Virus record (IMG/VR): IMGVR_UViG_3300002498_000029
Reading direction: 5' to 3' (one strand)
DNA length: 64,000 nt
From: an uncultured virus (IMG/VR IMGVR_UViG_3300002498_000029)
Lineage: Duplodnaviria > Heunggongvirae > Uroviricota > Caudoviricetes
Part shown: piece after piece, positions 1-64,000 of the stretch
Layout of the letters: each line of letters begins with the position of its first letter
How positions within the stretch are numbered: the first letter of the stretch is position 1
Notes under the pieces: generated by a model
Seen by the model: the letters and a program-made list of their open reading frames with translations, nothing else
Database searches by the model: none
What the model was told of the DNA's origin: nothing
Program-made: the position numbers and the translations under genes

Positions 1-2
1 AA

Positions 3-254
3 TTATATGGTATATAGTTATATGAAAATCAATTACAGTTTACAGTAAATAACTTATTATTGTATAGATAGTTGGTTGGTTAGCCATGATTGAAATTATG
101 CTGTATAGTAGATAATTTATCTTATATAGCATGCTGTATTATAAATAGTAAAGAATAGTATTAGTAGATTTTACGTGATTAGTCTATGATATATTCTATA
201 AATTTTTATTCAATAAATTTAAATAATGTTAAACATAAATATGTAATTTAGTAA
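3..254 (+). CDS. 3' part of a recoded hypothetical protein (runs off the window start)
   Basis: Frame 3 is open to TAA at 252-254 when TAG=E and TGA=W (LYGIELYENQ...SKEEYEEILRDES...). Confidence 0.6.
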
Positions 255-265
255 AAGGTTATAAA

Positions 266-1612
266 ATGATAATTTCTCGATTTGCACCTTCACCAACGGG
301 AACATCTGGTATGCATATAGGTAATTTAAGAACAGCATTATATAGCTACTTATATGCAAAGCAAAATAATGGTAAATTTATTCTTAGAATAGAAGATACA
401 GATAAGGAGCGATCAAATGATTTAGCTCTTAATGATATTCATAATATATTAAATATGTTTAACATTATTCCAGATGAAGAGTATATACAGTCTAAAAGAT
501 TATCAATCTATAGATATTATGCTCATAAACTTATTGCGATGGGATATGCATATGCTTGTACTTGTACTGATAATGAAGAATATAAAGATTGTAAATGTCG
601 ATTAAAACCAGATATTGATCCCATTACAAATTGTTGTATTAGATTAAGTATTCCTTGGTATAAGAGTAAACAAAATTTTGAATATGATATTGTATTGGAT
701 ACGGTGTCATGTTATGATCAAATTAGAAAAGATAAAATAAATATAAAGTATGAAGAGTTATATGACATAGTATTACTAAAGTCTGATGGATACCCAACCT
801 ATCATCTTGCATCTGTAGTTGATGATCATTTAATGAATATTACAGATATTTTTCGTGGTGATGAATGGCTCTCATCGTTTCCATATCATATAATATTATA
901 TAATGCATTTAAATGGAATATACCAAAATTTTATCATTTACCGCTTATTACTAATGATTGTGGTGAAAAGCTGTCTAAACGAGATGGAGATTTTTCAGTA
1001 AAGGCATTATTATCAAAAGGAATATTACCTTCAGCTATTTTAAATTATATTGCATTATTAGGGTGGCATCCTTCTGGTAATGATGAAATATTTAATATGG
1101 ATAAACTATTAAAGGACTTTAGTGTTGAAAGATTATCTAAAAGTTCTGCATGTTATGATGAGAAAAAATTAAATAAGTTTAATCTAATACATAGTAGAAC
1201 AGATATTGGTAAAAAAGAGTTTAAATTAATGCTAAATAATAAGGATGATATTTTATTAGAGAGATTGTATATTATATTTAAAGACGGAATAAACATTAAT
1301 GAATTGATTTCAAATATCAATAATAGTTCTAGTGTTATAGATTGGACACCAAGATTAAATGAATTTTTTAAAAGTTTAAGTAACTTGATTTATCGTCTAC
1401 CATATGTTAATCATGCTGCTGAATTAATTACTGATAGTGACATTGATAAGATACTTAGTGAACTTGAGATTGCAGGATATAGTAGGAAAGAGATTAATGA
1501 GTGGATTAGACTTGCACTAACAGGATCGGTGATAGGTTTGCCAGCTAGGACACTATTAGGTATACTTTATACAGTTACATTAACATTTAAAATACGTCAT
1601 TATATTTTATAA
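266..1612 (+). CDS. gltX: Glutamyl-tRNA synthetase (class I), TAG/TGA-free
   Basis: RFAPSPTG..HIGN, LRIEDTD, DGYPTYHLASVVDDH, RGDEW and KLSKR motifs; ends TAA. Confidence 0.93.
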   Translation: MIISRFAPSPTGTSGMHIGNLRTALYSYLYAKQNNGKFILRIEDTDKERSNDLALNDIHNILNMFNIIPDEEYIQSKRLSIYRYYAHKLIAMGYAYACTCTDNEEYKDCKCRLKPDIDPITNCCIRLSIPWYKSKQNFEYDIVLDTVSCYDQIRKDKINIKYEELYDIVLLKSDGYPTYHLASVVDDHLMNITDIFRGDEWLSSFPYHIILYNAFKWNIPKFYHLPLITNDCGEKLSKRDGDFSVKALLSKGILPSAILNYIALLGWHPSGNDEIFNMDKLLKDFSVERLSKSSACYDEKKLNKFNLIHSRTDIGKKEFKLMLNNKDDILLERLYIIFKDGININELISNINNSSSVIDWTPRLNEFFKSLSNLIYRLPYVNHAAELITDSDIDKILSELEIAGYSRKEINEWIRLALTGSVIGLPARTLLGILYTVTLTFKIRHYIL

Positions 1613-1622
1613 AGAGGTTAAA

Positions 1623-1964
1623 ATGGGATAGTACACACAAATAATATAGTTCTTAAAATTACACTTAGATTTAAATAATTAGGACATTAAATGGAATTTA
1701 AGATAGTTATAGCAATTAGATAAACCTAACTTATATGAAGAATAGTTATAGGATAAAATATAGTAGTTATAGGATAAAATATAGTAGTTATAGGATAAAA
1801 TATAGTAGTTATAGGAAGAAAAATAGGGTTTATAGGAATAGAAGGATGAGCTATAGGATAAAATATATGACTTATAGAAATAGGTAAGAATACTAAAGGA
1901 AGAAAAATATAAACTACAGGAACAGCTGATATAGTTAAAAGATTATTTATCTTAGTGTATTTAA
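1623..1964 (+). CDS. Acidic coiled-coil protein (recoded)
   Basis: With TAG=E it reads ...EELEDKIEELEDKIEELEDKIEELEEEKEGLEEEKDELEDKIYDLEKE..., a clean heptad pattern; GAGG RBS upstream; ends TAA. Confidence 0.8.
1743..1805 (+). repeat. 21-bp tandem repeat x3 (tagttataggataaaatatag), in-frame coding heptad ELEDKIE
   Basis: Direct inspection of 1743-1763, 1764-1784 and 1785-1805. Confidence 0.9.
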
Positions 1965-1971
1965 AACTAAT

Positions 1972-2001
1972 TGTGATATTACTCTACGGTTATAATATAA
2001 T
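1972..2001 (+). promoter_or_regulatory. Phage promoter TGTGATA-N17-TATAAT
   Basis: One of 11 copies with identical spacing, upstream of a gene start. Confidence 0.75.
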
Positions 2002-2029
2002 AAATGTATTAAACTTAAGGAGATCTACA

Positions 2030-2173
2030 ATGATAACTTTAAATAATAACCAAGTGATAAGATTAAGTAAGATAATTAGTGATAACATTGCTAAGTATAT
2101 TGTATTTACTAATAATAAGTTTTATGGTGCTCATTGTTCAATCGGTAGTGATATTATATCTCCTAAATTATAA
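2030..2173 (+). CDS. Small hypothetical protein, possibly truncated by the adjacent mobile element
   Basis: AAGGAG RBS before ATG 2030, directly after the promoter; the track's GTG start at 1955 lies upstream of the promoter. Confidence 0.45.
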   Translation: MITLNNNQVIRLSKIISDNIAKYIVFTNNKFYGAHCSIGSDIISPKL

Positions 2174-2328
2174 TATTTATTAATTATTATTAAAATTCTT
2201 TATTAAATATCATAACATACATTTTTATTTTGTTTTAATTTATTTTTAACTACTTAAAAATATTTTTGATTTTTCTTTTTTCCTTGATATATATTATTAT
2301 AAAACATATTAAAGGAAGAAAAAACATA

Positions 2329-2523
2329 ATGAAATTTTACAAAATTGCATAGGTTGTTCAAATAACAAACTTATCACACTATCATCTTAAGAAATGAGCC
2401 AAGGAAGGATTCATATAGGAAACTATATTACCTTCAGGTTGAAGACTTTATTCTTAGGAACAACTTCAAAAAATTATTTAGTTTGCAAGTGGTAATGGTA
2501 AAAACATTAAAAGTTAGACTTAA
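2329..2523 (+). CDS. MerR-type HTH protein resembling the IS607 TnpA N-terminal domain only
   Basis: MKFYKIAEVVQITNLSHYHLKKWAKEGFIEETILPSGWRLYSEEQLQKI (TAG=E, TGA=W). Confidence 0.75.
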
Positions 2524-3784
2524 TTTAACTAAAGAATAGTTAATAGTATTATCTACACTAAGCAATTAGTGTAGATACACTTACAACAAATTAATAGATT
2601 ATATGAATAACTGTAGGTAGAACCATGTAAACATAGACTTTAAATAGTTGAATAATATTTCAAGAGACTTTAGAAATGAAAATAACTTAACCGTAAATTC
2701 AAAATGTATTCAAAATATGACAAGAGATTTAATTGGATCTATCAAAGCTTTTTGAGTTTTAATTAAAAAAGATAAGACACATCATCTACCACATAAATTT
2801 AAATCTTATAAACAATTTCAATCTCTTATTTATGATTGAAATAACGGTAGTGGTGGATTTAAAGTCTTTGATAACAATGTTATACTTAATGTATTTCATT
2901 AGAAAGAGTATAAAAAAACATTAATGTTAAACTGTTATAACTTATTATAGAAATTTAATATTACAAATAAAAATATTAAGATGATAATAATCAAGAGATA
3001 GAATGAATAGTATTTCTTAAATATTATCTATGATTCTGAAAATGTTAACAATAATTTAAATTATAATTAGTTTATATCAATAGATCCTGGGTTTACTAAT
3101 ATTGCAACTATTTTTAGTTCTATTGAAGAATAGTTACCAAGGATAATTAAAAACAAAAAATTTAAAAGACACTGTAAAAGATTAGAAATACTTCAAAGTA
3201 AAAGAGATAAGTGTAAAAGGTTTAGTAAGAGACATAAAAAATTATCATTATCTTTTGCTAAGAAAACTAAGAAACTGACTAACAAGAAAAAAGACTTTCA
3301 CCACAAAGTATCTAGAAAAATAGTCAACTATTGTATTGATAATAAAATAGGTAATATTTATTTCGAAGACACTGGTGTGAGGAAAATAATTACAAAAGAA
3401 AACAAAAAAATCAACGGTAAATCTAAAACTTCCGGAATGGCAAGGTTTAGTGGATTTATGAAGTATAAATCTGAAGAATCTGGAATTAAATTTTATTTAG
3501 TTCCAGCATATAATACATCTCAAATAAACTGTTTGACTGGTAATAAGTTTGACACAAAAGTATAGCTATCAATAAGATAGATTAAGCTTTGTTACAATAT
3601 AGTAATAGATAGAGATGTAAATGCTGCTATAAACATAGCAAAAAGAGTTAGGGGTGAATGGTTCACCCAAAATGGAAATTGACTTCTTAGAAGTTTAAGT
3701 TCTAATGAAATGTATTTAAATAATCATGATAAGTGATTGCTTAAATATGAACAATCATTATTAAAATTTTAGAACGTAGTTTAA
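2495..3784 (+). CDS. tnpB: TnpB RNA-guided endonuclease (recoded)
   Basis: MVKTLKVRLNLTKEE N-terminus; RuvC motifs FISIDPG, IYFED, AYNTSQ, DRDVNAAINI; track ORF 3377-3565 is a fragment of it. Confidence 0.85.
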
Positions 3785-3928
3785 CGAATTTTAATAAAGG
3801 AGTATACCATGTATAATTTATCTAACATTTCAAATAGAAAAGTCTTTAATGTTTTAAAAGATTTTGATAAGTTAGAGTTTATAAAAGCTGACACAAATGA
3901 AATAATAAGGTTTAGAATAGGTAAATAA

Positions 3929-5215
3929 ATGAAAATAGCCGTAGTTGGGTATGGTGCATCTACTATAGGGTTTTTATATAGACTATTAAGTATTAGTATG
4001 TTAAGTATATAGTAGAAATCTACAGTCTAGATAGATATATTTGATCAAAATTCTATCTAGACTGCAGGTGGGTTAGGTGGGTTAGCTTATGATGGTAAGC
4101 TTGTGGTTGGTGAATATGCTGGAAGTGATTAGCTTATTAGTATATAGTTACAATAGAAGCTCTTATAGTTTATTATAAAACATAGTAATCTACCAGTATA
4201 GCCTAAGACTAAATAGTAGTCTGAAGTATTTTAGACATTATTTAAAGAGTTTTATAATAACAAGTTATATTTAGTTCCACAACATACAACTCACTTGGGT
4301 ACAGATCAATTAAGATATACTAATGATAAAATTCTTAATTTATTTACAAATATAATAAAAGATAATAATTTAAATATAACATTTACATTTAATAAAAAAA
4401 TAACTACTGATTAGATTAAAACATTATAGTAGAATTATGATAAAGTGATATTTGCGGTTGGTAGATATGGAACTTCACTACTAAATAGTTTTAAGACTCA
4501 ACCGTAGTACGTGTTAACAAACAATAAAGTTGATATTGGAATTAGATTTTAGTTACCATCAAACCTATAGAATATAGATATGCTAAACTAGTAGCTCTAT
4601 GAATGGAAGGTTAAATATAAAACTGATAATAATATGTTTGTAAGAACTTTTTGCCACAATCCAAATGGATTTGTAGTAGTATAGAATGTAGATGTATTAA
4701 ATGATAAAATAGCTATTGTAAATGGTCATGCAAAAAGTAATATAAAGTCTAAGAATACTAATTTTGCAATACTAGTAACACAATAGTTTACAGAGCCATT
4801 TAATGATAGTGTATTATACGGTAAGATTATATCACAGCAAGCAAATTTATTAGCTGGTTCTAATTAGAAAGTTATATTACAAACATTGGGTGATTTTATA
4901 AAAAAGAAAAGAACTAAAAAGTTATTTAGAGTATTACCTACATTATAGAAATAGAAATATATTTTAGGTGACTTAACTCATGTATTACCAGCTAGAACGT
5001 ATTAGGCAATATTATAGTTTATAAATAAATTAAGTATAATTGTTCCATAGATATCTAATTATGATAATCTTATATACGGGGTATAGACTAAATTTTATGG
5101 AATGAAAATGAAAAATAGTTAGAAATTTTATTGAATCGGTGATTGTAGTGGTAAAAGTAGAAGTATAATTGCTGCAATGGCTACTGGGTATTTATTAGCA
5201 AAATAGTTATTTTAA
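3929..5215 (+). CDS. FAD-dependent oxidoreductase (COG2509-like, recoded)
   Basis: MKIAVVGYG, AGGLGGLAYDGKL, VDIGIRFE, VRTFCHNPNG, NGHA, LIYGVETKFY, WIGDCSG. Confidence 0.85.
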
Positions 5216-5229
5216 TATAAAGGATAGTA

Positions 5230-5595
5230 ATGAAGATATTGATATTAGAGGATGATAATAATAGAATAAATATATTTATAAAAAAATTAAAAGAGCATGA
5301 TTTAGATATAACAGATAATAGTTCAATTGCAATAGAATACTTAACGAATAATAATTATGACTATTTGTTCTTAGATCATGATTTAGGTGGATTACAAAAT
5401 GAATGGAATGAAGAAGATTGTGGAATGTGTGTAGTTGATTATTTGTGTAATTTACCTGATAGTAGTAAACTATTAAATATGTATTGTGTAGTTCATTCAT
5501 TTAATACATACAGAGCTGAAATTATGAATAGTAGATTACAAAAAGCTGGCTATAAATCACAATATTGCCCAGGTGCTTGGGAAAAATTAGAATAA
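5230..5595 (+). CDS. Receiver-like domain protein (cyclic-phosphate processing REC type)
   Basis: MKILILEDD...LFLDHDLG...VVHSFN pattern. Confidence 0.65.
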   Translation: MKILILEDDNNRINIFIKKLKEHDLDITDNSSIAIEYLTNNNYDYLFLDHDLGGLQNEWNEEDCGMCVVDYLCNLPDSSKLLNMYCVVHSFNTYRAEIMNSRLQKAGYKSQYCPGAWEKLE

Positions 5596-5599
5596 TAAG

Positions 5600-5629
5600 T
5601 GTGATAACTTTCATGAGTTATAGTATAAT
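5600..5629 (+). promoter_or_regulatory. Phage promoter TGTGATA-N17-TATAAT
   Basis: Repeated motif, upstream of ligA. Confidence 0.75.
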
Positions 5630-5661
5630 AGAATTATAAATAGAAATTAAGAGGTTGTAGA

Positions 5662-7557
5662 ATGCACACTAAAGATGAAAAGCTTTACCTTAAATATAAA
5701 GAAGCTTATTATAATAGTATTCCACTAGTATCTGATGATGTTTTTGATGCATTAGAAGAAAAGATTAGGAGAGAAAATCCTAATAGTTCAGTATTAAATA
5801 TAGTGGGCTCTACTAGTTCATTTCCTTATCTTATCAAACATGATAAAGAAATGTTATCATTAAATAAGACATATAGTATAGATGAATTATTTAAATGGAT
5901 GGGTACTAATGAAATTTGCTATAGTTATAAATTAGATGGTATGGCGGTTAGTCTTATATATAATAGCACTCAGGGATTAGTATTGGCTAAAACACGTGGT
6001 GATGGTGTTTATGGAAAAAATATTACTGAAAATTTTAAATATATTCATATTCCTAATATAAAGAGTGATATAGAAGTTCGTGGTGAAGTTATTATTACTA
6101 AAAACAATTTTACTAAGCTTATTGATGAATGTAATACTCGTAATTTAGATATACCAACTTCTATGAGAAATGCAGTAGCAGGACTACTTAATCCTAATAA
6201 AAAACATGATATAGATCTTGCTAAATATTTAAATTTTTATGCTTATGATTTAATATGTAGTAATATTATAGTTAGTGAAACAAATATGTTTTATCAATTA
6301 CATGACTTTGGATTTGATAATCCATTTAAAGGTTACCTAAAATCAAATGAAGTAACACTTGAAACAATACGATCTATTATTAAACAATATAAGGAAACAA
6401 AAGATGATGTATATTTTCTTACAGATGGTCTTGTATTTAGTATTGATGCACGAAAGATTCAAGAACAAATGGGATCAACTTCGCATCACCCTAAAGGCAA
6501 AATGGCATTTAAACTTCAAAACGAACAAGGTGTAACTACTGTAAATAGTATTACATATGATGTTGGTAAGAATGGTAAAGTAAGTTTTGTTGCTAATGTT
6601 GAGCCAATTTTACTATCAGGTGCTATTATTAAAAATGTCACACTACATAATGCAAAATATATTATAGATAATGAAATAAATATTGGAAGTAAAATAAATA
6701 TTATTAGGTCTGGTGAGGTTATTCCAAAGTTTTTATCTATTGCTGATAATAGTAATGTTAAAGATTATTATAGTCTACCGACGTTGTGCCCATCTTGTAA
6801 TAGTATGTTAAACTGGTCTTCTACTAATACAGATTTAGTATGTGATAATATTAAATGTAATAGACAAATATTAAAATCTATTATTCATTGGTGTAAAACT
6901 ATTGAAATTGATGGAGTTAGTGAAGGTATTTTATCTTATTTATATGAAATTAAGTTAATTACAAATTATAAAGATATTTATAAATTAACAGAAGTAGATA
7001 TTAGATATTTACCCGGGTTTGGTGAAACTTCTGCATATAATATTATTACTGCAATAGACAATAGAAAAAATATTAACTGTGATAGATTCGTAATTGGATT
7101 AAATATGTCAGGTGTAGGTAAAGGAACAGCTAAGGATATTATGACATATTATAAAACAATTGATAATTTTATAGCCCATTGCAATGATATTGCTGGATTA
7201 TGTAAAATTGATGGTATTGGAGAAACTACAGCTTGGACAATATGTAATAATAGTGATTATATTAGAGAAGAGTACAATGCTTTAATTAAATTAGGAATTA
7301 ATATTATAGATAATTATAATATAGTTAAGAATAAGTCACTATCATTTTGTGTCACCGGAACATTATCAAAGGGTAGAAGTGATATTCATAAAGATATAGA
7401 ACAAGCTGGATATGTTGCGAGTTCTGGTGTTACTAAAGATTTAGATTATTTAGTATGTAATGATGTTAGTTCAAACAGTAGTAAAGTTAAAAATGCATAT
7501 AAACATAATATTAAAATAATAACAGAAAAACAGTTATATGAATTATTAAGGGGGTAA
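5662..7557 (+). CDS. ligA: NAD-dependent DNA ligase, TAG/TGA-free
   Basis: MLSL, KLDG adenylation motif, TRGDG, EVRGE, RSGEVIP, CPSC zinc finger, HhH motifs, C-terminal BRCT. Confidence 0.95.
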   Translation: MHTKDEKLYLKYKEAYYNSIPLVSDDVFDALEEKIRRENPNSSVLNIVGSTSSFPYLIKHDKEMLSLNKTYSIDELFKWMGTNEICYSYKLDGMAVSLIYNSTQGLVLAKTRGDGVYGKNITENFKYIHIPNIKSDIEVRGEVIITKNNFTKLIDECNTRNLDIPTSMRNAVAGLLNPNKKHDIDLAKYLNFYAYDLICSNIIVSETNMFYQLHDFGFDNPFKGYLKSNEVTLETIRSIIKQYKETKDDVYFLTDGLVFSIDARKIQEQMGSTSHHPKGKMAFKLQNEQGVTTVNSITYDVGKNGKVSFVANVEPILLSGAIIKNVTLHNAKYIIDNEINIGSKINIIRSGEVIPKFLSIADNSNVKDYYSLPTLCPSCNSMLNWSSTNTDLVCDNIKCNRQILKSIIHWCKTIEIDGVSEGILSYLYEIKLITNYKDIYKLTEVDIRYLPGFGETSAYNIITAIDNRKNINCDRFVIGLNMSGVGKGTAKDIMTYYKTIDNFIAHCNDIAGLCKIDGIGETTAWTICNNSDYIREEYNALIKLGINIIDNYNIVKNKSLSFCVTGTLSKGRSDIHKDIEQAGYVASSGVTKDLDYLVCNDVSSNSSKVKNAYKHNIKIITEKQLYELLRG

Positions 7558-7559
7558 AG

Positions 7560-8030
7560 TTGTGTATTAAAGAAAAAGAATTAAGTTGTGGTGGATTAAT
7601 TTATAGCACTAATAATGAAATTTTAATTACAAGAAGTACTAACAATAAATATTGGAATATACCTAAAGGTATTATTGAAAAAGATGAAACACCATTACAA
7701 TGTGCTATACGAGAAATTAAAGAAGAAACAAATATAGATGTAAGTAGTTGTTTATGTATAGATATTGGAGAACATGAATATTTATCATATAAAAATTTAC
7801 ACTTATTTATATTTGTATTACATCATATACCAGTTGATATAAAATGCAATTCAATATTTTTAACTAAAAAGGGTATTAGTTTGCCAGAGATATCTGATTT
7901 TAAATGGTGTAGGGTTGATGAAGCTAAATTATTATGGAGTCCTAATTTTATGAATACTATAAATAGTGTTATTAAATACGTAAAAGACTCTAAATTATAT
8001 TATACATATTCAATACTTAATGGAGACTAA
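7560..8030 (+). CDS. Nudix hydrolase
   Basis: Nudix box PKGIIEKDETPLQCAIREIKEETN. Confidence 0.9.
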   Translation: MCIKEKELSCGGLIYSTNNEILITRSTNNKYWNIPKGIIEKDETPLQCAIREIKEETNIDVSSCLCIDIGEHEYLSYKNLHLFIFVLHHIPVDIKCNSIFLTKKGISLPEISDFKWCRVDEAKLLWSPNFMNTINSVIKYVKDSKLYYTYSILNGD

Positions 8031-8031
8031 T

Positions 8032-8931
8032 ATGAAACAAGTAGTAATAATTGATGGTGTAGAATATACTCCAAAAATAAAAGAATCTAGCGTAAGTCAT
8101 GATTATCCGTTACTTACCTATGCTAGTCCTGGTGATTTATGCCTGCGTAGAACGGGTATATATTCTGAATTTCATTCTAAACACAAGTTACATGATAATA
8201 CTATACGATATTATTTGGCTGATTGTCTTGGAAGTACTGATGTTTATGGCAAATGTGAAGATAACTTAATCACGGAAAATGATATTATACATTACGAACC
8301 ACTTGCGCCGAGAGGTACAATGAAGTGGGCTGGTCAAAAAATGTTATTAGGCTATACTGTTACCAAGGATATATATTATATATATTTTATTAAAGATGGA
8401 ATTGTTATGTATAAAACCCTCGAATCTGGTGATACTAGTATAGCTGTAACATCAGATCCATTTAAGTGGACATCAAATGATGAAAATTGGAAAATTTATA
8501 CACCGGCGTTAAAGCCTAATTTTGGTGTTAAGCCTGGTGATTATGTGGAAATATATGGAAATCAATATCTAATCACTGGTAAGCCGTATATTGAGGATAA
8601 CGATTGGTTGTGCAATAATATATTTGGTAACCAGGAAAAATATCATGAGAGTGATATTACTCGTGTATTATCTTCATTTGAAGTTGAAGTTAATTTTGGG
8701 TTTGGTAGATACTTAATATATCAAACACCAGTCGATGAACCTAATTGGGTAAGAATTAGACGTAGACACTATAATGGAAATAGTTTAGATGGCTCTAGAA
8801 TAAATATAACAGAAAATGGTCATATTTATTATGATGTCGGTAGAATATCTATACCACAAATACAAAATACTAACACAGTTAAAATTATACAATCATTACT
8901 TTTAAAACAGCATGGAGAATACAATGAATAA
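8032..8931 (+). CDS. Hypothetical protein, TAG/TGA-free
   Basis: Long ORF; GGAG RBS favours ATG 8032 over 8020. Confidence 0.6.
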   Translation: MKQVVIIDGVEYTPKIKESSVSHDYPLLTYASPGDLCLRRTGIYSEFHSKHKLHDNTIRYYLADCLGSTDVYGKCEDNLITENDIIHYEPLAPRGTMKWAGQKMLLGYTVTKDIYYIYFIKDGIVMYKTLESGDTSIAVTSDPFKWTSNDENWKIYTPALKPNFGVKPGDYVEIYGNQYLITGKPYIEDNDWLCNNIFGNQEKYHESDITRVLSSFEVEVNFGFGRYLIYQTPVDEPNWVRIRRRHYNGNSLDGSRINITENGHIYYDVGRISIPQIQNTNTVKIIQSLLLKQHGEYNE

Positions 8932-9128
8932 ACAAGAATTTGAAAAATAAATGGCAGAATCGTACGGGCGAGGATTCAATGAACTTGAAATAAATGTAAG
9001 AACTATTCTTAGAAATAAATATATTGCTTCACTTGAGTCTGAGATTAGTAGAATTAGTAATCTTTCAATGGAAGAATTTGCACTATTACAACATAACATT
9101 AAATACAATATAAAATAAAGGATACATT

Positions 9129-9401
9129 ATGACAAAATATAACTTTACAGATAAAAACAATGACATCGATGTTAATTATATTGCAGGTGAAGATTAGTCA
9201 ATATATTAGATCTTATCTGAAATTGGGTAGTTAGCAATGAAGTATTGTTATAGATAGGATGATTTTGACAATGATGAATATGCATGTTGTGATTTTATTG
9301 GAATTTTAACTAATTTATAGACCGGTGAATAGGTTAAAGTAAGAATATCTGGATAGATGAATATAGACTTTAATGCTAGTGGATATGTGGTATAGGATTA
9401 A
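9129..9401 (+). CDS. Small acidic hypothetical protein (recoded)
   Basis: AAGGA RBS; open to TAA with TAG=E. Confidence 0.6.
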
Positions 9402-9408
9402 AACTAAT

Positions 9409-9438
9409 TGTGATACTGCCGCGTATTATAAGTATAAT
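9409..9438 (+). promoter_or_regulatory. Phage promoter TGTGATA-N17-TATAAT
   Basis: Repeated motif, upstream of the methyltransferase. Confidence 0.75.
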
Positions 9439-9472
9439 TAAACAATAAAGAACAGCAAAGAGAAGGGTTATA

Positions 9473-10990
9473 ATGTCACTATTTTACAATCAAATACAAC
9501 AAGCTCTCAATGAAAAAGATGTAGAGAATCGTTATAGAGAATTGCTGTCATCGTTATTTAAAGGATCTATTCTACAATCCCCTGGTTCTATAGATGGGTA
9601 TTTGACATATAAGAATATAAATATGTTGATGGAATTTAAGTATAATATTGACTTAAGTAAGAAAACTGCGCAATGTGTTATATTGGTTCAAATGTTATAT
9701 TATATTAAACAGATGCAAATTAAAGGTGAAGTAATACCTAATGTGCTATTTATTGGTGATTTGAACGAGTTTGCAATTATTCATAGTGAGGTTATATCTA
9801 AGTATTTGTCTGATAATACTATAAATTGGAATATTGCTCCGTCTCAAGCTCCGTCATTAAATAAAGATCTTATATTAAAGATGTATAATGATGACAATAT
9901 AAATTTTGCAGTATTTAATATAGCTAAAGATATAGATATCAATAATATAAGAGATCAAATACATAATGTAGCTATAAGCGGTTCTGTAGTAAGAACTAAG
10001 ATTACTTCATATAATATTGAAAAGGTATTTGATGTCTTTACTAACAATATTATAAAGAATAAAGCTAAGTATAACGCAAATCAATTAGTCAGTATCTTTA
10101 TAAACCTTATTACTAATCCGTATGAAAACTATATTCATCCTAAGAAAAACAACGTTTTAGTAACACCGTCTGGTGATGTTAATGTTGATGGTAGACTTAT
10201 GAGTGCTTTGTTTTTAAAGTATGAAGATGTTTATAGCCCTAAAGAGAAAGAAGAGTTAGTTGCTACTTGTGATAGGCTTATAACTGATTATGATAGGAGA
10301 ATGAAGGGTGAATTTTATACTCCTACTATTTGGGTTGATGAAGCTCATAGAGAAATTTGCAAAGTATTTGGTAATGATTGGAAAGAAAAGTATGTAGTAT
10401 GGGATCCTGCATGGGGTACTGGGAACTTAACACGAGATTATAACTTTAAAGAGTTGTATTGTAGTACGTTAAATCAAAGTGATATTGATATTGCAAATCA
10501 AAATGGTATAAATATGAATAGTATTAAGTTTCAATATGACTTTTTGAATGATGGGGTAGATGATAAAGGTGTGTTTTTAGATAAGAAACTGCCAGACGGG
10601 TTGAAGAAAGCTTTTGAAGAGGGTAGAGAAGTTATTGTATTTATGAATCCGCCTTATGCTACAAATAAATCAGCCGAATCATATAAAACAGAAGGTTCAA
10701 GAACTGATAATGAAAAAACAAAATTATCAGATATAATGGACAATATGGGACAGGCATCAGCTAATTTATATGCTCAATTTCTTTATAAAGCAATATTGCT
10801 TAATACTAAATATGGTGGAGTTAAATTAAATTTTTTTAGTCCAGAAGGATTTACAGTAAAACCTCAATTTTCAAAATTTCGCAAGTGTTTTTATAATACA
10901 TTTAAATTTAACACTGGTTTTGTATTTAATGCATCAGAATTTTCTGGTGTTGAGATGAATTGGCCAATTGCATTTACAATTTGGAGTTAA
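9473..10990 (+). CDS. Type IIG-like restriction-modification protein: N-terminal PD-(D/E)XK domain plus amino-methyltransferase
   Basis: DGYL..MEFK nuclease-like motif; GEFYTP, VVWDPAWGTGNL (motif I), NPPY (motif IV). Confidence 0.8.
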   Translation: MSLFYNQIQQALNEKDVENRYRELLSSLFKGSILQSPGSIDGYLTYKNINMLMEFKYNIDLSKKTAQCVILVQMLYYIKQMQIKGEVIPNVLFIGDLNEFAIIHSEVISKYLSDNTINWNIAPSQAPSLNKDLILKMYNDDNINFAVFNIAKDIDINNIRDQIHNVAISGSVVRTKITSYNIEKVFDVFTNNIIKNKAKYNANQLVSIFINLITNPYENYIHPKKNNVLVTPSGDVNVDGRLMSALFLKYEDVYSPKEKEELVATCDRLITDYDRRMKGEFYTPTIWVDEAHREICKVFGNDWKEKYVVWDPAWGTGNLTRDYNFKELYCSTLNQSDIDIANQNGINMNSIKFQYDFLNDGVDDKGVFLDKKLPDGLKKAFEEGREVIVFMNPPYATNKSAESYKTEGSRTDNEKTKLSDIMDNMGQASANLYAQFLYKAILLNTKYGGVKLNFFSPEGFTVKPQFSKFRKCFYNTFKFNTGFVFNASEFSGVEMNWPIAFTIWS

Positions 10991-10991
10991 G

Positions 10992-11921
10992 ATGATAAAG
11001 CTAGATGTAAGAGAGTTCAACAGAGAATCATTAGAGATTGAGACAGTTGATGTTGTTGAAAAGTTAAACAATGATGGATCAAAGTATAAGTCATTAGCGG
11101 ATTGGGTAAAAGAAGTTACGAATAAAAAGGCTGATGAAGAGTTGTATTATGGCTTAAAGAATGCAATAACATTGGGCAAAAACATAAAAAAGAATTATAA
11201 AGATCGTATTGGTGTTATTTTGTCAAATGGAAATAATTGTCAATATAATATCACGCATACTGCAATATTATCTAAAAGTTTTGATAGTGGTGGGTCTAGC
11301 AGAATATTTATTGATAATAATAATTTTGATAGAGCAATAATGTCTTATTCTGTTAAATCTCTTATTGAACCTACTTGGTTAAACAATAATGATGAGTATT
11401 TTGTCCCAGATTTTGATAATGTAGATAATGATTCATATAAACAATTTGTAAATGATTGTACTATTTATTCAATATTTAGTTTACAGTCTTCGATGAGAGG
11501 ATTATCAAATTATGATAGTGAAGTATTTAACATAGAAAATCAATGGTTCTGGTTATCAAATAAAGAAATGCAAGACTTATCTAATCAATATAATTTTGAT
11601 GAATTATACCAAGACACAAAAACATTCTCACAAGATAGATTCATCTACAATAAACTAAATGAGATTCAATTATCACCAGATGCTTTAGCTGTATTAGAAA
11701 AAGCAAAAGAATTAGTAAGGAACTCTTTCAAATATCGTCAAATAATGCATGACGAACACCCAGAATATCATCTTCAAACATGGGATGCTGGTTGGTACCA
11801 AATTAAGAAGATATTAAAAGAATATATGAAAGATGATTTAAAAGAATTTAACATTATGTATAAGAGTTTTGCAGATAGACTTAGACCTTATGTGTATGAA
11901 TTTGGGTTTTTGAGGAAGTAA
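10992..11921 (+). CDS. Probable C-terminal or specificity part of the R-M enzyme, encoded as a separate ORF
   Basis: Starts 2 nt after the MTase stop; WDAGWYQIK-type C-terminus; TAG/TGA-free. Confidence 0.55.
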   Translation: MIKLDVREFNRESLEIETVDVVEKLNNDGSKYKSLADWVKEVTNKKADEELYYGLKNAITLGKNIKKNYKDRIGVILSNGNNCQYNITHTAILSKSFDSGGSSRIFIDNNNFDRAIMSYSVKSLIEPTWLNNNDEYFVPDFDNVDNDSYKQFVNDCTIYSIFSLQSSMRGLSNYDSEVFNIENQWFWLSNKEMQDLSNQYNFDELYQDTKTFSQDRFIYNKLNEIQLSPDALAVLEKAKELVRNSFKYRQIMHDEHPEYHLQTWDAGWYQIKKILKEYMKDDLKEFNIMYKSFADRLRPYVYEFGFLRK

Positions 11922-11926
11922 GTAAA

Positions 11927-12589
11927 ATGATACCACTATATTACTATTACAATTATGGTACAGAACCTATAATGGGGGCTATCATAATAATAAGTATTAT
12001 AGGTTTATTTATTGCATATATTATGAAAAAGATAAATAACCCTTTATATAAAAAGCACGTAAATATCACTGATAAATATTGGTAGCTATCTGATTAGGAT
12101 AAGTATAAAATTGCTGTATAGAATTGTCATAAATAGCAAGAAAGGTTATAGAAAATTTAGCAAGAAAAACAATAGTGCTTAAAATTAAAACAATAGCAAG
12201 AAAGGTTATAGAAAATTTAGCAAGAAAAACAATAGCAAGAAAGGTTATCAAAATAGAGATTTTAGAAAATTTAGCAAGAAAAACAATAGCAAGAAAGGTT
12301 ATCAAAATAGAGATTTTAGAAATATTGGGAATATGAATAGCAATTATCAGAATGCATAATACAGAAATAGATTATCATAGGTTAGATAATAATGTTCTGT
12401 GTGTCCAATATAAAAGATATAAATTATGAAGACTTAAGAATACTATTAAACAAAATATATTATATTAAGGGATTATAGACTATACTTAAATAGCTATAGA
12501 ATAAGCGTATAAATTACGGCACATTTAACAAATCCATGAATCATAAATTTAAAAGATTACTGTTTGATATGATTCATGAATATTTATAA
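11927..12589 (+). CDS. Membrane-anchored protein with E/K/Q/R-rich helical repeats (recoded)
   Basis: TM segment IMGAIIIISIIGLFIAYI, then EQERLEKIEQEKQ repeats when TAG=E. Confidence 0.75.
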
Positions 12590-12602
12590 ATAAGGAGACA
12601 AA

Positions 12603-12968
12603 ATGAAAATACTAGTAAGCAAAATAACTGAAATACACAGGAGTCCTGTATGGGTATGGCGGCAATTACATACAGGACCTATTACAGATAGTGTAGAAAA
12701 TAACATTCTTATTGGATATAATGTACAGTATTAGATTATATTAGATAAAAATATACAAGAATATGAAGCTGCGCTTAATGCACTTAATAATTTTAATATA
12801 ACTTCGTTGGAAATGGCAATTGCCTAGCCTACAATATTATAGAAATCTGATATTATAAGTGATTAGACAACAAGCATTTTAAATTGGGCTGTTGTTTATA
12901 TGTCTGATACTATAATTGATAAACGATATACAATTTATTCTTGGGAAGATGCAAAACAATCTTTATAA
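12603..12968 (+). CDS. Hypothetical protein (recoded)
   Basis: AAGGAG RBS; open to TAA. Confidence 0.6.
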
Positions 12969-12998
12969 AAGTATAGATTAACATATTGATATTATAAT

Positions 12999-13028
12999 TG
13001 TGATAAACCACATCATCATAGATATAAT
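12999..13028 (+). promoter_or_regulatory. Phage promoter TGTGATA-N17-TATAAT
   Basis: Repeated motif, upstream of PARP. Confidence 0.75.
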
Positions 13029-13057
13029 TAAAACATATTAAGATTAAGAGGTTATAT

Positions 13058-14239
13058 ATGCAAACATCAGAAAGATATCTTGTCATGATAACAGAAGCTA
13101 ATAATAATAAATTCTATCATATGAAGCCTAGCGGTTCTCAACTTATTATAGAATATGGTCGTATTGGATCTTCTGTTCGACATGAGACTTATGATATTAG
13201 CAAATTTAATTCTAAATATAATGAAAAGATTAGAAAAGGCTATCAAGATAAAACTGAATTATATATAACTAATACAACTACTTCAACTACAAAACCTATT
13301 AGTGATCTTGCTATTAGAACCTTTATTGACAAGCTTCTTAAGTTTTCAAATGATTCTGTAACAAATAATTATACAGTAAATGCTAAGAATGTTACTCAAG
13401 CTCAAATTGATCAAGCTCAAATGATTATTAATAATATATCAAAGGAATCTAAATATAGCATAGATCCAGTTGAAATAAATAATTTACTTATTGACTTATA
13501 TCATGTATTACCCCGTAAAATGAATAATGTCAATAATTATCTTATTAAATCTAATGATGCTAAAGTATTACAAAATATGCTAGTTAGAGAACAAGATCTT
13601 CTAGATTCATTGGCTTCTAGTATGTCAGTGGCTAATGCTCAACAATCTCAAACTACTCAAGATCAAAACATATTAGACATTCTTGGTATTGAAGTAAATC
13701 ATTGCACTGATGAGCAAATTGAGCAAATTAAAAACCATATGGGACAAACTAAAGATAGATTTTCACAAGCTTATGTAGTAAATCATAAAAAGCAATCTGA
13801 ATTATTTGAATCATTGCAAACTACTAAAAAAGAATTACTTTGGCATGGTACTCGTAATGAAAACGTAATATCAATACTTCAAAAATCATTACAAATTAGG
13901 CCAGCTGGAGCAATTATTACTGGCGCGATGTTTGGTGGAAATGGAATATATTTTGCCGATAAGGCTATTAAATCTACTGGATATACATCTACTAGTGGAT
14001 CATATTGGGCTAGAGGAACTAGTAGTATTGGGTATCTTATGGTATTTGAAGTAGCAGTTGGTAATCAAAAACATATTTATAAACATGATAGCTCATGTTA
14101 TAAATTAAATAAAAAAGACCTTAATGCTGAAGGATTTGATAGCGTATTTGCCCATGGTGGTGTAGATTTAAAGAATAATGAATTTATAATTTATTCAACA
14201 GACCAATGTAAAATTAAATATATTATAGAAATAAAATAA
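13058..14239 (+). CDS. PARP-like ADP-ribosyltransferase (WGR + regulatory + catalytic domains), TAG/TGA-free
   Basis: NNNKFY..EYGRIG WGR domain; LLWHGT, GAMFG.GIYFA, NEFIIY (H-Y-E triad). Confidence 0.88.
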   Translation: MQTSERYLVMITEANNNKFYHMKPSGSQLIIEYGRIGSSVRHETYDISKFNSKYNEKIRKGYQDKTELYITNTTTSTTKPISDLAIRTFIDKLLKFSNDSVTNNYTVNAKNVTQAQIDQAQMIINNISKESKYSIDPVEINNLLIDLYHVLPRKMNNVNNYLIKSNDAKVLQNMLVREQDLLDSLASSMSVANAQQSQTTQDQNILDILGIEVNHCTDEQIEQIKNHMGQTKDRFSQAYVVNHKKQSELFESLQTTKKELLWHGTRNENVISILQKSLQIRPAGAIITGAMFGGNGIYFADKAIKSTGYTSTSGSYWARGTSSIGYLMVFEVAVGNQKHIYKHDSSCYKLNKKDLNAEGFDSVFAHGGVDLKNNEFIIYSTDQCKIKYIIEIK

Positions 14240-14291
14240 TTTTCAAAAACATATTTCCTGTTATATTTATATATAATAAGGAGAATGTTAA

Positions 14292-15290
14292 ATGGAAGAA
14301 TATATCATATGTGAATATTGCAGTAAATATATAAAAAATATTGCTAATTCAAAAACTGGTCATTATAGACGTTGCATAAAATGAAAGTAGCATAGAGACG
14401 ATATAATTAAAGGTATAACATATTAGTATTTATATTAGTAGTATATTATAAATTAGAAGTCTATTACGCAAATATGTGCGTAGTTAACCCTTAAAAAGGC
14501 TGGGGCAATTATATAGTTATTAAATAAATATAATATACATATTAGAACTAGATCATAGGGTAAGCGAACTAAATCATATATTGCACAAACTAAAAAAACC
14601 TGTAATTAGAAATATGGTGCAGATTATCATACATGTAAATAGTCAAATTTACGATAGCATATTGATAACCAAATTAAAGTATTGCACAATGTTAATAATG
14701 TATTTCAATTATCTAATATAAAATAGAAAATTCGTAATACTTGTATGTAGCGATACGGAGTATTAAATGCTAGTCAATGTTAGACTGTTAAAAATACTTT
14801 TAGAAAAACGTGTTTATTAAAATTTGGCGTTGATAACCCATGAAAATGTAAATAGGTAATAGATAAGTGTTTAAATACTAAATTCTTAAAACCCAAATCA
14901 TACAATTCAACTTCTAAGGCGGCAGTCGAGTTGTTTAATAAATTATTAATATATAATGATAATTAGCATATATATTGCCAAAATAAAGGAAAATAGTTTG
15001 GTGTAATGTCATAGTATAAAAAATATTATTTTTATGACTATGTTGATACAATTACTAAAAAATGTATATAGTTTAATGGTAATTATTACCATGCAAATCC
15101 AAAGTACTATGAGTCTGGTGATATTAATAAAAAATTAAATTGTACTGCACAAGATATTTGAAAACGAGATGCACTTAAATTGTCTGCAATAAAGGATAGA
15201 GGATATTAGATATTAGTAATTTGATAGGATGAATATACCTGTAATAAAGAACTTATAATTGAAAATTGTATTAAGTTTTTACAGAGCTAA
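14292..15290 (+). CDS. Free-standing homing-type endonuclease (repeated KTC.EKYGV motifs plus Vsr/DUF559-like nuclease; recoded)
   Basis: KKTCNEKYG, NTCMERYGV, KTCLLKFGVDNP repeats; KCIEFNGNYYHANP; GYEILVIWEDEY, where WE is TGA TAG. Confidence 0.8.
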
Positions 15291-15570
15291 TAAAGCTATT
15301 AAAGCTTTAGGTTATACATCAACTAGAGGATCATTTTGGGCCCGTGGAAATAATGAAGTTGGATATCTATTTGTATTTGAAGTTGCGGTAGGAAATCAAA
15401 AACATATTTATAAGCATGATTCATCTTGTTATAAATTAAGTGAAACTAGTATAAAGACTGAAGGATTTGATAGTGTTTATGCTCATGGTGGAGCAGATTT
15501 AAGAAATGATGAATTTATAATTTATGACACAAAAAAGTGCAGAATTAAATACATAATAGAGGTAAAATAA
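15286..15570 (+). pseudogene. Orphaned duplicate of the PARP 3' end (285 nt)
   Basis: ANKAIKALGYTS...VGNQKHIYKHDSSCYKL...AHGGADLRNDEFIIY aligns colinearly with 13955-14239; no proper start. Confidence 0.8.
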
Positions 15571-15845
15571 TGAGACTTTAGAATTGGTATTTTGAAAGTA
15601 ATAATTATAAATATGCTAATCTAGATTAGCTAGATATAGTTACAAATGGAAATGTTTATGGAAACTAGAATTTTTATGAGGGACAATATGTGCACACTAG
15701 CTTAGTTAAATTAATTAATCTTAAAGAAAAATATATTTTAACACTAAATAGTAAGTATGAATTAGGTAAAATATCAAAAAGCTACTTACAATTTTGTATT
15801 GATAATGATGTAAAAGATTTAGATTTACTAAGACAATTCGAATAA
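15570..15845 (+). CDS. Hypothetical phage protein (recoded)
   Basis: MRLENWYFE...GNVYGNENFYEGQYVHTS; coupled TAATG start. Confidence 0.6.
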
Positions 15846-15928
15846 GTAATTTTAAATGTGAATAAAATATATACAAGGATATTTATATATAAGATAAATA
15901 CAAAATAACATAGGAGGAGAACAGATGA

Positions 15929-16540
15929 ATGATGACAGCTAGCGACCTAAGAATTATAAATGCAAATTATTACAAAGGACCCTCCTTCAAACGAAAGTAT
16001 TAGTTTAATACAGATTTAGTTTGTGGCAATATTTGTTATTGGTAGAAAAAAGGCATAATTATATTTTATTTTATAACTAAACCAATATTATAGAAGATAA
16101 TAAATAATAAACAAATTAAATTAAATAATGGTATAAAGATAAATAAATTATATTATGATTTATTTGTATAGTTAACTTAGATAATAAATAGACATATAAA
16201 TGTTAAATAGTATTATTAGTATGTATTTTGTGGGCATTCTATCGGTGGGACTATAGCATCTATTGCATTATATTATGCAATAAATATGACGTATGGCTGT
16301 GACTATAATTATAATTTAATAACATATGGTAGTTTACCTGTAGGAAATAAACAATACTGTAAATATATGAGAAATAATTGTGATGTTTATGAATATTTGA
16401 ATTATAATGATAAAATAAAGGTACCCATAGGGTATAGTAATATTGGAAATAAAATATTACTTGATAGTGGTGGGCATAATTGGATAGATTATTTTAATAA
16501 TTTAAACCAGCATAAAGGAAATTTAATTATAAATGAATAA
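15929..16540 (+). CDS. Lipase class 3-like alpha/beta hydrolase (recoded)
   Basis: FCGHSIGG nucleophile elbow; TYGSLPVGN; GGAGGAG RBS. Confidence 0.7.
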
Positions 16541-17219
16541 AAGACAAATGACACATACAGCATTATCTTAGGTAGTATGAACAAAATAGAAGTAGTTTAA
16601 ACCGTAGGTAAGATTAAAAATATTAAAATGGGCAGTAGATTTATATACATAGATAGGGCTGTAGTTTAAGATTAAAGATATAATATTTTGTGGTAGTATG
16701 GCTCAATTTAATTATACAAAATATAGTGATCTTGATATTCATATTATAACATAGTATGCAACTATAGATAAATAGGCATCTGTAGTATAGTAGCTATTTA
16801 AAACTAAGTGCCAATAGTGGCAATAGAAAACATAGCCGTAGATTGATGGGCATTAGGTACAATTTTACATACAAGATGTAAATCAAAAATCTAGTGGAAT
16901 TCATGCTATATACGATATTGTCAATAATACTTGAATTGTTAAACCATCTCATTTTAATATTAATATAGATTATACTAAAATAACTGAATTAGTTAATAAA
17001 GTAACAAAAAAGATTGTAAGAAATAAAGATAATTTATAGATGCTAGTTAAAATTAAAGATAAATTAGCTGAAATAAGATAGTAGGGATTACAAGATTTGG
17101 GTGAATATTCAGTATAGAATTTAGCATTTAAATAGTTAAGAAATAAAAAAGTATTATAGTTATTAAAGGCTTACATTAAAAAACTATCAGGTAATTAGAA
17201 ATAGAAATAGGTTAGTTAA
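16533..17219 (+). CDS. Pol-beta-family nucleotidyltransferase (recoded)
   Basis: IIFCGSMAQFNYTKYSDLDIHII; GEYSVENLAFKELRN. Confidence 0.75.
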
Positions 17220-17228
17220 GGGGAGTTT

Positions 17229-18899
17229 GTGAAATATAAGGATACGATATAGTTTTTCTTTAAAAAGTTAAATTTATAGCCAAGATAGACACAATAGTAG
17301 GTTATTAATAATTGTTTAGTATAGTTTATTGATAATAAGAAAAAGTATGTAATACTGTCAGCTCCAACTGGATCTGGAAAAAGTATTATAGCTGTAATAA
17401 TTGCAGAATGTATGAAATTTTTAACAATCTAGTAGAATACTAATCTAAAATCATCATATATATTAATGCATAATAAAGCTTTGCAACATCAATATTATTA
17501 GACCTTTAAAGATAAAGATGATTTTGCAAATATAATGGGAGCTGGAAACTATTAGTGTAAGTAGATGAATGGAACTGGATAGGACTGTGTTATTAAAGGT
17601 ATATATAATCCAAATAATCCGTTTTTAAGATAGGCGTGTAAGCATTGCAAATATAGATAGTCTAGGTTATTATTATTTAAATCTCCACATATTATTACTA
17701 ATTATTCATTTTACTTTATTATGGGTCTTCAACGTGATATGTTAAAAAAACGGCTATTAACTGTATACGATGAAAGTCATTTATTAAATGATATATTTTG
17801 TTCGCATATGTAGATAAGATTGACACCTAAAGTTATATAGTTATTATTGTCATTATTAGATAAATATCCTTGTAATAAACATGACAAATTTTAGAATTAG
17901 CTTAATAATTATAAGAAAACATTACAATCTAATAGATTAAATTAGGATAACTATATTGATTTCTTAGATAAATTTTATACTACTATTGTTAGTATATTGG
18001 GTGAATATTAGAATATTGTTGAAGATTTACACTAGTCTGGTGATATATAGACTTGTAAAGCTTATAAAAAAATAGTAAATAGATTTACAAATTTATATTC
18101 AAAATATTAGGGATTAACTAATTATTAGTATTAGTATACTGTAGATTTTAAATAGGGTATAGCTTTACAACCAATATTTGTAGGTAAAGTATTTAAAGAG
18201 TCTGAAAGAAGTTAGTATAATTTATTTATGTCAGCTACTAACCAATTATAGTATATAGTTAAAACACTATAGATAGATGAAGCGAAGTGTGCCTTTATAA
18301 AAGCAAAACCAATCTTTAATCCATAGAATAAATAGGTAGTGTTTATTAATCATTGCAAATATAATTATAAAAATTTATCATAGCTACACATAATTAAATA
18401 GATAAATTAGTTTGTATATAATATTATCGATTAGAATAAACATCAGTCTGGAGTAATATTAACACCATCATTTAAAATAAATGAATAGATTGTAAAATAT
18501 ATTACAAAAAGAATTTTAGGTATAAATATATTATATCAATAGCAAGGTAAACCATTAGCGATAGTATTAGACTAGTTTAAACATTGTACTACACCCTCAA
18601 TTTTAATTAGTCCATCTTTATGGTAGGGAGTTAGTTTAGACGATGATATTAGTAGATATCAAATTATAATAAAAGCACCATATTTAAATCTTGGTGAAAA
18701 AAGAATAAAATATATATTAGACAATTATCCAAGTATATATCAAATCCAAACATTATTTAAGCTTATACAGGGTATGGGTAGAAGTACCAGAAGTATAACT
18801 GATTATAGTATATCATATTGTTTAGATTCAAATTGCAAAATGTTATTTAACAGTAAATATAATGTTTGGAAAGATTAGTTTAATGCACAAAACATATAA
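17229..18899 (+). CDS. DinG/Rad3-like SF2 DNA helicase (recoded)
   Basis: APTGSGKS, DESH, SAT, SPSLWEGVSL, QGMGRSTRS, LDS. Confidence 0.88.
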
Positions 18900-18914
18900 A
18901 AAAGGAGACATATC

Positions 18915-19280
18915 ATGATTGACACATTATCAACAATAGTAGATAGTACAGGAACAGTTATTAATTTAACACAACATCCAATATTATTGACAGTATTAGG
19001 AGTAGTTTTAACATCTGTAATATTTGGAATTTCAATTTTTATGATTATAAAAAAACTAAATTCTAAAAAATTAATTGAAATTCAATACGTAATACAAGTT
19101 ATTCTTGATGCTTTATCTGATGGTAGCATTAGCACGGCAGAGCTACAAGAAATACTTATGAATATACAAAAGTTGTTTATTTTAAACTCTTTAACTACTA
19201 ATGAAATATGTACTACTATTTTACAAAGAGTACATCAATTAAGATTAGTTAAACAAGATATTAAACCAAAGAAAATTTAA
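18915..19280 (+). CDS. Single-TM membrane protein, TAG/TGA-free
   Basis: AAGGAG RBS; hydrophobic stretch at residues ~23-45. Confidence 0.6.
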   Translation: MIDTLSTIVDSTGTVINLTQHPILLTVLGVVLTSVIFGISIFMIIKKLNSKKLIEIQYVIQVILDALSDGSISTAELQEILMNIQKLFILNSLTTNEICTTILQRVHQLRLVKQDIKPKKI

Positions 19281-19294
19281 ATAATACAACTATA

Positions 19295-19771
19295 ATGAAA
19301 TATCAAGATAAGTTATTTATAGATATAGCTAATAGACTTAAATAGCAATCTAATTGTATATCAGTTAAAGTCGGTTGTGTAATTGTTAAAGATAGTAGAA
19401 TTATATCAATGGGATATAACGGTACTCCGGCTAAATATATAAATTGTAGTTAGTACTGAGGTTTAGATTATTTAAATCAATCTAAATAGTATACTATAAA
19501 CAGATAGAAGCACCATAAATGATCTGATATACATGAAATCCATGCAGAAATGAATGCAATATTGTTTGCAGCTAAATAGGGTATATCAATAAATAATAGT
19601 GTATTATATACTACTGTATTTCCTTGTCAGCATTGTTTAAAAAATATTATTCAAGCTGGAATAAAATAGATAGTATATTAGCAATAGTATGATTTAGGAA
19701 TAACAGATTTATCTTTTATGGAATATATTAAAAGAAATATATTAATAAGACAATATATTTAGGAGAAGTAA
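19295..19771 (+). CDS. dCMP deaminase (recoded)
   Basis: VGCVIV..RIISMGYNG, HAEMNA, PCQHC. Confidence 0.9.
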
Positions 19772-20004
19772 TGAAATATCAAGTTAGAGTTGATACAAGT
19801 AGTTAGCGAATATAGGTACTTCAATATTTAGACACTCACTGTTAGAAAATTGAATAGGGTTTATACTTAATTAATAGTGAGGACTTATTTAATATTGCAT
19901 ATATTGCTGCAGTAGATTAGATTAGATTATCTCATGACAAAAATACAAATTAGTATTATATATATACTGAGTATTTTGACGGGGATGATTAGTAGGATTG
20001 GTAA
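19771..20004 (+). CDS. Small hypothetical protein (recoded)
   Basis: Coupled start; open to TAA. Confidence 0.5.
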
Positions 20005-20096
20005 ACAAAATTTAAAATAAAATAAATATTTTACTCGCCAGTATTAGACAAAATAATTGTTTAGTACTAGGATAAATAAAAAAGGAGAAAATACAA

Positions 20097-20873
20097 ATGA
20101 GTAATCACAAAAAGTAGGTATAGGTATATATTACTATACAGCATTCCCGTCTAAGACTATATTAGGATAATAAGTATTATCTTAATAACGAACAATAGTT
20201 TGAATTATAGTTTAATAATAGTTCAGATTAGTATTGATTAGCAATGATAAGTATTGGAAATAAAAGAATTTCTGATAGTGGATTAATAATTAAACCATAC
20301 TAGCATACATATCTAGATAGATATATTGATTATAATAAGAAATTTATATTTAAGACATTTAATACTACTACAGACAACGTGTAGAAAGCTAAAATACTTG
20401 GTAATATTAAGGTTGAACTATATAGATAGTCTTCTAATTCTGCTACAATAAATCATTTATATAAGTATTATCAACAACCAGTTATAATTAATCAACCCTG
20501 TGTTACGCCTGATCATTGGACTAATCCATTTATATATACCATTAATAATACTGGACACTATACTTAGCCGAATAGTAGTATTACTAGTAATACTTATGGA
20601 ACTCACAATACTAATATTAAAAATTGTTCAAAACTATTATCACCGCAGTTAAATGATGTATAGATTGGTATAATATAGGGTGGAGATAAGTCTAAAACTG
20701 AATTTAAATAGTCTTATAGATAGTTTAAAGATTATCCATCAATTGTATATAATTATAACCTATTACCAATATCACATAAATCAACTGATGAAATATATCA
20801 TTATTGTGAAAATTGTGGAAGAAGAATAAGATCTAAGGAAAACTTCTGTCCAAAATGTGGTAAACAAAACTAA
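20097..20873 (+). CDS. Zinc-ribbon-containing hypothetical protein (recoded)
   Basis: AAGGAG RBS; C-terminal CENCG...FCPKCG. Confidence 0.7.
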
Positions 20874-20884
20874 GTATTTAAACT

Positions 20885-20918
20885 GGGGCGTATAACTATA
20901 TATGCCCCGCTTTATTTT
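20885..20918 (+). terminator. Rho-independent terminator
   Basis: GGGGCGTATA..TATATGCCCC hairpin followed by a T-rich tail, just after a stop codon. Confidence 0.7.
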
Positions 20919-21365
20919 AAGGATATAACATATGACAAACTAGCAAATAGGTACAGCTTTTAAAACACTATCAATATAGCAAATACTTGAAGATGAAGAA
21001 TTAAAAAATATCTTCTTAAGATTATATTATAACTATAAACAACTGTAGGAATTAAATATCAATAGAGGAAAAGATGGAACAAAAAAACTTATTTTAGGAT
21101 AATTTTGTTATTGGATTGTAGAAATGTTATACAGACGTAGATTATCATAATTATATTATGTAGGTTAAAAATACTAAATCTAATATTATATTAGATTGTA
21201 CAAATATATAGACTTGTGTAAACAAATTGAATGATATTACTGAAGATTTATTATGGTGGGTATAGCTATTTAATCCATCAATGATTTTAATAAGTAATGA
21301 ATTACCAGTATTACAGCAAGAACACTTTCCAGGGATTACTATAAAAACCTTCTAATTAAAATAAT

Positions 21366-21395
21366 TGTGATAACTTGGCTTAATTGTAGTATAAT
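21366..21395 (+). promoter_or_regulatory. Phage promoter TGTGATA-N17-TATAAT
   Basis: Repeated motif. Confidence 0.75.
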
Positions 21396-21418
21396 TTAAT
21401 TAAGTAAAGGAGATCAAT

Positions 21419-21901
21419 ATGACAGACCAAGAAATAGATCAAGAAGTAATAGCAATGAAAAAGAAGTATAACAGAATGTATTTGTATATTCTGCTTATTA
21501 GTTTCATTTGCTCAATTCCATTTAATGTATTTTTACTTAGAGCGGATTGGAATAAAGATAATTCAATAGAACTATTACAACAAAAAAATCCATCTGGTTA
21601 TACTAAGTGGCAACAAGATCGTATTGACCCAACTGTTGCTACTGGTGAAACTCCAGAAATGAGGTATTTTAATACTCCATTTATATATCTCTCAGCCTTT
21701 CTGAGTATACCATTTTATTGCTTAATAGGTATGATTATATTATCATTCTATTGGTTAGGTGCATTTTTCATGTGGTTACCTAGAATATTGCAATATTTAA
21801 TTGTGGCTGCAATATATCTTGCTACAATGCTTTATGCTGCACTATGGTTAAATGTACTAGTAGATAAAATAAAGGGAAAGTCAAAAATAAAAACATCGTA
21901 A
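21419..21901 (+). CDS. Multi-pass membrane protein, TAG/TGA-free
   Basis: Three hydrophobic segments; AAGGAG RBS. Confidence 0.65.
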   Translation: MTDQEIDQEVIAMKKKYNRMYLYILLISFICSIPFNVFLLRADWNKDNSIELLQQKNPSGYTKWQQDRIDPTVATGETPEMRYFNTPFIYLSAFLSIPFYCLIGMIILSFYWLGAFFMWLPRILQYLIVAAIYLATMLYAALWLNVLVDKIKGKSKIKTS

Positions 21902-21911
21902 TTAAAATAAT

Positions 21912-21941
21912 TGTGATAATTTTCAATAGTTATGATATAAT
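21912..21941 (+). promoter_or_regulatory. Phage promoter TGTGATA-N17-TATAAT
   Basis: Repeated motif. Confidence 0.75.
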
Positions 21942-21978
21942 ACTTCTAGTTAAATAAACAAACTAGAGGTATTTTTTT

Positions 21979-22623
21979 ATGGATACGCAAAAAGATAATT
22001 GGAAGAAAGACCCAGCTAGTAAGAAGCAATTATTTATGTTATTTACCTTGACTAAGAAAGACTATAGACCTGATAATCTTACTAAGGGTGAAGCTTCAGA
22101 ACTAATATCTAAGTTTAAAGAGACTAAACCTAAAACAAATCATATTACACCAGAACCAAAAACATATACTACTGAAAAATATAAAAAATCTGATAGTAAA
22201 ATGTCAGACCATCTGTATAAATATCTTATAAGTGAAACTGAAGTAATTATGCAAATAATAAATGGTGAATTGGGTATTAAGTCAACACTTGTAAATGATT
22301 TTAATTCAAACGAAACATATGCTTTTGTTGGATCTGGTTGTGGGTTTGCTTGGGTTAAATTTGATGGTAGATCTAAGATAGCTGCTAAGTATTTTGGGCA
22401 AGATGGTATTGCGTATAACACTGTTCAAAAATATAAACAATATATTATAGACACACAATTTTCAAAAGAACTTAAAGATAAGTATATTAAAATGGGAGCT
22501 CCGATACAAGCTACACTATGTCAAAATATGGTAATAAATGGAGAGATTCTTTCAGTAGCCGCTCAATATGTTCAAGAAAAATACAATGTAAAAAAGTTAT
22601 ATGTTCAAACTAGACTAGATTAA
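21979..22623 (+). CDS. Hypothetical protein, TAG/TGA-free
   Basis: PASKKQL...LTKGEASELI N-terminal motif; GCGFAWV motif. Confidence 0.65.
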   Translation: MDTQKDNWKKDPASKKQLFMLFTLTKKDYRPDNLTKGEASELISKFKETKPKTNHITPEPKTYTTEKYKKSDSKMSDHLYKYLISETEVIMQIINGELGIKSTLVNDFNSNETYAFVGSGCGFAWVKFDGRSKIAAKYFGQDGIAYNTVQKYKQYIIDTQFSKELKDKYIKMGAPIQATLCQNMVINGEILSVAAQYVQEKYNVKKLYVQTRLD

Positions 22624-22632
22624 GGATTAATA

Positions 22633-24042
22633 GTGATAAAAAATAAAATAATTAAAATCATCAAAGATACAATAATTGGTACATCATTCAAAAATAACGT
22701 GTTTATCGCCGGTGGTTTTGTACGTGATTATATAATGAATAGACCGTCTAAGGATATTGATATTGTTGTATCTAATAATGGGATAAATGGTGGTATTGAT
22801 CTTGCATATCTTTTACATAAAAAATTTAATACATCTACACCAGTAGTTTTTAAACGATTTGGTACAGCTCAATTAGTATTAAATGGACAAGAAATAGAAT
22901 TTGTAGCTACTAGAAAGGAGTCTTATAATTTTGAAGATAGAAATCCTGAAGTATCTTTTGGCACCATAGAAGATGATGTTAAACGTCGTGATTTTACTAT
23001 AAACGCCTTATTATATGATATATCTAATGAAAAAATAATTGACCTTATCGGTGGAATATTTGATATTAAGAATAAAATAATCAGAACTACCTCAAACCCT
23101 AAAGTAATATTTGCCGAAGATCCGCTTCGTATTTTTAGAGCTATTAGATTTTCAGCTCAACTGGGATTTGCAATTGATACTAAGACTATGTTAGCTATTA
23201 AAGAATATGTACCTTGGCTTAAAAACATTTCAAATGAACGTATTCGTGATGAACTTAATAAAATTCTTATATCTGATCACGCTATTGATGGATTGTGGTA
23301 TATGAAAACTACTGGTATTCTTGAATATCTTATTCCTGAATTTAAAGAATTATATAAAATAAAAAATCAAGGAAAATATCATACTAAAGATTTATGGAGA
23401 CATACCTTAGAGGTTATTAATAATTCTACTCCAACAGTTGAACATCGTTTGGCGGGATTGCTACATGATATTGGTAAAATAAAGACTATGACAGTCGATG
23501 GAAATAATGTTCATTTCTATAAACATCAGTTTGTATCTCAACGAATTGCACATAGATTTCTTACTAAATATAAATATACTAATACTCAAGTAGAATGGAT
23601 AACTAATTCAATTATGATGCATATGAATTTCGTGGACAAAATACTCGAAAAAACCATACGTAAAATGGTAAATAAGTATGGTAAGGAACAATTTTTGTTT
23701 TTTACTGACCTTGGCCTAGCAGATTCTAAAAGAGCTGAAAGACGTAAAATAGTTGAAGATATTATATACTTTGTAAAAAATGATGACTTTGTACAAGAAG
23801 TTCAAATTAAATTACCTATAGATGGTAATATGATTATGAGTAGATATGGATTAAAGCCATCTAAGCGAGTTGGTGAGTTATTAACTATAGAAAAAGAATA
23901 TCTGTTTGAATTTCCAGAAGCTACTGAAGATGAATTGTATCATAAACTTGATATTGAAATGGTAGACAGTAATGGTAATTTAACTATATATCAGTATATT
24001 AAACCAGAAAAGCCAGCAGAATTTATATCAATTGACTTTTAA
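22633..24042 (+). CDS. cca: CCA tRNA nucleotidyltransferase with HD domain, TAG/TGA-free
   Basis: GGFVRD, KDIDI, RRDFTINA, EDPLRIFRAIRF, ERIRDE, LLHDIGK. Confidence 0.92.
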   Translation: MIKNKIIKIIKDTIIGTSFKNNVFIAGGFVRDYIMNRPSKDIDIVVSNNGINGGIDLAYLLHKKFNTSTPVVFKRFGTAQLVLNGQEIEFVATRKESYNFEDRNPEVSFGTIEDDVKRRDFTINALLYDISNEKIIDLIGGIFDIKNKIIRTTSNPKVIFAEDPLRIFRAIRFSAQLGFAIDTKTMLAIKEYVPWLKNISNERIRDELNKILISDHAIDGLWYMKTTGILEYLIPEFKELYKIKNQGKYHTKDLWRHTLEVINNSTPTVEHRLAGLLHDIGKIKTMTVDGNNVHFYKHQFVSQRIAHRFLTKYKYTNTQVEWITNSIMMHMNFVDKILEKTIRKMVNKYGKEQFLFFTDLGLADSKRAERRKIVEDIIYFVKNDDFVQEVQIKLPIDGNMIMSRYGLKPSKRVGELLTIEKEYLFEFPEATEDELYHKLDIEMVDSNGNLTIYQYIKPEKPAEFISIDF

Positions 24043-24046
24043 ATAA

Positions 24047-24418
24047 ATGGAGATTAAAATGAATTTGCAAAATTACAAAGCTAGTGCTGATGAACGGCAG
24101 TATATTGGTGAATATAATTTACTTAGAATTATTGAAACGTGGAGTGATGAAAAAATTATACAATTTATAAAAACAATATATTCATTCCAATTTGTTAATG
24201 ATGACCCAATCAAAGGATTAGTATCAGAAACTACAGATATTATTAGAACTATTAAAAATGGAAAATTAGATTCACTTAAAATTCAAATGCTATATGAGTC
24301 ATTTAATTGGACAGTATTTGGTTTAACATTTAATGATGAAGATAAACCATCTGTTGATGTTTTAAAAAATACTGTAATTAGCACATTATTAACTATGATA
24401 GAGTCAAATAATGAATAA
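24047..24418 (+). CDS. Hypothetical protein, TAG/TGA-free
   Basis: ORF track; ends TAA. Confidence 0.55.
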   Translation: MEIKMNLQNYKASADERQYIGEYNLLRIIETWSDEKIIQFIKTIYSFQFVNDDPIKGLVSETTDIIRTIKNGKLDSLKIQMLYESFNWTVFGLTFNDEDKPSVDVLKNTVISTLLTMIESNNE

Positions 24419-24998
24419 ATAGTTAAAATAGTTATTTACAAAATATAATATTATGTGACCATCTAAGTCTGTATACGTCATGGGTATAATACGATATCAT
24501 AATTGTACTAGTGAATAGTAGCTAGTAAAACTAATAAATTATCATAATACAAATTTTTGTTGGTGTGGTATTCATAGTAATGGAACTTTAATGCAATTTG
24601 CTGAACAATTATATAATATGCAACAATTCTAGTGTGGTACATTTAAATATAATATAGACGATTGTTACGACTGTATTTATTAGAGGTTTATTACACATAC
24701 ATTAATAGGCAGTAAAGCCTAGAATATCGCAAAAACAATATTACATCAAGAATTTCCATAGTTATTAATATTATATACTTCTATGCCTCAAGACGTATAT
24801 AAAGGTATAGATTTAATTATATTTAAAGATGATATATAGATATGCGGTATTCAAGTTAAACCGGAATCATACGGAAGGCATTCTAATAATCCATTTATAA
24901 TTATTTTAAATTATGAAAATTAGTAGATTACAAATTTATAGTAGGTAGTATTTAAGATAGATTGTGCCTTGACTAAAAGTAATTGTGATAAAGACTAA
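24411..24998 (+). CDS. PD-(D/E)XK endonuclease, MjaI-like (recoded)
   Basis: G.KAE...DVYKGIDLII...GIQVKPESY pattern. Confidence 0.55.
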
Positions 24999-25013
24999 TA
25001 ATCGTCATATAAT
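24984..25013 (+). promoter_or_regulatory. Phage promoter TGTGATA-N17-TATAAT
   Basis: Repeated motif, upstream of polB-N. Confidence 0.75.
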
Positions 25014-25038
25014 TAAAATAAAATAATAAGGAATAATT

Positions 25039-27111
25039 GTGTAGTTAACTAGAGTATTTAGTAGTGTAAATAGAGGTAAATATCATATTCATTTATTTGG
25101 TTATGAAAATGATAAATATGTAACTAAAATATAGTTATTTAATAATTATTTTTATTATCCAAAGATTGATATATAGTAGCTTACCCCATTTAGTTAGTAT
25201 ATTAGTATATAGTAGAATAAATAGTATATATCTATGTATGGTAAAAAAATGGTAAAAATTACTTATTTTAATGATATAGTTAAACAAAATATTGTTAAAA
25301 TAGACGAAATGTTTAAAAAGGCTTATTCATTAGATATAAAACCATAGGTTAAATATATATTAGATAATAACTTATAGTGGTCAGCTAAACGAAATGTAAT
25401 GTTTTTTGATATATAGACTTGAGTTAATCCTGATTTTCAAATGGCAAACAAACCATAGTATGCCTAGATGCCAATTACTTCAATACAAACATATGATAAT
25501 GTAAATAATTAGTATTGTGTTATAGTTTGGCACTAGTCATTTAAAAAAACTATAAAAGATAAAAAATTAGGTGTTGACATAATTACATAGGATAATGTTA
25601 ATTATATTTATTGTTTAAATTAGAATTTAGTAATAAATACATTTTTTACTTTATTAAAAACAAAGCAAATAGATTGTATAAGTGGTTGGTATAGTGGTCA
25701 ATATGACTTACCATATATACTTAATAGATGTAAAAAATTAGATATTAATCCAAATAGTATGACTATTGGTAATTGAGCTTATACAGTACAAAAATAGAAT
25801 GTATGGTCTGTTCATATGAAAGGATTAGATCATATAGATATGATGGATGCTGCAGATGATTTAGATATTAAGAGATCTGATAATAAATTAAGCAGTGTTG
25901 CCTAGTCACAATTACATGATTAGGGTATATTAAAATTAAAGACATCAAGTTGGAAAGACTGGAAAGATGATTTAGATTCATTTATGAAATATGGACTTAG
26001 AGATGTCCAAATATTAAAATAGCTTGACACTAAATTACATATTATTCTTACTTATTGTAATTTTCAACAAGTAAGTAATATAATATCATTATCACAAGTT
26101 TTCGCCAAAACTAATATCGCGTAGGGTATTACATTAAAAATGTTTTGAAATTAGTTTGTTTTTCCAAATAATGTATAGCATACTAGTTAGAAATATGCAG
26201 GCGCGGTGGTATTTGATCCTATTCCTGGATTGCATAAAAACGCAGCTTTATTAGATTTCAAATCTTTATATCCTACTACTATATCCACTTATAACCTATC
26301 ACTATAGACATATGTAATAAGTAAACGATAGGCAGATTAGCGTGGTATTGATATAGATAAAGATATATTACAAAAATTTAAAGCTTCAAATATTCCATAT
26401 ATAGACACTGGCTATTCATAGTAGTTAGTTGGTAAAAGATATATTTATCTATCGCAAAATGCAAAATAGGGTATTTTTGCAAAAATATAGAAAAAATTAT
26501 TAGCCATGCGTATGGAAGTTAGAAAACAAATGATAGGTTTAAATAAAGCTGATATATAGTGTATTTCATTGCATAATAAACAAAATGCAATAAAAGTCAT
26601 TATGAATTCTATTTATGGTGCTTTCGCAAATCAATACTATAGATTTTTTAAAATATAGATTGCAGACTCTATTACATTTTTTGCTAGATTAGCTATTACT
26701 ACAATGTTTAAATATTTTGAAGGTAAATATAATATTAAAGGAATATATGGTGATTCAGATTCAGTTAGTTTTGATTCAACAATATTACTTAAAAATAAAC
26801 AATATATAACAATATAGTAGTTATTTAATAATAGTATTAACATATTTAATCATAAAGACCGGTAGTTTAGAGCTTCTAATTAGCAATTGCCATATTATGA
26901 TTAGTTATCTAATAAAATACAGTATGGTAAAATTAAATATATTTAGAGACATAAAGTAAATAAACAAATGTATTAGATTATATTATAGAATAATAATAAA
27001 GTAATTGTCACTGAAGATCATAGTATTATGATTTAGCACAATAATAAATTAGTTAAAAAACAGCCTAGCTTATTAAAACCTGGCGACAGTTGTATATCAA
27101 TTTTAAAATAA
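25039..27111 (+). CDS. Family B DNA polymerase, N-terminal part fused to the N-half of a split intein (recoded)
   Basis: ExoI FFDIET (E=TAG), ExoII YDLPYI, motif A DFKSLYP, motif B KVIMNSIYG, motif C YGDSD, then intein. Confidence 0.92.
26761..27108 (+). other. Split intein N-fragment (116 aa, Ser1)
   Basis: Block A SVSFDSTI directly after YGDSD; RHKV; block B VIVTEDHSIMI; ends LKPGDSCISILK then TAA. Confidence 0.88.
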
Positions 27112-27122
27112 TGGAGTAAATA

Positions 27123-28088
27123 ATGAAAATACTTGTTACTGGCGGAGCAGGATTTATTGGATCACATATTGTTGATAAATATATATAGGCCGGTCATTAG
27201 GTAGTTGTAGTAGATGATTTAAGCACTGGTAAAAAAAGTAATATAAATCCTAAAGCTAAATTTTATTAGACTGATATTAGCTATACTAAATTTACTACAT
27301 ATACTTCATTACAAGACATATTTTATATTTAGAAGCCAGATATAGTAAATCATCACGCAGCCCAAATAAGTGTACCAATATCAGTTAAAAATCCAATTAA
27401 AGATGCATAGATAAATATATTAGGATTAGTAAATGTATTATAGTGTTGTGTAAGATTTGGTGTTAAAAAGATAATATTTGCATCTAGCGGTGGATCTGTA
27501 TATGGATAGGCAAAATAGATTCCAACTACAGAATAGTCAGAATTTAATCCATCTTCAATATATGCTATGAATAAAATTGTAGGATAGAAATATTTATAGC
27601 TATATAAAAAAATGTATAATTTAGAGTATATAATACTTAGATATTCTAATGTTTATGGGCCTAGACAAGATGCATTTGGTGAATCAGGTGTAGTTGCAAT
27701 ATTTATACAAAAAGTATTAAACAGTTAGCAATTAACCTTAAATACTTTTAATTCTATGCCGCTTGGTATGATTAGAGACTATGTATATGTAAGAGACATT
27801 GCTGCTGTAAATTTATTGGCACTAAGTCATATTAAATGTAATACAGCCTATAATATTTCAAATGCGATATAGACTACTACTTCAACTATAGCACATACTA
27901 TATGTAGTATATTAAATAATTTTGTACAAATAACTTATGCTGAACCACGACCAGGTGATTTACGATGTAGTGTGTTAAATAATACCAAATTATATAAAGA
28001 AATTCAGTGGAAACCTGAATATAATTTGAAGACTGGTTTAACTTAGACTATAAATTATTTTAAAAACAATTGTGATAAACTTGACTAA
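27123..28088 (+). CDS. NAD-dependent sugar epimerase/dehydratase (GalE-like, recoded)
   Basis: MKILVTGGAGFIGSH, HHAAQ, YAMNK, RYSNVYGPRQ, RDYVYV. Confidence 0.9.
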
Positions 28089-28100
28089 ACTAAATATAAT
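28071..28100 (+). promoter_or_regulatory. Phage promoter TGTGATA-N17-TATAAT
   Basis: Repeated motif, upstream of the dUTPase. Confidence 0.7.
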
Positions 28101-28117
28101 GAAAATAGGAGAAATAT

Positions 28118-28543
28118 ATGTACTTAAAAGTTAAAAAACTATATGAATGATCTAAAATAAATCCACCAGCCAAGGTTGGTGACTGTGGATATGATGTATT
28201 TGCTACTAAGACTATAGTATTAGCTCCACATGAAAGATATAATATGGGACTAGGTATAGCAATATAGATTCCAACTGGATATTTTTGTCAAATTCAACAA
28301 AAATCTGGTTTAGCTGAAAAATTTGGAATTGACACAATAGGTAATGTAATTGATTCTGGGTATAGAGGTGAGATACATGCTCAAATTGTTAATACTTCTA
28401 ATGACTATATTACTATATAGGAGAATACAAAAATAGCCCAATTAGTATTTATACAACATTAGACTCCAGAAATATAGTATTGTGATGAATTAAGTATTAC
28501 AGATAGAGGCTCATCTGGGTTTGGATCTAGTGGATTAAAATAA
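28118..28543 (+). CDS. dut: Trimeric dUTPase (recoded)
   Basis: GYDV, QKSGLA, VIDSGYRGEI, KIAQLV, RGSSGFGSSG. Confidence 0.88.
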
Positions 28544-29251
28544 ATGAATAATAATTAGATTATTAAATAGATTTTTCATAAATTATATTTAAAATTACTT
28601 AATAATGATCTACTAATAGATTAGCATGATAATAAAACAGTTTAGTTAATAAATGTTAATTTTTAGTTAGATCCTGAAGATAATTTTATAGATCTAAAAT
28701 ATAGAAAAAGTAATTTATAGTATATATAGAAATAGATATAGTGGTATTTATCGCAAGATTTATCTATTAGTAATATATCTAATTATGCTAAAATTTGAAA
28801 TAATATTTGTTCTGAAGATAATTTAGTAAATTCTAATTATGGATATTTACTGTTTAATTAGAATAATTTTAATCAATACTATTCAGCAATAAACGCATTA
28901 GTAATTGATAAAAATAGTAGAAGGGCTGTTATGATATATCAACGGCCATCAATGCAATATGATTTTAACAAAAATGGAATGAATGATTTTATTTGCACCA
29001 ATTATGTTCAACTATTTATAAGAAATGATGCACTTATATATATTGTTGATATGAGAAGTAATGATGCAATTTATGGATTTTTTAATGATTTTGCCTGGCA
29101 TTGTTATATCTATAAAAAAGTTTATACCGAATTATATCAAATATATCCATAGTTAGTAGTAGATAAAATACATTGAAAAGCAAATAGTTTTCATATTTAT
29201 TAGAAACATTTTAAAGTATTAAGAAAGATATTTGAGGAACCACGTGAATAA
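28544..29251 (+). CDS. T4 gp42-like dCMP hydroxymethylase (thymidylate synthase fold; recoded)
   Basis: NSNYG, SRRAVMIYQRPSMQYD..GMNDFICTNYVQ, MRSNDAIYGFFNDFAW, SFHIYEKHF; matches gp42, including the dCMP-specifying Asp. Confidence 0.85.
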
Positions 29252-29789
29252 TAAACAAAAAGTAATAATTTTTTAGGGCCATGATATGACAGGTAAAAGT
29301 AATATTGCTAAAGCCCTTAGTGATATATTAAAAATACCAGTATTTAAGTTTACAAAATAGCATGATACTACTCCAAATTTTTTAAATATGTTATATTATA
29401 CTGCATAGTGCCAAACTCAAATATGTTAGCAAACTGGATATTCATTTATCTTTGATAGATTTGTTGCTAGTTAGTATGCTTATTCATTTATTGACAATAG
29501 AAAAACTGATCTTAATAAAATTATATAGTTAGATAACAGAATTGCAATGGTAAATGGCGTTATAATCTATTGTTATAAGACTCCGTAGTTTTATATAGAT
29601 GATGATTTAGGTAGATATAAAACAACTGATTACACTGACATAAAACAAAAGTATGATAGATTTTTTAATTTAACTAATTGTAAAATTATTTACTTAAATA
29701 CTGATAATTGTAATATTAGTAATCAATTAAAATATATTATAGAACAGTTAACATAGCTTTAGGTTGTAGATGAAAAATATATTATATAA
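29244..29789 (+). CDS. Thymidylate kinase-like P-loop kinase (recoded)
   Basis: IIFEGHDMTGKS, FIFDRF..SEYAY. Confidence 0.8.
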
Positions 29790-30840
29790 TTATTGAGGGT
29801 ATTTATCAGATAGAATTGGTATATCTGCTCCTGATGGTAATGCTAGTTATAGTCCATGAATTATTAATTAGCTAACGGCTAGAGGGTTTAAAGTATATGG
29901 ACCGCCAATAGATAGAGACTTTAATGATATTATAAGTATATATGGATTAAATAAATCTTTTTCTGGGTTCTGTAAGACTAAAAGAATATAGGCGTACACT
30001 AATCTTACCTTTACTGCATTAGATGACTTACCAAGTACTTTATAGTATTTAATTTTATAGTGAAGGTTTAAAACCCCATATAATCAATTATCAAATGATA
30101 ATAAATAGTTTTGTCCAGATTTAGTAATACAAGAATAGTTATTAAATAAATATATTGGAACTAATACTAAAATAATTATATTAGATTTAGATTATAATTT
30201 AACTCAAGACGATATAGATAGAATACATCCATATAAAATTTTATAGCAAGGATCTATACCTAAATTTGGTAAATCAATATCATTAGGTATAGATTTATCA
30301 ATTTTTACCGATATAAATTATACCTATAAAACTAAACATTTATCATATGTTGGCAATGAATATTTAAGATAGAATGATATAAAGTTAAATTTATCCTAGT
30401 ATTCTACTAAATATCCAAAGTCAATACATTTTTATGGCAATTGACTTAGATCAGATAAATAGTGGTTTAGAGGTAAATACCCAAATATTGCTTATCATGA
30501 TAGAATTGGAATTGGTGAGTTTAAAGAGGCTATGTCAAATTCTATTGGGGTTCCATTATTAGCTAGAGATGATTATAAACAAAATGGATTTATGACGTTT
30601 AGATATGTATAGTCTATATTATTTGGCAGTTTACCTATAGGTTTTTCTGATTTTAATAATATTGAAAAATTTTTACCTAATTAGCTTATTGCTAAAAGTA
30701 ATGACATATCCTCATTATAGAATATTATAAATTATCTTAGAAATAAAAATATTTATATGTAGCTTACTAATTATTTAATACATGATAAAATTAAAAATAT
30801 ATTTAATATAAAAACATTTATATAGGAAATGTTATCATAA
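29770..30840 (+). CDS. GT-B glycosyltransferase, candidate DNA-base glycosyltransferase (recoded)
   Basis: LSYVGNEY.R, FYGNW, GFMTFRYVESILFG motifs; located next to the gp42-like gene. Confidence 0.6.
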
Positions 30841-31940
30841 TGATAAAAGATAAAACAATATTAGTAGTCGGGGCTGGAATATCTGGATTAACTTGTGCTA
30901 ATATATTGTCATAGTATAATAAAATAACTATACTATAGCAACGAGATGTTATAGGTGGTAATTGCTATGATTATTATGACAATAATCATTTAATTCATAA
31001 ATATGGAGCTCATCTATTCCATACTAATAACAAAATTGTTTGAGATTATATTAGTAAATTTTCAAAATGACATAAATATTAGCATAAAGTATTATCATAT
31101 GTAAATGGATAGTATTATAATGTGCCAATAAACATATAGACAATAAATAAATTTTTTAATAAACATTTAAAAACAAAAGAAGAATTAATATAGTTCTTTA
31201 ATACAATAAAATTAGATATATCTAATCCACAAAATGCATAGTAGCAGTTATTATCAACAATTGGTCATTAGTTATATTGGGCTTTTTTTAAAGGGTATAC
31301 TATAAAACAATGGAATAAATTACCATAGTAGTTACCAGCTTCAATAGTTAAACGTATACCAATTTATTATGACTTTGATAATAGATATTTTAAAGATATT
31401 TTTCAATATATGCCAACTGATGGATATTCTACATTATTTAATAATATGATAAATAATAATAACATCTAGATTTATTTAAACACTACATTTAATCAATAGT
31501 AGTATTTAAATAAATATGATATAATTATATATACTGGCAGAATAGATTAGTTTTTTAATAATTGTTATTATAAATTATAGTATAGAAGTGTAAGATTTTA
31601 GTACTAGTTAATAGATCAAGATATTTATCAACCGGCTTGTGTTATAAATTATCCAGATATAAACATACCGTATACAAGAATAATATAGCTAAAACATGCT
31701 ACGAAGATTAAATCAAATAATACTTTAATAATAAAATAGTATTCATCTGACTCAGGATTTGATGCATATGTAGTAAATAATAAATACAATACTAAAATTT
31801 TAAATAAGTATAAATAGTTATCAACTAAATATAATAATGTATATTTTACTGGTAGACTTGCTTAGTATAAATATTATAATATGGACTAGGCAATATTATC
31901 AGCAATAAATTTAACAACTAAAATAAATAATAAGGAATAA
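30840..31940 (+). CDS. glf: UDP-galactopyranose mutase (recoded)
   Basis: VVGAGISG, IGGNCYD, HKYGAHLFHT, VWDYI, GYTIKQW, RYF, LEYRS, GRLAEYKYYNMD. Confidence 0.9.
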
Positions 31941-31942
31941 AA

Positions 31943-32179
31943 ATGCTAGGATTAAACAAAAAACAACAAGATGTATATGCATGTTAGAATTGTGGATAGA
32001 TGTACTTTTAGCCAGTAGCAGTACTAGTAAAATTTTCAAGAATACAATATCCACAATTATCGTAGGACACAATGCAACCAATTCAAACATATAGATGTAT
32101 TAAGTGTAAACAAATTCCCAAAATGTTAGACCCTTTAACAGAATAGCCTACTAAACCTGATAGTAATCTTATAATTTAA
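31943..32179 (+). CDS. Small CxxC..CxxC zinc-binding protein (recoded)
   Basis: CENCG...CIKC. Confidence 0.6.
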
Positions 32180-32181
32180 CT

Positions 32182-33051
32182 ATGCAGTATATTAAGATAG
32201 TAAAAAAACATTAGGTAAATAACTATGGGTTTGTATAGTTATGAGATTTTAGTAAAGCAAATAGCTGTAAATAGGCTAGAATATAGGCAGTAACATTTGC
32301 AGCTGGAACTTGTTATGGTAAGTAGGTGTAGGGTAGCTCTGAAAACTTATATAATAAACTTGTAAAATAGGGAGCGTTAAATACACCGACTAGACCATTT
32401 TAGTTTGTACCAGCTGTTGTTATATTAGATAATAGTTATTCACAATAGTTTAAAAACCACTGTTATATATAGAAAGATACTTGTTATGGATATACAAATT
32501 TACGTAATCTAATTAAATATAAATAGTATATGTATTCTGATAATATATAGTAGACTTCAAAATTTAAAGTATTTAGACTTAAGCTTCCTATGTTTATTAG
32601 GGATCAAATTATGACCCATACTATGTTAAGTAAGATAAATCAATCTAATAGAGTCGGTAAATTATCTGATTAGTATTATTGTCCAAATTAGTTTGGATAG
32701 AGATTATATTAGTATTACCATAGTAATAATTGTAGATTATCCTAGATGTGTTAGGATGCACTATATAATAAGCATTACAATTAGATATGATAGTATATAG
32801 TACATAATTATAGTTTAGATCAAGGAATGAAATTATTAAAAGATTTAGGTTATGGTAAATAGATATATTCAAGATTTCCAACACAGTTTAAGTATGGTAT
32901 AATGACAATTGGTGGATGAATAAATAATCCGTAGAGTTGAATAAATTTCTTCTTATAGCGTGGTGCAATATAGAGTTAGTGAAAAACTTGAGTTCAAAAA
33001 TAGACACAATAGTATTCTAAAATAATGTTTAACATGTTAAAATAGGTATAA
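32182..33051 (+). CDS. ThyX-like flavin-dependent thymidylate synthase, divergent (recoded)
   Basis: AAGTCY, RPFEF, KLPMFIRDQIMTH..SKINQSNR, WNKFLLER, VQKE. Confidence 0.55.
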
Positions 33052-33168
33052 AAATTGATAATAGATAAAATACAAAATAATTTATTGACGTCATATAATT
33101 GTTTTGTATATGAATTAAATTTAAAATATTTCATATACAAATATGGATAAGTTAACTAATATAATAAT

Positions 33169-33198
33169 TGTGATAAATAACTAAAAACTAACTATAAT
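33169..33198 (+). promoter_or_regulatory. Phage promoter TGTGATA-N17-TATAAT
   Basis: Repeated motif, upstream of the dNMP kinase and polB-C. Confidence 0.75.
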
Positions 33199-33235
33199 AA
33201 ATCTATAAAAAATAGACACGAAAGAGGTATGTGAA

Positions 33236-33760
33236 TTGAAAGTCATAGGAATTGCTGGTTATGCTGGTTCTGGTAAAGATACTGTAGCTAATATTATTAA
33301 ATCACTTGGGTAGTGTTGAAATACACCTGTAATAATTTTACATTTTGCTGATGCAGTAAAATAGATAGCTTATAAATATTTTAATTGGACTGGTAATAAA
33401 GATGCAACAGGAAGAACCCTGTTGCAATAGATTGGTATGTTTGGAAGAAAAATAAATTAGAATACTTGAATAAATTCTTTAGATTTTAATTTATTAAATA
33501 ATAATAATATAATAATAATACCAGACTTAAGATTTAATAATTAGGCTGAATGAATTAAAACTTCTGGTGGAATTATTTTAAATATTTAGAGAAATACTGT
33601 ACAACATTCTAATCATATTTCATAGGCTGGTATTAAGAGAGACTACATAAAGTATAATATTATAAATAATTATTATACTTTATCTTAGTTATCTTTATAT
33701 ATAAAAAATAATATTATAAATAATATTACAAAAACTTTTAATATTACAGAGAAAAATTAA
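33236..33760 (+). CDS. Deoxynucleoside monophosphate kinase (T4 gp1-like; recoded)
   Basis: GIAGYAGSGKDT, FADAVK, GRTLLQ, DLRFNNEAEWI, HISE. Confidence 0.88.
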
Positions 33761-34798
33761 ATGAAAATTTAGAAATCTAAAATACTTTCAGTAAATAAAG
33801 TTTAGAATAATAATTAGTATGTTTATGATATTGAAATGCAAGATACTCCAAATACGTTTTTTGCTAATAATATACTAGTTCATAATTCTATATTTATTGG
33901 ATTAAATAATATGTCAGATTAGTTTTTATAGACTGAAGTAAAATAGTTTGATAAATGGTATTTATAGAATATAGTTAAAAAATATAATCCTAATATAAAT
34001 GAAGACTATTATATCATGTAGTTATAGCATTAGAAAACATTTACTCACTTATATTTTGGTGAAGGTAAAAAAAGATATTATGGTATTCAAAAAAATGGTG
34101 AAAAATATATTAGAGGATTAAATATTATAAGAAAAGATTGTCCATTATTTATGAGAAGTAAATTAGACTAGTTAGCATAGTTATCAGTAAAATAGTAGTT
34201 AATGCTTCATCATCTATAGGACACTATGCAATTATTACTATAGGCTGATTACAGTCAAATTGGAGTATTTAAAAGATTTACAAAAGATTTTGATGATTAT
34301 ATTAAAAAGGATCAACATGTTACTGCAGCTAAATATGCCAATTAGATATATGGTACTAGGATAAATAGAGATGATGTTCCATTATTATTTAATATAATAA
34401 CTTTAAATTAGAATTAGCTAAAAGTAAAAGATAGGCATAGAGCTATTTGTTTATTATAGACTGATTTACATATTATAGATTAGAATAAAGATAAATTTAT
34501 TATCGATTATAAAACATATTTTGATAAACAATGCATTACTCCATTAATGTAGTTTGGATTTATTGAAAGCTGTAAATGGATAATCTAGGAATATAAAAAA
34601 TTACATAGAGATTTTTATCCATTTAGACCAAGTATGTTATGTCCAGTATGCTAGAAAAAACACGCTAAATTAACCCCAGCTAAATCTTGTGTTAGTAAAT
34701 TTATAGCTAAAATTAAGAAAAGTAAATAGTAGACAACAGTGTAGCAAAAAGAAATAATTTCAAAAATATCAGAATATTTAAAACATTTCGAGGAATAA
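33761..34798 (+). CDS. Split intein C-fragment (42 aa) fused to the C-terminal part of the family B DNA polymerase (recoded)
   Basis: YVYDIEM..FFANNILVHN, then SIFI (completing YGDSD/SIF); KKRYYG, RGLNIIRKD. Confidence 0.92.
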
Positions 34799-35739
34799 TG
34801 GTAGAATTTAGTTATAGTCAAATAAGCACTTGAAAGCAATGTCCACATAAGTTTTTTCATCATTATATAAATAAAAATAAAATAGATACTAGTAATATTC
34901 ATACATTATTTGGTACTGCTATTCATGAAACATTACAGTAGTATTTAAAATTATTATATAATAATAGTATAAAATAGGCAGATAGTTGAAATATTAATCA
35001 GTTTTTCAAGGAAAGATTATTATTTAATTATAAAGAAAAAATATTAAAATTAAATAAATAGCCCATAATGAAATAGATTTTGCATAGTTATTTTAATACA
35101 GGATTAGAAATACTTGAATATTTTAAAAAACATAGATTAAAGTATTTTAGATCAACACAATGTGAATTATTAGGTATAGAATTATAGTTAAAATATTAGA
35201 TAAAGTCTGCAGTTTTTTTTAAGGGATTTATAGATATTGTGATAAAAGATACTAAGATAGGTATAATAAAAATAATAGATTTTAAAACTAGTCAACGCGG
35301 ATGGAATGCTAATGATAAAAAAGATTAGTTAAAAAAATCTCAACTATTATTATATAAATTAATTTATAGTAAACAATTTAATATTGATATTAATTCAATA
35401 TAGGTATAGTTTATTATATTAAAAAAGCAAGTAATGAAGTATTAGGATTTTAACATTCCAAGAATTCAAACCTTTATTCCAAGCAATAAGGGCCCAAGTA
35501 TTAAAAAAGCAGAAGTATTATTATAGTAGTTTTTAACTAATTGTATAACAAAATAGGGATAGTATAATAATAATGAATAGTTATATAAACCAACATCAGA
35601 TGCATCAAACTGTAAATGGTGTCCATATTATCATTTAAATGCAACATAGTAGACAGCAATGGTTTGTACAAAATGGGATAAAAAATACAAAAGGAAGGTT
35701 ATAAATGATCAACATTCAATAGCTGAAGTAGTAGTTTAA
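34798..35739 (+). CDS. PD-(D/E)XK exonuclease, RecB/Cas4-like (recoded)
   Basis: SYSQISTWKQCPHK, GTAIHE, GFIDIV, IIDFKTS, QLLLY, CKWCPY. Confidence 0.82.
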
Positions 35740-36763
35740 GCAATTATAGTAGATTGTAACTAATAAATATATGGTTAGAAATCCAAAATAGTTTTCTAAA
35801 AATATTAAAAGATATAATAAACTATTAAATATTATTAATTTATACAATAAAATATCAGAAATAGATATTCAAATAACTACTATAGTAGAAAATGAATCAA
35901 CATCAGATATCGTAGAATAGTATATAGAATTATTAAATCAAGATAAATAGGTATTAGTAGAATAGTTTAATGATTTAACGTTTGAAACAGATCCATTAGA
36001 TGATTTAGAATAGATAATAGTATAGATTAGAGCTGGTACCGGTGGGGATGAAGGTGCAATATTTGCATATGACCTATTTAGAATGTATGATTTATTTGCA
36101 AAAAAGAATAATTGGACTATGATTATTGGTGATAGAAATTAGTCAGTAACACAAAATTGTCAAATAGCAATAAAAAGAATAATATTTAACTTAATTGGAC
36201 AAAATGTATATAAAAAAATGAAATACTAGTCGGGCATTCATAGAGTTATTAGAAATCCAATTACAGATGCTAGTGATAGAACACATACCTCTTCAGCAAC
36301 TGTTGCAATATTACCAGTAATATCAGAGGTATAGTTTTAGTTAGATATGAATGACTTAAGAATTGATTATTACAGAGGTAGTGGTAAGGGGGGTCAACAT
36401 AGAAATACAACTGATTCTGCTTGTAGAATTGTCCATATACCTACAAATACTATGGTTACCTGTGAAGACGAAAGAGCTCAACCTCAAAATAAATAGAGAG
36501 CTTTAAAAGAGTTAAGAACTAGATTATATAATCAATTATTAATGTAGCAATAGAAAAGTATAAGTAGTACAAGAAAATAGTTAGTTGGTAGGGGTGATTG
36601 GTCTAGTAGAATAAGAACTTATAATTTTAAGAAGCAACAATTCTTTGATCATAGAATAAATTATATGACAACACGGTTATAGTAGCTTATGAATGGTAAT
36701 ATGGAATAGTTAATAGATAATTTAGAAATCGCATATAAAAATACATATAAAGGACTAGACTAA
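35705..36763 (+). CDS. prfA: Class I peptide chain release factor, RF1-type (recoded, about 22 in-frame TAG)
   Basis: [58 protein letters not shown]. Confidence 0.92.
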
Positions 36764-36987
36764 TGAAATTTTATTTAATCAACAAAACATATAAACATGA
36801 TATGTTATACGTTGGATAGTAGACTTTTGATAATTTTATATGGTAGCAAGGACTATTACAAGTTATATAGTCATTAATAGACCACTAGCAAATGTTATAG
36901 AAGTATAAAATAGTAGATAGTAATAATAAATAGTATACAATAGAATAGTTTGTGCTAGTACTTGAAAAATTAAACAATAAAAACTAA
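36763..36987 (+). CDS. Small hypothetical protein (recoded)
   Basis: Coupled TAATG start; open to TAA. Confidence 0.5.
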
Positions 36988-36988
36988 A

Positions 36989-37375
36989 ATGAAAATATTG
37001 ATTACTGGTGATCAAAATTATAGTAATAGAATAAAAATTAGAACCATATTGTCGAAAGCATATAAATCAAATACCATAGCTACGTTTAATAAGCAATTTG
37101 GAACTGATGTAATTGTATAGTAGTAGCTAGCTTAGTTATAGACAACAATTTATTATTTTAAATTATATTGTTAGGTGTATAATATGAATTGTTTGCAACC
37201 TAAATATAAATTTAATAAAAGCTTTCATCCTATATTATATACTCAAAGAAATACTGACGCATTAACATGATGTGATTTATGCATTATATTTTACAGATAG
37301 AAATTATAGCCATAGTTGCAACAAGTATATGATCAATGTAAAAAATTAAATAAAAAAATAATTCTAATAAACTAA
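36989..37375 (+). CDS. SLOG/YspA-like protein (recoded)
   Basis: MKILITGDQNY...GTD...QRN...CDLCIIF. Confidence 0.5.
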
Positions 37376-37392
37376 AAATAAAAGGAGACAAA

Positions 37393-37599
37393 ATGCAATT
37401 CTTTCAAGTAAAATTTAAATGGGAATGTGCTGTTGATGATGGTAAACTAAAAAAGGTGACTGAAAAACATCTTATTGAAGCAAAAACTTGTACATAGGTG
37501 TAGAAGATTATACGATAGTTATATGAATCTACTAGTCCAGGATTTTAGATCAAGGAAATAAAATAGTCAGATATTAAGGGAATATTCATTAAAAAGTAA
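37393..37599 (+). CDS. DUF4494-like small protein (recoded)
   Basis: FQVKFKWE..DGKLKKVTEKHLIEAKTCTEVE...FEIKEIKES. Confidence 0.55.
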
Positions 37600-37684
37600 A
37601 AATAATTTAGCTTTTTCTAATTTACTCCATATATATTATTATAGTATAAAATTATTATAATAACAATATATGGAGTTTTTTATT

Positions 37685-37885
37685 GTGAAAGAAAAGAAGA
37701 AAACACGAGCAGTAGTTCAAGTAGTACTGTAGGAATAGTAGAAATAGTTAATATAGCAATATATTAGGTATATATCATTAAAGGACCAAAAAACGTATAC
37801 AATATCTAGTTTTTTATCCTAGTCAATAATGTCAATAATGATTGATAAATATAAATAGCAAGGCTTATATAGATCATAGGAGTAA
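37685..37885 (+). CDS. Small, possibly ribbon-helix-helix DNA-binding protein (recoded)
   Basis: KKTRAVVQVVLEEEEKELIEQYI...TISSFL; GGAG RBS. Confidence 0.4.
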
Positions 37886-38078
37886 CACATGAATAGCAAG
37901 ACCGCAAAATTAATTAATCGTTTTAGTAAAATTGGACTAGTTGATGACTCTAGATAGATTGCAACAACAAATAATCCAAAAAAAGTTATTAAACAAAAGT
38001 ATAAAAATATAATTTATCCATAGAGACATAATTATAAACAATATATGATGATTTAGATAATTAAGTTTAGGAGTAATA

Positions 38079-39623
38079 ATGTAGAATAAGGTTTAGATAA
38101 AATTTAAAACTGGAGATATGTTAAATGGATATGAAGTATTAGATAAATAGAATAGGCCAACTATATTACTATTATCAGATGATCTAAGACATTTTTCTGG
38201 TATAGCTACAATTAGTAGGTAGTTTGTTATAAATACCTGCCATAGATTTAATTGAATACAATTAGCAGCTGGAATAAATCACCCTGATAAAGGTAAATTA
38301 TTCTTATTAGACCAATCAATTCAATAGCAAACAGGTGTATAGAATGCGTCAGTAAAGTTAATCCCATGAGATGGATACGGCAATGCAGATATTATTAGAC
38401 AAATATTAAGAAATTAGAAAGTTGATGCTATAATGCACTATACTGATCCAAGATATTGAGATTGATTATATGCTATGTAGAATTAGATAAGACAAACTGT
38501 TCCAATTCTTTATCTTAATGTATGAGATAATTTACCCTATCCACAATGAAATATGCCATTTTATCAAAGTTGTGATTTAATTATGAATATCAGTAAACAA
38601 ACTAATTTAATAGTTAAACAAGTATTGGGGCCTGATAATGTGATAGATATAGATAAATGTAAAAGATAGAATATAGATATAAATACAGTACAAAATAAAG
38701 ATAAGACTTACATAACTTATGTTCCACATGGAATTGACAAAAATGTTTTTAAACCAGTTGACAAACAAGATAAAGCATTTATATAGTTTAAACAAAAAGT
38801 ACTAAAGAATAAATAGTACAAGTATATTGTATTTTATAACAATAGAAATATAAGAAGAAAATGTACAACAAATCTTATGGCAGCATTTAAATTCTTTGTA
38901 GATCAATTACCAGAAAGTTAGAAGAAAAAGGTATTATTGTATTTGCATACTACACCCTCTGATATGCATGGAACAAATTTAATATAGTGCCATAAAAGAA
39001 TATTACCGTAGTGTTAGGTTATAATATAGGGTAGTCCATATTCTCCATAGCAACTAAATTATCTATATAATATGGCTAGTGTAACGGTCGGAGTCAGTTC
39101 TGCATAGGGATTTGGATTAGCAACAGCAGAATCATTAATGGTTGGTGTACCAATAATTGCTACTGTTACAGGTGGATTACAAGACCAAATGGCATTACGA
39201 GATAATAAATAGCTATATATAAATTCAATACAACAACCGTCAAAACAAGATGGATTAATAGAATAGTATGGTAAATGAGTATATCCAATTGTTCCAGAGT
39301 TAAGTATTTAGGGATCACCTCCTACACCATATATTTATGATGCAAGAGCAACTATAAAAGATATTACATAGGGAATATTATATTGGTATAATCTTGGATA
39401 GGAAAAGAGAAATTAGTATGGTAAATTAGGAAGATAGTGAATGGTAAGTGAATAGAGTATGTTATCTTCTAATATTATGAACAATAGAATAATTTATAGT
39501 ATTTAGTTAGTACTTAACAAATTTATACCACAAGATAAATTTACATTAACAAGTACTAGACGTAAAAGATATGTTCCATAGAATAAAGGAATATTTAATC
39601 CAGTAACTAAAAAATGAATGTAA
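38079..39623 (+). CDS. GT4-like (GT-B) glycosyltransferase (recoded)
   Basis: LLSDDLRHFSGIAT, VPHGID, NRNIRRK, SSAEGFGLATAES, TGGLQDQ. Confidence 0.85.
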
Positions 39624-39636
39624 TTAGAGGTATATA

Positions 39637-40260
39637 ATGTGAATTCAAATAACAGGTAAAAAAGAATAGATAAAACAATATATTATAAATAAAATAAAAG
39701 ATAGAGATGATATTGATTATGGTACAGTTATAAAAGCTTTAAATGATAACTAGCATATAAATTAGTAGTGTAATCCAATACCATTTATTATTTTTAGTAA
39801 GGTAGGCGGAGTAATACATGAAAAATATTAGATAGTTATTGATTAGTAGGTTTGACCGTTATAGTTTAAGTAGATAAGAAAAAAAAATAACATACATTTA
39901 TATAAAATATAGTTGTATGAACTAAGAGTATTTGTATATGCTTCAGAACGAAATATAATAGATTATTATGCAATGTTAAAAGGAAAATTAACAGATCAAT
40001 AGTTTATAAATTTAACAGTATATAAATATTCATCTAATGTAAAAATTATTAAAACGACTGATGATAGTATAAATGTCTATTAGATTAAATACTCTGATAA
40101 TAAATAGGCAATTATAATAATGAGAACAAATTAGATATGTATTCCAGAATAGATAAAATATATCAATAGTATAAGTTATATTGGAAATTTAATGTAGTAT
40201 AATATTCTATACGATAAACAATAGGGTCCATGATTATATGGATTCGATATGGAGAATTAA
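39637..40260 (+). CDS. Hypothetical protein (recoded; second codon is TGA)
   Basis: GAGG RBS; ATG TGA start, open about 207 codons to TAA. Confidence 0.55.
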
Positions 40261-40263
40261 GAT

Positions 40264-41571
40264 ATGGTATATTGTGTAATATCAGCACCAGTAGATACCC
40301 ATAGTGGATATGGTTAGCATAGTAGATTATTTACTAGAGCTATTTTAAAAAGCTTTCCAACTTGAAAAGTATAGATAATTCCACAGAGATGGGGCAATAC
40401 ACCCCATGGATTTTTAGATAAATAGAAAGATAATGATATATTAAGTAGATTTATTCCACAATTACAACGACAACCTGACATATGGATTCAAATTACTGTG
40501 CCAAATTAGTCTAACCCTATTGGTAAATATAATATAATAGTTACAGCTGGTATATAGACTGATAGAGTAGACCCGGGTTGAATATAGGGTTGTAATAGAA
40601 TGGATCTATGTATAACAGTGTCTTAGCATAGTAAACGCACGTTTCAGCATGTATTTAAAAAAGTCAATCAACAAACTGGACAATAGTTAGGGTAGTTAAA
40701 ATTAGAAAAACCGATGTAGGTAATATTTTAGGGAATTAATACTTAGGTATATAGACATTTAAAATAGTAGGAATTAAATCAAAATATAAATAAAATGTTA
40801 AATGATATTAAATAGAAATATTTATATTTATATGTTGGAGCTTGACTACCAGGATAGATAGGGCATGATAGAAAAGATACTGGGATGCTTATTAAAACAT
40901 TTTGTGAAACCTTTAAGAAATATCCATAGAATAATAAACCAGCTTTAATAATAAAAACTTCATTAGTTGGGTATAGTAAGCCTGATAAATTCTAGATTTA
41001 GAATAGATTATAGATGATACGAACATAGTAGAATATGCCACATATATATTTATTACATGGCTAGTTGTCATAGATTGAAATGAATTCTTTGTATAATCAT
41101 CCAAAGGTTAAGACGATGATAACTTATACCCATGGATAGGGGTATGGATTACCAATAGCATAGTTTGCAACTACTGGTAAACCAATTATTGCACCAAATT
41201 ATGGAGGATATTTAGATTTTATCGATTAGAGCAATAGTACTTTATTAACTGGTAAGATGCAACAAATACATCCATCTGTAGTTTGAAAAGGTGTATTAAA
41301 TGAAGATGCAAATTGATTCTATGTTGATTATGGGTATGCATAGTATATATTAGTACAACACTTTAATGATTATAAAAAATATTCATAGAAAAGCAATACA
41401 TTAAGATATAAAATGAAATAGAAATTTAGCTTTAATAAGATGTCATAGAAAATTAAATAGGTATTTAGTAAATATTTACCAGATTTCCCAGAGTAGGTAA
41501 AAATTGTTCTTCCAAAGTTAAAGAAAATATAGTTACCTAAGATAAATAAAATATAGACAAAATAGGATTAA
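40264..41571 (+). CDS. GT4-like (GT-B) glycosyltransferase (recoded)
   Basis: SAPVDTHSGYGEHSR, TAGIET, GHDRKD, THGEGYGLPIAEF (both Glu of E-X7-E are TAG). Confidence 0.85.
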
Positions 41572-41578
41572 ACATAAA

Positions 41579-42469
41579 ATGAATACAACCACATTAATAG
41601 GAACAAAATAGTGTATAATAAAGTTTTTTATGGGAATAAAATCATATGCAAATGACAGACTTAGGTTAGATATAGATTATCTTATTTCTAAAATAAACAT
41701 TGTTAAAGGTAGCGACTAGGAAATATAGCATACTATCAATAATACAAAATATATTATACAGTTTAATCATAATAGTGAAATCACTATTATACGTAAAGAT
41801 AAAAAATATAATATGCAATTATTATCATAGGACTAGTTGTAGAAATTATATAAAACAAAATTTGATGCTGTATTAACCTAGACTAAACATGACCCTTTTG
41901 TCGGCTTAGATAAATATAATACTATGATAAATCCAAGTTTAAAAGAACAAACACCTGGATTAAAATAGTAGGTTAAATAGCATACTAATAATTTAAGAAA
42001 TAAGTTAGATAATGATGAGTAGCCCTATATTGAATAGCTATTTTAGCAGTTTGCTAAAATTGATTAGGTACATAAAAGATATAGTGATAAATTTAAATAG
42101 TAGTTATAGTTATTATAGAATTATTAGTAGCTACCACCGGCATAGAGTAATATAAATGATATTTATGATTAGATAAATAAACCAGTATAGTTAATTGATG
42201 CTGGGTCACTTAAGTAGAAGTATGATAAAATAAAAGATATTCATAGTAATAATTTATAGCCAGTAGCAAATTTAGTATAGTAGACTCATTAGAAAATAAT
42301 AGATGGGCTTACTGCTAAAGAAAAATATGGTAAATAGATATTATAGAATAAAGTATTATTAGATATACTATAGACATTACAAAGTATAAATAAAAGACTA
42401 GTTACGTTATAGAATAATGATAAACCAATAATGGTACATACAGCTCCATTAAAAAAATTATAGGTGTAA
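41579..42469 (+). CDS. Hypothetical helical protein (recoded)
   Basis: Open ATG-to-TAA frame of about 296 codons with TAG=E. Confidence 0.55.
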
Positions 42470-42477
42470 ATTAAATA

Positions 42478-43089
42478 ATGGTACATAGATCTCAAATTCA
42501 AGCTGGGTCAATAATAAGATTTGACTATACTGGTATTAAGGTACATGACCCTAGGCCATTAATATTAGTATTAAACCCAAAATGAAAAACACATATGCAT
42601 GGGTTAAATCTTAATTATTTAACATAGGGATAGGTATATGCATTATATAAATTAGTGTCAGATACTATATCAAATAAGCTTAAAGGTTTATTAGCTGATA
42701 AAATTGGAGTAAGGAATGCAGCAATATCTAATCCATATAACTTTTATCACTTTAGATTAAAAAGATTAATTAAATCTAAGTTTAGAAGATCTTGTTATAG
42801 AACTTATACGTTAACTGGAATATCTAATGTAATAGTTGTTGACTATAAATTTGGTGACATGTCAAAGAAATAGCAACAATTAAAGGCAAGACAATAGTAG
42901 AAGCTATAGAAAAAAAATAATATGGTTAAGAAAAAATAGTAGCTTAAGAATAAAAAGATATAGGCAGCTAAAAGAAGACAATAGCTAATAGATAAAAAGA
43001 AAACTAATATTGTAAATAATAAACCAGCCAATAAACCAATTAGTTCAGTTAAATCTAAATTACCAAAAAATGTTAAACTTGGAAAATAA
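42478..43089 (+). CDS. T4 gp2-like DNA end protector protein (recoded)
   Basis: HDPRPLILVL...HGLNLNYL...CYRTY; basic C-terminal tail. Confidence 0.5.
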
Positions 43090-43419
43090 TAATGTCTGGA
43101 ATATTTATAACTAAAATTTATATTATACAAGCTTAGATAGTATAGGAATATTAGATCACTATAGATAAATATGGGTAGTAGCACATAGGATTCAGGGGTG
43201 ATTGAAAAATATTTGATTAGTCTGGTTTAATATATTATCTTAGAGATTATTAGTTTAGATCTAAATATGTACCATTTGATATGGAAGGACATAAGCTTCT
43301 TGAAAATGACAATAGATTAAAGCAAAATGCCGTCAATAAAGCAATAATATAGCAATATTATGGTAGTTTTAATAATAAAGATAATGACGATAACCATGAT
43401 GACAATAAAGGAGACATAG

Positions 43420-44106
43420 TTGACAATATCATATGCGATACTTAGTCATAATTAGGGTAGTAAGCTTTAGAAATTAGTTGATAGATTAATAAATAATATA
43501 GATTAGTAGGATTAGATTGTAATTGTTGACGATTACAGTGATGATAATTATACTATTAATCTTTTAAATGAATATAAAAAAATATATAATATTAAAGTAG
43601 AATATAGACATTTATATAATAATTTTTCAAGTCAAAAGAATTATTTATTTGATTTATGTTATAAAGATTATATATTTAATTTAGATGCTGATTAGTTAAT
43701 AACTTAGTAGCTTATTATGAATATTAAAACAGTACTAAGTGAAAATAATGATGTATAGTTATTTTGAGTCCCTAGAATTAATATTGTAAATAATATTACA
43801 TAGTAGCACATTAAAAAATGGGGCTGAAATATTAATGATAAAAATTGAATAAACTTTCCAGACTGACAAGGTAGAATAATTAAAAATAAACAATAGATTA
43901 AGTGACAAAATTCTGTCCATTAGATGTTAACTGGATTTACTAAATATGCTTATATCCCAATGGAATGTTAGTAGTTTTGTATTATACATAATAAAGATAT
44001 ATAGACACAATAGAAGCAGAATTAGTTTTACAATATTATTTTAAAAAATAACCATAGCAATATCGGGTAGACGAATAAAAAGTTAGTTGATAAGAATTTA
44101 AAGTAA
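43420..44106 (+). CDS. GT2 (GT-A) glycosyltransferase (recoded)
   Basis: ISYAILSHNE, VDDYSDD, NFSSQKN, NLDADE, VPRIN, FPDWQGRI, VHE. Confidence 0.85.
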
Positions 44107-44107
44107 T

Positions 44108-44137
44108 TGTGATAAGTCTAGGAATCTATAGTATAAT
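44108..44137 (+). promoter_or_regulatory. Phage promoter TGTGATA-N17-TATAAT
   Basis: Repeated motif at the head of the small-ORF array. Confidence 0.75.
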
Positions 44138-45983
44138 AAATTTAAAATAATAAGAGGAAAAACAAATGAAAGCAATCGAAATAGATAATTACCTATTAGA
44201 CAATGTAAGTTAGCCATTTACAAGTACGGAAATAATAGATATAGATAAAATAACTAGAATGGGTATACAAAAAAATAAAGTTGGAACTTTTTTCGGATGT
44301 ATTGAAACTCAAGATAATTCGTATGTTTGTGGTGAAGTAGACTTTTTATATATATGGAAAAACAAAAATAAGCATAAGAATAAATATTAAACATAAATAG
44401 TAAATATAAAATAATAAGTATTTGATATGTCAAAATCTAGACGCAAACATTTGATAAGACGAATTTCAAGTAAATTTTATAAAAAATAGGCTAATAAATA
44501 TATAAGAAGAATAAAAATAGATTAGTGTATTTTAAATAAAAGATTTTATCAAAAACTATATAATAGTTATAGGATAACAGATCAAGTTTGCGTATGAAGT
44601 GAAGATTGAGCTTCAAATAATATTAACGAAGATATTAGAGATAAAAATTATCGATGAATAAGGAATAAATAAGCATGTATGAAAAATGCCCCATTTGTGG
44701 AAGTTATATTGAGCACATTTAGAATAGTTATCCTATTAAATCAATATATAAATGTCCAAATATGAAGTGTAAATTATTTACTATTGAATTTGATTATTAC
44801 TAGTTACTTAATCCAATATTTACAATAGACCTTAGCTTGGCTTATGCAATTCTTATATTGTAGTATAGAGAATAGAAAACCCCATGGTCAATGAGCATGC
44901 TAAGGAACAAATTTAAGTTATTAAAGTATAGACATAAAAATATACTTAGAAAAGAATAGTTAGAGGAATAAATAATGGCTTATATATCCTATAAACCTAA
45001 AGGTTAGATTAAAAATGCAAAAATAACATCTGTTAAGTTAGGTAATACTGATCATGATATAATGACACTACAATTATTTTTAGATTATGGTGGTAGTGGA
45101 CAAGCATTTGGTGGTTATGCATTAGATGAATGGGATGAAAGTAAAGGTTGTAGAGTTGGCACTAGTTATGGACTCCAATTTATTAAAGAAGTATTGGCCG
45201 CTGTAGGGTAGTATGATTTATTTAAACTACCTGGAAAATATATAAGAGTAGACGCAAATGATACTAAGGTTTTTGCTGTTTGCAATATACTTAAAGATAC
45301 TTGATTTGATCCAGATAAGTTAGCAAGAGATTATTTATTAGAACGGGAAAAGTAATAATGAAAATATATACAGTATACAATTTTAATTTCGAAAAATACA
45401 ACTATCGTCATGATAATGTTAGAAGTTTTGGTGATGCAGATAAGGCTATAAAATTTTGTAATTAGAAAAACAGAGAAGATGCCGACTATAGATATCAAGT
45501 TTAGATAGAATAGCTGTAGGAGTAATAATGAATACTAAATATGATTTTTTGTTTTATATGGCATGTATTATTATAATTGGTAGTGGAATAATGTTATTAT
45601 TTACTTCTTGTGATAATAGAGATCCAAATATAACTCTATCATTATCAACAAACGTGTAGCATGTATATAATGGTGATAATACAATAATAACTATTACTGC
45701 TAAATATACTAGTGATAATTTATTTAATCAACGATTATATTTTAAAACAGATAACGGGTATATTAAAGTTAATAATTCAGATACTTGGGCATAGCAGGAT
45801 AGTATAATATATATAAATACAAATATAAGTGGTGAATGTTTATTGCAATTTAAACATCCAAATACTAATGGATATACAAATATATACTGTTGGACTTACG
45901 TATATGATGACCTAATTTTAGTTGAAGAAATAAATACTAAACTACAAATACCAGTGTTATAGAGATAATAGGAGATATATACA

Positions 45984-46310
45984 ATGAAAAAGATTATAAT
46001 GCTCATAGTAATAATTTTACTATTAATAATAGGTTGTTCAAATACAACAAAAGTTAATGATAATTATTCATTTTATCCAAATCCATGTTAGGATGTATTA
46101 ACTATAAATATTTATCCAGATATACCATTAAGTTATAATGTAAAAGTACATAGTATTAATGGATAGATTGTTCTTAATCAAACTTTTATTAATACAATAG
46201 CAACTAGTACTTTAATTATTGATGTAAGTAATTTTAGTTCTGGAATATATATTATGAATTTATTATATGATAATACTTAGATTAAGTTTAAATTTACTGT
46301 AAGTAGGTAA
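45984..46310 (+). CDS. Lipoprotein consisting almost solely of a T9SS (Por) type-A C-terminal sorting domain
   Basis: Signal peptide with IIGC lipobox; FYPNP..VLTI..VKVHSINGEIV..IIDVSNFSSGIYIM. Confidence 0.7.
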
Positions 46311-47733
46311 CTATGTTAAATATTACTGATATTAAAAGAGAAGATACAGGTATATATAGTTTTTTACTAGATAATAAAGAAATGTTACTATAGATATTTC
46401 AAGATAAACCCGGATATGGAGTGTTGGAATATAATGACGTGGTTGGTGGGTTTTAGAAAGTTGTTGATGAATAGTTAACAAGTCAAATTTATTCATATAT
46501 TGATAGTAAAAGGTATATAGTATAACTTAATTGAAGAGTACACAATGTCATAGTATCAGAAGGTAATAGAATATTTTAACAGTGATAATGCAGATGGTGA
46601 TGGGTTCTACTTAGATACTGATTAGTTCTTTTTAGATATGGATGAATACGTAGATGAACATGGAGTAAATTATTATTGTATTCATGCAGAAGATAAGAGG
46701 AAGCATATTAATACTGTATTAGACATTTATAACGAAGATACAGTTTATATTCGTAGTTCAGTTGGTCATTTATTACTTGATTAGAATAGATTGCATTTTA
46801 TATTTAAAATAATAAATACTAAGATAGAATAGATGAGAATTTCAATGCTAAAGAACATATAGATATATATGAATAGTTAAGAATTAAGAGGTTAGAAGAT
46901 TCATAGGTATTTATAAATAAAGTAAAAAGGAATAATAATGTATAAGATACAAACTAATCCAGTTAATATCATAATTGATTATGATTTAAACAAGCTTGGA
47001 GAAATGGCAGTAGCAAATGTAATACAGCAATTCTTTTATTAGACTACATCAAAAGAAACAATACAAAAAATTGAAGCAAGTTTATTTTAGGTATTTAATA
47101 TAAAATTTAATGTAGAAATAATAGATAGTTATAATATTAAAATATCAGAAAAATAGTATGAAATAGACAATAAAAGTTAAATTATCAAAATCTCCAACTT
47201 AGTTATATTGTAAAAGATGTAGGTGAATAACTTGTGTATAGGATAATATTGGATTTGGGTATGATGATATTTACTATTGTAATCTGTATGATGAATTTGT
47301 AAGTAACCACTATAAATAGGCTAGACGAGTAGATAAATGTATAAAATCATAGTTTACTGAAAATAATAAAAGATATGTAAAAGCAAATATTGACGGTGAG
47401 TATGATACTTGTGGAAATTGCTTATTACAGTACTATAATTCATTATAGCGTGGATATAGAATATGTCCAGTATTTAATAAACCAATACAATTTGAATAGG
47501 GATTAAATACATAGGGTGATGACATCTATGAGTTACACTATCGTTGTAAAAGCTGTCTTAATGCAACAATATAGAATAAGGAATAAAATGAAATTAAGTA
47601 ATGACATAATAACTAAAAGATTAATTCCAAATGATTAGTATGATGGTGGATATTGGTATGATACTCAAATAAGTGAACAGAATTGGAGAGATTTTAAACT
47701 AGGAGATATGAAATAAATGAAAGAAGAAATAAT

Positions 47734-48267
47734 ATGGATTTAACAAAAGTAACAATAAAGACACTTAGAGATGCACTACCTATTGGAATAGATGATACAC
47801 CACTATATTTTTCAGTGCATTCAAAAAAAGATTCTTATTTTCCAGAAGGTTCGCATATACCACATTGTAGAAATAAATAGATAAAAGAAATTAGTACTAC
47901 CATTCATCCAAATAATGATAGGTTTGGAATATATATTACAGTAGAAGATCCCAAAAAAAAGTTTAATGTGATAGCCTTGTGTGGTTCAACTAAATTTAAA
48001 GATTAGTTTACTAAATATCAAAAAGAATTAACACTCAAGGGGAATGTAGTAATATCTGTTGGATTGTTTGGCCATAGTGGTGATGTATAGGCTTGGCAGC
48101 AAGATGGTAAAGTAAAATAGATGCTGGATGAAATACATTTCCAAAAAATAGAAATGGCTGATTAGATATTTGTTATAAACAAAGATGGGTATATAGGGTA
48201 GTCAACTAAGAAATAGATTGAATATGCTTAGAAGTTAAATAAAAAACTTACATATATGGAGAATTAA
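47734..48267 (+). CDS. Nucleoside 2-deoxyribosyltransferase-like (LCGSTxF family) protein (recoded)
   Basis: ALCGSTKFKDEF...GLFGHSGD...KIEMADEIFVINKDGYIGESTKKEIEYA; conserved Glu residues on TAG. Confidence 0.7.
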
Positions 48268-49993
48268 CATGGCCATACTGCCAACCTAGCAAGAAATGTA
48301 GAGAATGAAAGTTTAGTAGTAGAAATATAGAGAAAAACGTAAAAAAAGACTATCATAGATTTCACAATAGATATTTACGCGAATAGGATTATATGATTTA
48401 AAAAGACCAACGCTAGACATTATAGCTATTACAATGGTTATGATGGCAGGATAGCTAGCATAGCTTACTCTTAAGTATGAATAGTTATTATAGACTATAA
48501 ATTCTGTACGTTTAAAAAATATGGTGTTTTAAGATTGGAGATACATAATGAAAAATATTGAATGGTTTGGTAAATTACATTTATATTGTGCTATTAATGG
48601 TTATATAGACGGTATGAACAAGTGTTATCCTGGATTTAAAGATTATTACTTCAGATGTTCAGCTATTGGAGAGTAGTTTTTACAGCGTATTATTTTTACA
48701 AATTTTGATGATTGGTATGAAAAAATGATAAAAACAATTGATATTAAACTTTTGATGTATCTTCAATAGAATAAATCTATATAATGATTAAATAATGTTT
48801 AAAAGATTTAATAAAGATAATTTACCAAAATTCGATGAATAGATTATAATGGTAACAAATTAGTTTGGATATTGGCCATGACAGTTAGTTGCGGATAGTA
48901 TATTATACCAGGGTTTTATTGAAAAAGAGAAAAAATATAGACTTATAAAGCCTGATAATAGTGTGCGCCATATAACTTATGAGTAGTTAACAAAATTTGT
49001 ATGGATGAATAAAACATAGTTTGTAGACACAATAATGAATTAGGTTAAGTAGACATAGGCTAAAGATTTTACATATGGTCAAATGAATGCTGATGAACAA
49101 CTAACACAAAGATAGCAAGATTTTAAACCAGGAGATATGAAATAATGTTTAAAAGATTAAATAAAGACAATTTACCAGCATATGGTGATTATATATTAGT
49201 AGTATCTAATATGTATTCACATAAATCAATTGCAGAAACTGTTATGTATGGTGGCTTTGACGATAAAGTCAATGAACATATATTTATATAGGATGATGGT
49301 GGGTATTGGTATATGAATGAAGAATAGATGTCTAAGTTTCTTTGGATAAATAATAAGTAGTTTGTATATACAGTATTTGATTAGTTTAATAGTAAAAGTT
49401 TAACATGTGTATATGATTCTGCATTGTATAAGTCTTAGAAAGAAATATATGATACTAAAATAAGTGAACAAAATTGGAGAGAGTTTAAACCAGGAGATAT
49501 GAAATAATGTTTAACGAATTTTTATGTATAGATAAAAGTATTTCAAAAAATAAAGCATTTAACTTATCATTAATTCTTGAAACAGATTAGTTAAAGGTCG
49601 GATTTGGTATATTTCGTGAATCTAAAAAAGATCATGCAAAAATTGGATTTTATATACATTTAATACTTATTGAAATAAAAATATACATTTATGATAAACG
49701 GCCTTGGAATTATGAAGAAAATAGATGGAATAGAGATGATGACTACTATTGCACAGTTACACTGTAATAAAAATGGAGACAAATAAATGAAAATACCAAA
49801 TAAAATACTAACACCATTAGCAATAATAATATTATCATTAGCGATAGGTGCCTTGATGTTAGCACTTGTATCTCAAATTGGTTGGATTTCCATTGGAGTA
49901 GTGTTTGGATCAGGTATATTACTTTGGGCAATATCGCATTTAGCTGGTGTATGCGCTGATCGGGATTCTGATAATAAAAAAGGTGTAAAATAA

Positions 49994-51466
49994 ATGGAAG
50001 ATATAAATGGGAGCATTTTTATGAAAGGTAGACAATGCGGAATGTCAAATTTAGCAAAATAGATGATGGATTTAATGCAATAGCAAAAGAAAATAACAGA
50101 CTAGTTACATAAGTTTTATGAATAGAAAAAAAGAGAGTATGATTTACTTGGATATAATGTATAGATAGTTGAGCCAAGTGATTGTACTAAATTACCAGAA
50201 TTAAAATTAGTTAAAAGAATATAGAAAGAATAGATGGAGTTAAGAAGCGAATGTATTGGAAAGTTTATTAGCTAGTATAATTAGCCTAATATGCTTATTT
50301 CATGTAATATTGATAAATTTATAGATGCATTAAAACAAAATGGTATTGATATCTCATTTACTAGACGATTGTAGACAGACGGTTGGTGGTGCAAAACTCA
50401 AACATATAACATAACAGATATTGATGAATGTATACAAAAATTAAAAGATACTGGTAAATGTGATGAAGTTTCTATCTACCAGTTTATGGCAAAATTAGAT
50501 GAAAATGGTAAATTACAAGTATATGTAAGAATGCAAGCAAAATCAGATTATCCGCAATTAACAAGCATGGTTAATAACTATATTGATGAATATGAAAAAG
50601 CATTCAAAGTCAATAGAGCTGAAGTTCATTAGACATATAAGAAATTTATAGATATATTAAAGCATAATAATATTGAAGTTGCGTTTATAGAAAAATATCA
50701 ATCCTTATCTCGTCTTATAGATGGTAATCCAATTGAGATTGCATATAGTCCATATATAACAACTATGCACGAAATAAATGAAGTAGTTAAGTATTTATTA
50801 AGTGAAAATGTTTATAAAATTTAGATAAATAGAGTTCATTTGTGTAGACAACAATTTGCTGATGAATATTGTAGACCAAGTGATAGGTGGGGCGATGCAT
50901 GTCAAATTAGATTTTTTAGGCATTATAAATTAAAATTAAAGAAAGATACTACACAAGAAGATATTGATGATATTGCTACAATAACTCATACATAGTCTAA
51001 ATACAAAACAAGTAAAGAGTGGTATGATGATATGAAAATAGCGATGGATTTGATTTCAAATACACTAAAAGATAAATTTTGGGATATTAAAGTAGATGAT
51101 GAAGTAGAAGTTGATTTTGGTGATAAATTTGGTGGAAAACTTATACTTAAAGTTTCTGAAATAGTTAACAGTCTATGGTTTACAGTTATGTATGGTGAAA
51201 AAAGAGTTTTATTCAGTATAAAAACAGGTGAGTATCTTTGGTCATATGCTAATTTATAGGAAAATTAGTAGTTTACAAAATGGGCGCAAAAATGGAAAGC
51301 TTTAAGAATAAGAAATCGTAAACTAAATTCTGCTAATTGGGTTAAGATGAGTAAAGATTGTTCAGATTTTGTATAGCAAATTGCAAAATAGAAAAACATG
51401 ACTGTTCAATAGGTAGTATCTAAATTCTTAGGTACAGAAACTGAAGTTATGAAGACAAAGGAATAA
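49994..51466 (+). CDS. Large hypothetical protein (recoded)
   Basis: About 490 codons open to TAA; contains track ORF 51032-51259. Confidence 0.6.
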
Positions 51467-52634
51467 CTATGAAAGTAGAAGAACTATAGGCTTAGAACTT
51501 AAGATTAACCAATACTATACTTGCTATGATTAGTAATATTGAATAGATGACTATTGGTGTAGGACTACCTAATATGTTTTTAGTGTGGAAAAATGGTGAA
51601 GTATTTCGTTAGCCACCAGATAGAGCTGAATCATTTTATAGAGCTATAGAAGATAAGTGGAAAAGAGATTTCAAATCTTTAATACAAATGAGAGAAAATG
51701 AAATACAATCTGGAATAAATAGAGGTATAGAAAGGTTCGGACATTATATTGATGATAAAAATAAAAGAATACAAGAGTTATAGTAGGAGCTGGGATTTAT
51801 CAAAACACCTATATTCCAACTAAATAAGAAAATTTCAACTGACCATACAGTGTAGTTAGTGGATAATATGTATTATATTTATACCGCAGATACTTATCAA
51901 AGAACAATTGATGGTTATAACCATTTTGGTAAATTACAATTATCAGTTGTTGCTTATGATACTAATACGTATAAAATTATGAAAAATAAATACAACACTG
52001 TTGATAAGCTAAAGTGTTATAATTATGACCCTATTACAAATAAGTTTAGTGAGAAAGACGACACAGAAATAGTAGCTTAAGAATAAATAGAAGGAAATAA
52101 TGGTTAAAAAATACAAAACAAAGTCATACATAATATAGGCAATTCAATTTGTAGGCAATAATGATAAATAGTGTTTATAGTTTTGCCCAAAAGGTAGAGA
52201 CCCAAATGATATTAAAGCTAATTTAATAATTCCAACATTGACTGGAGAAGTATTATGTTCTGTTGGAGATTATATTGTAAAACCCTTTTTACTAAGAGAA
52301 TTATAGTGTTGTGTGGTATATACTTAGAGTGAATTTAATATGACTTTTGAATAGGTAGTATAGGAATTAAATTAGAATATTATAAATTATGAAAAATAGA
52401 CTGATTATTCACATCTAAATATTGCATATATTAAATCTTAGAATTATGATAAATTAGGAGGTGATTTATATTCATTCATTTCAAATGGAAAATAGATGTT
52501 AATATAGGTGTATAAAGGAAATAACTGCTTATAGTATTAGGTTATGGAATATAATAATACTGTGGGTGTATATAAAAAACTTATAGATTAGGAATTAAGT
52601 AAGTAGATATTTAGATATTTTAGAAATAAAATAC

Positions 52635-53993
52635 TTAAAGTATAAAAGACTAGGTAAAACTATATAATTTTACCATACTTCTTTTATTCTTTAATCTAAA
52701 AACTTTAAATAAGTCACACTCACTTAAAGAAACTCTATATTTCACTTTAGAATTTTTTAGGTAGTTATGAAGATCTCTTCAAATGCTTTTAACAGTATCT
52801 TCATTTAGAACTTCATCCTATTTAGTAATCTTAGAATCTAAATATTTCTTCCATTGATCTCTAAATTCTTTTTTAACTATTAAATTTGGATAAAATTTCT
52901 TTTCTTTTTTAATATAGCAATTATATCCACGTCTTGCTATTTCTATAGCAGAGTTGCATGGATCAAATAAATTATACTTTACATTTCCTATGGTTGAACT
53001 GTAAGCACCATTAATGAAGGCTAATTTAATTCCATAAGAATTACATCGTTTTTGAATGTTGTTAGTAAATTTGTTTCTTTTTCAAAGGTTTTGACATAAT
53101 CTATTTAAGCCTTTGTATTTAAATTTAAGTGACTTAGTAAAATCTAGGGACTCCATAAATATATTAGAAACTTTGTATTTTAAACATGTGTTAACAATAT
53201 CTTTAGTTATTTCAATAGTTTCATGATTAAATTTATTATTTAAATACTTGTTAGTTTTGGATGAAGACTATTCTTTAGTCTATTTTACTTTAGTTATAAT
53301 TTCACCAATATCATAAGTTTTAGAATATATTACTTTACTACCTTTGATTATTGAATACCCAATAAATTGGGGATTCAAATCAATTCCCATATAAATATTT
53401 TTATTTAGCTTTATAGGTTGTTTTTCATACTAAAATGTAATATAAATAAAGTTATTATCAATAGCTATTTGAAAAGCAAGAGATTTATCTTTCGATTGTT
53501 GCTATAAATAAAGTAATTGCTTTTTAATATTTTTATGCAGTTTAGGTAATTGTAATTTAATTTTTCTTTTTAAATACGGTTTAAAGATTATATTACTATT
53601 GTCAATGTCTAAGTTAAACTTTCTATTACCATGGTGTGGAGCCTAACCAACTACATATAATGGCTAAATTCTTTTCTATCTATACTATTCTTTTGTAATT
53701 TTACCTTGTAGTCTTTTGAGATAATTATACTTACCACTAAAGATAACTTTTTTATCTGGATTAGATTTATATAAATACTGAGCTTTTTTAATACCAGATT
53801 GTATAAACCAGCTATCTAAATTATTTATATTATTTAAATTTTTAACTAACAACCTTATCTATTTCTAAGATAATTTATCTTTAAATCTATTATAAGAAAA
53901 CCTAATTACATTAGATTGTTGTTTTCTTAACAACAATATATAATCTATATCTTCTTTGTTATTAATAATATAAGGTAGTTTTATAGTATTCAA
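52635..53993 (-). CDS. tnpB: TnpB-related RuvC endonuclease, second and divergent family (recoded)
   Basis: MNTIKLPY..VIRFSYNR, VGEAPHHGNRKF, MGIDLNP, IFMESL, NGAYSSTIGN, DPCNSAIEIARRG. Confidence 0.78.
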
Positions 53994-53995
53994 AA

Positions 53996-54199
53996 TTATT
54001 TAGTTAATGTCCAATGTTTAATGTTTTTATTATTGTCACCTATAAACTAAAATATTTTTTGAATTTGCTACTAAGAATAGATTCTGTATCCAGACGGTAA
54101 TCGACTCTACAAAATAAGTCCCTAATCAGCTCATTTTTTAAGATGATAATAAGATAGATTAGTTAATTGCATGACCTAAGAAATTTTGTAATATTTCAT
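53996..54199 (-). CDS. MerR-type HTH protein, paralog of 2329-2523
   Basis: MKYYKISEVMQLTNLSYYHLKKWADEGLILESRLPSGYRIYSEEQIQKI. Confidence 0.78.
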
Positions 54200-54621
54200 A
54201 ATGATTTATTCCTTTTAATATGTTTTATAATAATATATATGGAGTAAAAATGAAAAAGCAAAAATATTTTCAAGTACTGGTAATAAATTTAGTAAGTAGT
54301 GATATAATATAAATAGTTAAAGAAGATTATATTGTTTTTAATTATAATATATTAAATGAAGATAATATATAAATTTATTTAAAAGAAAGAAAAAAGGTTA
54401 TATAAATAAGGAAACTGGATTCTACTACACAATAGTAGAGAATACTCCATAGAATGCATTATAGTATAAATGGAATAACATAGGATTATTAGATTGAATA
54501 ATATAGCCAAATAAAAGAAAATAGGCTGCATAGAGGTTATAGAAACAGTCAATCGCTATGACATAGTGGTGTATAAAAAATAGTATATATAAAAAAACAA
54601 AAATAACAGGAGGAAATTAAG

Positions 54622-55041
54622 ATGATTTACAACACAACCACATGAGAAGCTCTATCAAAAGATAGATTTGTAGTATAGGTATTACACAACAATAAATCTG
54701 TAGTAGATAGTTTTTTAATAAACAAAATAAGCTTCGGTATAAATAGAATGGCTTCTACAGATAGTATACACTTAAGAGTATATAATACAAAATAGTTTGA
54801 TATTAGTAAATTATTAAAAAAAGATTTTGTGATTAAATATAAAGTATTAGATAAAACTGGTGCGACTATTCATAAATACTTATTTGAAGTACTACAATTA
54901 TAGATATCAACAGATATGGAATGGGCAAGTGTACCAAATATGAATATTGATGATAATATTGCATATATTTATTTATTTGGTATAGTATAGAAATTTGAAG
55001 AGTAGATAGTAGATAAAATAATGGCTAAAGAAGATGAATAA
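54622..55041 (+). CDS. Hypothetical protein with weak tail-tube (gp19)-like pattern (recoded)
   Basis: KDRFVVE..KVLDKTGATIHKYLF..DMEW; AGGAGG RBS. Confidence 0.35.
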
Positions 55042-55883
55042 AATATCAAAAGAATAGATTAGTCGAAGACTTTATATAATTACAAGAATATATTAGCATC
55101 CAGAATAGTTAAAATATCTTAAAAAACTTATGATATATACTGATATAGAACGGAGATGAACTATTTCTGGCTTATTATAGGGTGTATAGGATTAGAAACA
55201 GAAATAGAAACTAATAAAACAATTATAGCTATAGGCGAATAGTGTTATTAAATTTTACTAGGAACAAAATAATGAATAAGAAAATAAAATATATTAATTC
55301 ATTTTATGATGTTGATATATCAGATACTAGAATTTAGACATTGTATGCACCATTACATCTATAGTCATTAAGTTATGGCCCAGATAGTGGTAATGCTAAT
55401 GATTGAAATGTTAGATAGGGTCATAATGTTCAACATATATTTATGAAAAATATTTAGTATACAGATCAATATCATAATGTAGCTAAATTTGTTTGTGGTT
55501 CAGAATATGTTAAAAAGATAATAGATAAGATTACTGAATTTTGTAATAGTGATTAGAAAATCTTTGATTTAACATTATTTCCATATGAAGATCCAGATGT
55601 ACCTATGCATGGTCCAAATTTAAATTATAATCCTGATTGGTGAAGAGGCCCCTGCTATAATAAAAATAAATAGTTATCACAAGACTAGTTAAATATAAAA
55701 TTAAGAGATTTTTAGTTTGCTAAAGAATATTATGGTACTTCGGTTCTGTATAAATGTACTTGTGAATATTGTAATGGAATGTTTTCTAAAATGGCATCGT
55801 CAACTATTCCACCAACATCAGATGATATTTAGATAAAGTATAGTGAAGTATATTATAAAGATATAATGCATAAGGAGAATTAA

Positions 55884-56582
55884 ATGCAAGACTTACCAAC
55901 ACTAAATAATGCACCATAGCAATATATTTAGTATATAAACAATACCTATAATAGAATTGATCCTAAATTAGGTAAAGTAAAAGTTAACTTATACTAGCAT
56001 CAAAAATATTTAATTAAATATATCTTAACACAAAATTGTTTAATTATGCAATCTAGGCAATTAGGTATAAGTAGTATGTATGCCTGGTTATATAGTAGTA
56101 TAGCTAAATTATAGCCAAATACTAGTATACTTATAGTAACAAATAATATAGATCAATCATAGAGAATAATAGACTTAATAAGACTTAATATTAATAGAAA
56201 TGAAATTAAAGGAAATACTAAAACATCAATAGTGTTGTATAATAATTCTGTAATATGGTCAAGATCATATAGCCAATTAGATGAAAATAGCTTTAGTAAT
56301 AGTAATTATATTTTGCTAGATGTTATATAGATTAAATAGTTATAGTAGATATTTAAAAAGTTAACTATAAATAAAGATACTAAACTATCAATTACATTTA
56401 ATGGTATTAAAGATTGAAATAAATATCCATTGTTTAAATAGTTATGGACTAAGGGATTAATGGAACAAGTTAATATAAAATCTATTTATCTTCCATGGTA
56501 TGTATGTAATAGGTAGATAAATGTTTAGAATTTTAAAGCTATGTATGGTAACTAGAATTTTTATTTATAGTATTTAGTTTAA
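55884..56582 (+). CDS. Short, degenerate terminase large-subunit ATPase-like protein (recoded)
   Basis: DPKLGKVKVNLYEHQ, QSRQLGISS, LPWY, FYLEY; only 232 aa and no nuclease domain. Confidence 0.55.
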
Positions 56583-56598
56583 AGATATTAAAAATAAT

Positions 56599-56628
56599 TG
56601 TGATAAATTTAGTAAGTAGTGATATAAT
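56599..56628 (+). promoter_or_regulatory. Phage promoter TGTGATA-N17-TATAAT
   Basis: Repeated motif, upstream of metK. Confidence 0.75.
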
Positions 56629-56646
56629 ATAAATAAGAGGAAATAA

Positions 56647-57633
56647 ATGTTAAGAACTGCAGAATTTGTAACTCCAATGCATCCTGATAAAATTTGTGAC
56701 AGAATAGCAGATGCAATATTAGATTAGTGTTTAAAACAAGATAAATAGTCTAGATGTGCTATTGAAGTAATGGGTGGTCATGGTATTATAACTGTTACTG
56801 GATAGATAACTACAAATGCGTATGTTAATATTCAATAGGTAGTTAAAGAAGTATATGGTAAATAGATTGGAGTGCAAGTAAATATAGTAAAACAATCTAA
56901 TTTTATATCTCAAGGCGTAGATATTGGTGGAGCGGGTGATCAAGGAATAATGATTGGGTATGCTTGTAATTAGAATAGTTAGATGGTACCACAAGAATAT
57001 TATATGGCAAGAGATCTATGTAAATATTTATTCAAAAAATATCCATATGATGGTAAAACACAAATCACTATAAATTAGAATGATGAAATTGTATGTGCCA
57101 TAGCTAGCTTCCAGAATGCAAATAAGTTTATGTTGGAAGATGAGATAAAAATATGGGCAACTACAAGTGGATTCGAATTTGCACAATTATTCGACATTAA
57201 ATGTAATCCTGCTGGAGATTGGACTCAAGGTGGATTTGATGCTGATACTGGTGTTACTGGTAGAAAGATTGTCGTAGATGCATATGGACCAAGAGTGCCG
57301 GTTGGTGGCGGATGTTACAGCTCGAAAGACAAAAGTAAAGTGGATAGATCCGCCGCTTATATGGCAAGATATATTGCAAAACAATTATGCAGAGAATATA
57401 AAGCTGATTAGGTAATGGTAAAGTTAGCATATGCTATTGGATATAATCAACCATTAGAAGTTAGTGCATATTTCAACAATAAATATGATGATGATTTATC
57501 TAGTGCAATAAAATAGAACTATGACTTATCACCTAAGGGTATTATAGAATTTTTAAACCTTAAATAGTTTACTGAATATAGTAAGACTGCTGAATGGGGA
57601 CATTATGGTAATGGATTTAATTGGGACAAATAA
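56647..57633 (+). CDS. metK: S-adenosylmethionine synthetase (recoded)
   Basis: [44 protein letters not shown]. Confidence 0.92.
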
Positions 57634-57644
57634 GGAGTAATATA

Positions 57645-57776
57645 ATGAAAAATTATCATAATAAAAAATTAACATTAGTACTAGGTGGTGGTGGCTTTAT
57701 TGGTGGTCGCATGGTAAAGAAATTAAAACAATAGGGTTTTTGAGTAAGAATAGTAGACATAAAAAATATATGGTAA
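57645..57776 (+). pseudogene. N-terminal remnant of an NAD-dependent epimerase
   Basis: LVLGGGGFIGGRMVKKLKQEGFWVRIVDIK, then TAA; the rest is absent. Confidence 0.6.
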
Positions 57777-58516
57777 AAACATTAGTTTTTATAATAAACT
57801 ATAATATGGCAGAAATGACAAATAACCTATATGAATAGTTAGATAAATATAAAAAAAATGATTATGATATTCTTGTTTTAGATAATCATTCATCTAAAGA
57901 AATAAGCAAATATACTAATTTACAAACATAGTATAATTGTTTTTATGGTGGTGCATTAAATTTAATATTAGATTATTTCAAAAACACTTCATCATAGCAA
58001 TATGATAGTTTAATGGTGTTTAACAATGATATTATATTGCATGGAAATAATTTTATAAAAACGTTGAAAGATATATCAGTCGAACATAATATATGTATAT
58101 TGAGTCCATGTGTTTTACAACCTGAAAAAGATCAATGTTATTGAAATACAATGAGATGTTATAATTCAATATAGCCTAGAATGGTTAAATGGGTTGATTT
58201 TCAGTCTCCATTTATTAATAGGAGATTTTTAAAATATTTAGATTGTTTTCCATAGTAGTTAATATATGGTTGAGGACAAGATATATTGACTGGAATAATA
58301 TGTTAGGAAAATGATGAGAAAATTGCTGTTATTGATAGGTGTCCTATTATACATATGTCATAGCTAACGTATAAAACAGGTAATAGCAATATTACTCACA
58401 ATGAATATCAAAGTAAAGCATATAGCAATATGATAAACTATTTTAATAATGTTAATAAACAATAGAAACTAAAATAGTATCGTTAGTATGCTAGGTAGTA
58501 TAAATATGAACAATAA
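57770..58516 (+). CDS. GT2-like glycosyltransferase (recoded)
   Basis: FIINYN, VLDNHS, FNNDI, YGWGQD. Confidence 0.7.
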
Positions 58517-59381
58517 AATATTACTACAAATTCATATTATGTGATATTAGTATTAGATGATTGAATAGGTTTTTAAATCTTTAACAGAAGCTATTTAGTA
58601 TTATTCTGAAATATTGGATAGATTATAGTTAAAGATTTGTCTTAATTTTCAAACATTTATTGAACAACCGATTGATGTTAGTTTATTGTATTATATAAGA
58701 TAGTGTGTAAAGTATATACCACAAAATATAAAATATGAAATAGTATAGAAACACAATGATATGTGTTTCTATAATATAGGTGATTGACGTCGATAGATAT
58801 ATAATGAAAACTATAAATATACGATATGATTATAGACAGATTGCTTAATACCATTATAGTTTTTTTATTTATTAGACAACATAAATGATGTAAAATATCC
58901 TCATGTTTTAACATTTGCATATCGTAAAATGTGAGATTATACATGAATTGGTGTATAGCATGATTATGTTAAAAAATATGAAAGTGTACATGAAGAAGAT
59001 AAATTAGTTGAGTTATTATATCCATGAAGGTATTATGATTATATATCTCAAATAGAATTAAACAATATTAATACGGATGTAATTAATTATAAAATTAAGT
59101 CTATAAATGAAATTAAATTTGATGGAAGTTTATTGTGTATATCAGGATTGTTTAAAAACAACTTTATACCCAAAAACCTTCATTTTATACATGAAGATAC
59201 TGCATTTATGATGTATTGTAGAAAGAATAATATTCAACAAATACACATTAGTAATATATTGAAGGGACACAATTATAAACACCCAAAAAAATATTTTAAT
59301 GTAAAATATAATAGAGAAAATGAAACATATAAATATTATGCAAAATAGAGTGAAAAAATTGTATATGGGAGAGAATTATAA
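58506..59381 (+). CDS. Putative GT-A glycosyltransferase (recoded)
   Basis: WLETDC (DxD-like), HEDT, GHNYKHP; cluster context. Confidence 0.5.
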
Positions 59382-60383
59382 ATGAATATATTAATAACAG
59401 GAGTAGCAGGATTAATAGGATCTAGATTTGCTAGTTGGGTAGTTGAAAACACTGATAATGTTGTTATTGGAATAGATGATTTAAGTGGTGGATATGTAGA
59501 GAATGTTAATTAGAAGATAATATTTTATAATTTAGAAATATATAAAGATAATATAGAAGGAATATTTAAGAAACATTCAATTGATATAATATATCATTTT
59601 GCAGCTTATGCAGCTTAGTGTCTGTCTCCATTTATACGAACATTTAATTATAGTAACAATCTATTAACTACAACAAAAATGGTTAATTTAGCAATAAATT
59701 ATAATATAAAGAAATTTGTTTTTACTTCAAGTATGGGTGTTTATGGTTTCGGGAACAATAAACCACCGTTTTCTGAAGATATAATACCTGAGCCAATTGA
59801 TCCATATGGTATTGCTAAATATGCCTGTTAGATGGATTTGAAGGTAGCAAATATACAGCATGGATTGAAGTATTGCATAATTAGACCACATAATGTATAT
59901 GGTGTAAATCAAAACATATGGGATAAATATAGAAATGTTTTAGGTATATGAATGTATCAATCTTTAAACAATTTACCATTAACTGTTTTTGGTGAAGGAT
60001 TACAGAGAAGGGCATTTAGTTATATTGATGATATATTAGAATGTTTATGAATAGCGGGTCAAGATAACAGTACAAATGGTGAAATAATAAATTTAGGTGG
60101 TATTGAATCTATATCTATTATGGAAGCCTGTTAGATAGTAAGTTAGATAACAAACAATAAAAACATAAAACATTTATAGCCAAGACATGAAGTCAGAGAA
60201 GCATATCCAACTTGAAAAAAATCTGTTGAATATTTGGGGTTCAAACATAAAACAGATATCGCTGATGGTATATTGCAAATGTGAAATTGGGCTAAAACTC
60301 AACCAAACAGAGAAAGATTTTAGTGGGATAATTTTTAGATAAGCAACAAAATATATTCATATTGAAAAAACAAATATGTATAA
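59382..60383 (+). CDS. NAD-dependent sugar epimerase/dehydratase (recoded)
   Basis: ITGVAGLIGS, DDLSGG, HFAAYAAE, TSSMGVYG, YGIAKYACE, RPHNVYG. Confidence 0.88.
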
Positions 60384-61479
60384 ATATGATTTTTTAATTA
60401 TTGGTGCTGGGTTATTTGGCTCGATTTGCGCATATGAATTGAATAAATTGGGTCTTAAATGCTTGGTTATTGATAAAAGAAAGCATATTGGTGGTAACTG
60501 TTATACAGAAAATTGAAATTCTATAAATATTCATTTATATGGACCGCATATATTTCATACTTCTAATAAACGTATTTGATAGTATGTTAAAAAGCTGAGT
60601 TAGTTTAATAATTTTATTTACACTCCATTAGCAAATAATAATAATGTATTATATCCATTACCATTTAATATGTATACATTTAACAAAATGTGAAATGTAA
60701 ATACACCAAATGAAGCTAGAACTAAAATGCATATTTCAGACAATATAAAGTATAATAATTTAGAATAGAAAGCAATAAGTCAAGTAGGGTAGGAAATATA
60801 TAATTTATTGATAAAGGAGTATACTCAAAAACAATGAATGAAAGATCCTATATAGTTACCTGCATAGATTATTGATAGATTACCAGTTAGATTTACTTAT
60901 AATAACAATTATTATAATGATATATTTCAAGGTATCCCAAAATATGGATATACAGCAATATTTAATAAGTTGTTGTAGAATGTTGATGTTAAACTACAAG
61001 TTGATTATTTGAATAATAGAGAATATTTTAACATGAAAGCAAAAAGTGTAATATATACTGGTCCAATTGATGCTTATTATGATTATTGTTATGGAGATTT
61101 ATAGTATAGGTCATTGTATTTTAAACATGAAAAATTAGATATAGATAATTATCAAGGGACTTCTGTGATTAATTATATAAATATTGATATACCACATACA
61201 AGAATAATAGAACATAAGCATTTTGATATAAACAATAAAACAAACAGTACTTGAATAACTTATGAATATCCTATTAACTATACAAAAGAAATTGGATAGT
61301 ACTATCCAATAAATAGTGATAATAACAATAATACATATAATAAGTATTATTTATTATCACAAAAAGAAAACAACACTTATTTTGGAGGTAGATTGGCAGA
61401 GTATAAATATTATGATATGGATAAAACAATATTATCAGCTTTAAATTTTTTATAGAGTTATTTTAGGAGTAAAAAATAA
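60376..61479 (+). CDS. glf: UDP-galactopyranose mutase, second copy (recoded)
   Basis: IIGAGLFG, IGGNCY, HLYGPHIFHT, YTQKQW, LEYRS, RIIEHKHF, GRLAEYKYYDMD. Confidence 0.9.
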
Positions 61480-61480
61480 T

Positions 61481-62479
61481 ATGAATACATTCAAATATAT
61501 ATATATATTAATTCCAAATAATTGAAGGGCTGGTGGTATTTAGAGTTTATATCAGCTATATTATACACTTAAAAAATTGGAGTGTAATGTAAAGGTCATT
61601 TTATTAGACCACAATATACACCCTCAACGGCACATCAATTGATTATAGTTACACCAAAATAACTTTACATATGAATATGAAGAATGTTATCATAAATATA
61701 ATCTTATATCTGAAGATATTGTTATAAACATTGAAGATAGTAGTTAGAATTTTTTAGTAATACCTGAAATATTTCCAAATATTGTTATGAATTTTAAAAA
61801 TATCAAGACAGGTATTTGATGGTTAAGCGTTGACAATGGATTGGGGTCAGATCAAAATAATGTGGTGTTTTTGAATGATTAGTTTAAACATATTTATCAT
61901 TTTTATCAATCTGAATATGCTCACTGATTTTTAATTAATAACGGATTTTATTATGTCGCTCCATTATGTGATTTTATATAGGAGGACACCTTTCACCAAA
62001 ATGACATGTGCTTACAAAATAAACGAAACAATATCTTGTACAATCCCGCCAAAGGTTTATCTGATTTAATGCTTTTTAAGTAGAAACTGTAGCAGATTAC
62101 TACAGACTATACATTTATACCTATTCAAAATATGTCACATACTCAAATTAGGAATATTATGTTATAGTCAAAGATATATATTGATTTTGGCAATCATCCT
62201 GGAAAAGATAGAATTCCGAGAGAAGCAGCAATGTGTGGTTGTTGTATAATAACAGGCTGAAATGGGTCTGCTCAGTTTTTTGAAGATGTTAATATTGGTG
62301 CACAATTTAAAATAAATATATAGGATAAAGATAACATCAATATGTTGATAAATACGCTAATCAATGTATCAACTAATGATTTTTATAAATATCATATGTA
62401 GTTTTAGTATTATCGTAAACAAATAATGCTACAAAAATAGAAAATGATTTTTAACGTAAAATCTTTTTTTATTAGTTAA
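61481..62479 (+). CDS. Putative glycosyltransferase (recoded)
   Basis: AGGIESLYQL, VIPEI, WWLSVDN, YNPAKG, YIDFGNHPGKDRIPREAA. Confidence 0.7.
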
Positions 62480-62498
62480 ATATTAATTTGGAGAAAAA

Positions 62499-63212
62499 AT
62501 GTATATAATATATAGAATATCTGATTGTGGATATAATAAAGTTAAACCGAGTTACATTAATAATAAAATTTGTTTACAAAACGCATTAAAATAGTTCCCA
62601 ATTAATATATGCAATTGACATATTATAGCAGATAATGTATCAGAGGAAACCAAAAGTATGTTATCAGAATACATACACAATAAAGATTTAATTGAATATG
62701 TATCGGTAGGTCATGGAGCTGGTACCTTTAATGTAGCATTAGATTTTGCTAAAAATAGTATTAATAATAATCATTAGATAGTATATTTTCTGTAGAATGA
62801 TTATTTACACAAACCTCAATCGTTAAAAATATTACAAGAGGGCTTTTCGTTGAACCCTATGTTTGTATCATTATATGACCATCCAGATAAATATATTCCA
62901 CCTACATCAGGTGGTAATCCTTATTGTATTGATGGTGCAGAAGATACAAGAGTATATTTAACAAAATCTTGTCATTGAAAAATTACAAACTCTACAACAA
63001 TGACATTTGCTATTAAAAAAAGTAATTTAGCAATTGTAGAACTGATTTTAAGAAAACATACTTAGGGAACACACCCATATGATTTTGAAATGTTTATTGA
63101 GTTGATGTAGAATGGACATTTATTGATAACACCAATTCCAGGATATTCTACACATGGTGAAACAGCTTGATTAACACCCTTAACGGATTGGAGTCAAATA
63201 TGTTTAGTGTAA
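62499..63212 (+). CDS. Putative GT-A glycosyltransferase (recoded)
   Basis: IIADN, VYFLENDYLH, SLYDHPDKY, STTMTFA, PGYSTHGE. Confidence 0.7.
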
Positions 63213-63253
63213 TTATGCCAAAAAATATAATAATATAAAGGAGAAAAATATTT

Positions 63254-63793
63254 ATGATAACTTATAATTTTTCAAGTGAAAATCCAGATATACATTGACC
63301 ATATATTATTTGTAATACAGATGATATAGGAGTTGATTTAGGTTGTGGAAGATCGCATTTCATACAGCATAGAAGTCCAGACCTATTAACTTCATCATAG
63401 TGATTGAAAAAATGTGGATGTAATTTTGTATATGGGTTTGATATGGACAATAACGAAATAATTTGATTTAATGAAAATTTTAAAGAATAGAAATCTTCTT
63501 ATAGTTTTCATTTGAAGGAAATTAGTAGTATAGATGATATAATATAGATATATGATTAGTGTAAACCCAATGTAATTAAAGCTGATATATAGGGAGCAGA
63601 AATATATATTACACAATTACCAGATTAGATATTTAAAAGAGTACATTGTTATGCAATAGAAACACATAGTACTGATTTATACAATATGTTTATGACAAAA
63701 TTTCAACAATGTAAATATGAAATAACGGCAATAGCTAGATGAAATGATTCTGTACATGTTATATTTGCATAGAAAATTAAAGAAAGTAATTAA
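63254..63793 (+). CDS. FkbM-like SAM-dependent methyltransferase (recoded)
   Basis: VDLGCG, GFD, VIKADIEGAE, AIETH. Confidence 0.65.
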
Positions 63794-63845
63794 TGAAAAA
63801 ACATTTGATATAACACCAAATAAAATACACAATAAGAGATAAAAA

Positions 63846-64000
63846 ATGATTTCAATAATAATACCAAGTTATAAAAACGCAAAATGTTTAGATATATGTT
63901 TAAATTCAATAATACACAATCAAAAATATAATAATGAAATAATTGTTGTTATAGATGGATTTGTTTAGCAATATTCTGAACTTAAGAATAAGTATAATAA
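63846..64000 (+). CDS. GT2 glycosyltransferase, 5' part (runs off the window)
   Basis: MISIIIPSYKN..CLNSI..EIIVVIDG. Confidence 0.75.

What the first reader, a model, noticed from the sequence alone, without database searches (positions are those of the whole stretch)
1..64000. Doubly recoded phage genetic code: TAG=Glu, TGA=Trp, TAA the only stop
Seen in sequence: dozens of genes are interrupted by in-frame TAG and TGA but end in TAA. TAG sits at positions that must be Glu: PolB ExoI D-I-E (25408-25416), RF1 EIRAGTGG (36023) and KYESG, both Glu of the GT4 E-X7-E motif (THGEGYGLPIAEF), TMK FEG.D, helicase WEGV, dNMP kinase RFNNE, nuclease IEFNG, FkbM DIEG. TGA sits at conserved Trp: UGM VWDY, nuclease IWE (TGA TAG), HTH KW, kinase AEWI. 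Established: described recoded phages use TAG=Gln (code 15) or TGA=Trp (code 4). UAG=Glu is known from eukaryotic nuclear codes (peritrich ciliates, Blastocrithidia), where UAA is also reassigned. Inference: TAG=Glu plus TGA=Trp with TAA as sole stop, in a prokaryotic virus, matches no translation table I know.
Basis: partly seen in the sequence, partly recalled or inferred. Interest (0 to 1): 0.98.

Follow-up and report, generated by a model that had tools for sequence, protein, structure and literature searches.

The report
Huge phage reads TAG=Glu, TGA=Trp
This stretch of a very large bacterial virus uses two of the three stop codons as ordinary amino-acid codons (TAG for glutamate, TGA for tryptophan) and ends its genes only with TAA, a genetic code I could not find described for any virus or bacterium.

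Summary
Coding density on the + strand is 21.5% under code 11, 22.6% under code 4, 68.6% under code 15 and 86.5% with TAA as the only stop. Of 87 ORFs, 72 carry 871 in-frame TAG and 104 in-frame TGA. The other 15 carry neither.

A Codetta-like test on profiles from 386 homologues in three families reads TAG as Glu. Over 77 sites, Lys is 35 and Gln 60 log-likelihood units worse. It reads TGA as Trp on 12 sites, with Phe 6.3 units worse. In recoded genes GAA+GAG falls from 5.7% to 3.1% while Gln is unchanged, and TGG+TGA (1.28%) matches Trp in standard-coded genes (1.24%).

A distant relative (L002) shows the same pattern.

The standard-coded set includes a bacterial-type GluRS whose anticodon domain is very divergent in sequence, and a CCA-adding enzyme. 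A phage RF1 homologue has Gln181→Ile in an altered codon-reading loop, which suggests UAA-only termination.

No suppressor tRNA lies in the window. The mechanism is inferred, not shown. I found no published TAG=Glu phage code.

The parts
1..64000 (+). Stretch of a huge phage genome in which 72 of 87 + strand ORFs use TAG (871) and TGA (104) as sense codons, and all ORFs end in TAA
266..1612 (+). Bacterial-type glutamate--tRNA ligase (GluRS), 448 aa, with 0 TAG and 0 TGA. The catalytic core is conserved. The C-terminal anticodon-binding domain is unrecognisable by Pfam but has a canonical fold by language-model features and by the Atlas model
   Evidence: TIGR00464 scores 348 bits against a cut-off of 290, aligned over residues 2-369 only. 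PDB alignments end at about residue 311-323. PF19269 is not found even at E<=10. ESM Atlas gives Anticodon_2 clusters at 0.95 and TM 0.73
22633..24042 (+). CCA-adding tRNA nucleotidyltransferase with HD domain, standard-coded
   Evidence: Pfam PolyA_pol, PolyA_pol_RNAbd and HD. NCBIfam CCA tRNA nucleotidyltransferase models hit, all below their cut-offs. 0 TAG and 0 TGA
35705..36763 (+). Release factor of RF1 type with 22 in-frame TAG and 0 TGA. GGQ and P-x-T are kept. The codon-reading loop is changed: Gln181Ile, Val183Asn, Glu187Asp, Gly190Asp, Ile192Thr (T. thermophilus numbering)
5230..8931 (+). Standard-coded block: cREC receiver domain, NAD-dependent DNA ligase, Nudix hydrolase, one unknown gene
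9473..11921 (+). Standard-coded block of two genes of unknown family. The first carries an NPPY-type motif
13058..14239 (+). Standard-coded WGR + PARP-type ADP-ribosyltransferase
21419..24418 (+). Standard-coded block: membrane protein, an unknown gene, the CCA enzyme, an unknown gene
30840..31940 (+). UDP-galactopyranose mutase 1 (23 TAG, 2 TGA), a test gene for the code
   Evidence: TAG lies at columns E119/120, E119/120 and E116/120. TGA lies at W120/120 and W106/120
60376..61479 (+). UDP-galactopyranose mutase 2 (10 TAG, 5 TGA), a test gene
59382..60383 (+). NAD-dependent epimerase (8 TAG, 5 TGA), a test gene. At 4 of its 5 TGA sites Trp is the top profile emission (Tyr at the fifth), and the family as a whole gives Trp
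27123..28088 (+). NAD-dependent epimerase (14 TAG), a test gene
56647..57633 (+). S-adenosylmethionine synthetase (11 TAG). TAG lies opposite the Glu of GEITT and both Glu of ACDETPELMP in chain 3iml_A
19295..19771 (+). dCMP deaminase (9 TAG, 2 TGA). The TGA at codon 76 lies opposite Trp of phage T4 Cd (chain 1vq2_A)
25039..27111 (+). Family B DNA polymerase, N-terminal part, ending in an intein N-fragment. The ExoI D-I-E glutamate is spelled TAG
33761..34798 (+). Intein C-fragment plus the C-terminal part of PolB (27 TAG)
   Evidence: Translation. The orthologue in L002 hits Intein_splicing and DNA_pol_B

Best explanation
The window is part of a huge tailed phage with a contig of at least 256 kb. 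Most of its genes are written in a code where UAG means glutamate, UGA means tryptophan and UAA is the only stop. That much is shown by sequence statistics.

The following model is inferred:
1. The host reads the standard code.
2. On infection the host can complete only the 15 genes that contain neither TAG nor TGA. These include a bacterial-type GluRS and a CCA-adding enzyme.
3. The phage GluRS has an intact catalytic core, but its anticodon-binding domain has diverged beyond sequence recognition. It charges a phage tRNA with anticodon CUA with glutamate. That tRNA is not in this window.
4. A UCA tRNA is charged with tryptophan.
5. TAG-containing genes can then be completed. One of them is an RF1-type release factor that keeps the A-specific P-x-T tripeptide for the second base. 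At Gln181, the residue that contacts the third base, it has an aliphatic residue as RF2 does. It should therefore release at UAA but not at UAG or UGA.

How the host's own RF1 and RF2 are kept off UAG and UGA is unknown.
For: Code, TAG:
- Profile HMMs were built from homologues only: 120 UGM, 146 RF1 and 120 epimerase sequences.
- They were aligned to 5 window genes with X at TAG and TGA.
- TAG (77 sites) gives Glu. Lys is -35.4, Asp -55.4 and Gln -60.2 lnL. Glu is best in each family taken alone.
- 37 of 41 ordinary codons with at least 5 sites recover their standard meaning, including CAA=Gln and GAA=Glu.
- Raw columns: TAG lies at E119/120, E119/120 and E116/120 in UGM, and at E143/149 and E148/149 in RF.

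Code, TGA:
- TGA (12 sites) gives Trp, with Phe -6.3. The control TGG (9 sites) gives Trp, with Phe -5.1.
- TGA lies at W120/120 in UGM.

Composition:
- Standard-coded genes have Glu 5.69%, Gln 3.07% and Trp 1.24%.
- Recoded genes have GAR 3.10% plus TAG 5.74%, Gln 2.81%, and TGG 0.59% plus TGA 0.69%.

Relative L002:
- It is 39-46% identical over 6 of the 7 aligned ORF pairs and 31% over the seventh.
- Its coding density is 7% under code 11, 60% under code 15 and 90% with TAA only.
- Window TAG pairs with L002 TAG 28, GAA 15, GAT 8, AAA 8 and GAG 3.
- L002 TGA pairs with window TGG 4 and TGA 3.

Machinery:
- GluRS passes the gltX equivalog cut-off and is standard-coded.
- Its C-terminal 144 residues give no Anticodon_2 hit even at E<=10, yet match that domain by features and fold.
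- The RF loop is identical over 27 residues between the window and L002, although the two proteins are 44% identical overall.
- Gln181 is Q in 147 of 149 homologues.
- PMC3974865 (passages) says Gln181 and Thr194 bond the third stop-codon base.
- PMC6821328 (passages) links Gln181 substitutions in algal mtRF1a to UAG becoming a sense codon.
- E. coli RF2 has Val and Asp where the phage factor has Ile181 and Asp187.
- In L002 the RF gene has 0 TAG and 0 TGA.
Against: - No tRNA is found in the window (ARAGORN; Rfam at gathering score and at E<=5) or in L002. The rest of the contig could not be fetched, so the adaptor is unseen.
- TGA rests on only 12 profile sites. The 7 UGM sites alone do not decide (Leu, Phe and Trp lie within 0.4 lnL), and 3 of the 5 TGA in UGM2 sit at columns dominated by Glu, Phe or Thr.
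- There is no protein-level evidence.
- In this window the RF gene itself needs TAG suppression (22 TAG), so it cannot act first.
- PMC12574857 (passages) reports a lineage with Gln181 substituted that still uses UAG as a stop. Gln181 loss alone therefore does not prove UAG blindness.
- Phage GluRS genes also occur in huge phages without this code (about 37-38% identical matches in LR7565xx records). The gene could be an ordinary auxiliary synthetase.
- The host is not identified.
Confidence: 0.8

Rival explanations
1. Ordinary phage code 15 plus code 4: TAG is glutamine. The GluRS acts as a non-discriminating enzyme that loads a tRNA(Gln)-like CUA suppressor with Glu, and the host GatCAB then amidates it to Gln.
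For: TAG=Gln is the only TAG reassignment reported in phages in the papers I read (Borges preprint, passages). A public database already holds this RF translated with Q at every TAG (P0121). One UGM TAG column is Gln-dominated (Q86/E30). T. maritima GluRS2 of the transamidosome is among the PDB matches.
Against: Gln is 60 lnL units worse than Glu over 77 sites, and 18-24 units worse in each of the three families. TAG sits at invariant Glu columns. Glu codons are depleted in recoded genes while Gln codons are not. TAG exchanges with GAA and GAT, not with CAA, between the two relatives.
Confidence: 0.03
2. TAG is Glu, but TGA is not Trp. It could be another residue such as Gly (code 25), Cys or Sec, or rare leaky readthrough.
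For: There are only 12 profile sites. The UGM family alone is undecided, and 3 of 5 UGM2 TGA sites lie at non-Trp columns.
Against: Trp is best overall. Gly is -21.4 and Cys -30.2 lnL. All 5 epimerase sites favour aromatic columns, with Trp the top emission at 4 of them. TGG+TGA in recoded genes (1.28%) equals Trp in standard-coded genes (1.24%). TGA pairs with TGG between relatives. One TGA lies opposite Trp of T4 dCMP deaminase.
Confidence: 0.07
3. The host itself uses this code. The phage merely follows it, and the 15 TAG/TGA-free genes are recent imports from standard-code bacteria.
For: Phages of code-4 and code-25 hosts follow their host's code. Several TAG/TGA-free genes are of cellular type (GluRS, ligase, CCA enzyme). 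Their blocks have slightly higher G+C: 27-29% against 23-26%.
Against: A phage that follows its host would not need its own GluRS and a specially altered release factor. The TAG/TGA-free set also holds small membrane and orphan genes. The coded state of one gene differs between relatives: the RF has 22 TAG here and 0 in L002. I found no description of a bacterium with TAG=Glu.
Confidence: 0.06
4. Artefact or decay: base-calling or assembly errors, or a dead genome full of nonsense mutations.
For: Depth in the public runs is low (about 1-5) and all four runs come from one sample.
Against: The genome is AT-rich, with GAA about 4 times as frequent as GAG in standard-coded genes. Most glutamates would therefore be GAA, which differs from TAG at two bases. 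There are 975 in-frame TAG/TGA but no in-frame TAA within ORFs covering 86.5% of the strand. The codons avoid 15 genes completely. An independent, distantly related contig shows the same pattern. Four separate run assemblies show no other letters.
Confidence: 0.01

Closest known systems
Alternatively coded phages: Lak, crAss-like, Jade, Agate, Garnet and others (Borges et al. preprint 10.1101/2021.08.26.457843, passages read; Peters et al. PMC9523058, abstract only)
   Same: - A low-GC phage with a standard-coded subset of genes and a recoded remainder.
- Phage-borne translation genes.
- The idea that the code gates expression.
   Different: - Those phages recode one stop codon each. The authors state that they saw only TAG->Gln and TGA->Trp in phages whose code differs from the host's.
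- Here both codons are recoded in the same genes and TAG is Glu.
- DNA-replication and nucleotide-metabolism genes are recoded here as well.
Code-change module of the Jade phages: suppressor tRNA + TrpRS + RF1, all in standard code (same preprint, passages)
   Same: - A phage synthetase that matches the newly assigned amino acid, written in standard code.
- A phage release factor. In the relative L002 the RF is also in standard code.
   Different: - The synthetase is GluRS with a sequence-divergent anticodon domain.
- The release factor has an altered codon-reading loop rather than being an ordinary RF1.
- The genes are not adjacent: GluRS lies at 266 and the RF at 35705.
- No tRNA has been seen yet.
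Blastocrithidia nuclear code (NCBI table 31) and peritrich ciliate code (table 30); table contents recalled, not from a call
   Same: UAG=Glu. In table 31, also UGA=Trp.
   Different: - In those eukaryotic codes UAA shares the meaning of UAG. Here UAA stays the stop and is split from UAG.
- The release machinery is bacterial RF1 type here, not eRF1.
Ochre, an engineered E. coli with UAA as its sole stop codon (PMC11903333, passages read)
   Same: - UAG and UGA are freed for amino acids and UAA is the only stop.
- It needs a release factor restricted to UAA.
   Different: - Ochre is man-made. It relies on RF1 deletion and on RF2 with S205P/E170K.
- Here the state is natural, the factor is of RF1 type with RF2-like residues at positions 181 and 187, and a virus imposes it.
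mtRF1a of Scenedesminia green algae with Gln181 substituted where mitochondrial UAG became a sense codon (PMC6821328, passages; caveat in PMC12574857, passages)
   Same: An RF1-family factor that has lost Gln181 in a system where UAG is a sense codon.
   Different: - That factor is organellar.
- UAG there is not Glu.
- The phage loop carries four further changes, all conserved between two distant relatives.

Membership tests
NCBI translation table 15 (TAG=Gln; TGA and TAA stop) | TAG aligns with glutamine | tested here: not met
   Gln is -60.2 lnL against Glu over 77 sites. Gln is the commonest residue in 1 of 33 UGM TAG columns, and Glu in 19 of 33.
NCBI translation table 15 (TAG=Gln; TGA and TAA stop) | TGA terminates genes | tested here: not met
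   There are 104 in-frame TGA. Coding density is 68.6% under code 15 against 86.5% with TAA only.
NCBI translation table 4 (TGA=Trp; TAG and TAA stop) | TGA aligns with tryptophan | tested here: met
   Trp is best over 12 sites, with Phe -6.3. Columns W120/120 and W106/120. Composition agrees. The data set is thin.
NCBI translation table 4 (TGA=Trp; TAG and TAA stop) | TAG terminates genes | tested here: not met
   There are 871 in-frame TAG. Coding density under code 4 is 22.6%.
NCBI table 31 / table 30 (UAG and UAA = Glu) | TAG = Glu | tested here: met
NCBI table 31 / table 30 (UAG and UAA = Glu) | TAA is also read as Glu | tested here: not met
   ORFs bounded by TAA alone cover 86.5% of the strand, with a median gap of 9 nt. 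The test proteins end at TAA with homologue-like lengths.
Alternatively coded phage with a code-change module (Borges et al.) | A subset of genes free of the recoded codons, next to recoded genes | tested here: met
   15 genes (4098 codons) have 0 TAG and 0 TGA. The other 72 genes have TAG at 5.74% of codons.
Alternatively coded phage with a code-change module (Borges et al.) | Phage aminoacyl-tRNA synthetase for the newly assigned amino acid, in standard code | tested here: met
   GluRS at 266-1612: TIGR00464 scores 348 bits against a cut-off of 290, with 0 TAG/TGA.
Alternatively coded phage with a code-change module (Borges et al.) | Suppressor tRNA(s) with anticodon CUA / UCA | tested here: inconclusive
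   None in the 64 kb or in L002. About 190 kb of the contig could not be reached.
Bacterial release factor 1 (prfA) | PCRF and RF-1 domains, GGQ, P-x-T tripeptide | tested here: met
   Pfam PCRF 1.3e-36 and RF-1 4.4e-31. GGQ and P-I-T are visible in the sequence.
Bacterial release factor 1 (prfA) | NCBIfam equivalog score for prfA | tested here: not met
   TIGR00019 scores 306 bits against a cut-off of 423. NF001859 scores 311 against 400.
Bacterial release factor 1 (prfA) | Conserved third-base reader Gln181 and loop H-R-V-Q-R-V-P-x-T-E-x-x-G-R-I/V-H-T-S | tested here: not met
   Ile at position 181, where 147 of 149 homologues have Gln. Also Asn183, Asp187, Asp190 and Thr192.
Bacterial glutamate--tRNA ligase (gltX) | NCBIfam equivalog score; class I signature motifs | tested here: met
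   TIGR00464 is above its cut-off. The HIGH-type and KLSKR motifs align with solved GluRS.
Bacterial glutamate--tRNA ligase (gltX) | Recognisable anticodon-binding domain (Pfam PF19269) | tested here: not met
   No PF19269 hit at E<=10 on residues 305-448. Only fold- and feature-level likeness: ESM Atlas 0.95 and TM 0.73.

The most novel reading that the evidence does not exclude
A natural one-stop-codon genetic code that a huge phage imposes on a standard-code host. It would work through an orthogonal GluRS/tRNA(CUA) pair and an RF1/RF2-hybrid-like release factor restricted to UAA. Three translational tiers would act as an infection timer: genes with neither codon, genes with TAG only, and genes with TAG and TGA.
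Probability: 0.35. Interest if true: 0.97.

Novelty: new variant of a known kind. Interest (0 to 1): 0.9.

Why it matters
Stop-codon recoding in phages is known only as TAG->Gln or TGA->Trp, one codon at a time. Both are thought to be easy because host GlnRS and TrpRS accept suppressor tRNAs.

This case differs in four ways:
- **It breaks that rule.** A phage that reads TAG as Glu shows that a virus can install a reassignment that probably needs its own synthetase.
- **It separates UAG from UAA.** It leaves a cell-like translation system with a single stop codon, a state so far reached only by genome engineering (Ochre).
- **It offers ready-made parts.** A GluRS with a re-targeted anticodon domain and a candidate UAA-only release factor could serve genetic code expansion.
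- **It exposes a database error.** At least one public protein collection translates this phage with Gln at every TAG. Proteins of such phages may therefore be systematically mistranslated, including at catalytic glutamates.

Tried and rejected
Whole genome and extension of the window:
- No genome is held for this window.
- An exact 39-base stretch from the window end was absent from viral contigs and metagenome contigs.
- Megablast of 24 kb against GenBank phages found nothing.
- GluRS found no relative in viral contigs.
- The record behind L002 is not held for whole-record search.
- The relative's RF (P0124) is not in the GenBank phage set above 46% identity.
- As a result, the rest of the 256.6-kb contig and the 467-kb relative contig could not be scanned for tRNAs.

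Search for the RF motif elsewhere:
- Degenerate DNA patterns for the variant RF loop found nothing in genome contigs or viral contigs.
- The RF alignment in viral contigs gave only one 25%-identical locus.
- Of the 64 metagenome loci in which the loop pattern could be read, 63 have the ordinary Gln-181 loop and only L002 has the variant. The pattern was not found in L066-L069.

Homologue search: the ThyX-like gene at 32182-33051 (29 TAG, 6 TGA) returned no homologues, probably because the many X break the words.

RNA: no RNA holder is listed among the sequencing runs.

PHROGs: no virion gene was recognised among 39 proteins, so 'tailed phage' rests on replication-gene matches of about 25% identity to large myoviruses.

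Papers not held: Korostelev 2010 and the RF2 structure paper. The role of Val203 in RF2 is therefore recalled, not read.

Not done:
- I did not fold the GluRS or the RF.
- I did not map the GluRS residue that reads anticodon base 36.

Earlier notes of this scan, searched by place and by sequence, gave nothing.

Supplementary tables of the Borges preprint (release factors and synthetases per clade) could not be seen. They might list further synthetases.

Full report
**What is there.** The window has 25% G+C and almost all its genes lie on the + strand.
- Under the bacterial code only 10 ORFs reach 150 aa. With TAG and TGA read as sense codons, 56 do.
- ORFs of at least 100 aa cover 21.5% of the + strand under code 11, 22.6% under code 4, 68.6% under code 15 and 86.5% when TAA is the only stop.
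- With TAA as the only stop, the median gap between genes is 9 nt.
- My working gene set has 87 + strand ORFs: the 87, minus two doubtful ORFs, plus two standard-code ORFs. Of these, 72 contain 871 in-frame TAG and 104 in-frame TGA, and 15 (4098 codons) contain neither.
- TAG and TGA are evenly spread along the ORFs (KS p = 0.65 and 0.22).

**Meaning of TAG.** I translated TAG and TGA as X and collected homologues:
- 120 UDP-galactopyranose mutases.
- 150 release-factor representatives.
- 120 epimerases.

From the release factors I dropped four rows. P0121 is this very protein, translated by some pipeline with Q at every TAG. P0122 and P0123 carry internal duplications. P0124 is the clade relative.

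Profile HMMs built from homologues only were aligned to five window genes. For every codon I summed the log emission probabilities of each amino acid.
- TAG (77 sites) comes out as Glu. Lys is 35.4, Asp 55.4 and Gln 60.2 units worse.
- Glu wins in each family on its own.
- Of 41 ordinary codons with at least 5 sites, 37 recover their standard meaning, among them GAA=Glu and CAA=Gln. ATT, ATC, ATG and TGT go to a similar residue instead.
- In raw columns, TAG sits at E119/120, E119/120 and E116/120 in the mutase, and at E143/149 and E148/149 in the release factor.
- Glu is the commonest residue in 19 of 33 mutase TAG columns, and Gln in 1.
- In solved structures, TAG lies opposite the Glu of GEITT and both Glu of ACDETPELMP in SAM synthetase 3iml_A.

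**Meaning of TGA.** The evidence is thinner.
- Twelve sites give Trp, with Phe 6.3 units worse. The TGG control on 9 sites behaves alike.
- The five epimerase sites give Trp clearly as a set.
- The seven mutase sites do not decide, and three of them lie at Glu-, Phe- or Thr-dominated columns.
- One TGA lies opposite Trp in phage T4 dCMP deaminase.

**Composition.**
- Standard-coded genes have Glu 5.69%, Gln 3.07% and Trp 1.24%.
- Recoded genes have GAA+GAG 3.10% plus TAG 5.74%, Gln 2.81%, and TGG 0.59% plus TGA 0.69%.
- Glu codons are therefore replaced while Gln codons are not, and TGG+TGA adds up to the normal Trp content.
- In this AT-rich genome most glutamates would be GAA, which is two changes away from TAG. 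A base-calling artefact would therefore not produce the pattern.

**A relative.** One metagenome contig, L002 (21.5 kb), carries the same gene order: PolB-N, PolB-C, nuclease, RF. Identity is 39-46% over 6 of the 7 aligned ORF pairs and 31% over the seventh.
- Its coding density is 7% under code 11, 10% under code 4, 60% under code 15 and 90% with TAA only.
- Window TAG codons pair with L002 TAG (28), GAA (15), GAT (8), AAA (8) and GAG (3).
- L002 TGA pairs with window TGG (4) and TGA (3).
- The code is thus a property of a clade.
- The window's GluRS and RF are on record on a contig of 256,585 bases, and the relative's RF on 8 contigs of up to 467,452 bases. These are huge phages.
- Replication proteins match large myoviruses at only about 25% identity.
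- A T9SS sorting domain and Flavobacteriia among the few named mutase homologues hint at a Bacteroidota host. This is inference.

**Machinery: standard-coded genes.** The 15 genes free of TAG and TGA include:
- A bacterial-type GluRS (TIGR00464 at 348 bits, cut-off 290).
- A CCA-adding enzyme.
- An NAD ligase, a Nudix hydrolase and a PARP-like ADP-ribosyltransferase.
- Several orphans.

The GluRS catalytic core aligns with solved GluRS up to about residue 311-323. Its last 144 residues give no Anticodon_2 match even at E<=10. They nevertheless resemble that domain by language-model features (0.95) and by the Atlas model (TM 0.73). The anticodon is a major identity element for GluRS; this is established knowledge that I recall, not from a call. 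A re-targeted anticodon domain is what a tRNA(CUA) charged with Glu would need. This is inference.

**Machinery: the release factor.**
- It is of RF1 type but scores below the prfA cut-offs.
- Aligned to T. thermophilus RF1 (chain 4v4r_AY), it keeps Gly116, Glu119, Pro184-x-Thr186, His193 and Thr194.
- It has Ile for Gln181, Asn183, Asp187, Asp190 and Thr192.
- Gln181 is Q in 147 of 149 homologues. The two exceptions are the relative P0124 and P0262.
- The 27-residue loop is identical between the window and L002, although the proteins are only 44% identical overall.
- PMC3974865 (passages) states that Thr194 and Gln181 bond the third stop-codon base.
- PMC6821328 (passages) ties Gln181 substitution in algal mtRF1a to UAG becoming a sense codon.
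- PMC12574857 (passages) warns that one lineage with the substitution still stops at UAG.
- E. coli RF2 has Val and Asp where the phage factor has Ile181 and Asp187.
- The factor thus combines the RF1 tripeptide with RF2-like neighbours. I read this as restriction to UAA, which is inferred and untested.
- In L002 the RF gene is standard-coded. Here it carries 22 TAG and no TGA.

**A possible third tier.**
- TGA use is uneven. Thirty-five TAG-containing genes have 0 TGA against 50 TGG, while 37 genes have 104 TGA against 40 TGG.
- None of 5000 permutations reached the observed heterogeneity.
- The split into these two groups was made after seeing the data. Only the heterogeneity test itself stands.

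**What is missing.**
- No tRNA is found in the window or in L002, and the rest of the genome could not be reached.
- It is unknown how host RF1 and RF2 are kept from UAG and UGA.
- There is no protein evidence.

**Literature.**
- Six full-text searches found no report of TAG=Glu, or of joint TAG and TGA recoding, in a phage or bacterium.
- The Borges preprint (passages) says only TAG->Gln and TGA->Trp were seen in phages whose code differs from the host's.
- Ochre (PMC11903333, passages) is the engineered counterpart with one stop codon.

**Earlier notes of this scan.** These AI notes are unchecked and I did not test them. They claim TAG=Glu with a tRNA(Glu)-like CUA suppressor in several rumen or gut phages. 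None mentions joint TGA recoding, a GluRS or an altered release factor.

**Verdict.** This is a new variant of phage stop-codon recoding, with a plausible but unproven mechanism.

Noticed in passing
25039-27111 and 33761-34798; L002 4892-6985 and 7990-8997: The family B DNA polymerase is split into two genes. The first ends in an intein N-fragment and the second begins with an intein C-fragment (…VHNS). The halves lie 6.6 kb apart here, with sugar- and nucleotide-metabolism genes between them, and about 1 kb apart in the relative. This looks like a trans-splicing split intein conserved in the clade.
   Followed up: partly
2329-3784 (+) and 52635-54199 (-): There are two copies of a small HTH gene followed by a TnpB/OrfB_IS605-like gene. 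The two HTH proteins are clearly alike. Both elements use TAG and TGA as sense codons, so these mobile elements are adapted to the phage's code. The second TnpB gave no PHROG hit and was not scanned against Pfam, because one search failed as a whole. I judged its kinship by eye only.
   Followed up: partly
13058-15570: A standard-coded WGR+PARP gene is followed by a recoded homing-endonuclease-like ORF (14292-15290). After that comes a standard-coded 103-aa copy of the PARP C-terminus (15259-15570). This looks like the footprint of a homing-endonuclease insertion with target duplication.
   Followed up: no
35705-36763 (protein P0121 in the public collection): A public protein collection holds this release factor translated with Gln at all 17 TAG positions of its 330-aa version, which is code 15 applied by a pipeline. 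The two invariant glutamates are therefore recorded as Gln.
   Followed up: yes
1623-1964 and 11927-12589: These are coiled-coil-like repeat proteins extremely rich in TAG: 24 TAG in 113 codons, and 23 in 220. As Glu, the TAGs give EDKIEELEDKIEEL-type repeats.
   Followed up: no
27123-31940, 38079-44106, 57770-63793: There are three clusters of glycan genes: two UDP-galactopyranose mutases, two epimerases, and GT4, GT2 and FkbM-like genes. That is an unusually large sugar-modification load for a phage.
   Followed up: no
45984-46310: A small secreted protein with a T9SS C-terminal sorting domain (Por_Secre_tail, E 2.3e-11). This is a hint that the host is a member of the Bacteroidota.
   Followed up: no
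protein P0262 (release-factor representative): Another RF1 homologue, unrelated to this clade's loop, also has Ile at the Gln181 position, and Ser at Thr194. It may mark a further lineage with altered UAG reading.
   Followed up: no
49994-51466: A 490-aa orphan gene uses TAG for 19 of 51 Glu but has 10 TGG and no TGA. It is the clearest example of the TAG-only class.
   Followed up: partly

Follow-up and report, generated by a model that had tools for sequence, protein, structure and literature searches.

A glutamyl-tRNA synthetase (GluRS) carried by a giant phage that reads TAG as glutamate is probably the enzyme that charges the phage's own UAG-reading tRNA. Its gene lies in the 64-kb stretch of DNA analyzed here (the window), which is part of a 256,585-bp contig. 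Since the gene is free of in-frame stop codons and the anticodon-reading part of its product is remodelled, this GluRS is the likely installer of the new genetic code.

The code of the window was deduced from ORF coverage, conserved alignment columns and codon composition. ORFs covered 0.23 of the window under the standard code, 0.73 when TAG was taken as a sense codon, and 0.92 when TAA was the sole stop. In an alignment of the Glf gene (60376 to 61476) with 120 homologues, TAG codons fell in columns that held E in 116, 104 and 119 of the 120 sequences, and TGA codons in columns that held W in 120, 116, 120 and 112 of them. Among the Glf TAG columns conserved at 85% or more, three were E and one was P, the P column adjoining an indel. 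A release factor (RF) gene compared with 113 cellular homologues had TAG columns with E in 113, 113 and 96 sequences, and all three of its columns conserved at 85% or more were E. Comparison of MetK and RF with solved structures also agreed with TAG being Glu. In Glf, RF1 and MetK alike, TAG thus coincided with Glu columns that are almost invariant. Across 53 ORFs, the frequency of TAG was negatively correlated with that of Glu (rho, -0.60; p, 1.6e-6), whereas rho with Gln was -0.01; TGA frequency was likewise negatively correlated with that of Trp (rho, -0.41). TAG made up as much as 19% of the codons in a single gene. The assignment of TAG to Glu is therefore well supported. An initial annotation had noted that the identity of the synthetase agrees with it, and the alignments and the codon composition now bear it out independently of that enzyme. 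TGA encodes Trp in the window. With TAG read as Glu and TGA as Trp, TAA is the sole stop codon.

We then examined the GluRS itself. Its features are as follows, with conservation referring to a MAFFT alignment of 67 GluRS sequences (A3) and Tth denoting Thermus thermophilus.

266..1612, + strand: GluRS gene, 448 codons, ATG start, TAA stop, no TAG and no TGA
314..325, + strand: HIGN, the class I HIGH signature (residues 17-20), with H17 and G19 invariant
557..598, + strand: CxC...CxC four-cysteine motif (residues 98-111), a putative zinc site, with C98, C100 and C111 nearly invariant
968..982, + strand: KLSKR, a KMSKS-type loop (residues 235-239), with K235, S237, K238 and R239 invariant
1253..1306, + strand: helix-loop-helix LLERLYIIFKDGININEL of anticodon-binding domain 4 (residues 330-347), with Gly341 in the Tth Arg358 column and an adjoining clade-specific one-residue deletion
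1505..1546, + strand: conserved C-terminal motif IRLALTGSVIGLPA, with R415 corresponding to Tth R435 (alignment with Tth PLRAALTG)

The ORF matched the Pfam catalytic domain PF00749 (E, 1.8e-76) and the NCBIfam model TIGR00464 (gltX_bact) with 348.3 bits over residues 2-369, above the equivalog cut-off of 289.95. An AlphaFold2 (AF2) model of the protein had a pLDDT of 92.9, and its best structural match was Tth GluRS (1j09; Z, 36.9; 426 residues aligned, 1..448 against 1..468). The ORF is therefore a complete bacterial-type GluRS with an intact catalytic core, and its length and lack of TAG and TGA are as first annotated. It is predicted to glutamylate tRNA, and its four-cysteine motif may play a zinc role. 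R415, which we take to be an anticodon contact like Tth R435, was unchanged in all 67 rows of A3. A GluQRS (YadB) identity was considered and rejected: all GluQRS models scored below their cut-offs (e.g., 188 against 256), and the protein has a C-terminal domain of 140 amino acids in the AF2 model, whereas GluQRS is about 300 amino acids long without an anticodon-binding domain. No match to the anticodon-binding domain PF19269 was obtained for the window GluRS at an E value of 0.01 or less.

The codon content of the GluRS gene differs sharply from that of its neighbors, which the initial annotation had correctly called TAG rich.

3..254, + strand: upstream TAG-rich frame, 8 TAG and 1 TGA in 83 codons
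1584..1964, + strand: downstream TAG-rich ORF with a coiled coil, 24 TAG in 126 codons

At the mean TAG frequency of the TAG-rich genes (5.6%), the probability of finding no TAG in 448 codons is about 6e-12. The synthetase gene can thus be read in the standard code of the host, one of the features expected of a phage code-change module. About 15 further genes of the window have neither TAG nor TGA. One of them, a possible helper for phage tRNAs, is listed below.

22624..24042, + strand: code-neutral homologue of the CCA-adding enzyme, no TAG and no TGA, with Pfam PolyA_pol head, RNA-binding and HD domains

Codon content alone suggests that GluRS is expressed early. Promoters and terminators were no more frequent in our scan than in shuffled sequences, and the sequencing runs listed for the phage were five of DNA and none of RNA. 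None of the 87 scanned ORFs matched an amidotransferase family.

Recognition of the third anticodon position was considered next. Arg358 of Tth GluRS is described as the residue that binds C36 (in the available text of PMC12088422). We mapped it onto the window GluRS transitively, via Tth GluRS, by sequence-level alignment. With HMMER, R358 of 1j09, within LMRPRFDTLKEF, paired with the Arg of P0036 within LEQSRLKKLSEI; in A3, the column of this Arg holds G341 of the window enzyme (codon GGA, nucleotides 1286-1288), in the position proposed earlier by eye. In the AF2 model, this residue lies in a loop (339-343) between helices 328-338 and 344-353. The window GluRS belongs to a clade with 23 rows in A3, in which the column held G in 20, L in 2 and S in 1; in the 44 ordinary GluRSs it held R in 35, S in 3, Y in 3, G in 2 and H in 1. 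A one-residue deletion lies three columns downstream in 22 of the 23 clade members. In a profile alignment to Helicobacter pylori GluRS1 (6b1p), the gap fell on the Arg position itself. Because the two alignments place the gap differently, the equivalence of Gly341 and Arg358 is uncertain by about one residue; in neither of them does the window GluRS have Arg or Lys at this site. It thus lacks the Arg that marks discriminating GluRSs and has a non-Arg residue, as nondiscriminating GluRSs (ND-GluRSs) do. Gly is found at the equivalent site (Gly366) of the ND-GluRS of Thermosynechococcus elongatus.

From the loss of this Arg, the initial annotation had deduced an opened pocket for position 36. 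The loss itself stood, the Arg being either replaced by Gly or deleted, but Gly is also present in ordinary GluRSs of nonrecoded DNA. It occupied the column in 2 of the 44 ordinary GluRSs of A3 and in 8 of 63 GluRSs from viral contigs without recoding (70 loci, 7 of which had a gap in the column); the 19 non-Arg residues among these 63 were 8 G and 11 K. Gly at the Arg358 column is therefore not specific to recoded phages. An opened pocket is plausible from the alignments, and the enzyme may accept A36; we found no report in the literature of a GluRS that does so.

These frequencies raise the possibility that the GluRS does charge a UAG-reading tRNA with Glu and that Gly341 is incidental to it, the Arg being absent by descent from a GluRS of the nondiscriminating type and the tRNA being recognized elsewhere in the remodelled domain or through its body. 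The column is non-Arg in 9 of the 44 ordinary GluRSs as well as in the 19 viral ones, and the entire C-terminal domain has diverged rather than one residue. Published mutants point both ways: R358Q made Tth GluRS nondiscriminating (PMC2978374, as far as its available text goes), whereas H. pylori GluRS1 discriminated no less strictly after its corresponding Arg was mutated, according to the available part of PMC3927822. Set against an incidental role, 20 of the 23 clade members have retained Gly and the adjoining deletion is shared across the clade, which suggests a constraint on the loop. We regard an incidental Gly341 as unlikely.

The clade was examined for a link with recoding. Its 23 rows were monophyletic in a quick tree (SH-aLRT, 100). 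The C-terminal identity between clade members and ordinary GluRSs was 0.14, compared with 0.24 for pairs of ordinary GluRSs at similar catalytic identity. The clade's anticodon-binding domain has thus diverged far more than the catalytic domain. There were no precomputed PF19269 matches among the clade members, and this domain probably escapes detection in the clade because it is so diverged. Genomic context was available for three members, namely the window and two metagenome contigs (L072 and L073), and among the matches listed, all three are in TAG-recoded DNA, with a gain in ORF coverage of 0.27 to 0.50 when TAG is read as sense. In contrast, the 70 viral-contig loci with an ordinary GluRS gained at most about 0.13, and none was recoded. 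In the ThyX gene of L072, aligned with 103 homologues, TAG columns held E in 96 and 84 sequences; the one column conserved at 85% or more was E, and a further column was 82% E. TAG is therefore Glu in both contigs tested (the window and L072).

Searches for further members gave the following results. Among the metagenome matches listed for one alignment (A2), L072 and L073 were the only clade members in recoded DNA. No relative was found in viral contigs with the single GluRS protein, and a search of viral contigs with the clade alignment (A1) returned 71 loci, all of them ordinary GluRSs that were no more than 43% identical across the catalytic domain. No clade member was found in GenBank phages by tblastn. 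In cellular contigs, alignment A4 matched only cellular GluRSs, mostly from Bacteroidota with a few from CPR and other lineages, which were about 36% identical and had mostly Lys and in a few cases Arg in the Arg358 column. In the three cases with context, the clade is confined to TAG-recoded phage DNA.

This distribution also bears on the role of the enzyme. Large phages often carry GluRS outside recoded DNA, as in the 70 loci above, and many huge phages have synthetase genes unconnected to recoding. The window GluRS could likewise be an auxiliary synthetase of the ordinary kind, present in a jumbo phage to raise the supply of Glu-tRNA(Glu), with the host GluRS or another enzyme charging the UAG suppressor; its lack of TAG and TGA would then merely mark an early gene, like the 15 or so other window genes of this kind. 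For most recoded phages, the available text of the preprint by Borges et al. (10.1101/2021.08.26.457843) indeed proposes host synthetases. However, the clade is distinct from the GluRSs of those phages, all three of its contexts are TAG recoded with TAG read as Glu wherever tested, and its divergence is centered on the anticodon-binding domain. We thus consider an auxiliary synthetase less likely still than an incidental Gly341, and retain the window GluRS as the candidate charger of the suppressor.

In public gene calls, TAG is translated as Q both for this phage and for its relatives. Q is given at all 17 aligned TAG sites of P0391, and it also stands at invariant-Glu sites in the calls for P0241, P0393 and P0394. 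These Q residues are an artefact of the translation table, since cellular homologues have 100% Glu at the same positions. An ND-GluRS making Glu-tRNA(CUA) for transamidation to Gln, which would make TAG Gln as in code 15 phages, agrees with these calls and with TAG to Gln being the sole phage amber reassignment in the available text of the Borges preprint (10.1101/2021.08.26.457843), but it is very improbable and was rejected, because TAG lies in invariant Glu columns and never in Gln-dominated ones, is traded off against Glu and not Gln, and is called Q where the homologues are entirely Glu. Public pipelines thus mistranslate these genomes, apparently as code 15, and the TAG-to-Glu reading would account for the absence of the lineage from viral catalogues.

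A CUA tRNA had been named as a check on the role of the GluRS. Within the 64-kb window, neither ARAGORN nor Rfam, the latter at the gathering threshold and at E values up to 1, detected tRNAs of any type, and the relaxed and intron modes of ARAGORN gave only spurious matches inside genes. The 20 kb of L072 examined contained a tmRNA and a tRNA-Lys(UUU), and no CUA tRNA was found there.

RF1 does not read UGA. The window encodes an RF1-type release factor with an altered codon-reading residue.

35705..36763, + strand: RF1-type release factor, 22 in-frame TAG, Ile182 (36248-36250) at the Tth RF1 Gln181 position

Because of its 22 in-frame TAG codons, this gene is not written in the standard code. 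Ile was present at the Gln181 position in 6 of 120 rows, namely the window entry, the 4 relatives closest to it and one more homologue. No relatives were found with a degenerate pattern of the RF motif in viral contigs (0 matches) or, as clade members, by tblastn in GenBank phages. In RF1, Gln181 reads the G of UAG (available text of PMC6821328), and by analogy the Ile182 variant may have lost UAG reading. This variant and the TGA-to-Trp recoding were both absent from the initial annotation.

We propose the following scheme, to which we give slightly better than an even chance as a whole. In the presumed late genes of this phage of about 256 kb, UAG stands for Glu, UGA for Trp and UAA for the only stop. 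A presumably early gene set that includes GluRS is without TAG and TGA and, as it avoids both recoded codons, could be translated by the host unaided. A CUA anticodon shares C34 and U35 with tRNA-Glu(CUC) and has A36 in place of C36, and the host GluRS would be expected to charge such a tRNA poorly. The phage GluRS, with its anticodon-binding domain remodelled and the C36-reading Arg lost, would attach glutamate to a phage-encoded CUA tRNA and so bootstrap the decoding of UAG as Glu. Later, the RF1 variant, whose gene contains UAG and which has Ile in place of Gln181, would be made and would leave termination to UAA alone.

More tentatively, and with slightly less than an even chance, the parts may form a kit for two stop codons, in which a GluRS retargeted from C36 to A36, a UGA-to-Trp suppressor and a UAA-only RF1 act together and the GluRS and its tRNA are a host-orthogonal amber-suppressor pair. 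We hold it about equally possible that the code (UAG as Glu, UGA as Trp and UAA as sole stop), together with such a kit, is undescribed for any virus or prokaryote. Our literature search found neither a TAG-to-Glu phage nor a phage GluRS tied to a suppressor. Since TAG is read as Glu, the phage needs a means to glutamylate an amber suppressor, and in recoded phages, for which TAG to Gln and TGA to Trp are the only stop-codon changes given, charging has mostly been attributed to host synthetases in the available text of 10.1101/2021.08.26.457843. If the scheme is true, the first known answer to this need would be a GluRS dedicated to it, its anticodon domain remodelled, and genetic-code engineering could start from a GluRS and tRNA(CUA) that pair naturally.

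The system resembles several known ones in part. As in code 15 phages (crAss-like and Lak), amber recoding is limited to late genes and the hosts use the standard code; unlike in those phages, TAG is Glu and not Gln, it reaches 19% of codons, and TGA is also sense. The nuclear code of Blastocrithidia (NCBI table 31) has UAG as Glu, UGA as Trp and an altered release factor, with UAA as Glu or stop. Unlike the proposed kit of the window, that code is eukaryotic and nuclear, works with eRF1 and cytosolic synthetases, and is not virus borne. Known ND-GluRSs accept tRNA-Gln with its G36 and act jointly with an amidotransferase, whereas TAG in the window is decoded as Glu, and they lack the extra adjoining deletion of the window clade. 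Like them and Tth R358Q, the window enzyme is a bacterial-type GluRS without the C36-reading Arg, the loss of which relaxes position 36 (available text of PMC2978374). In Scenedesmaceae green algae, Gln181 of mtRF1a is mutated where UAG is a sense codon; mtRF1a is organellar and the window RF1 phage encoded, and Gln181 is lost in both (PMC6821328, available text). The closest parallel in organization is with the TGA-recoded Jade phages, which carry a tRNA, TrpRS and RF1 in the standard code (Borges et al., 10.1101/2021.08.26.457843). Judged from the available text of that preprint, the window differs in having GluRS and TAG-to-Glu recoding, no tRNA beside the synthetase, an RF gene with 22 TAG codons and an altered codon-reading residue, and two stop codons recoded together. 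It is like them in that a host-readable phage synthetase is proposed to charge the suppressor for late genes with recoded stop codons, together with a phage release factor.

The genetic code of the window, whose genes all lie on the plus strand, was read from its ORFs. ORF cover (stop-to-stop, at least 100 aa) was 0.23 under the standard code, 0.73 with TAG as sense and 0.92 with TAA as the sole stop. The meaning of TAG was probed in four ways: alignments of UDP-galactopyranose mutase (Glf) and of the release factor (RF), comparison of MetK and RF with solved structures, and ORF composition. For Glf (60376-61476), 120 database homologues were compared: TAG columns were Glu in 116, 104, 119 and 82 of them; the remaining ones were variable (K/N/D/E/S), plus one Pro column adjoining an indel. 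The RF gene (35705-36763, 22 TAG) gave Glu in 113/113, 113/113, 96/113, 74/113 and 70/113 cellular homologues, and residue-level alignment of MetK and RF to solved structures placed TAG at conserved Glu positions. No conserved TAG column in the homologue alignments of window genes held Gln. In the 53 ORFs that reached 150 codons, the share of TAG fell as that of Glu rose (Spearman -0.60, p 1.6e-6) but showed no such relation to Gln (-0.01). The initial annotation had taken TAG as Glu, and this assignment was borne out.

In-frame TGA occurred in the same TAG-bearing genes, distributed along their length, as in these two examples:
38061-39623: 9 TGA, read as sense
60376-61476 (Glf): 5 TGA, read as sense
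The Glf TGA columns were Trp in 120, 116, 120 and 112 of 120 homologues, and the fifth site was variable. Trp plus TGA made up 1.3% of codons in TAG-rich genes, against 1.4% Trp in TAG-poor genes. Together, the alignments and composition indicate a working code in which UAG is Glu, UGA is Trp and UAA is the sole stop, because TGA is a Trp sense codon in the TAG-rich genes and does not occur in the TAG-free ones. About 15 window genes had neither TAG nor TGA, including those for GluRS, an NAD-dependent ligase, a PARP-like protein and a CCA-adding enzyme homologue; they would form an early gene set readable by the host. In public databases, predicted proteins of this phage and of its relatives render TAG as Gln: P0391, the database copy of the RF, had Q at 17/17 aligned TAG sites, and P0241, P0393 and P0394 had Q at sites that are invariantly Glu in cellular homologues. 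Pipelines appear to handle such genomes as if they used code 15.

The GluRS gene and its motifs were as follows:
266..1612, plus strand: GluRS gene, 448 codons, ATG start, TAA end, no TAG, no TGA
Residues 17-20: HIGN, present
Residues 98-111: CxC...CxC motif, present
Residues 235-239: KLSKR, present
As initially annotated, this complete gene free of TAG and TGA lies between TAG-rich frames (8 TAG in 83 codons upstream, 24 in 126 downstream). With TAG at 5.6% of codons, as in the late genes, a stretch of 448 codons free of it would have a probability of about 6e-12. Among the 23 Glu codons of the GluRS gene are 9 GAG, a codon scarce in other window genes (typically 0-3 per gene); the gene's GC content is 27.2%, that of the window 25.3%.

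The class I Glu/Gln catalytic domain (PF00749) matched residues 2-303 (E 1.8e-76), and the catalytic columns were invariant across a 67-sequence MAFFT alignment (A3). The NCBI equivalog for bacterial GluRS, TIGR00464, scored 348.3 bits against a cut-off of 289.95. GluQRS, archaeal GluRS and GlnRS were rejected, every such model falling below its own cut-off. The Pfam anticodon domain PF19269 had no match in the protein, and a sequence search of solved structures aligned only residues 1-311 to 1-338. An AlphaFold2 model built from the 67 sequences (pLDDT 92.9, pTM 0.90) matched Thermus thermophilus (Tth) GluRS (1j09) with Z 36.9 and rmsd 4.3 over 426 residues, from 1..448 to 1..468; with the non-discriminating T. 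elongatus GluRS (2cfo), Z was 34.8. Because the model matches Tth GluRS end to end, the protein is, as modeled, a complete GluRS of bacterial type; its C-terminal domain has retained the fold, with most sequence similarity gone. We assigned it to bacterial GluRS and excluded it from the discriminating GluRS class.

A protein database search with this GluRS found about 30 proteins with full-length identity of 42-58%, none of which matched PF19269. They sit on contigs of up to 262 kb, the window's own copy being on a 256,585-bp contig. In a quick IQ-TREE search, this clade and 44 ordinary GluRSs were separated by a long branch (SH-aLRT 100). C-terminal identity between clade and ordinary enzymes was 14%, against 24% for ordinary pairs of comparable catalytic identity, and reached 29% within the clade, which points to an anticodon-side domain that was remodelled and then constrained, decay being disfavoured. 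Among the matches listed, two relatives came with surrounding DNA: L072, with 20.2 kb out of a 64-kb contig, and L073, with 2.5 kb. Reading TAG as sense raised ORF cover from 0.47 to 0.85 in L072 and from 0.43 to 0.70 in L073; the gain was at most about 0.13 at 70 IMG/VR loci with an ordinary GluRS. L072 belongs to a phage: it encodes a baseplate protein of T4 type, an RNA ligase and a 1214-aa tape-measure-like ORF containing 32 TAG. Its ThyX was compared with 103 homologues, those up to 260 aa long out of the best 150 (47 longer ones were excluded), and its TAG columns were Glu in 96, 84 and 58 of these. Its long genes had no in-frame TGA within the 20.2 kb. Since UAG is Glu in both the window and L072, the clade GluRS and this assignment coincided in 2/2 testable cases among the matches listed. 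The lineage was not found in IMG/VR or GenBank phages within the searches made. Homologous HD-domain genes, absent from this place in the window, lie directly downstream of the clade GluRS:
L072:11042-11665: HD-domain homologue
L073:1512-2171: HD-domain homologue

The initial annotation had placed Gly341 at the position of Tth Arg358, described as the C36-binding residue (PMC12088422); R358Q is described as making the discriminating Tth enzyme non-discriminating (PMC2978374). We located Arg358 in two steps. HMMER paired R358 in LMRPRFDTLKEF with the Arg of LEQSRLKKLSEI in an ordinary GluRS (P0036), whose column was then followed in A3. This column held Gly341 (GGA, 1286-1288) in the window protein. 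The 23 clade members had G in 20 cases, L in 2 and S in 1; the 44 ordinary enzymes had R in 35, S in 3, Y in 3, G in 2 and H in 1. However, a clade profile aligned with H. pylori GluRS1 (6b1p) left the Arg of ...LKErSQTLKEL as an insertion instead. In A3, 22/23 clade members had a one-residue deletion three columns downstream; the two alignments placed the missing residue differently, and neither had a basic residue at the site. In the model, helices 328-338 and 344-353 flank the site, which falls in the loop joining them (339-343). R415 (Tth R435), the Arg of a C-terminal PLRxALTG-type motif, was invariant (67/67 rows); we take this region to touch the first anticodon bases. T. elongatus GluRS presumably also carries Gly at the Arg358-equivalent site. 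Of the ordinary GluRSs at the 70 viral-contig loci, 7 were gapped at this column; the 63 aligned ones had Gly in 8 and Lys in 11, with no recoding signal. Lys is found there in Bacteroidota GluRSs, which share an LLGWHPSGN motif. Judged from these columns, Gly at this site is non-diagnostic of recoding. The equivalent mutation in H. pylori GluRS1 is described as not relaxing discrimination (PMC3927822).

The CUA tRNA proposed as the substrate was not found in the 64-kb window, which had no tRNA of any kind. None was found in the 20.2 kb of L072 either, where only two such RNA genes were detected:
L072:16059-16415: tmRNA, tag GETHKQAA
L072:19375-19448: tRNA-Lys(UUU)
No report of a GluRS accepting A36 was found in the literature examined. 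The tRNA is the key piece absent from the window evidence. The charger role gains from TAG being Glu and from the clade tie; given the missing tRNA, the non-diagnostic Gly, the H. pylori mutant and the lack of an A36 precedent, we infer it, with good motivation, as the role of the window GluRS, the "opened pocket" being one candidate mechanism among others. The initial observation was confirmed and its interpretation partly supported.

The RF gene is RF1-type (232 bits to RF1, about 155 to RF2) and keeps GGQ and a P-x-T tripeptide (P-I-T), with one replacement:
36248-36250: Ile182 (ATT) at the Tth RF1 Gln181 position
Among 120 RF homologues, this column was Q in 114 and I in 6, namely the window gene's database copy, the four relatives closest to it and a single protein from a 467-kb contig. 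Because UGA is outside RF1's reading and Gln181 is replaced by Ile, this RF would be expected, from that one residue, to confine termination to UAA, in agreement with the deduced code. Gln181 is described as critical for reading the third-position G of the stop codon; in algal mtRF1a, in a system that uses UAG as a sense codon, it is described as mutated (PMC6821328). Since the gene holds 22 TAG, its product would be obtainable only once suppression is working.

Other features of the window were the following:
2366-3784: TnpB/OrfB_IS605-type gene with a Cas12f1-like TNB domain, close downstream of GluRS; 13 TAG, 4 TGA
13028-14239: WGR and PARP catalytic-domain protein, without recoded codons
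15259-15570: 103-aa ORF duplicating the C-terminal PARP part
22624-24042, plus strand: CCA-adding enzyme homologue (PolyA_pol head, RNA-binding and HD domains), no TAG or TGA
25030-27111 and 33761-34798: apparently split family B DNA polymerase, 6.6 kb between the genes
45969-46310: small protein with a type IX secretion C-terminal sorting domain (Por_Secre_tail)
The CCA-adding enzyme homologue is a second translation-related gene in the host-readable set, and the TnpB-type gene, with its internal TAG and TGA, is in the phage's own code. The first polymerase gene has an intein N-terminal splicing region (Pfam Intein_splicing) at its end; the second, which had no Pfam or PHROGs match, seems by eye to open with what resembles an intein C-terminus and to continue as polymerase-like sequence, and the pair may be a split intein. 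The Por_Secre_tail protein hints at a Bacteroidota host. At 52650-54360 (about 1.7 kb), no convincing ORF was seen under any code tried, and Rfam and tRNA scans gave no match.

The closest described system is that of Jade phages, in which a suppressor tRNA, TrpRS and RF1, in standard code, lie upstream of TGA-containing lysis genes (10.1101/2021.08.26.457843). That module carries TrpRS for TGA recoding, whereas the window has GluRS, with TAG as Glu; its RF1 is in standard code, whereas the window RF1-type gene holds 22 TAG. The same preprint, where it treats phages differing in code from their hosts, gives TAG to Gln and TGA to Trp as the sole reassignments observed, and describes phage-borne synthetases for suppressors as rare. 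A full-text literature search, which is no proof of absence, found in its listings neither a TAG-to-Glu phage nor a phage GluRS tied to a suppressor. As read from its genes, the window system would be a previously unreported version of the phage code-change kit.
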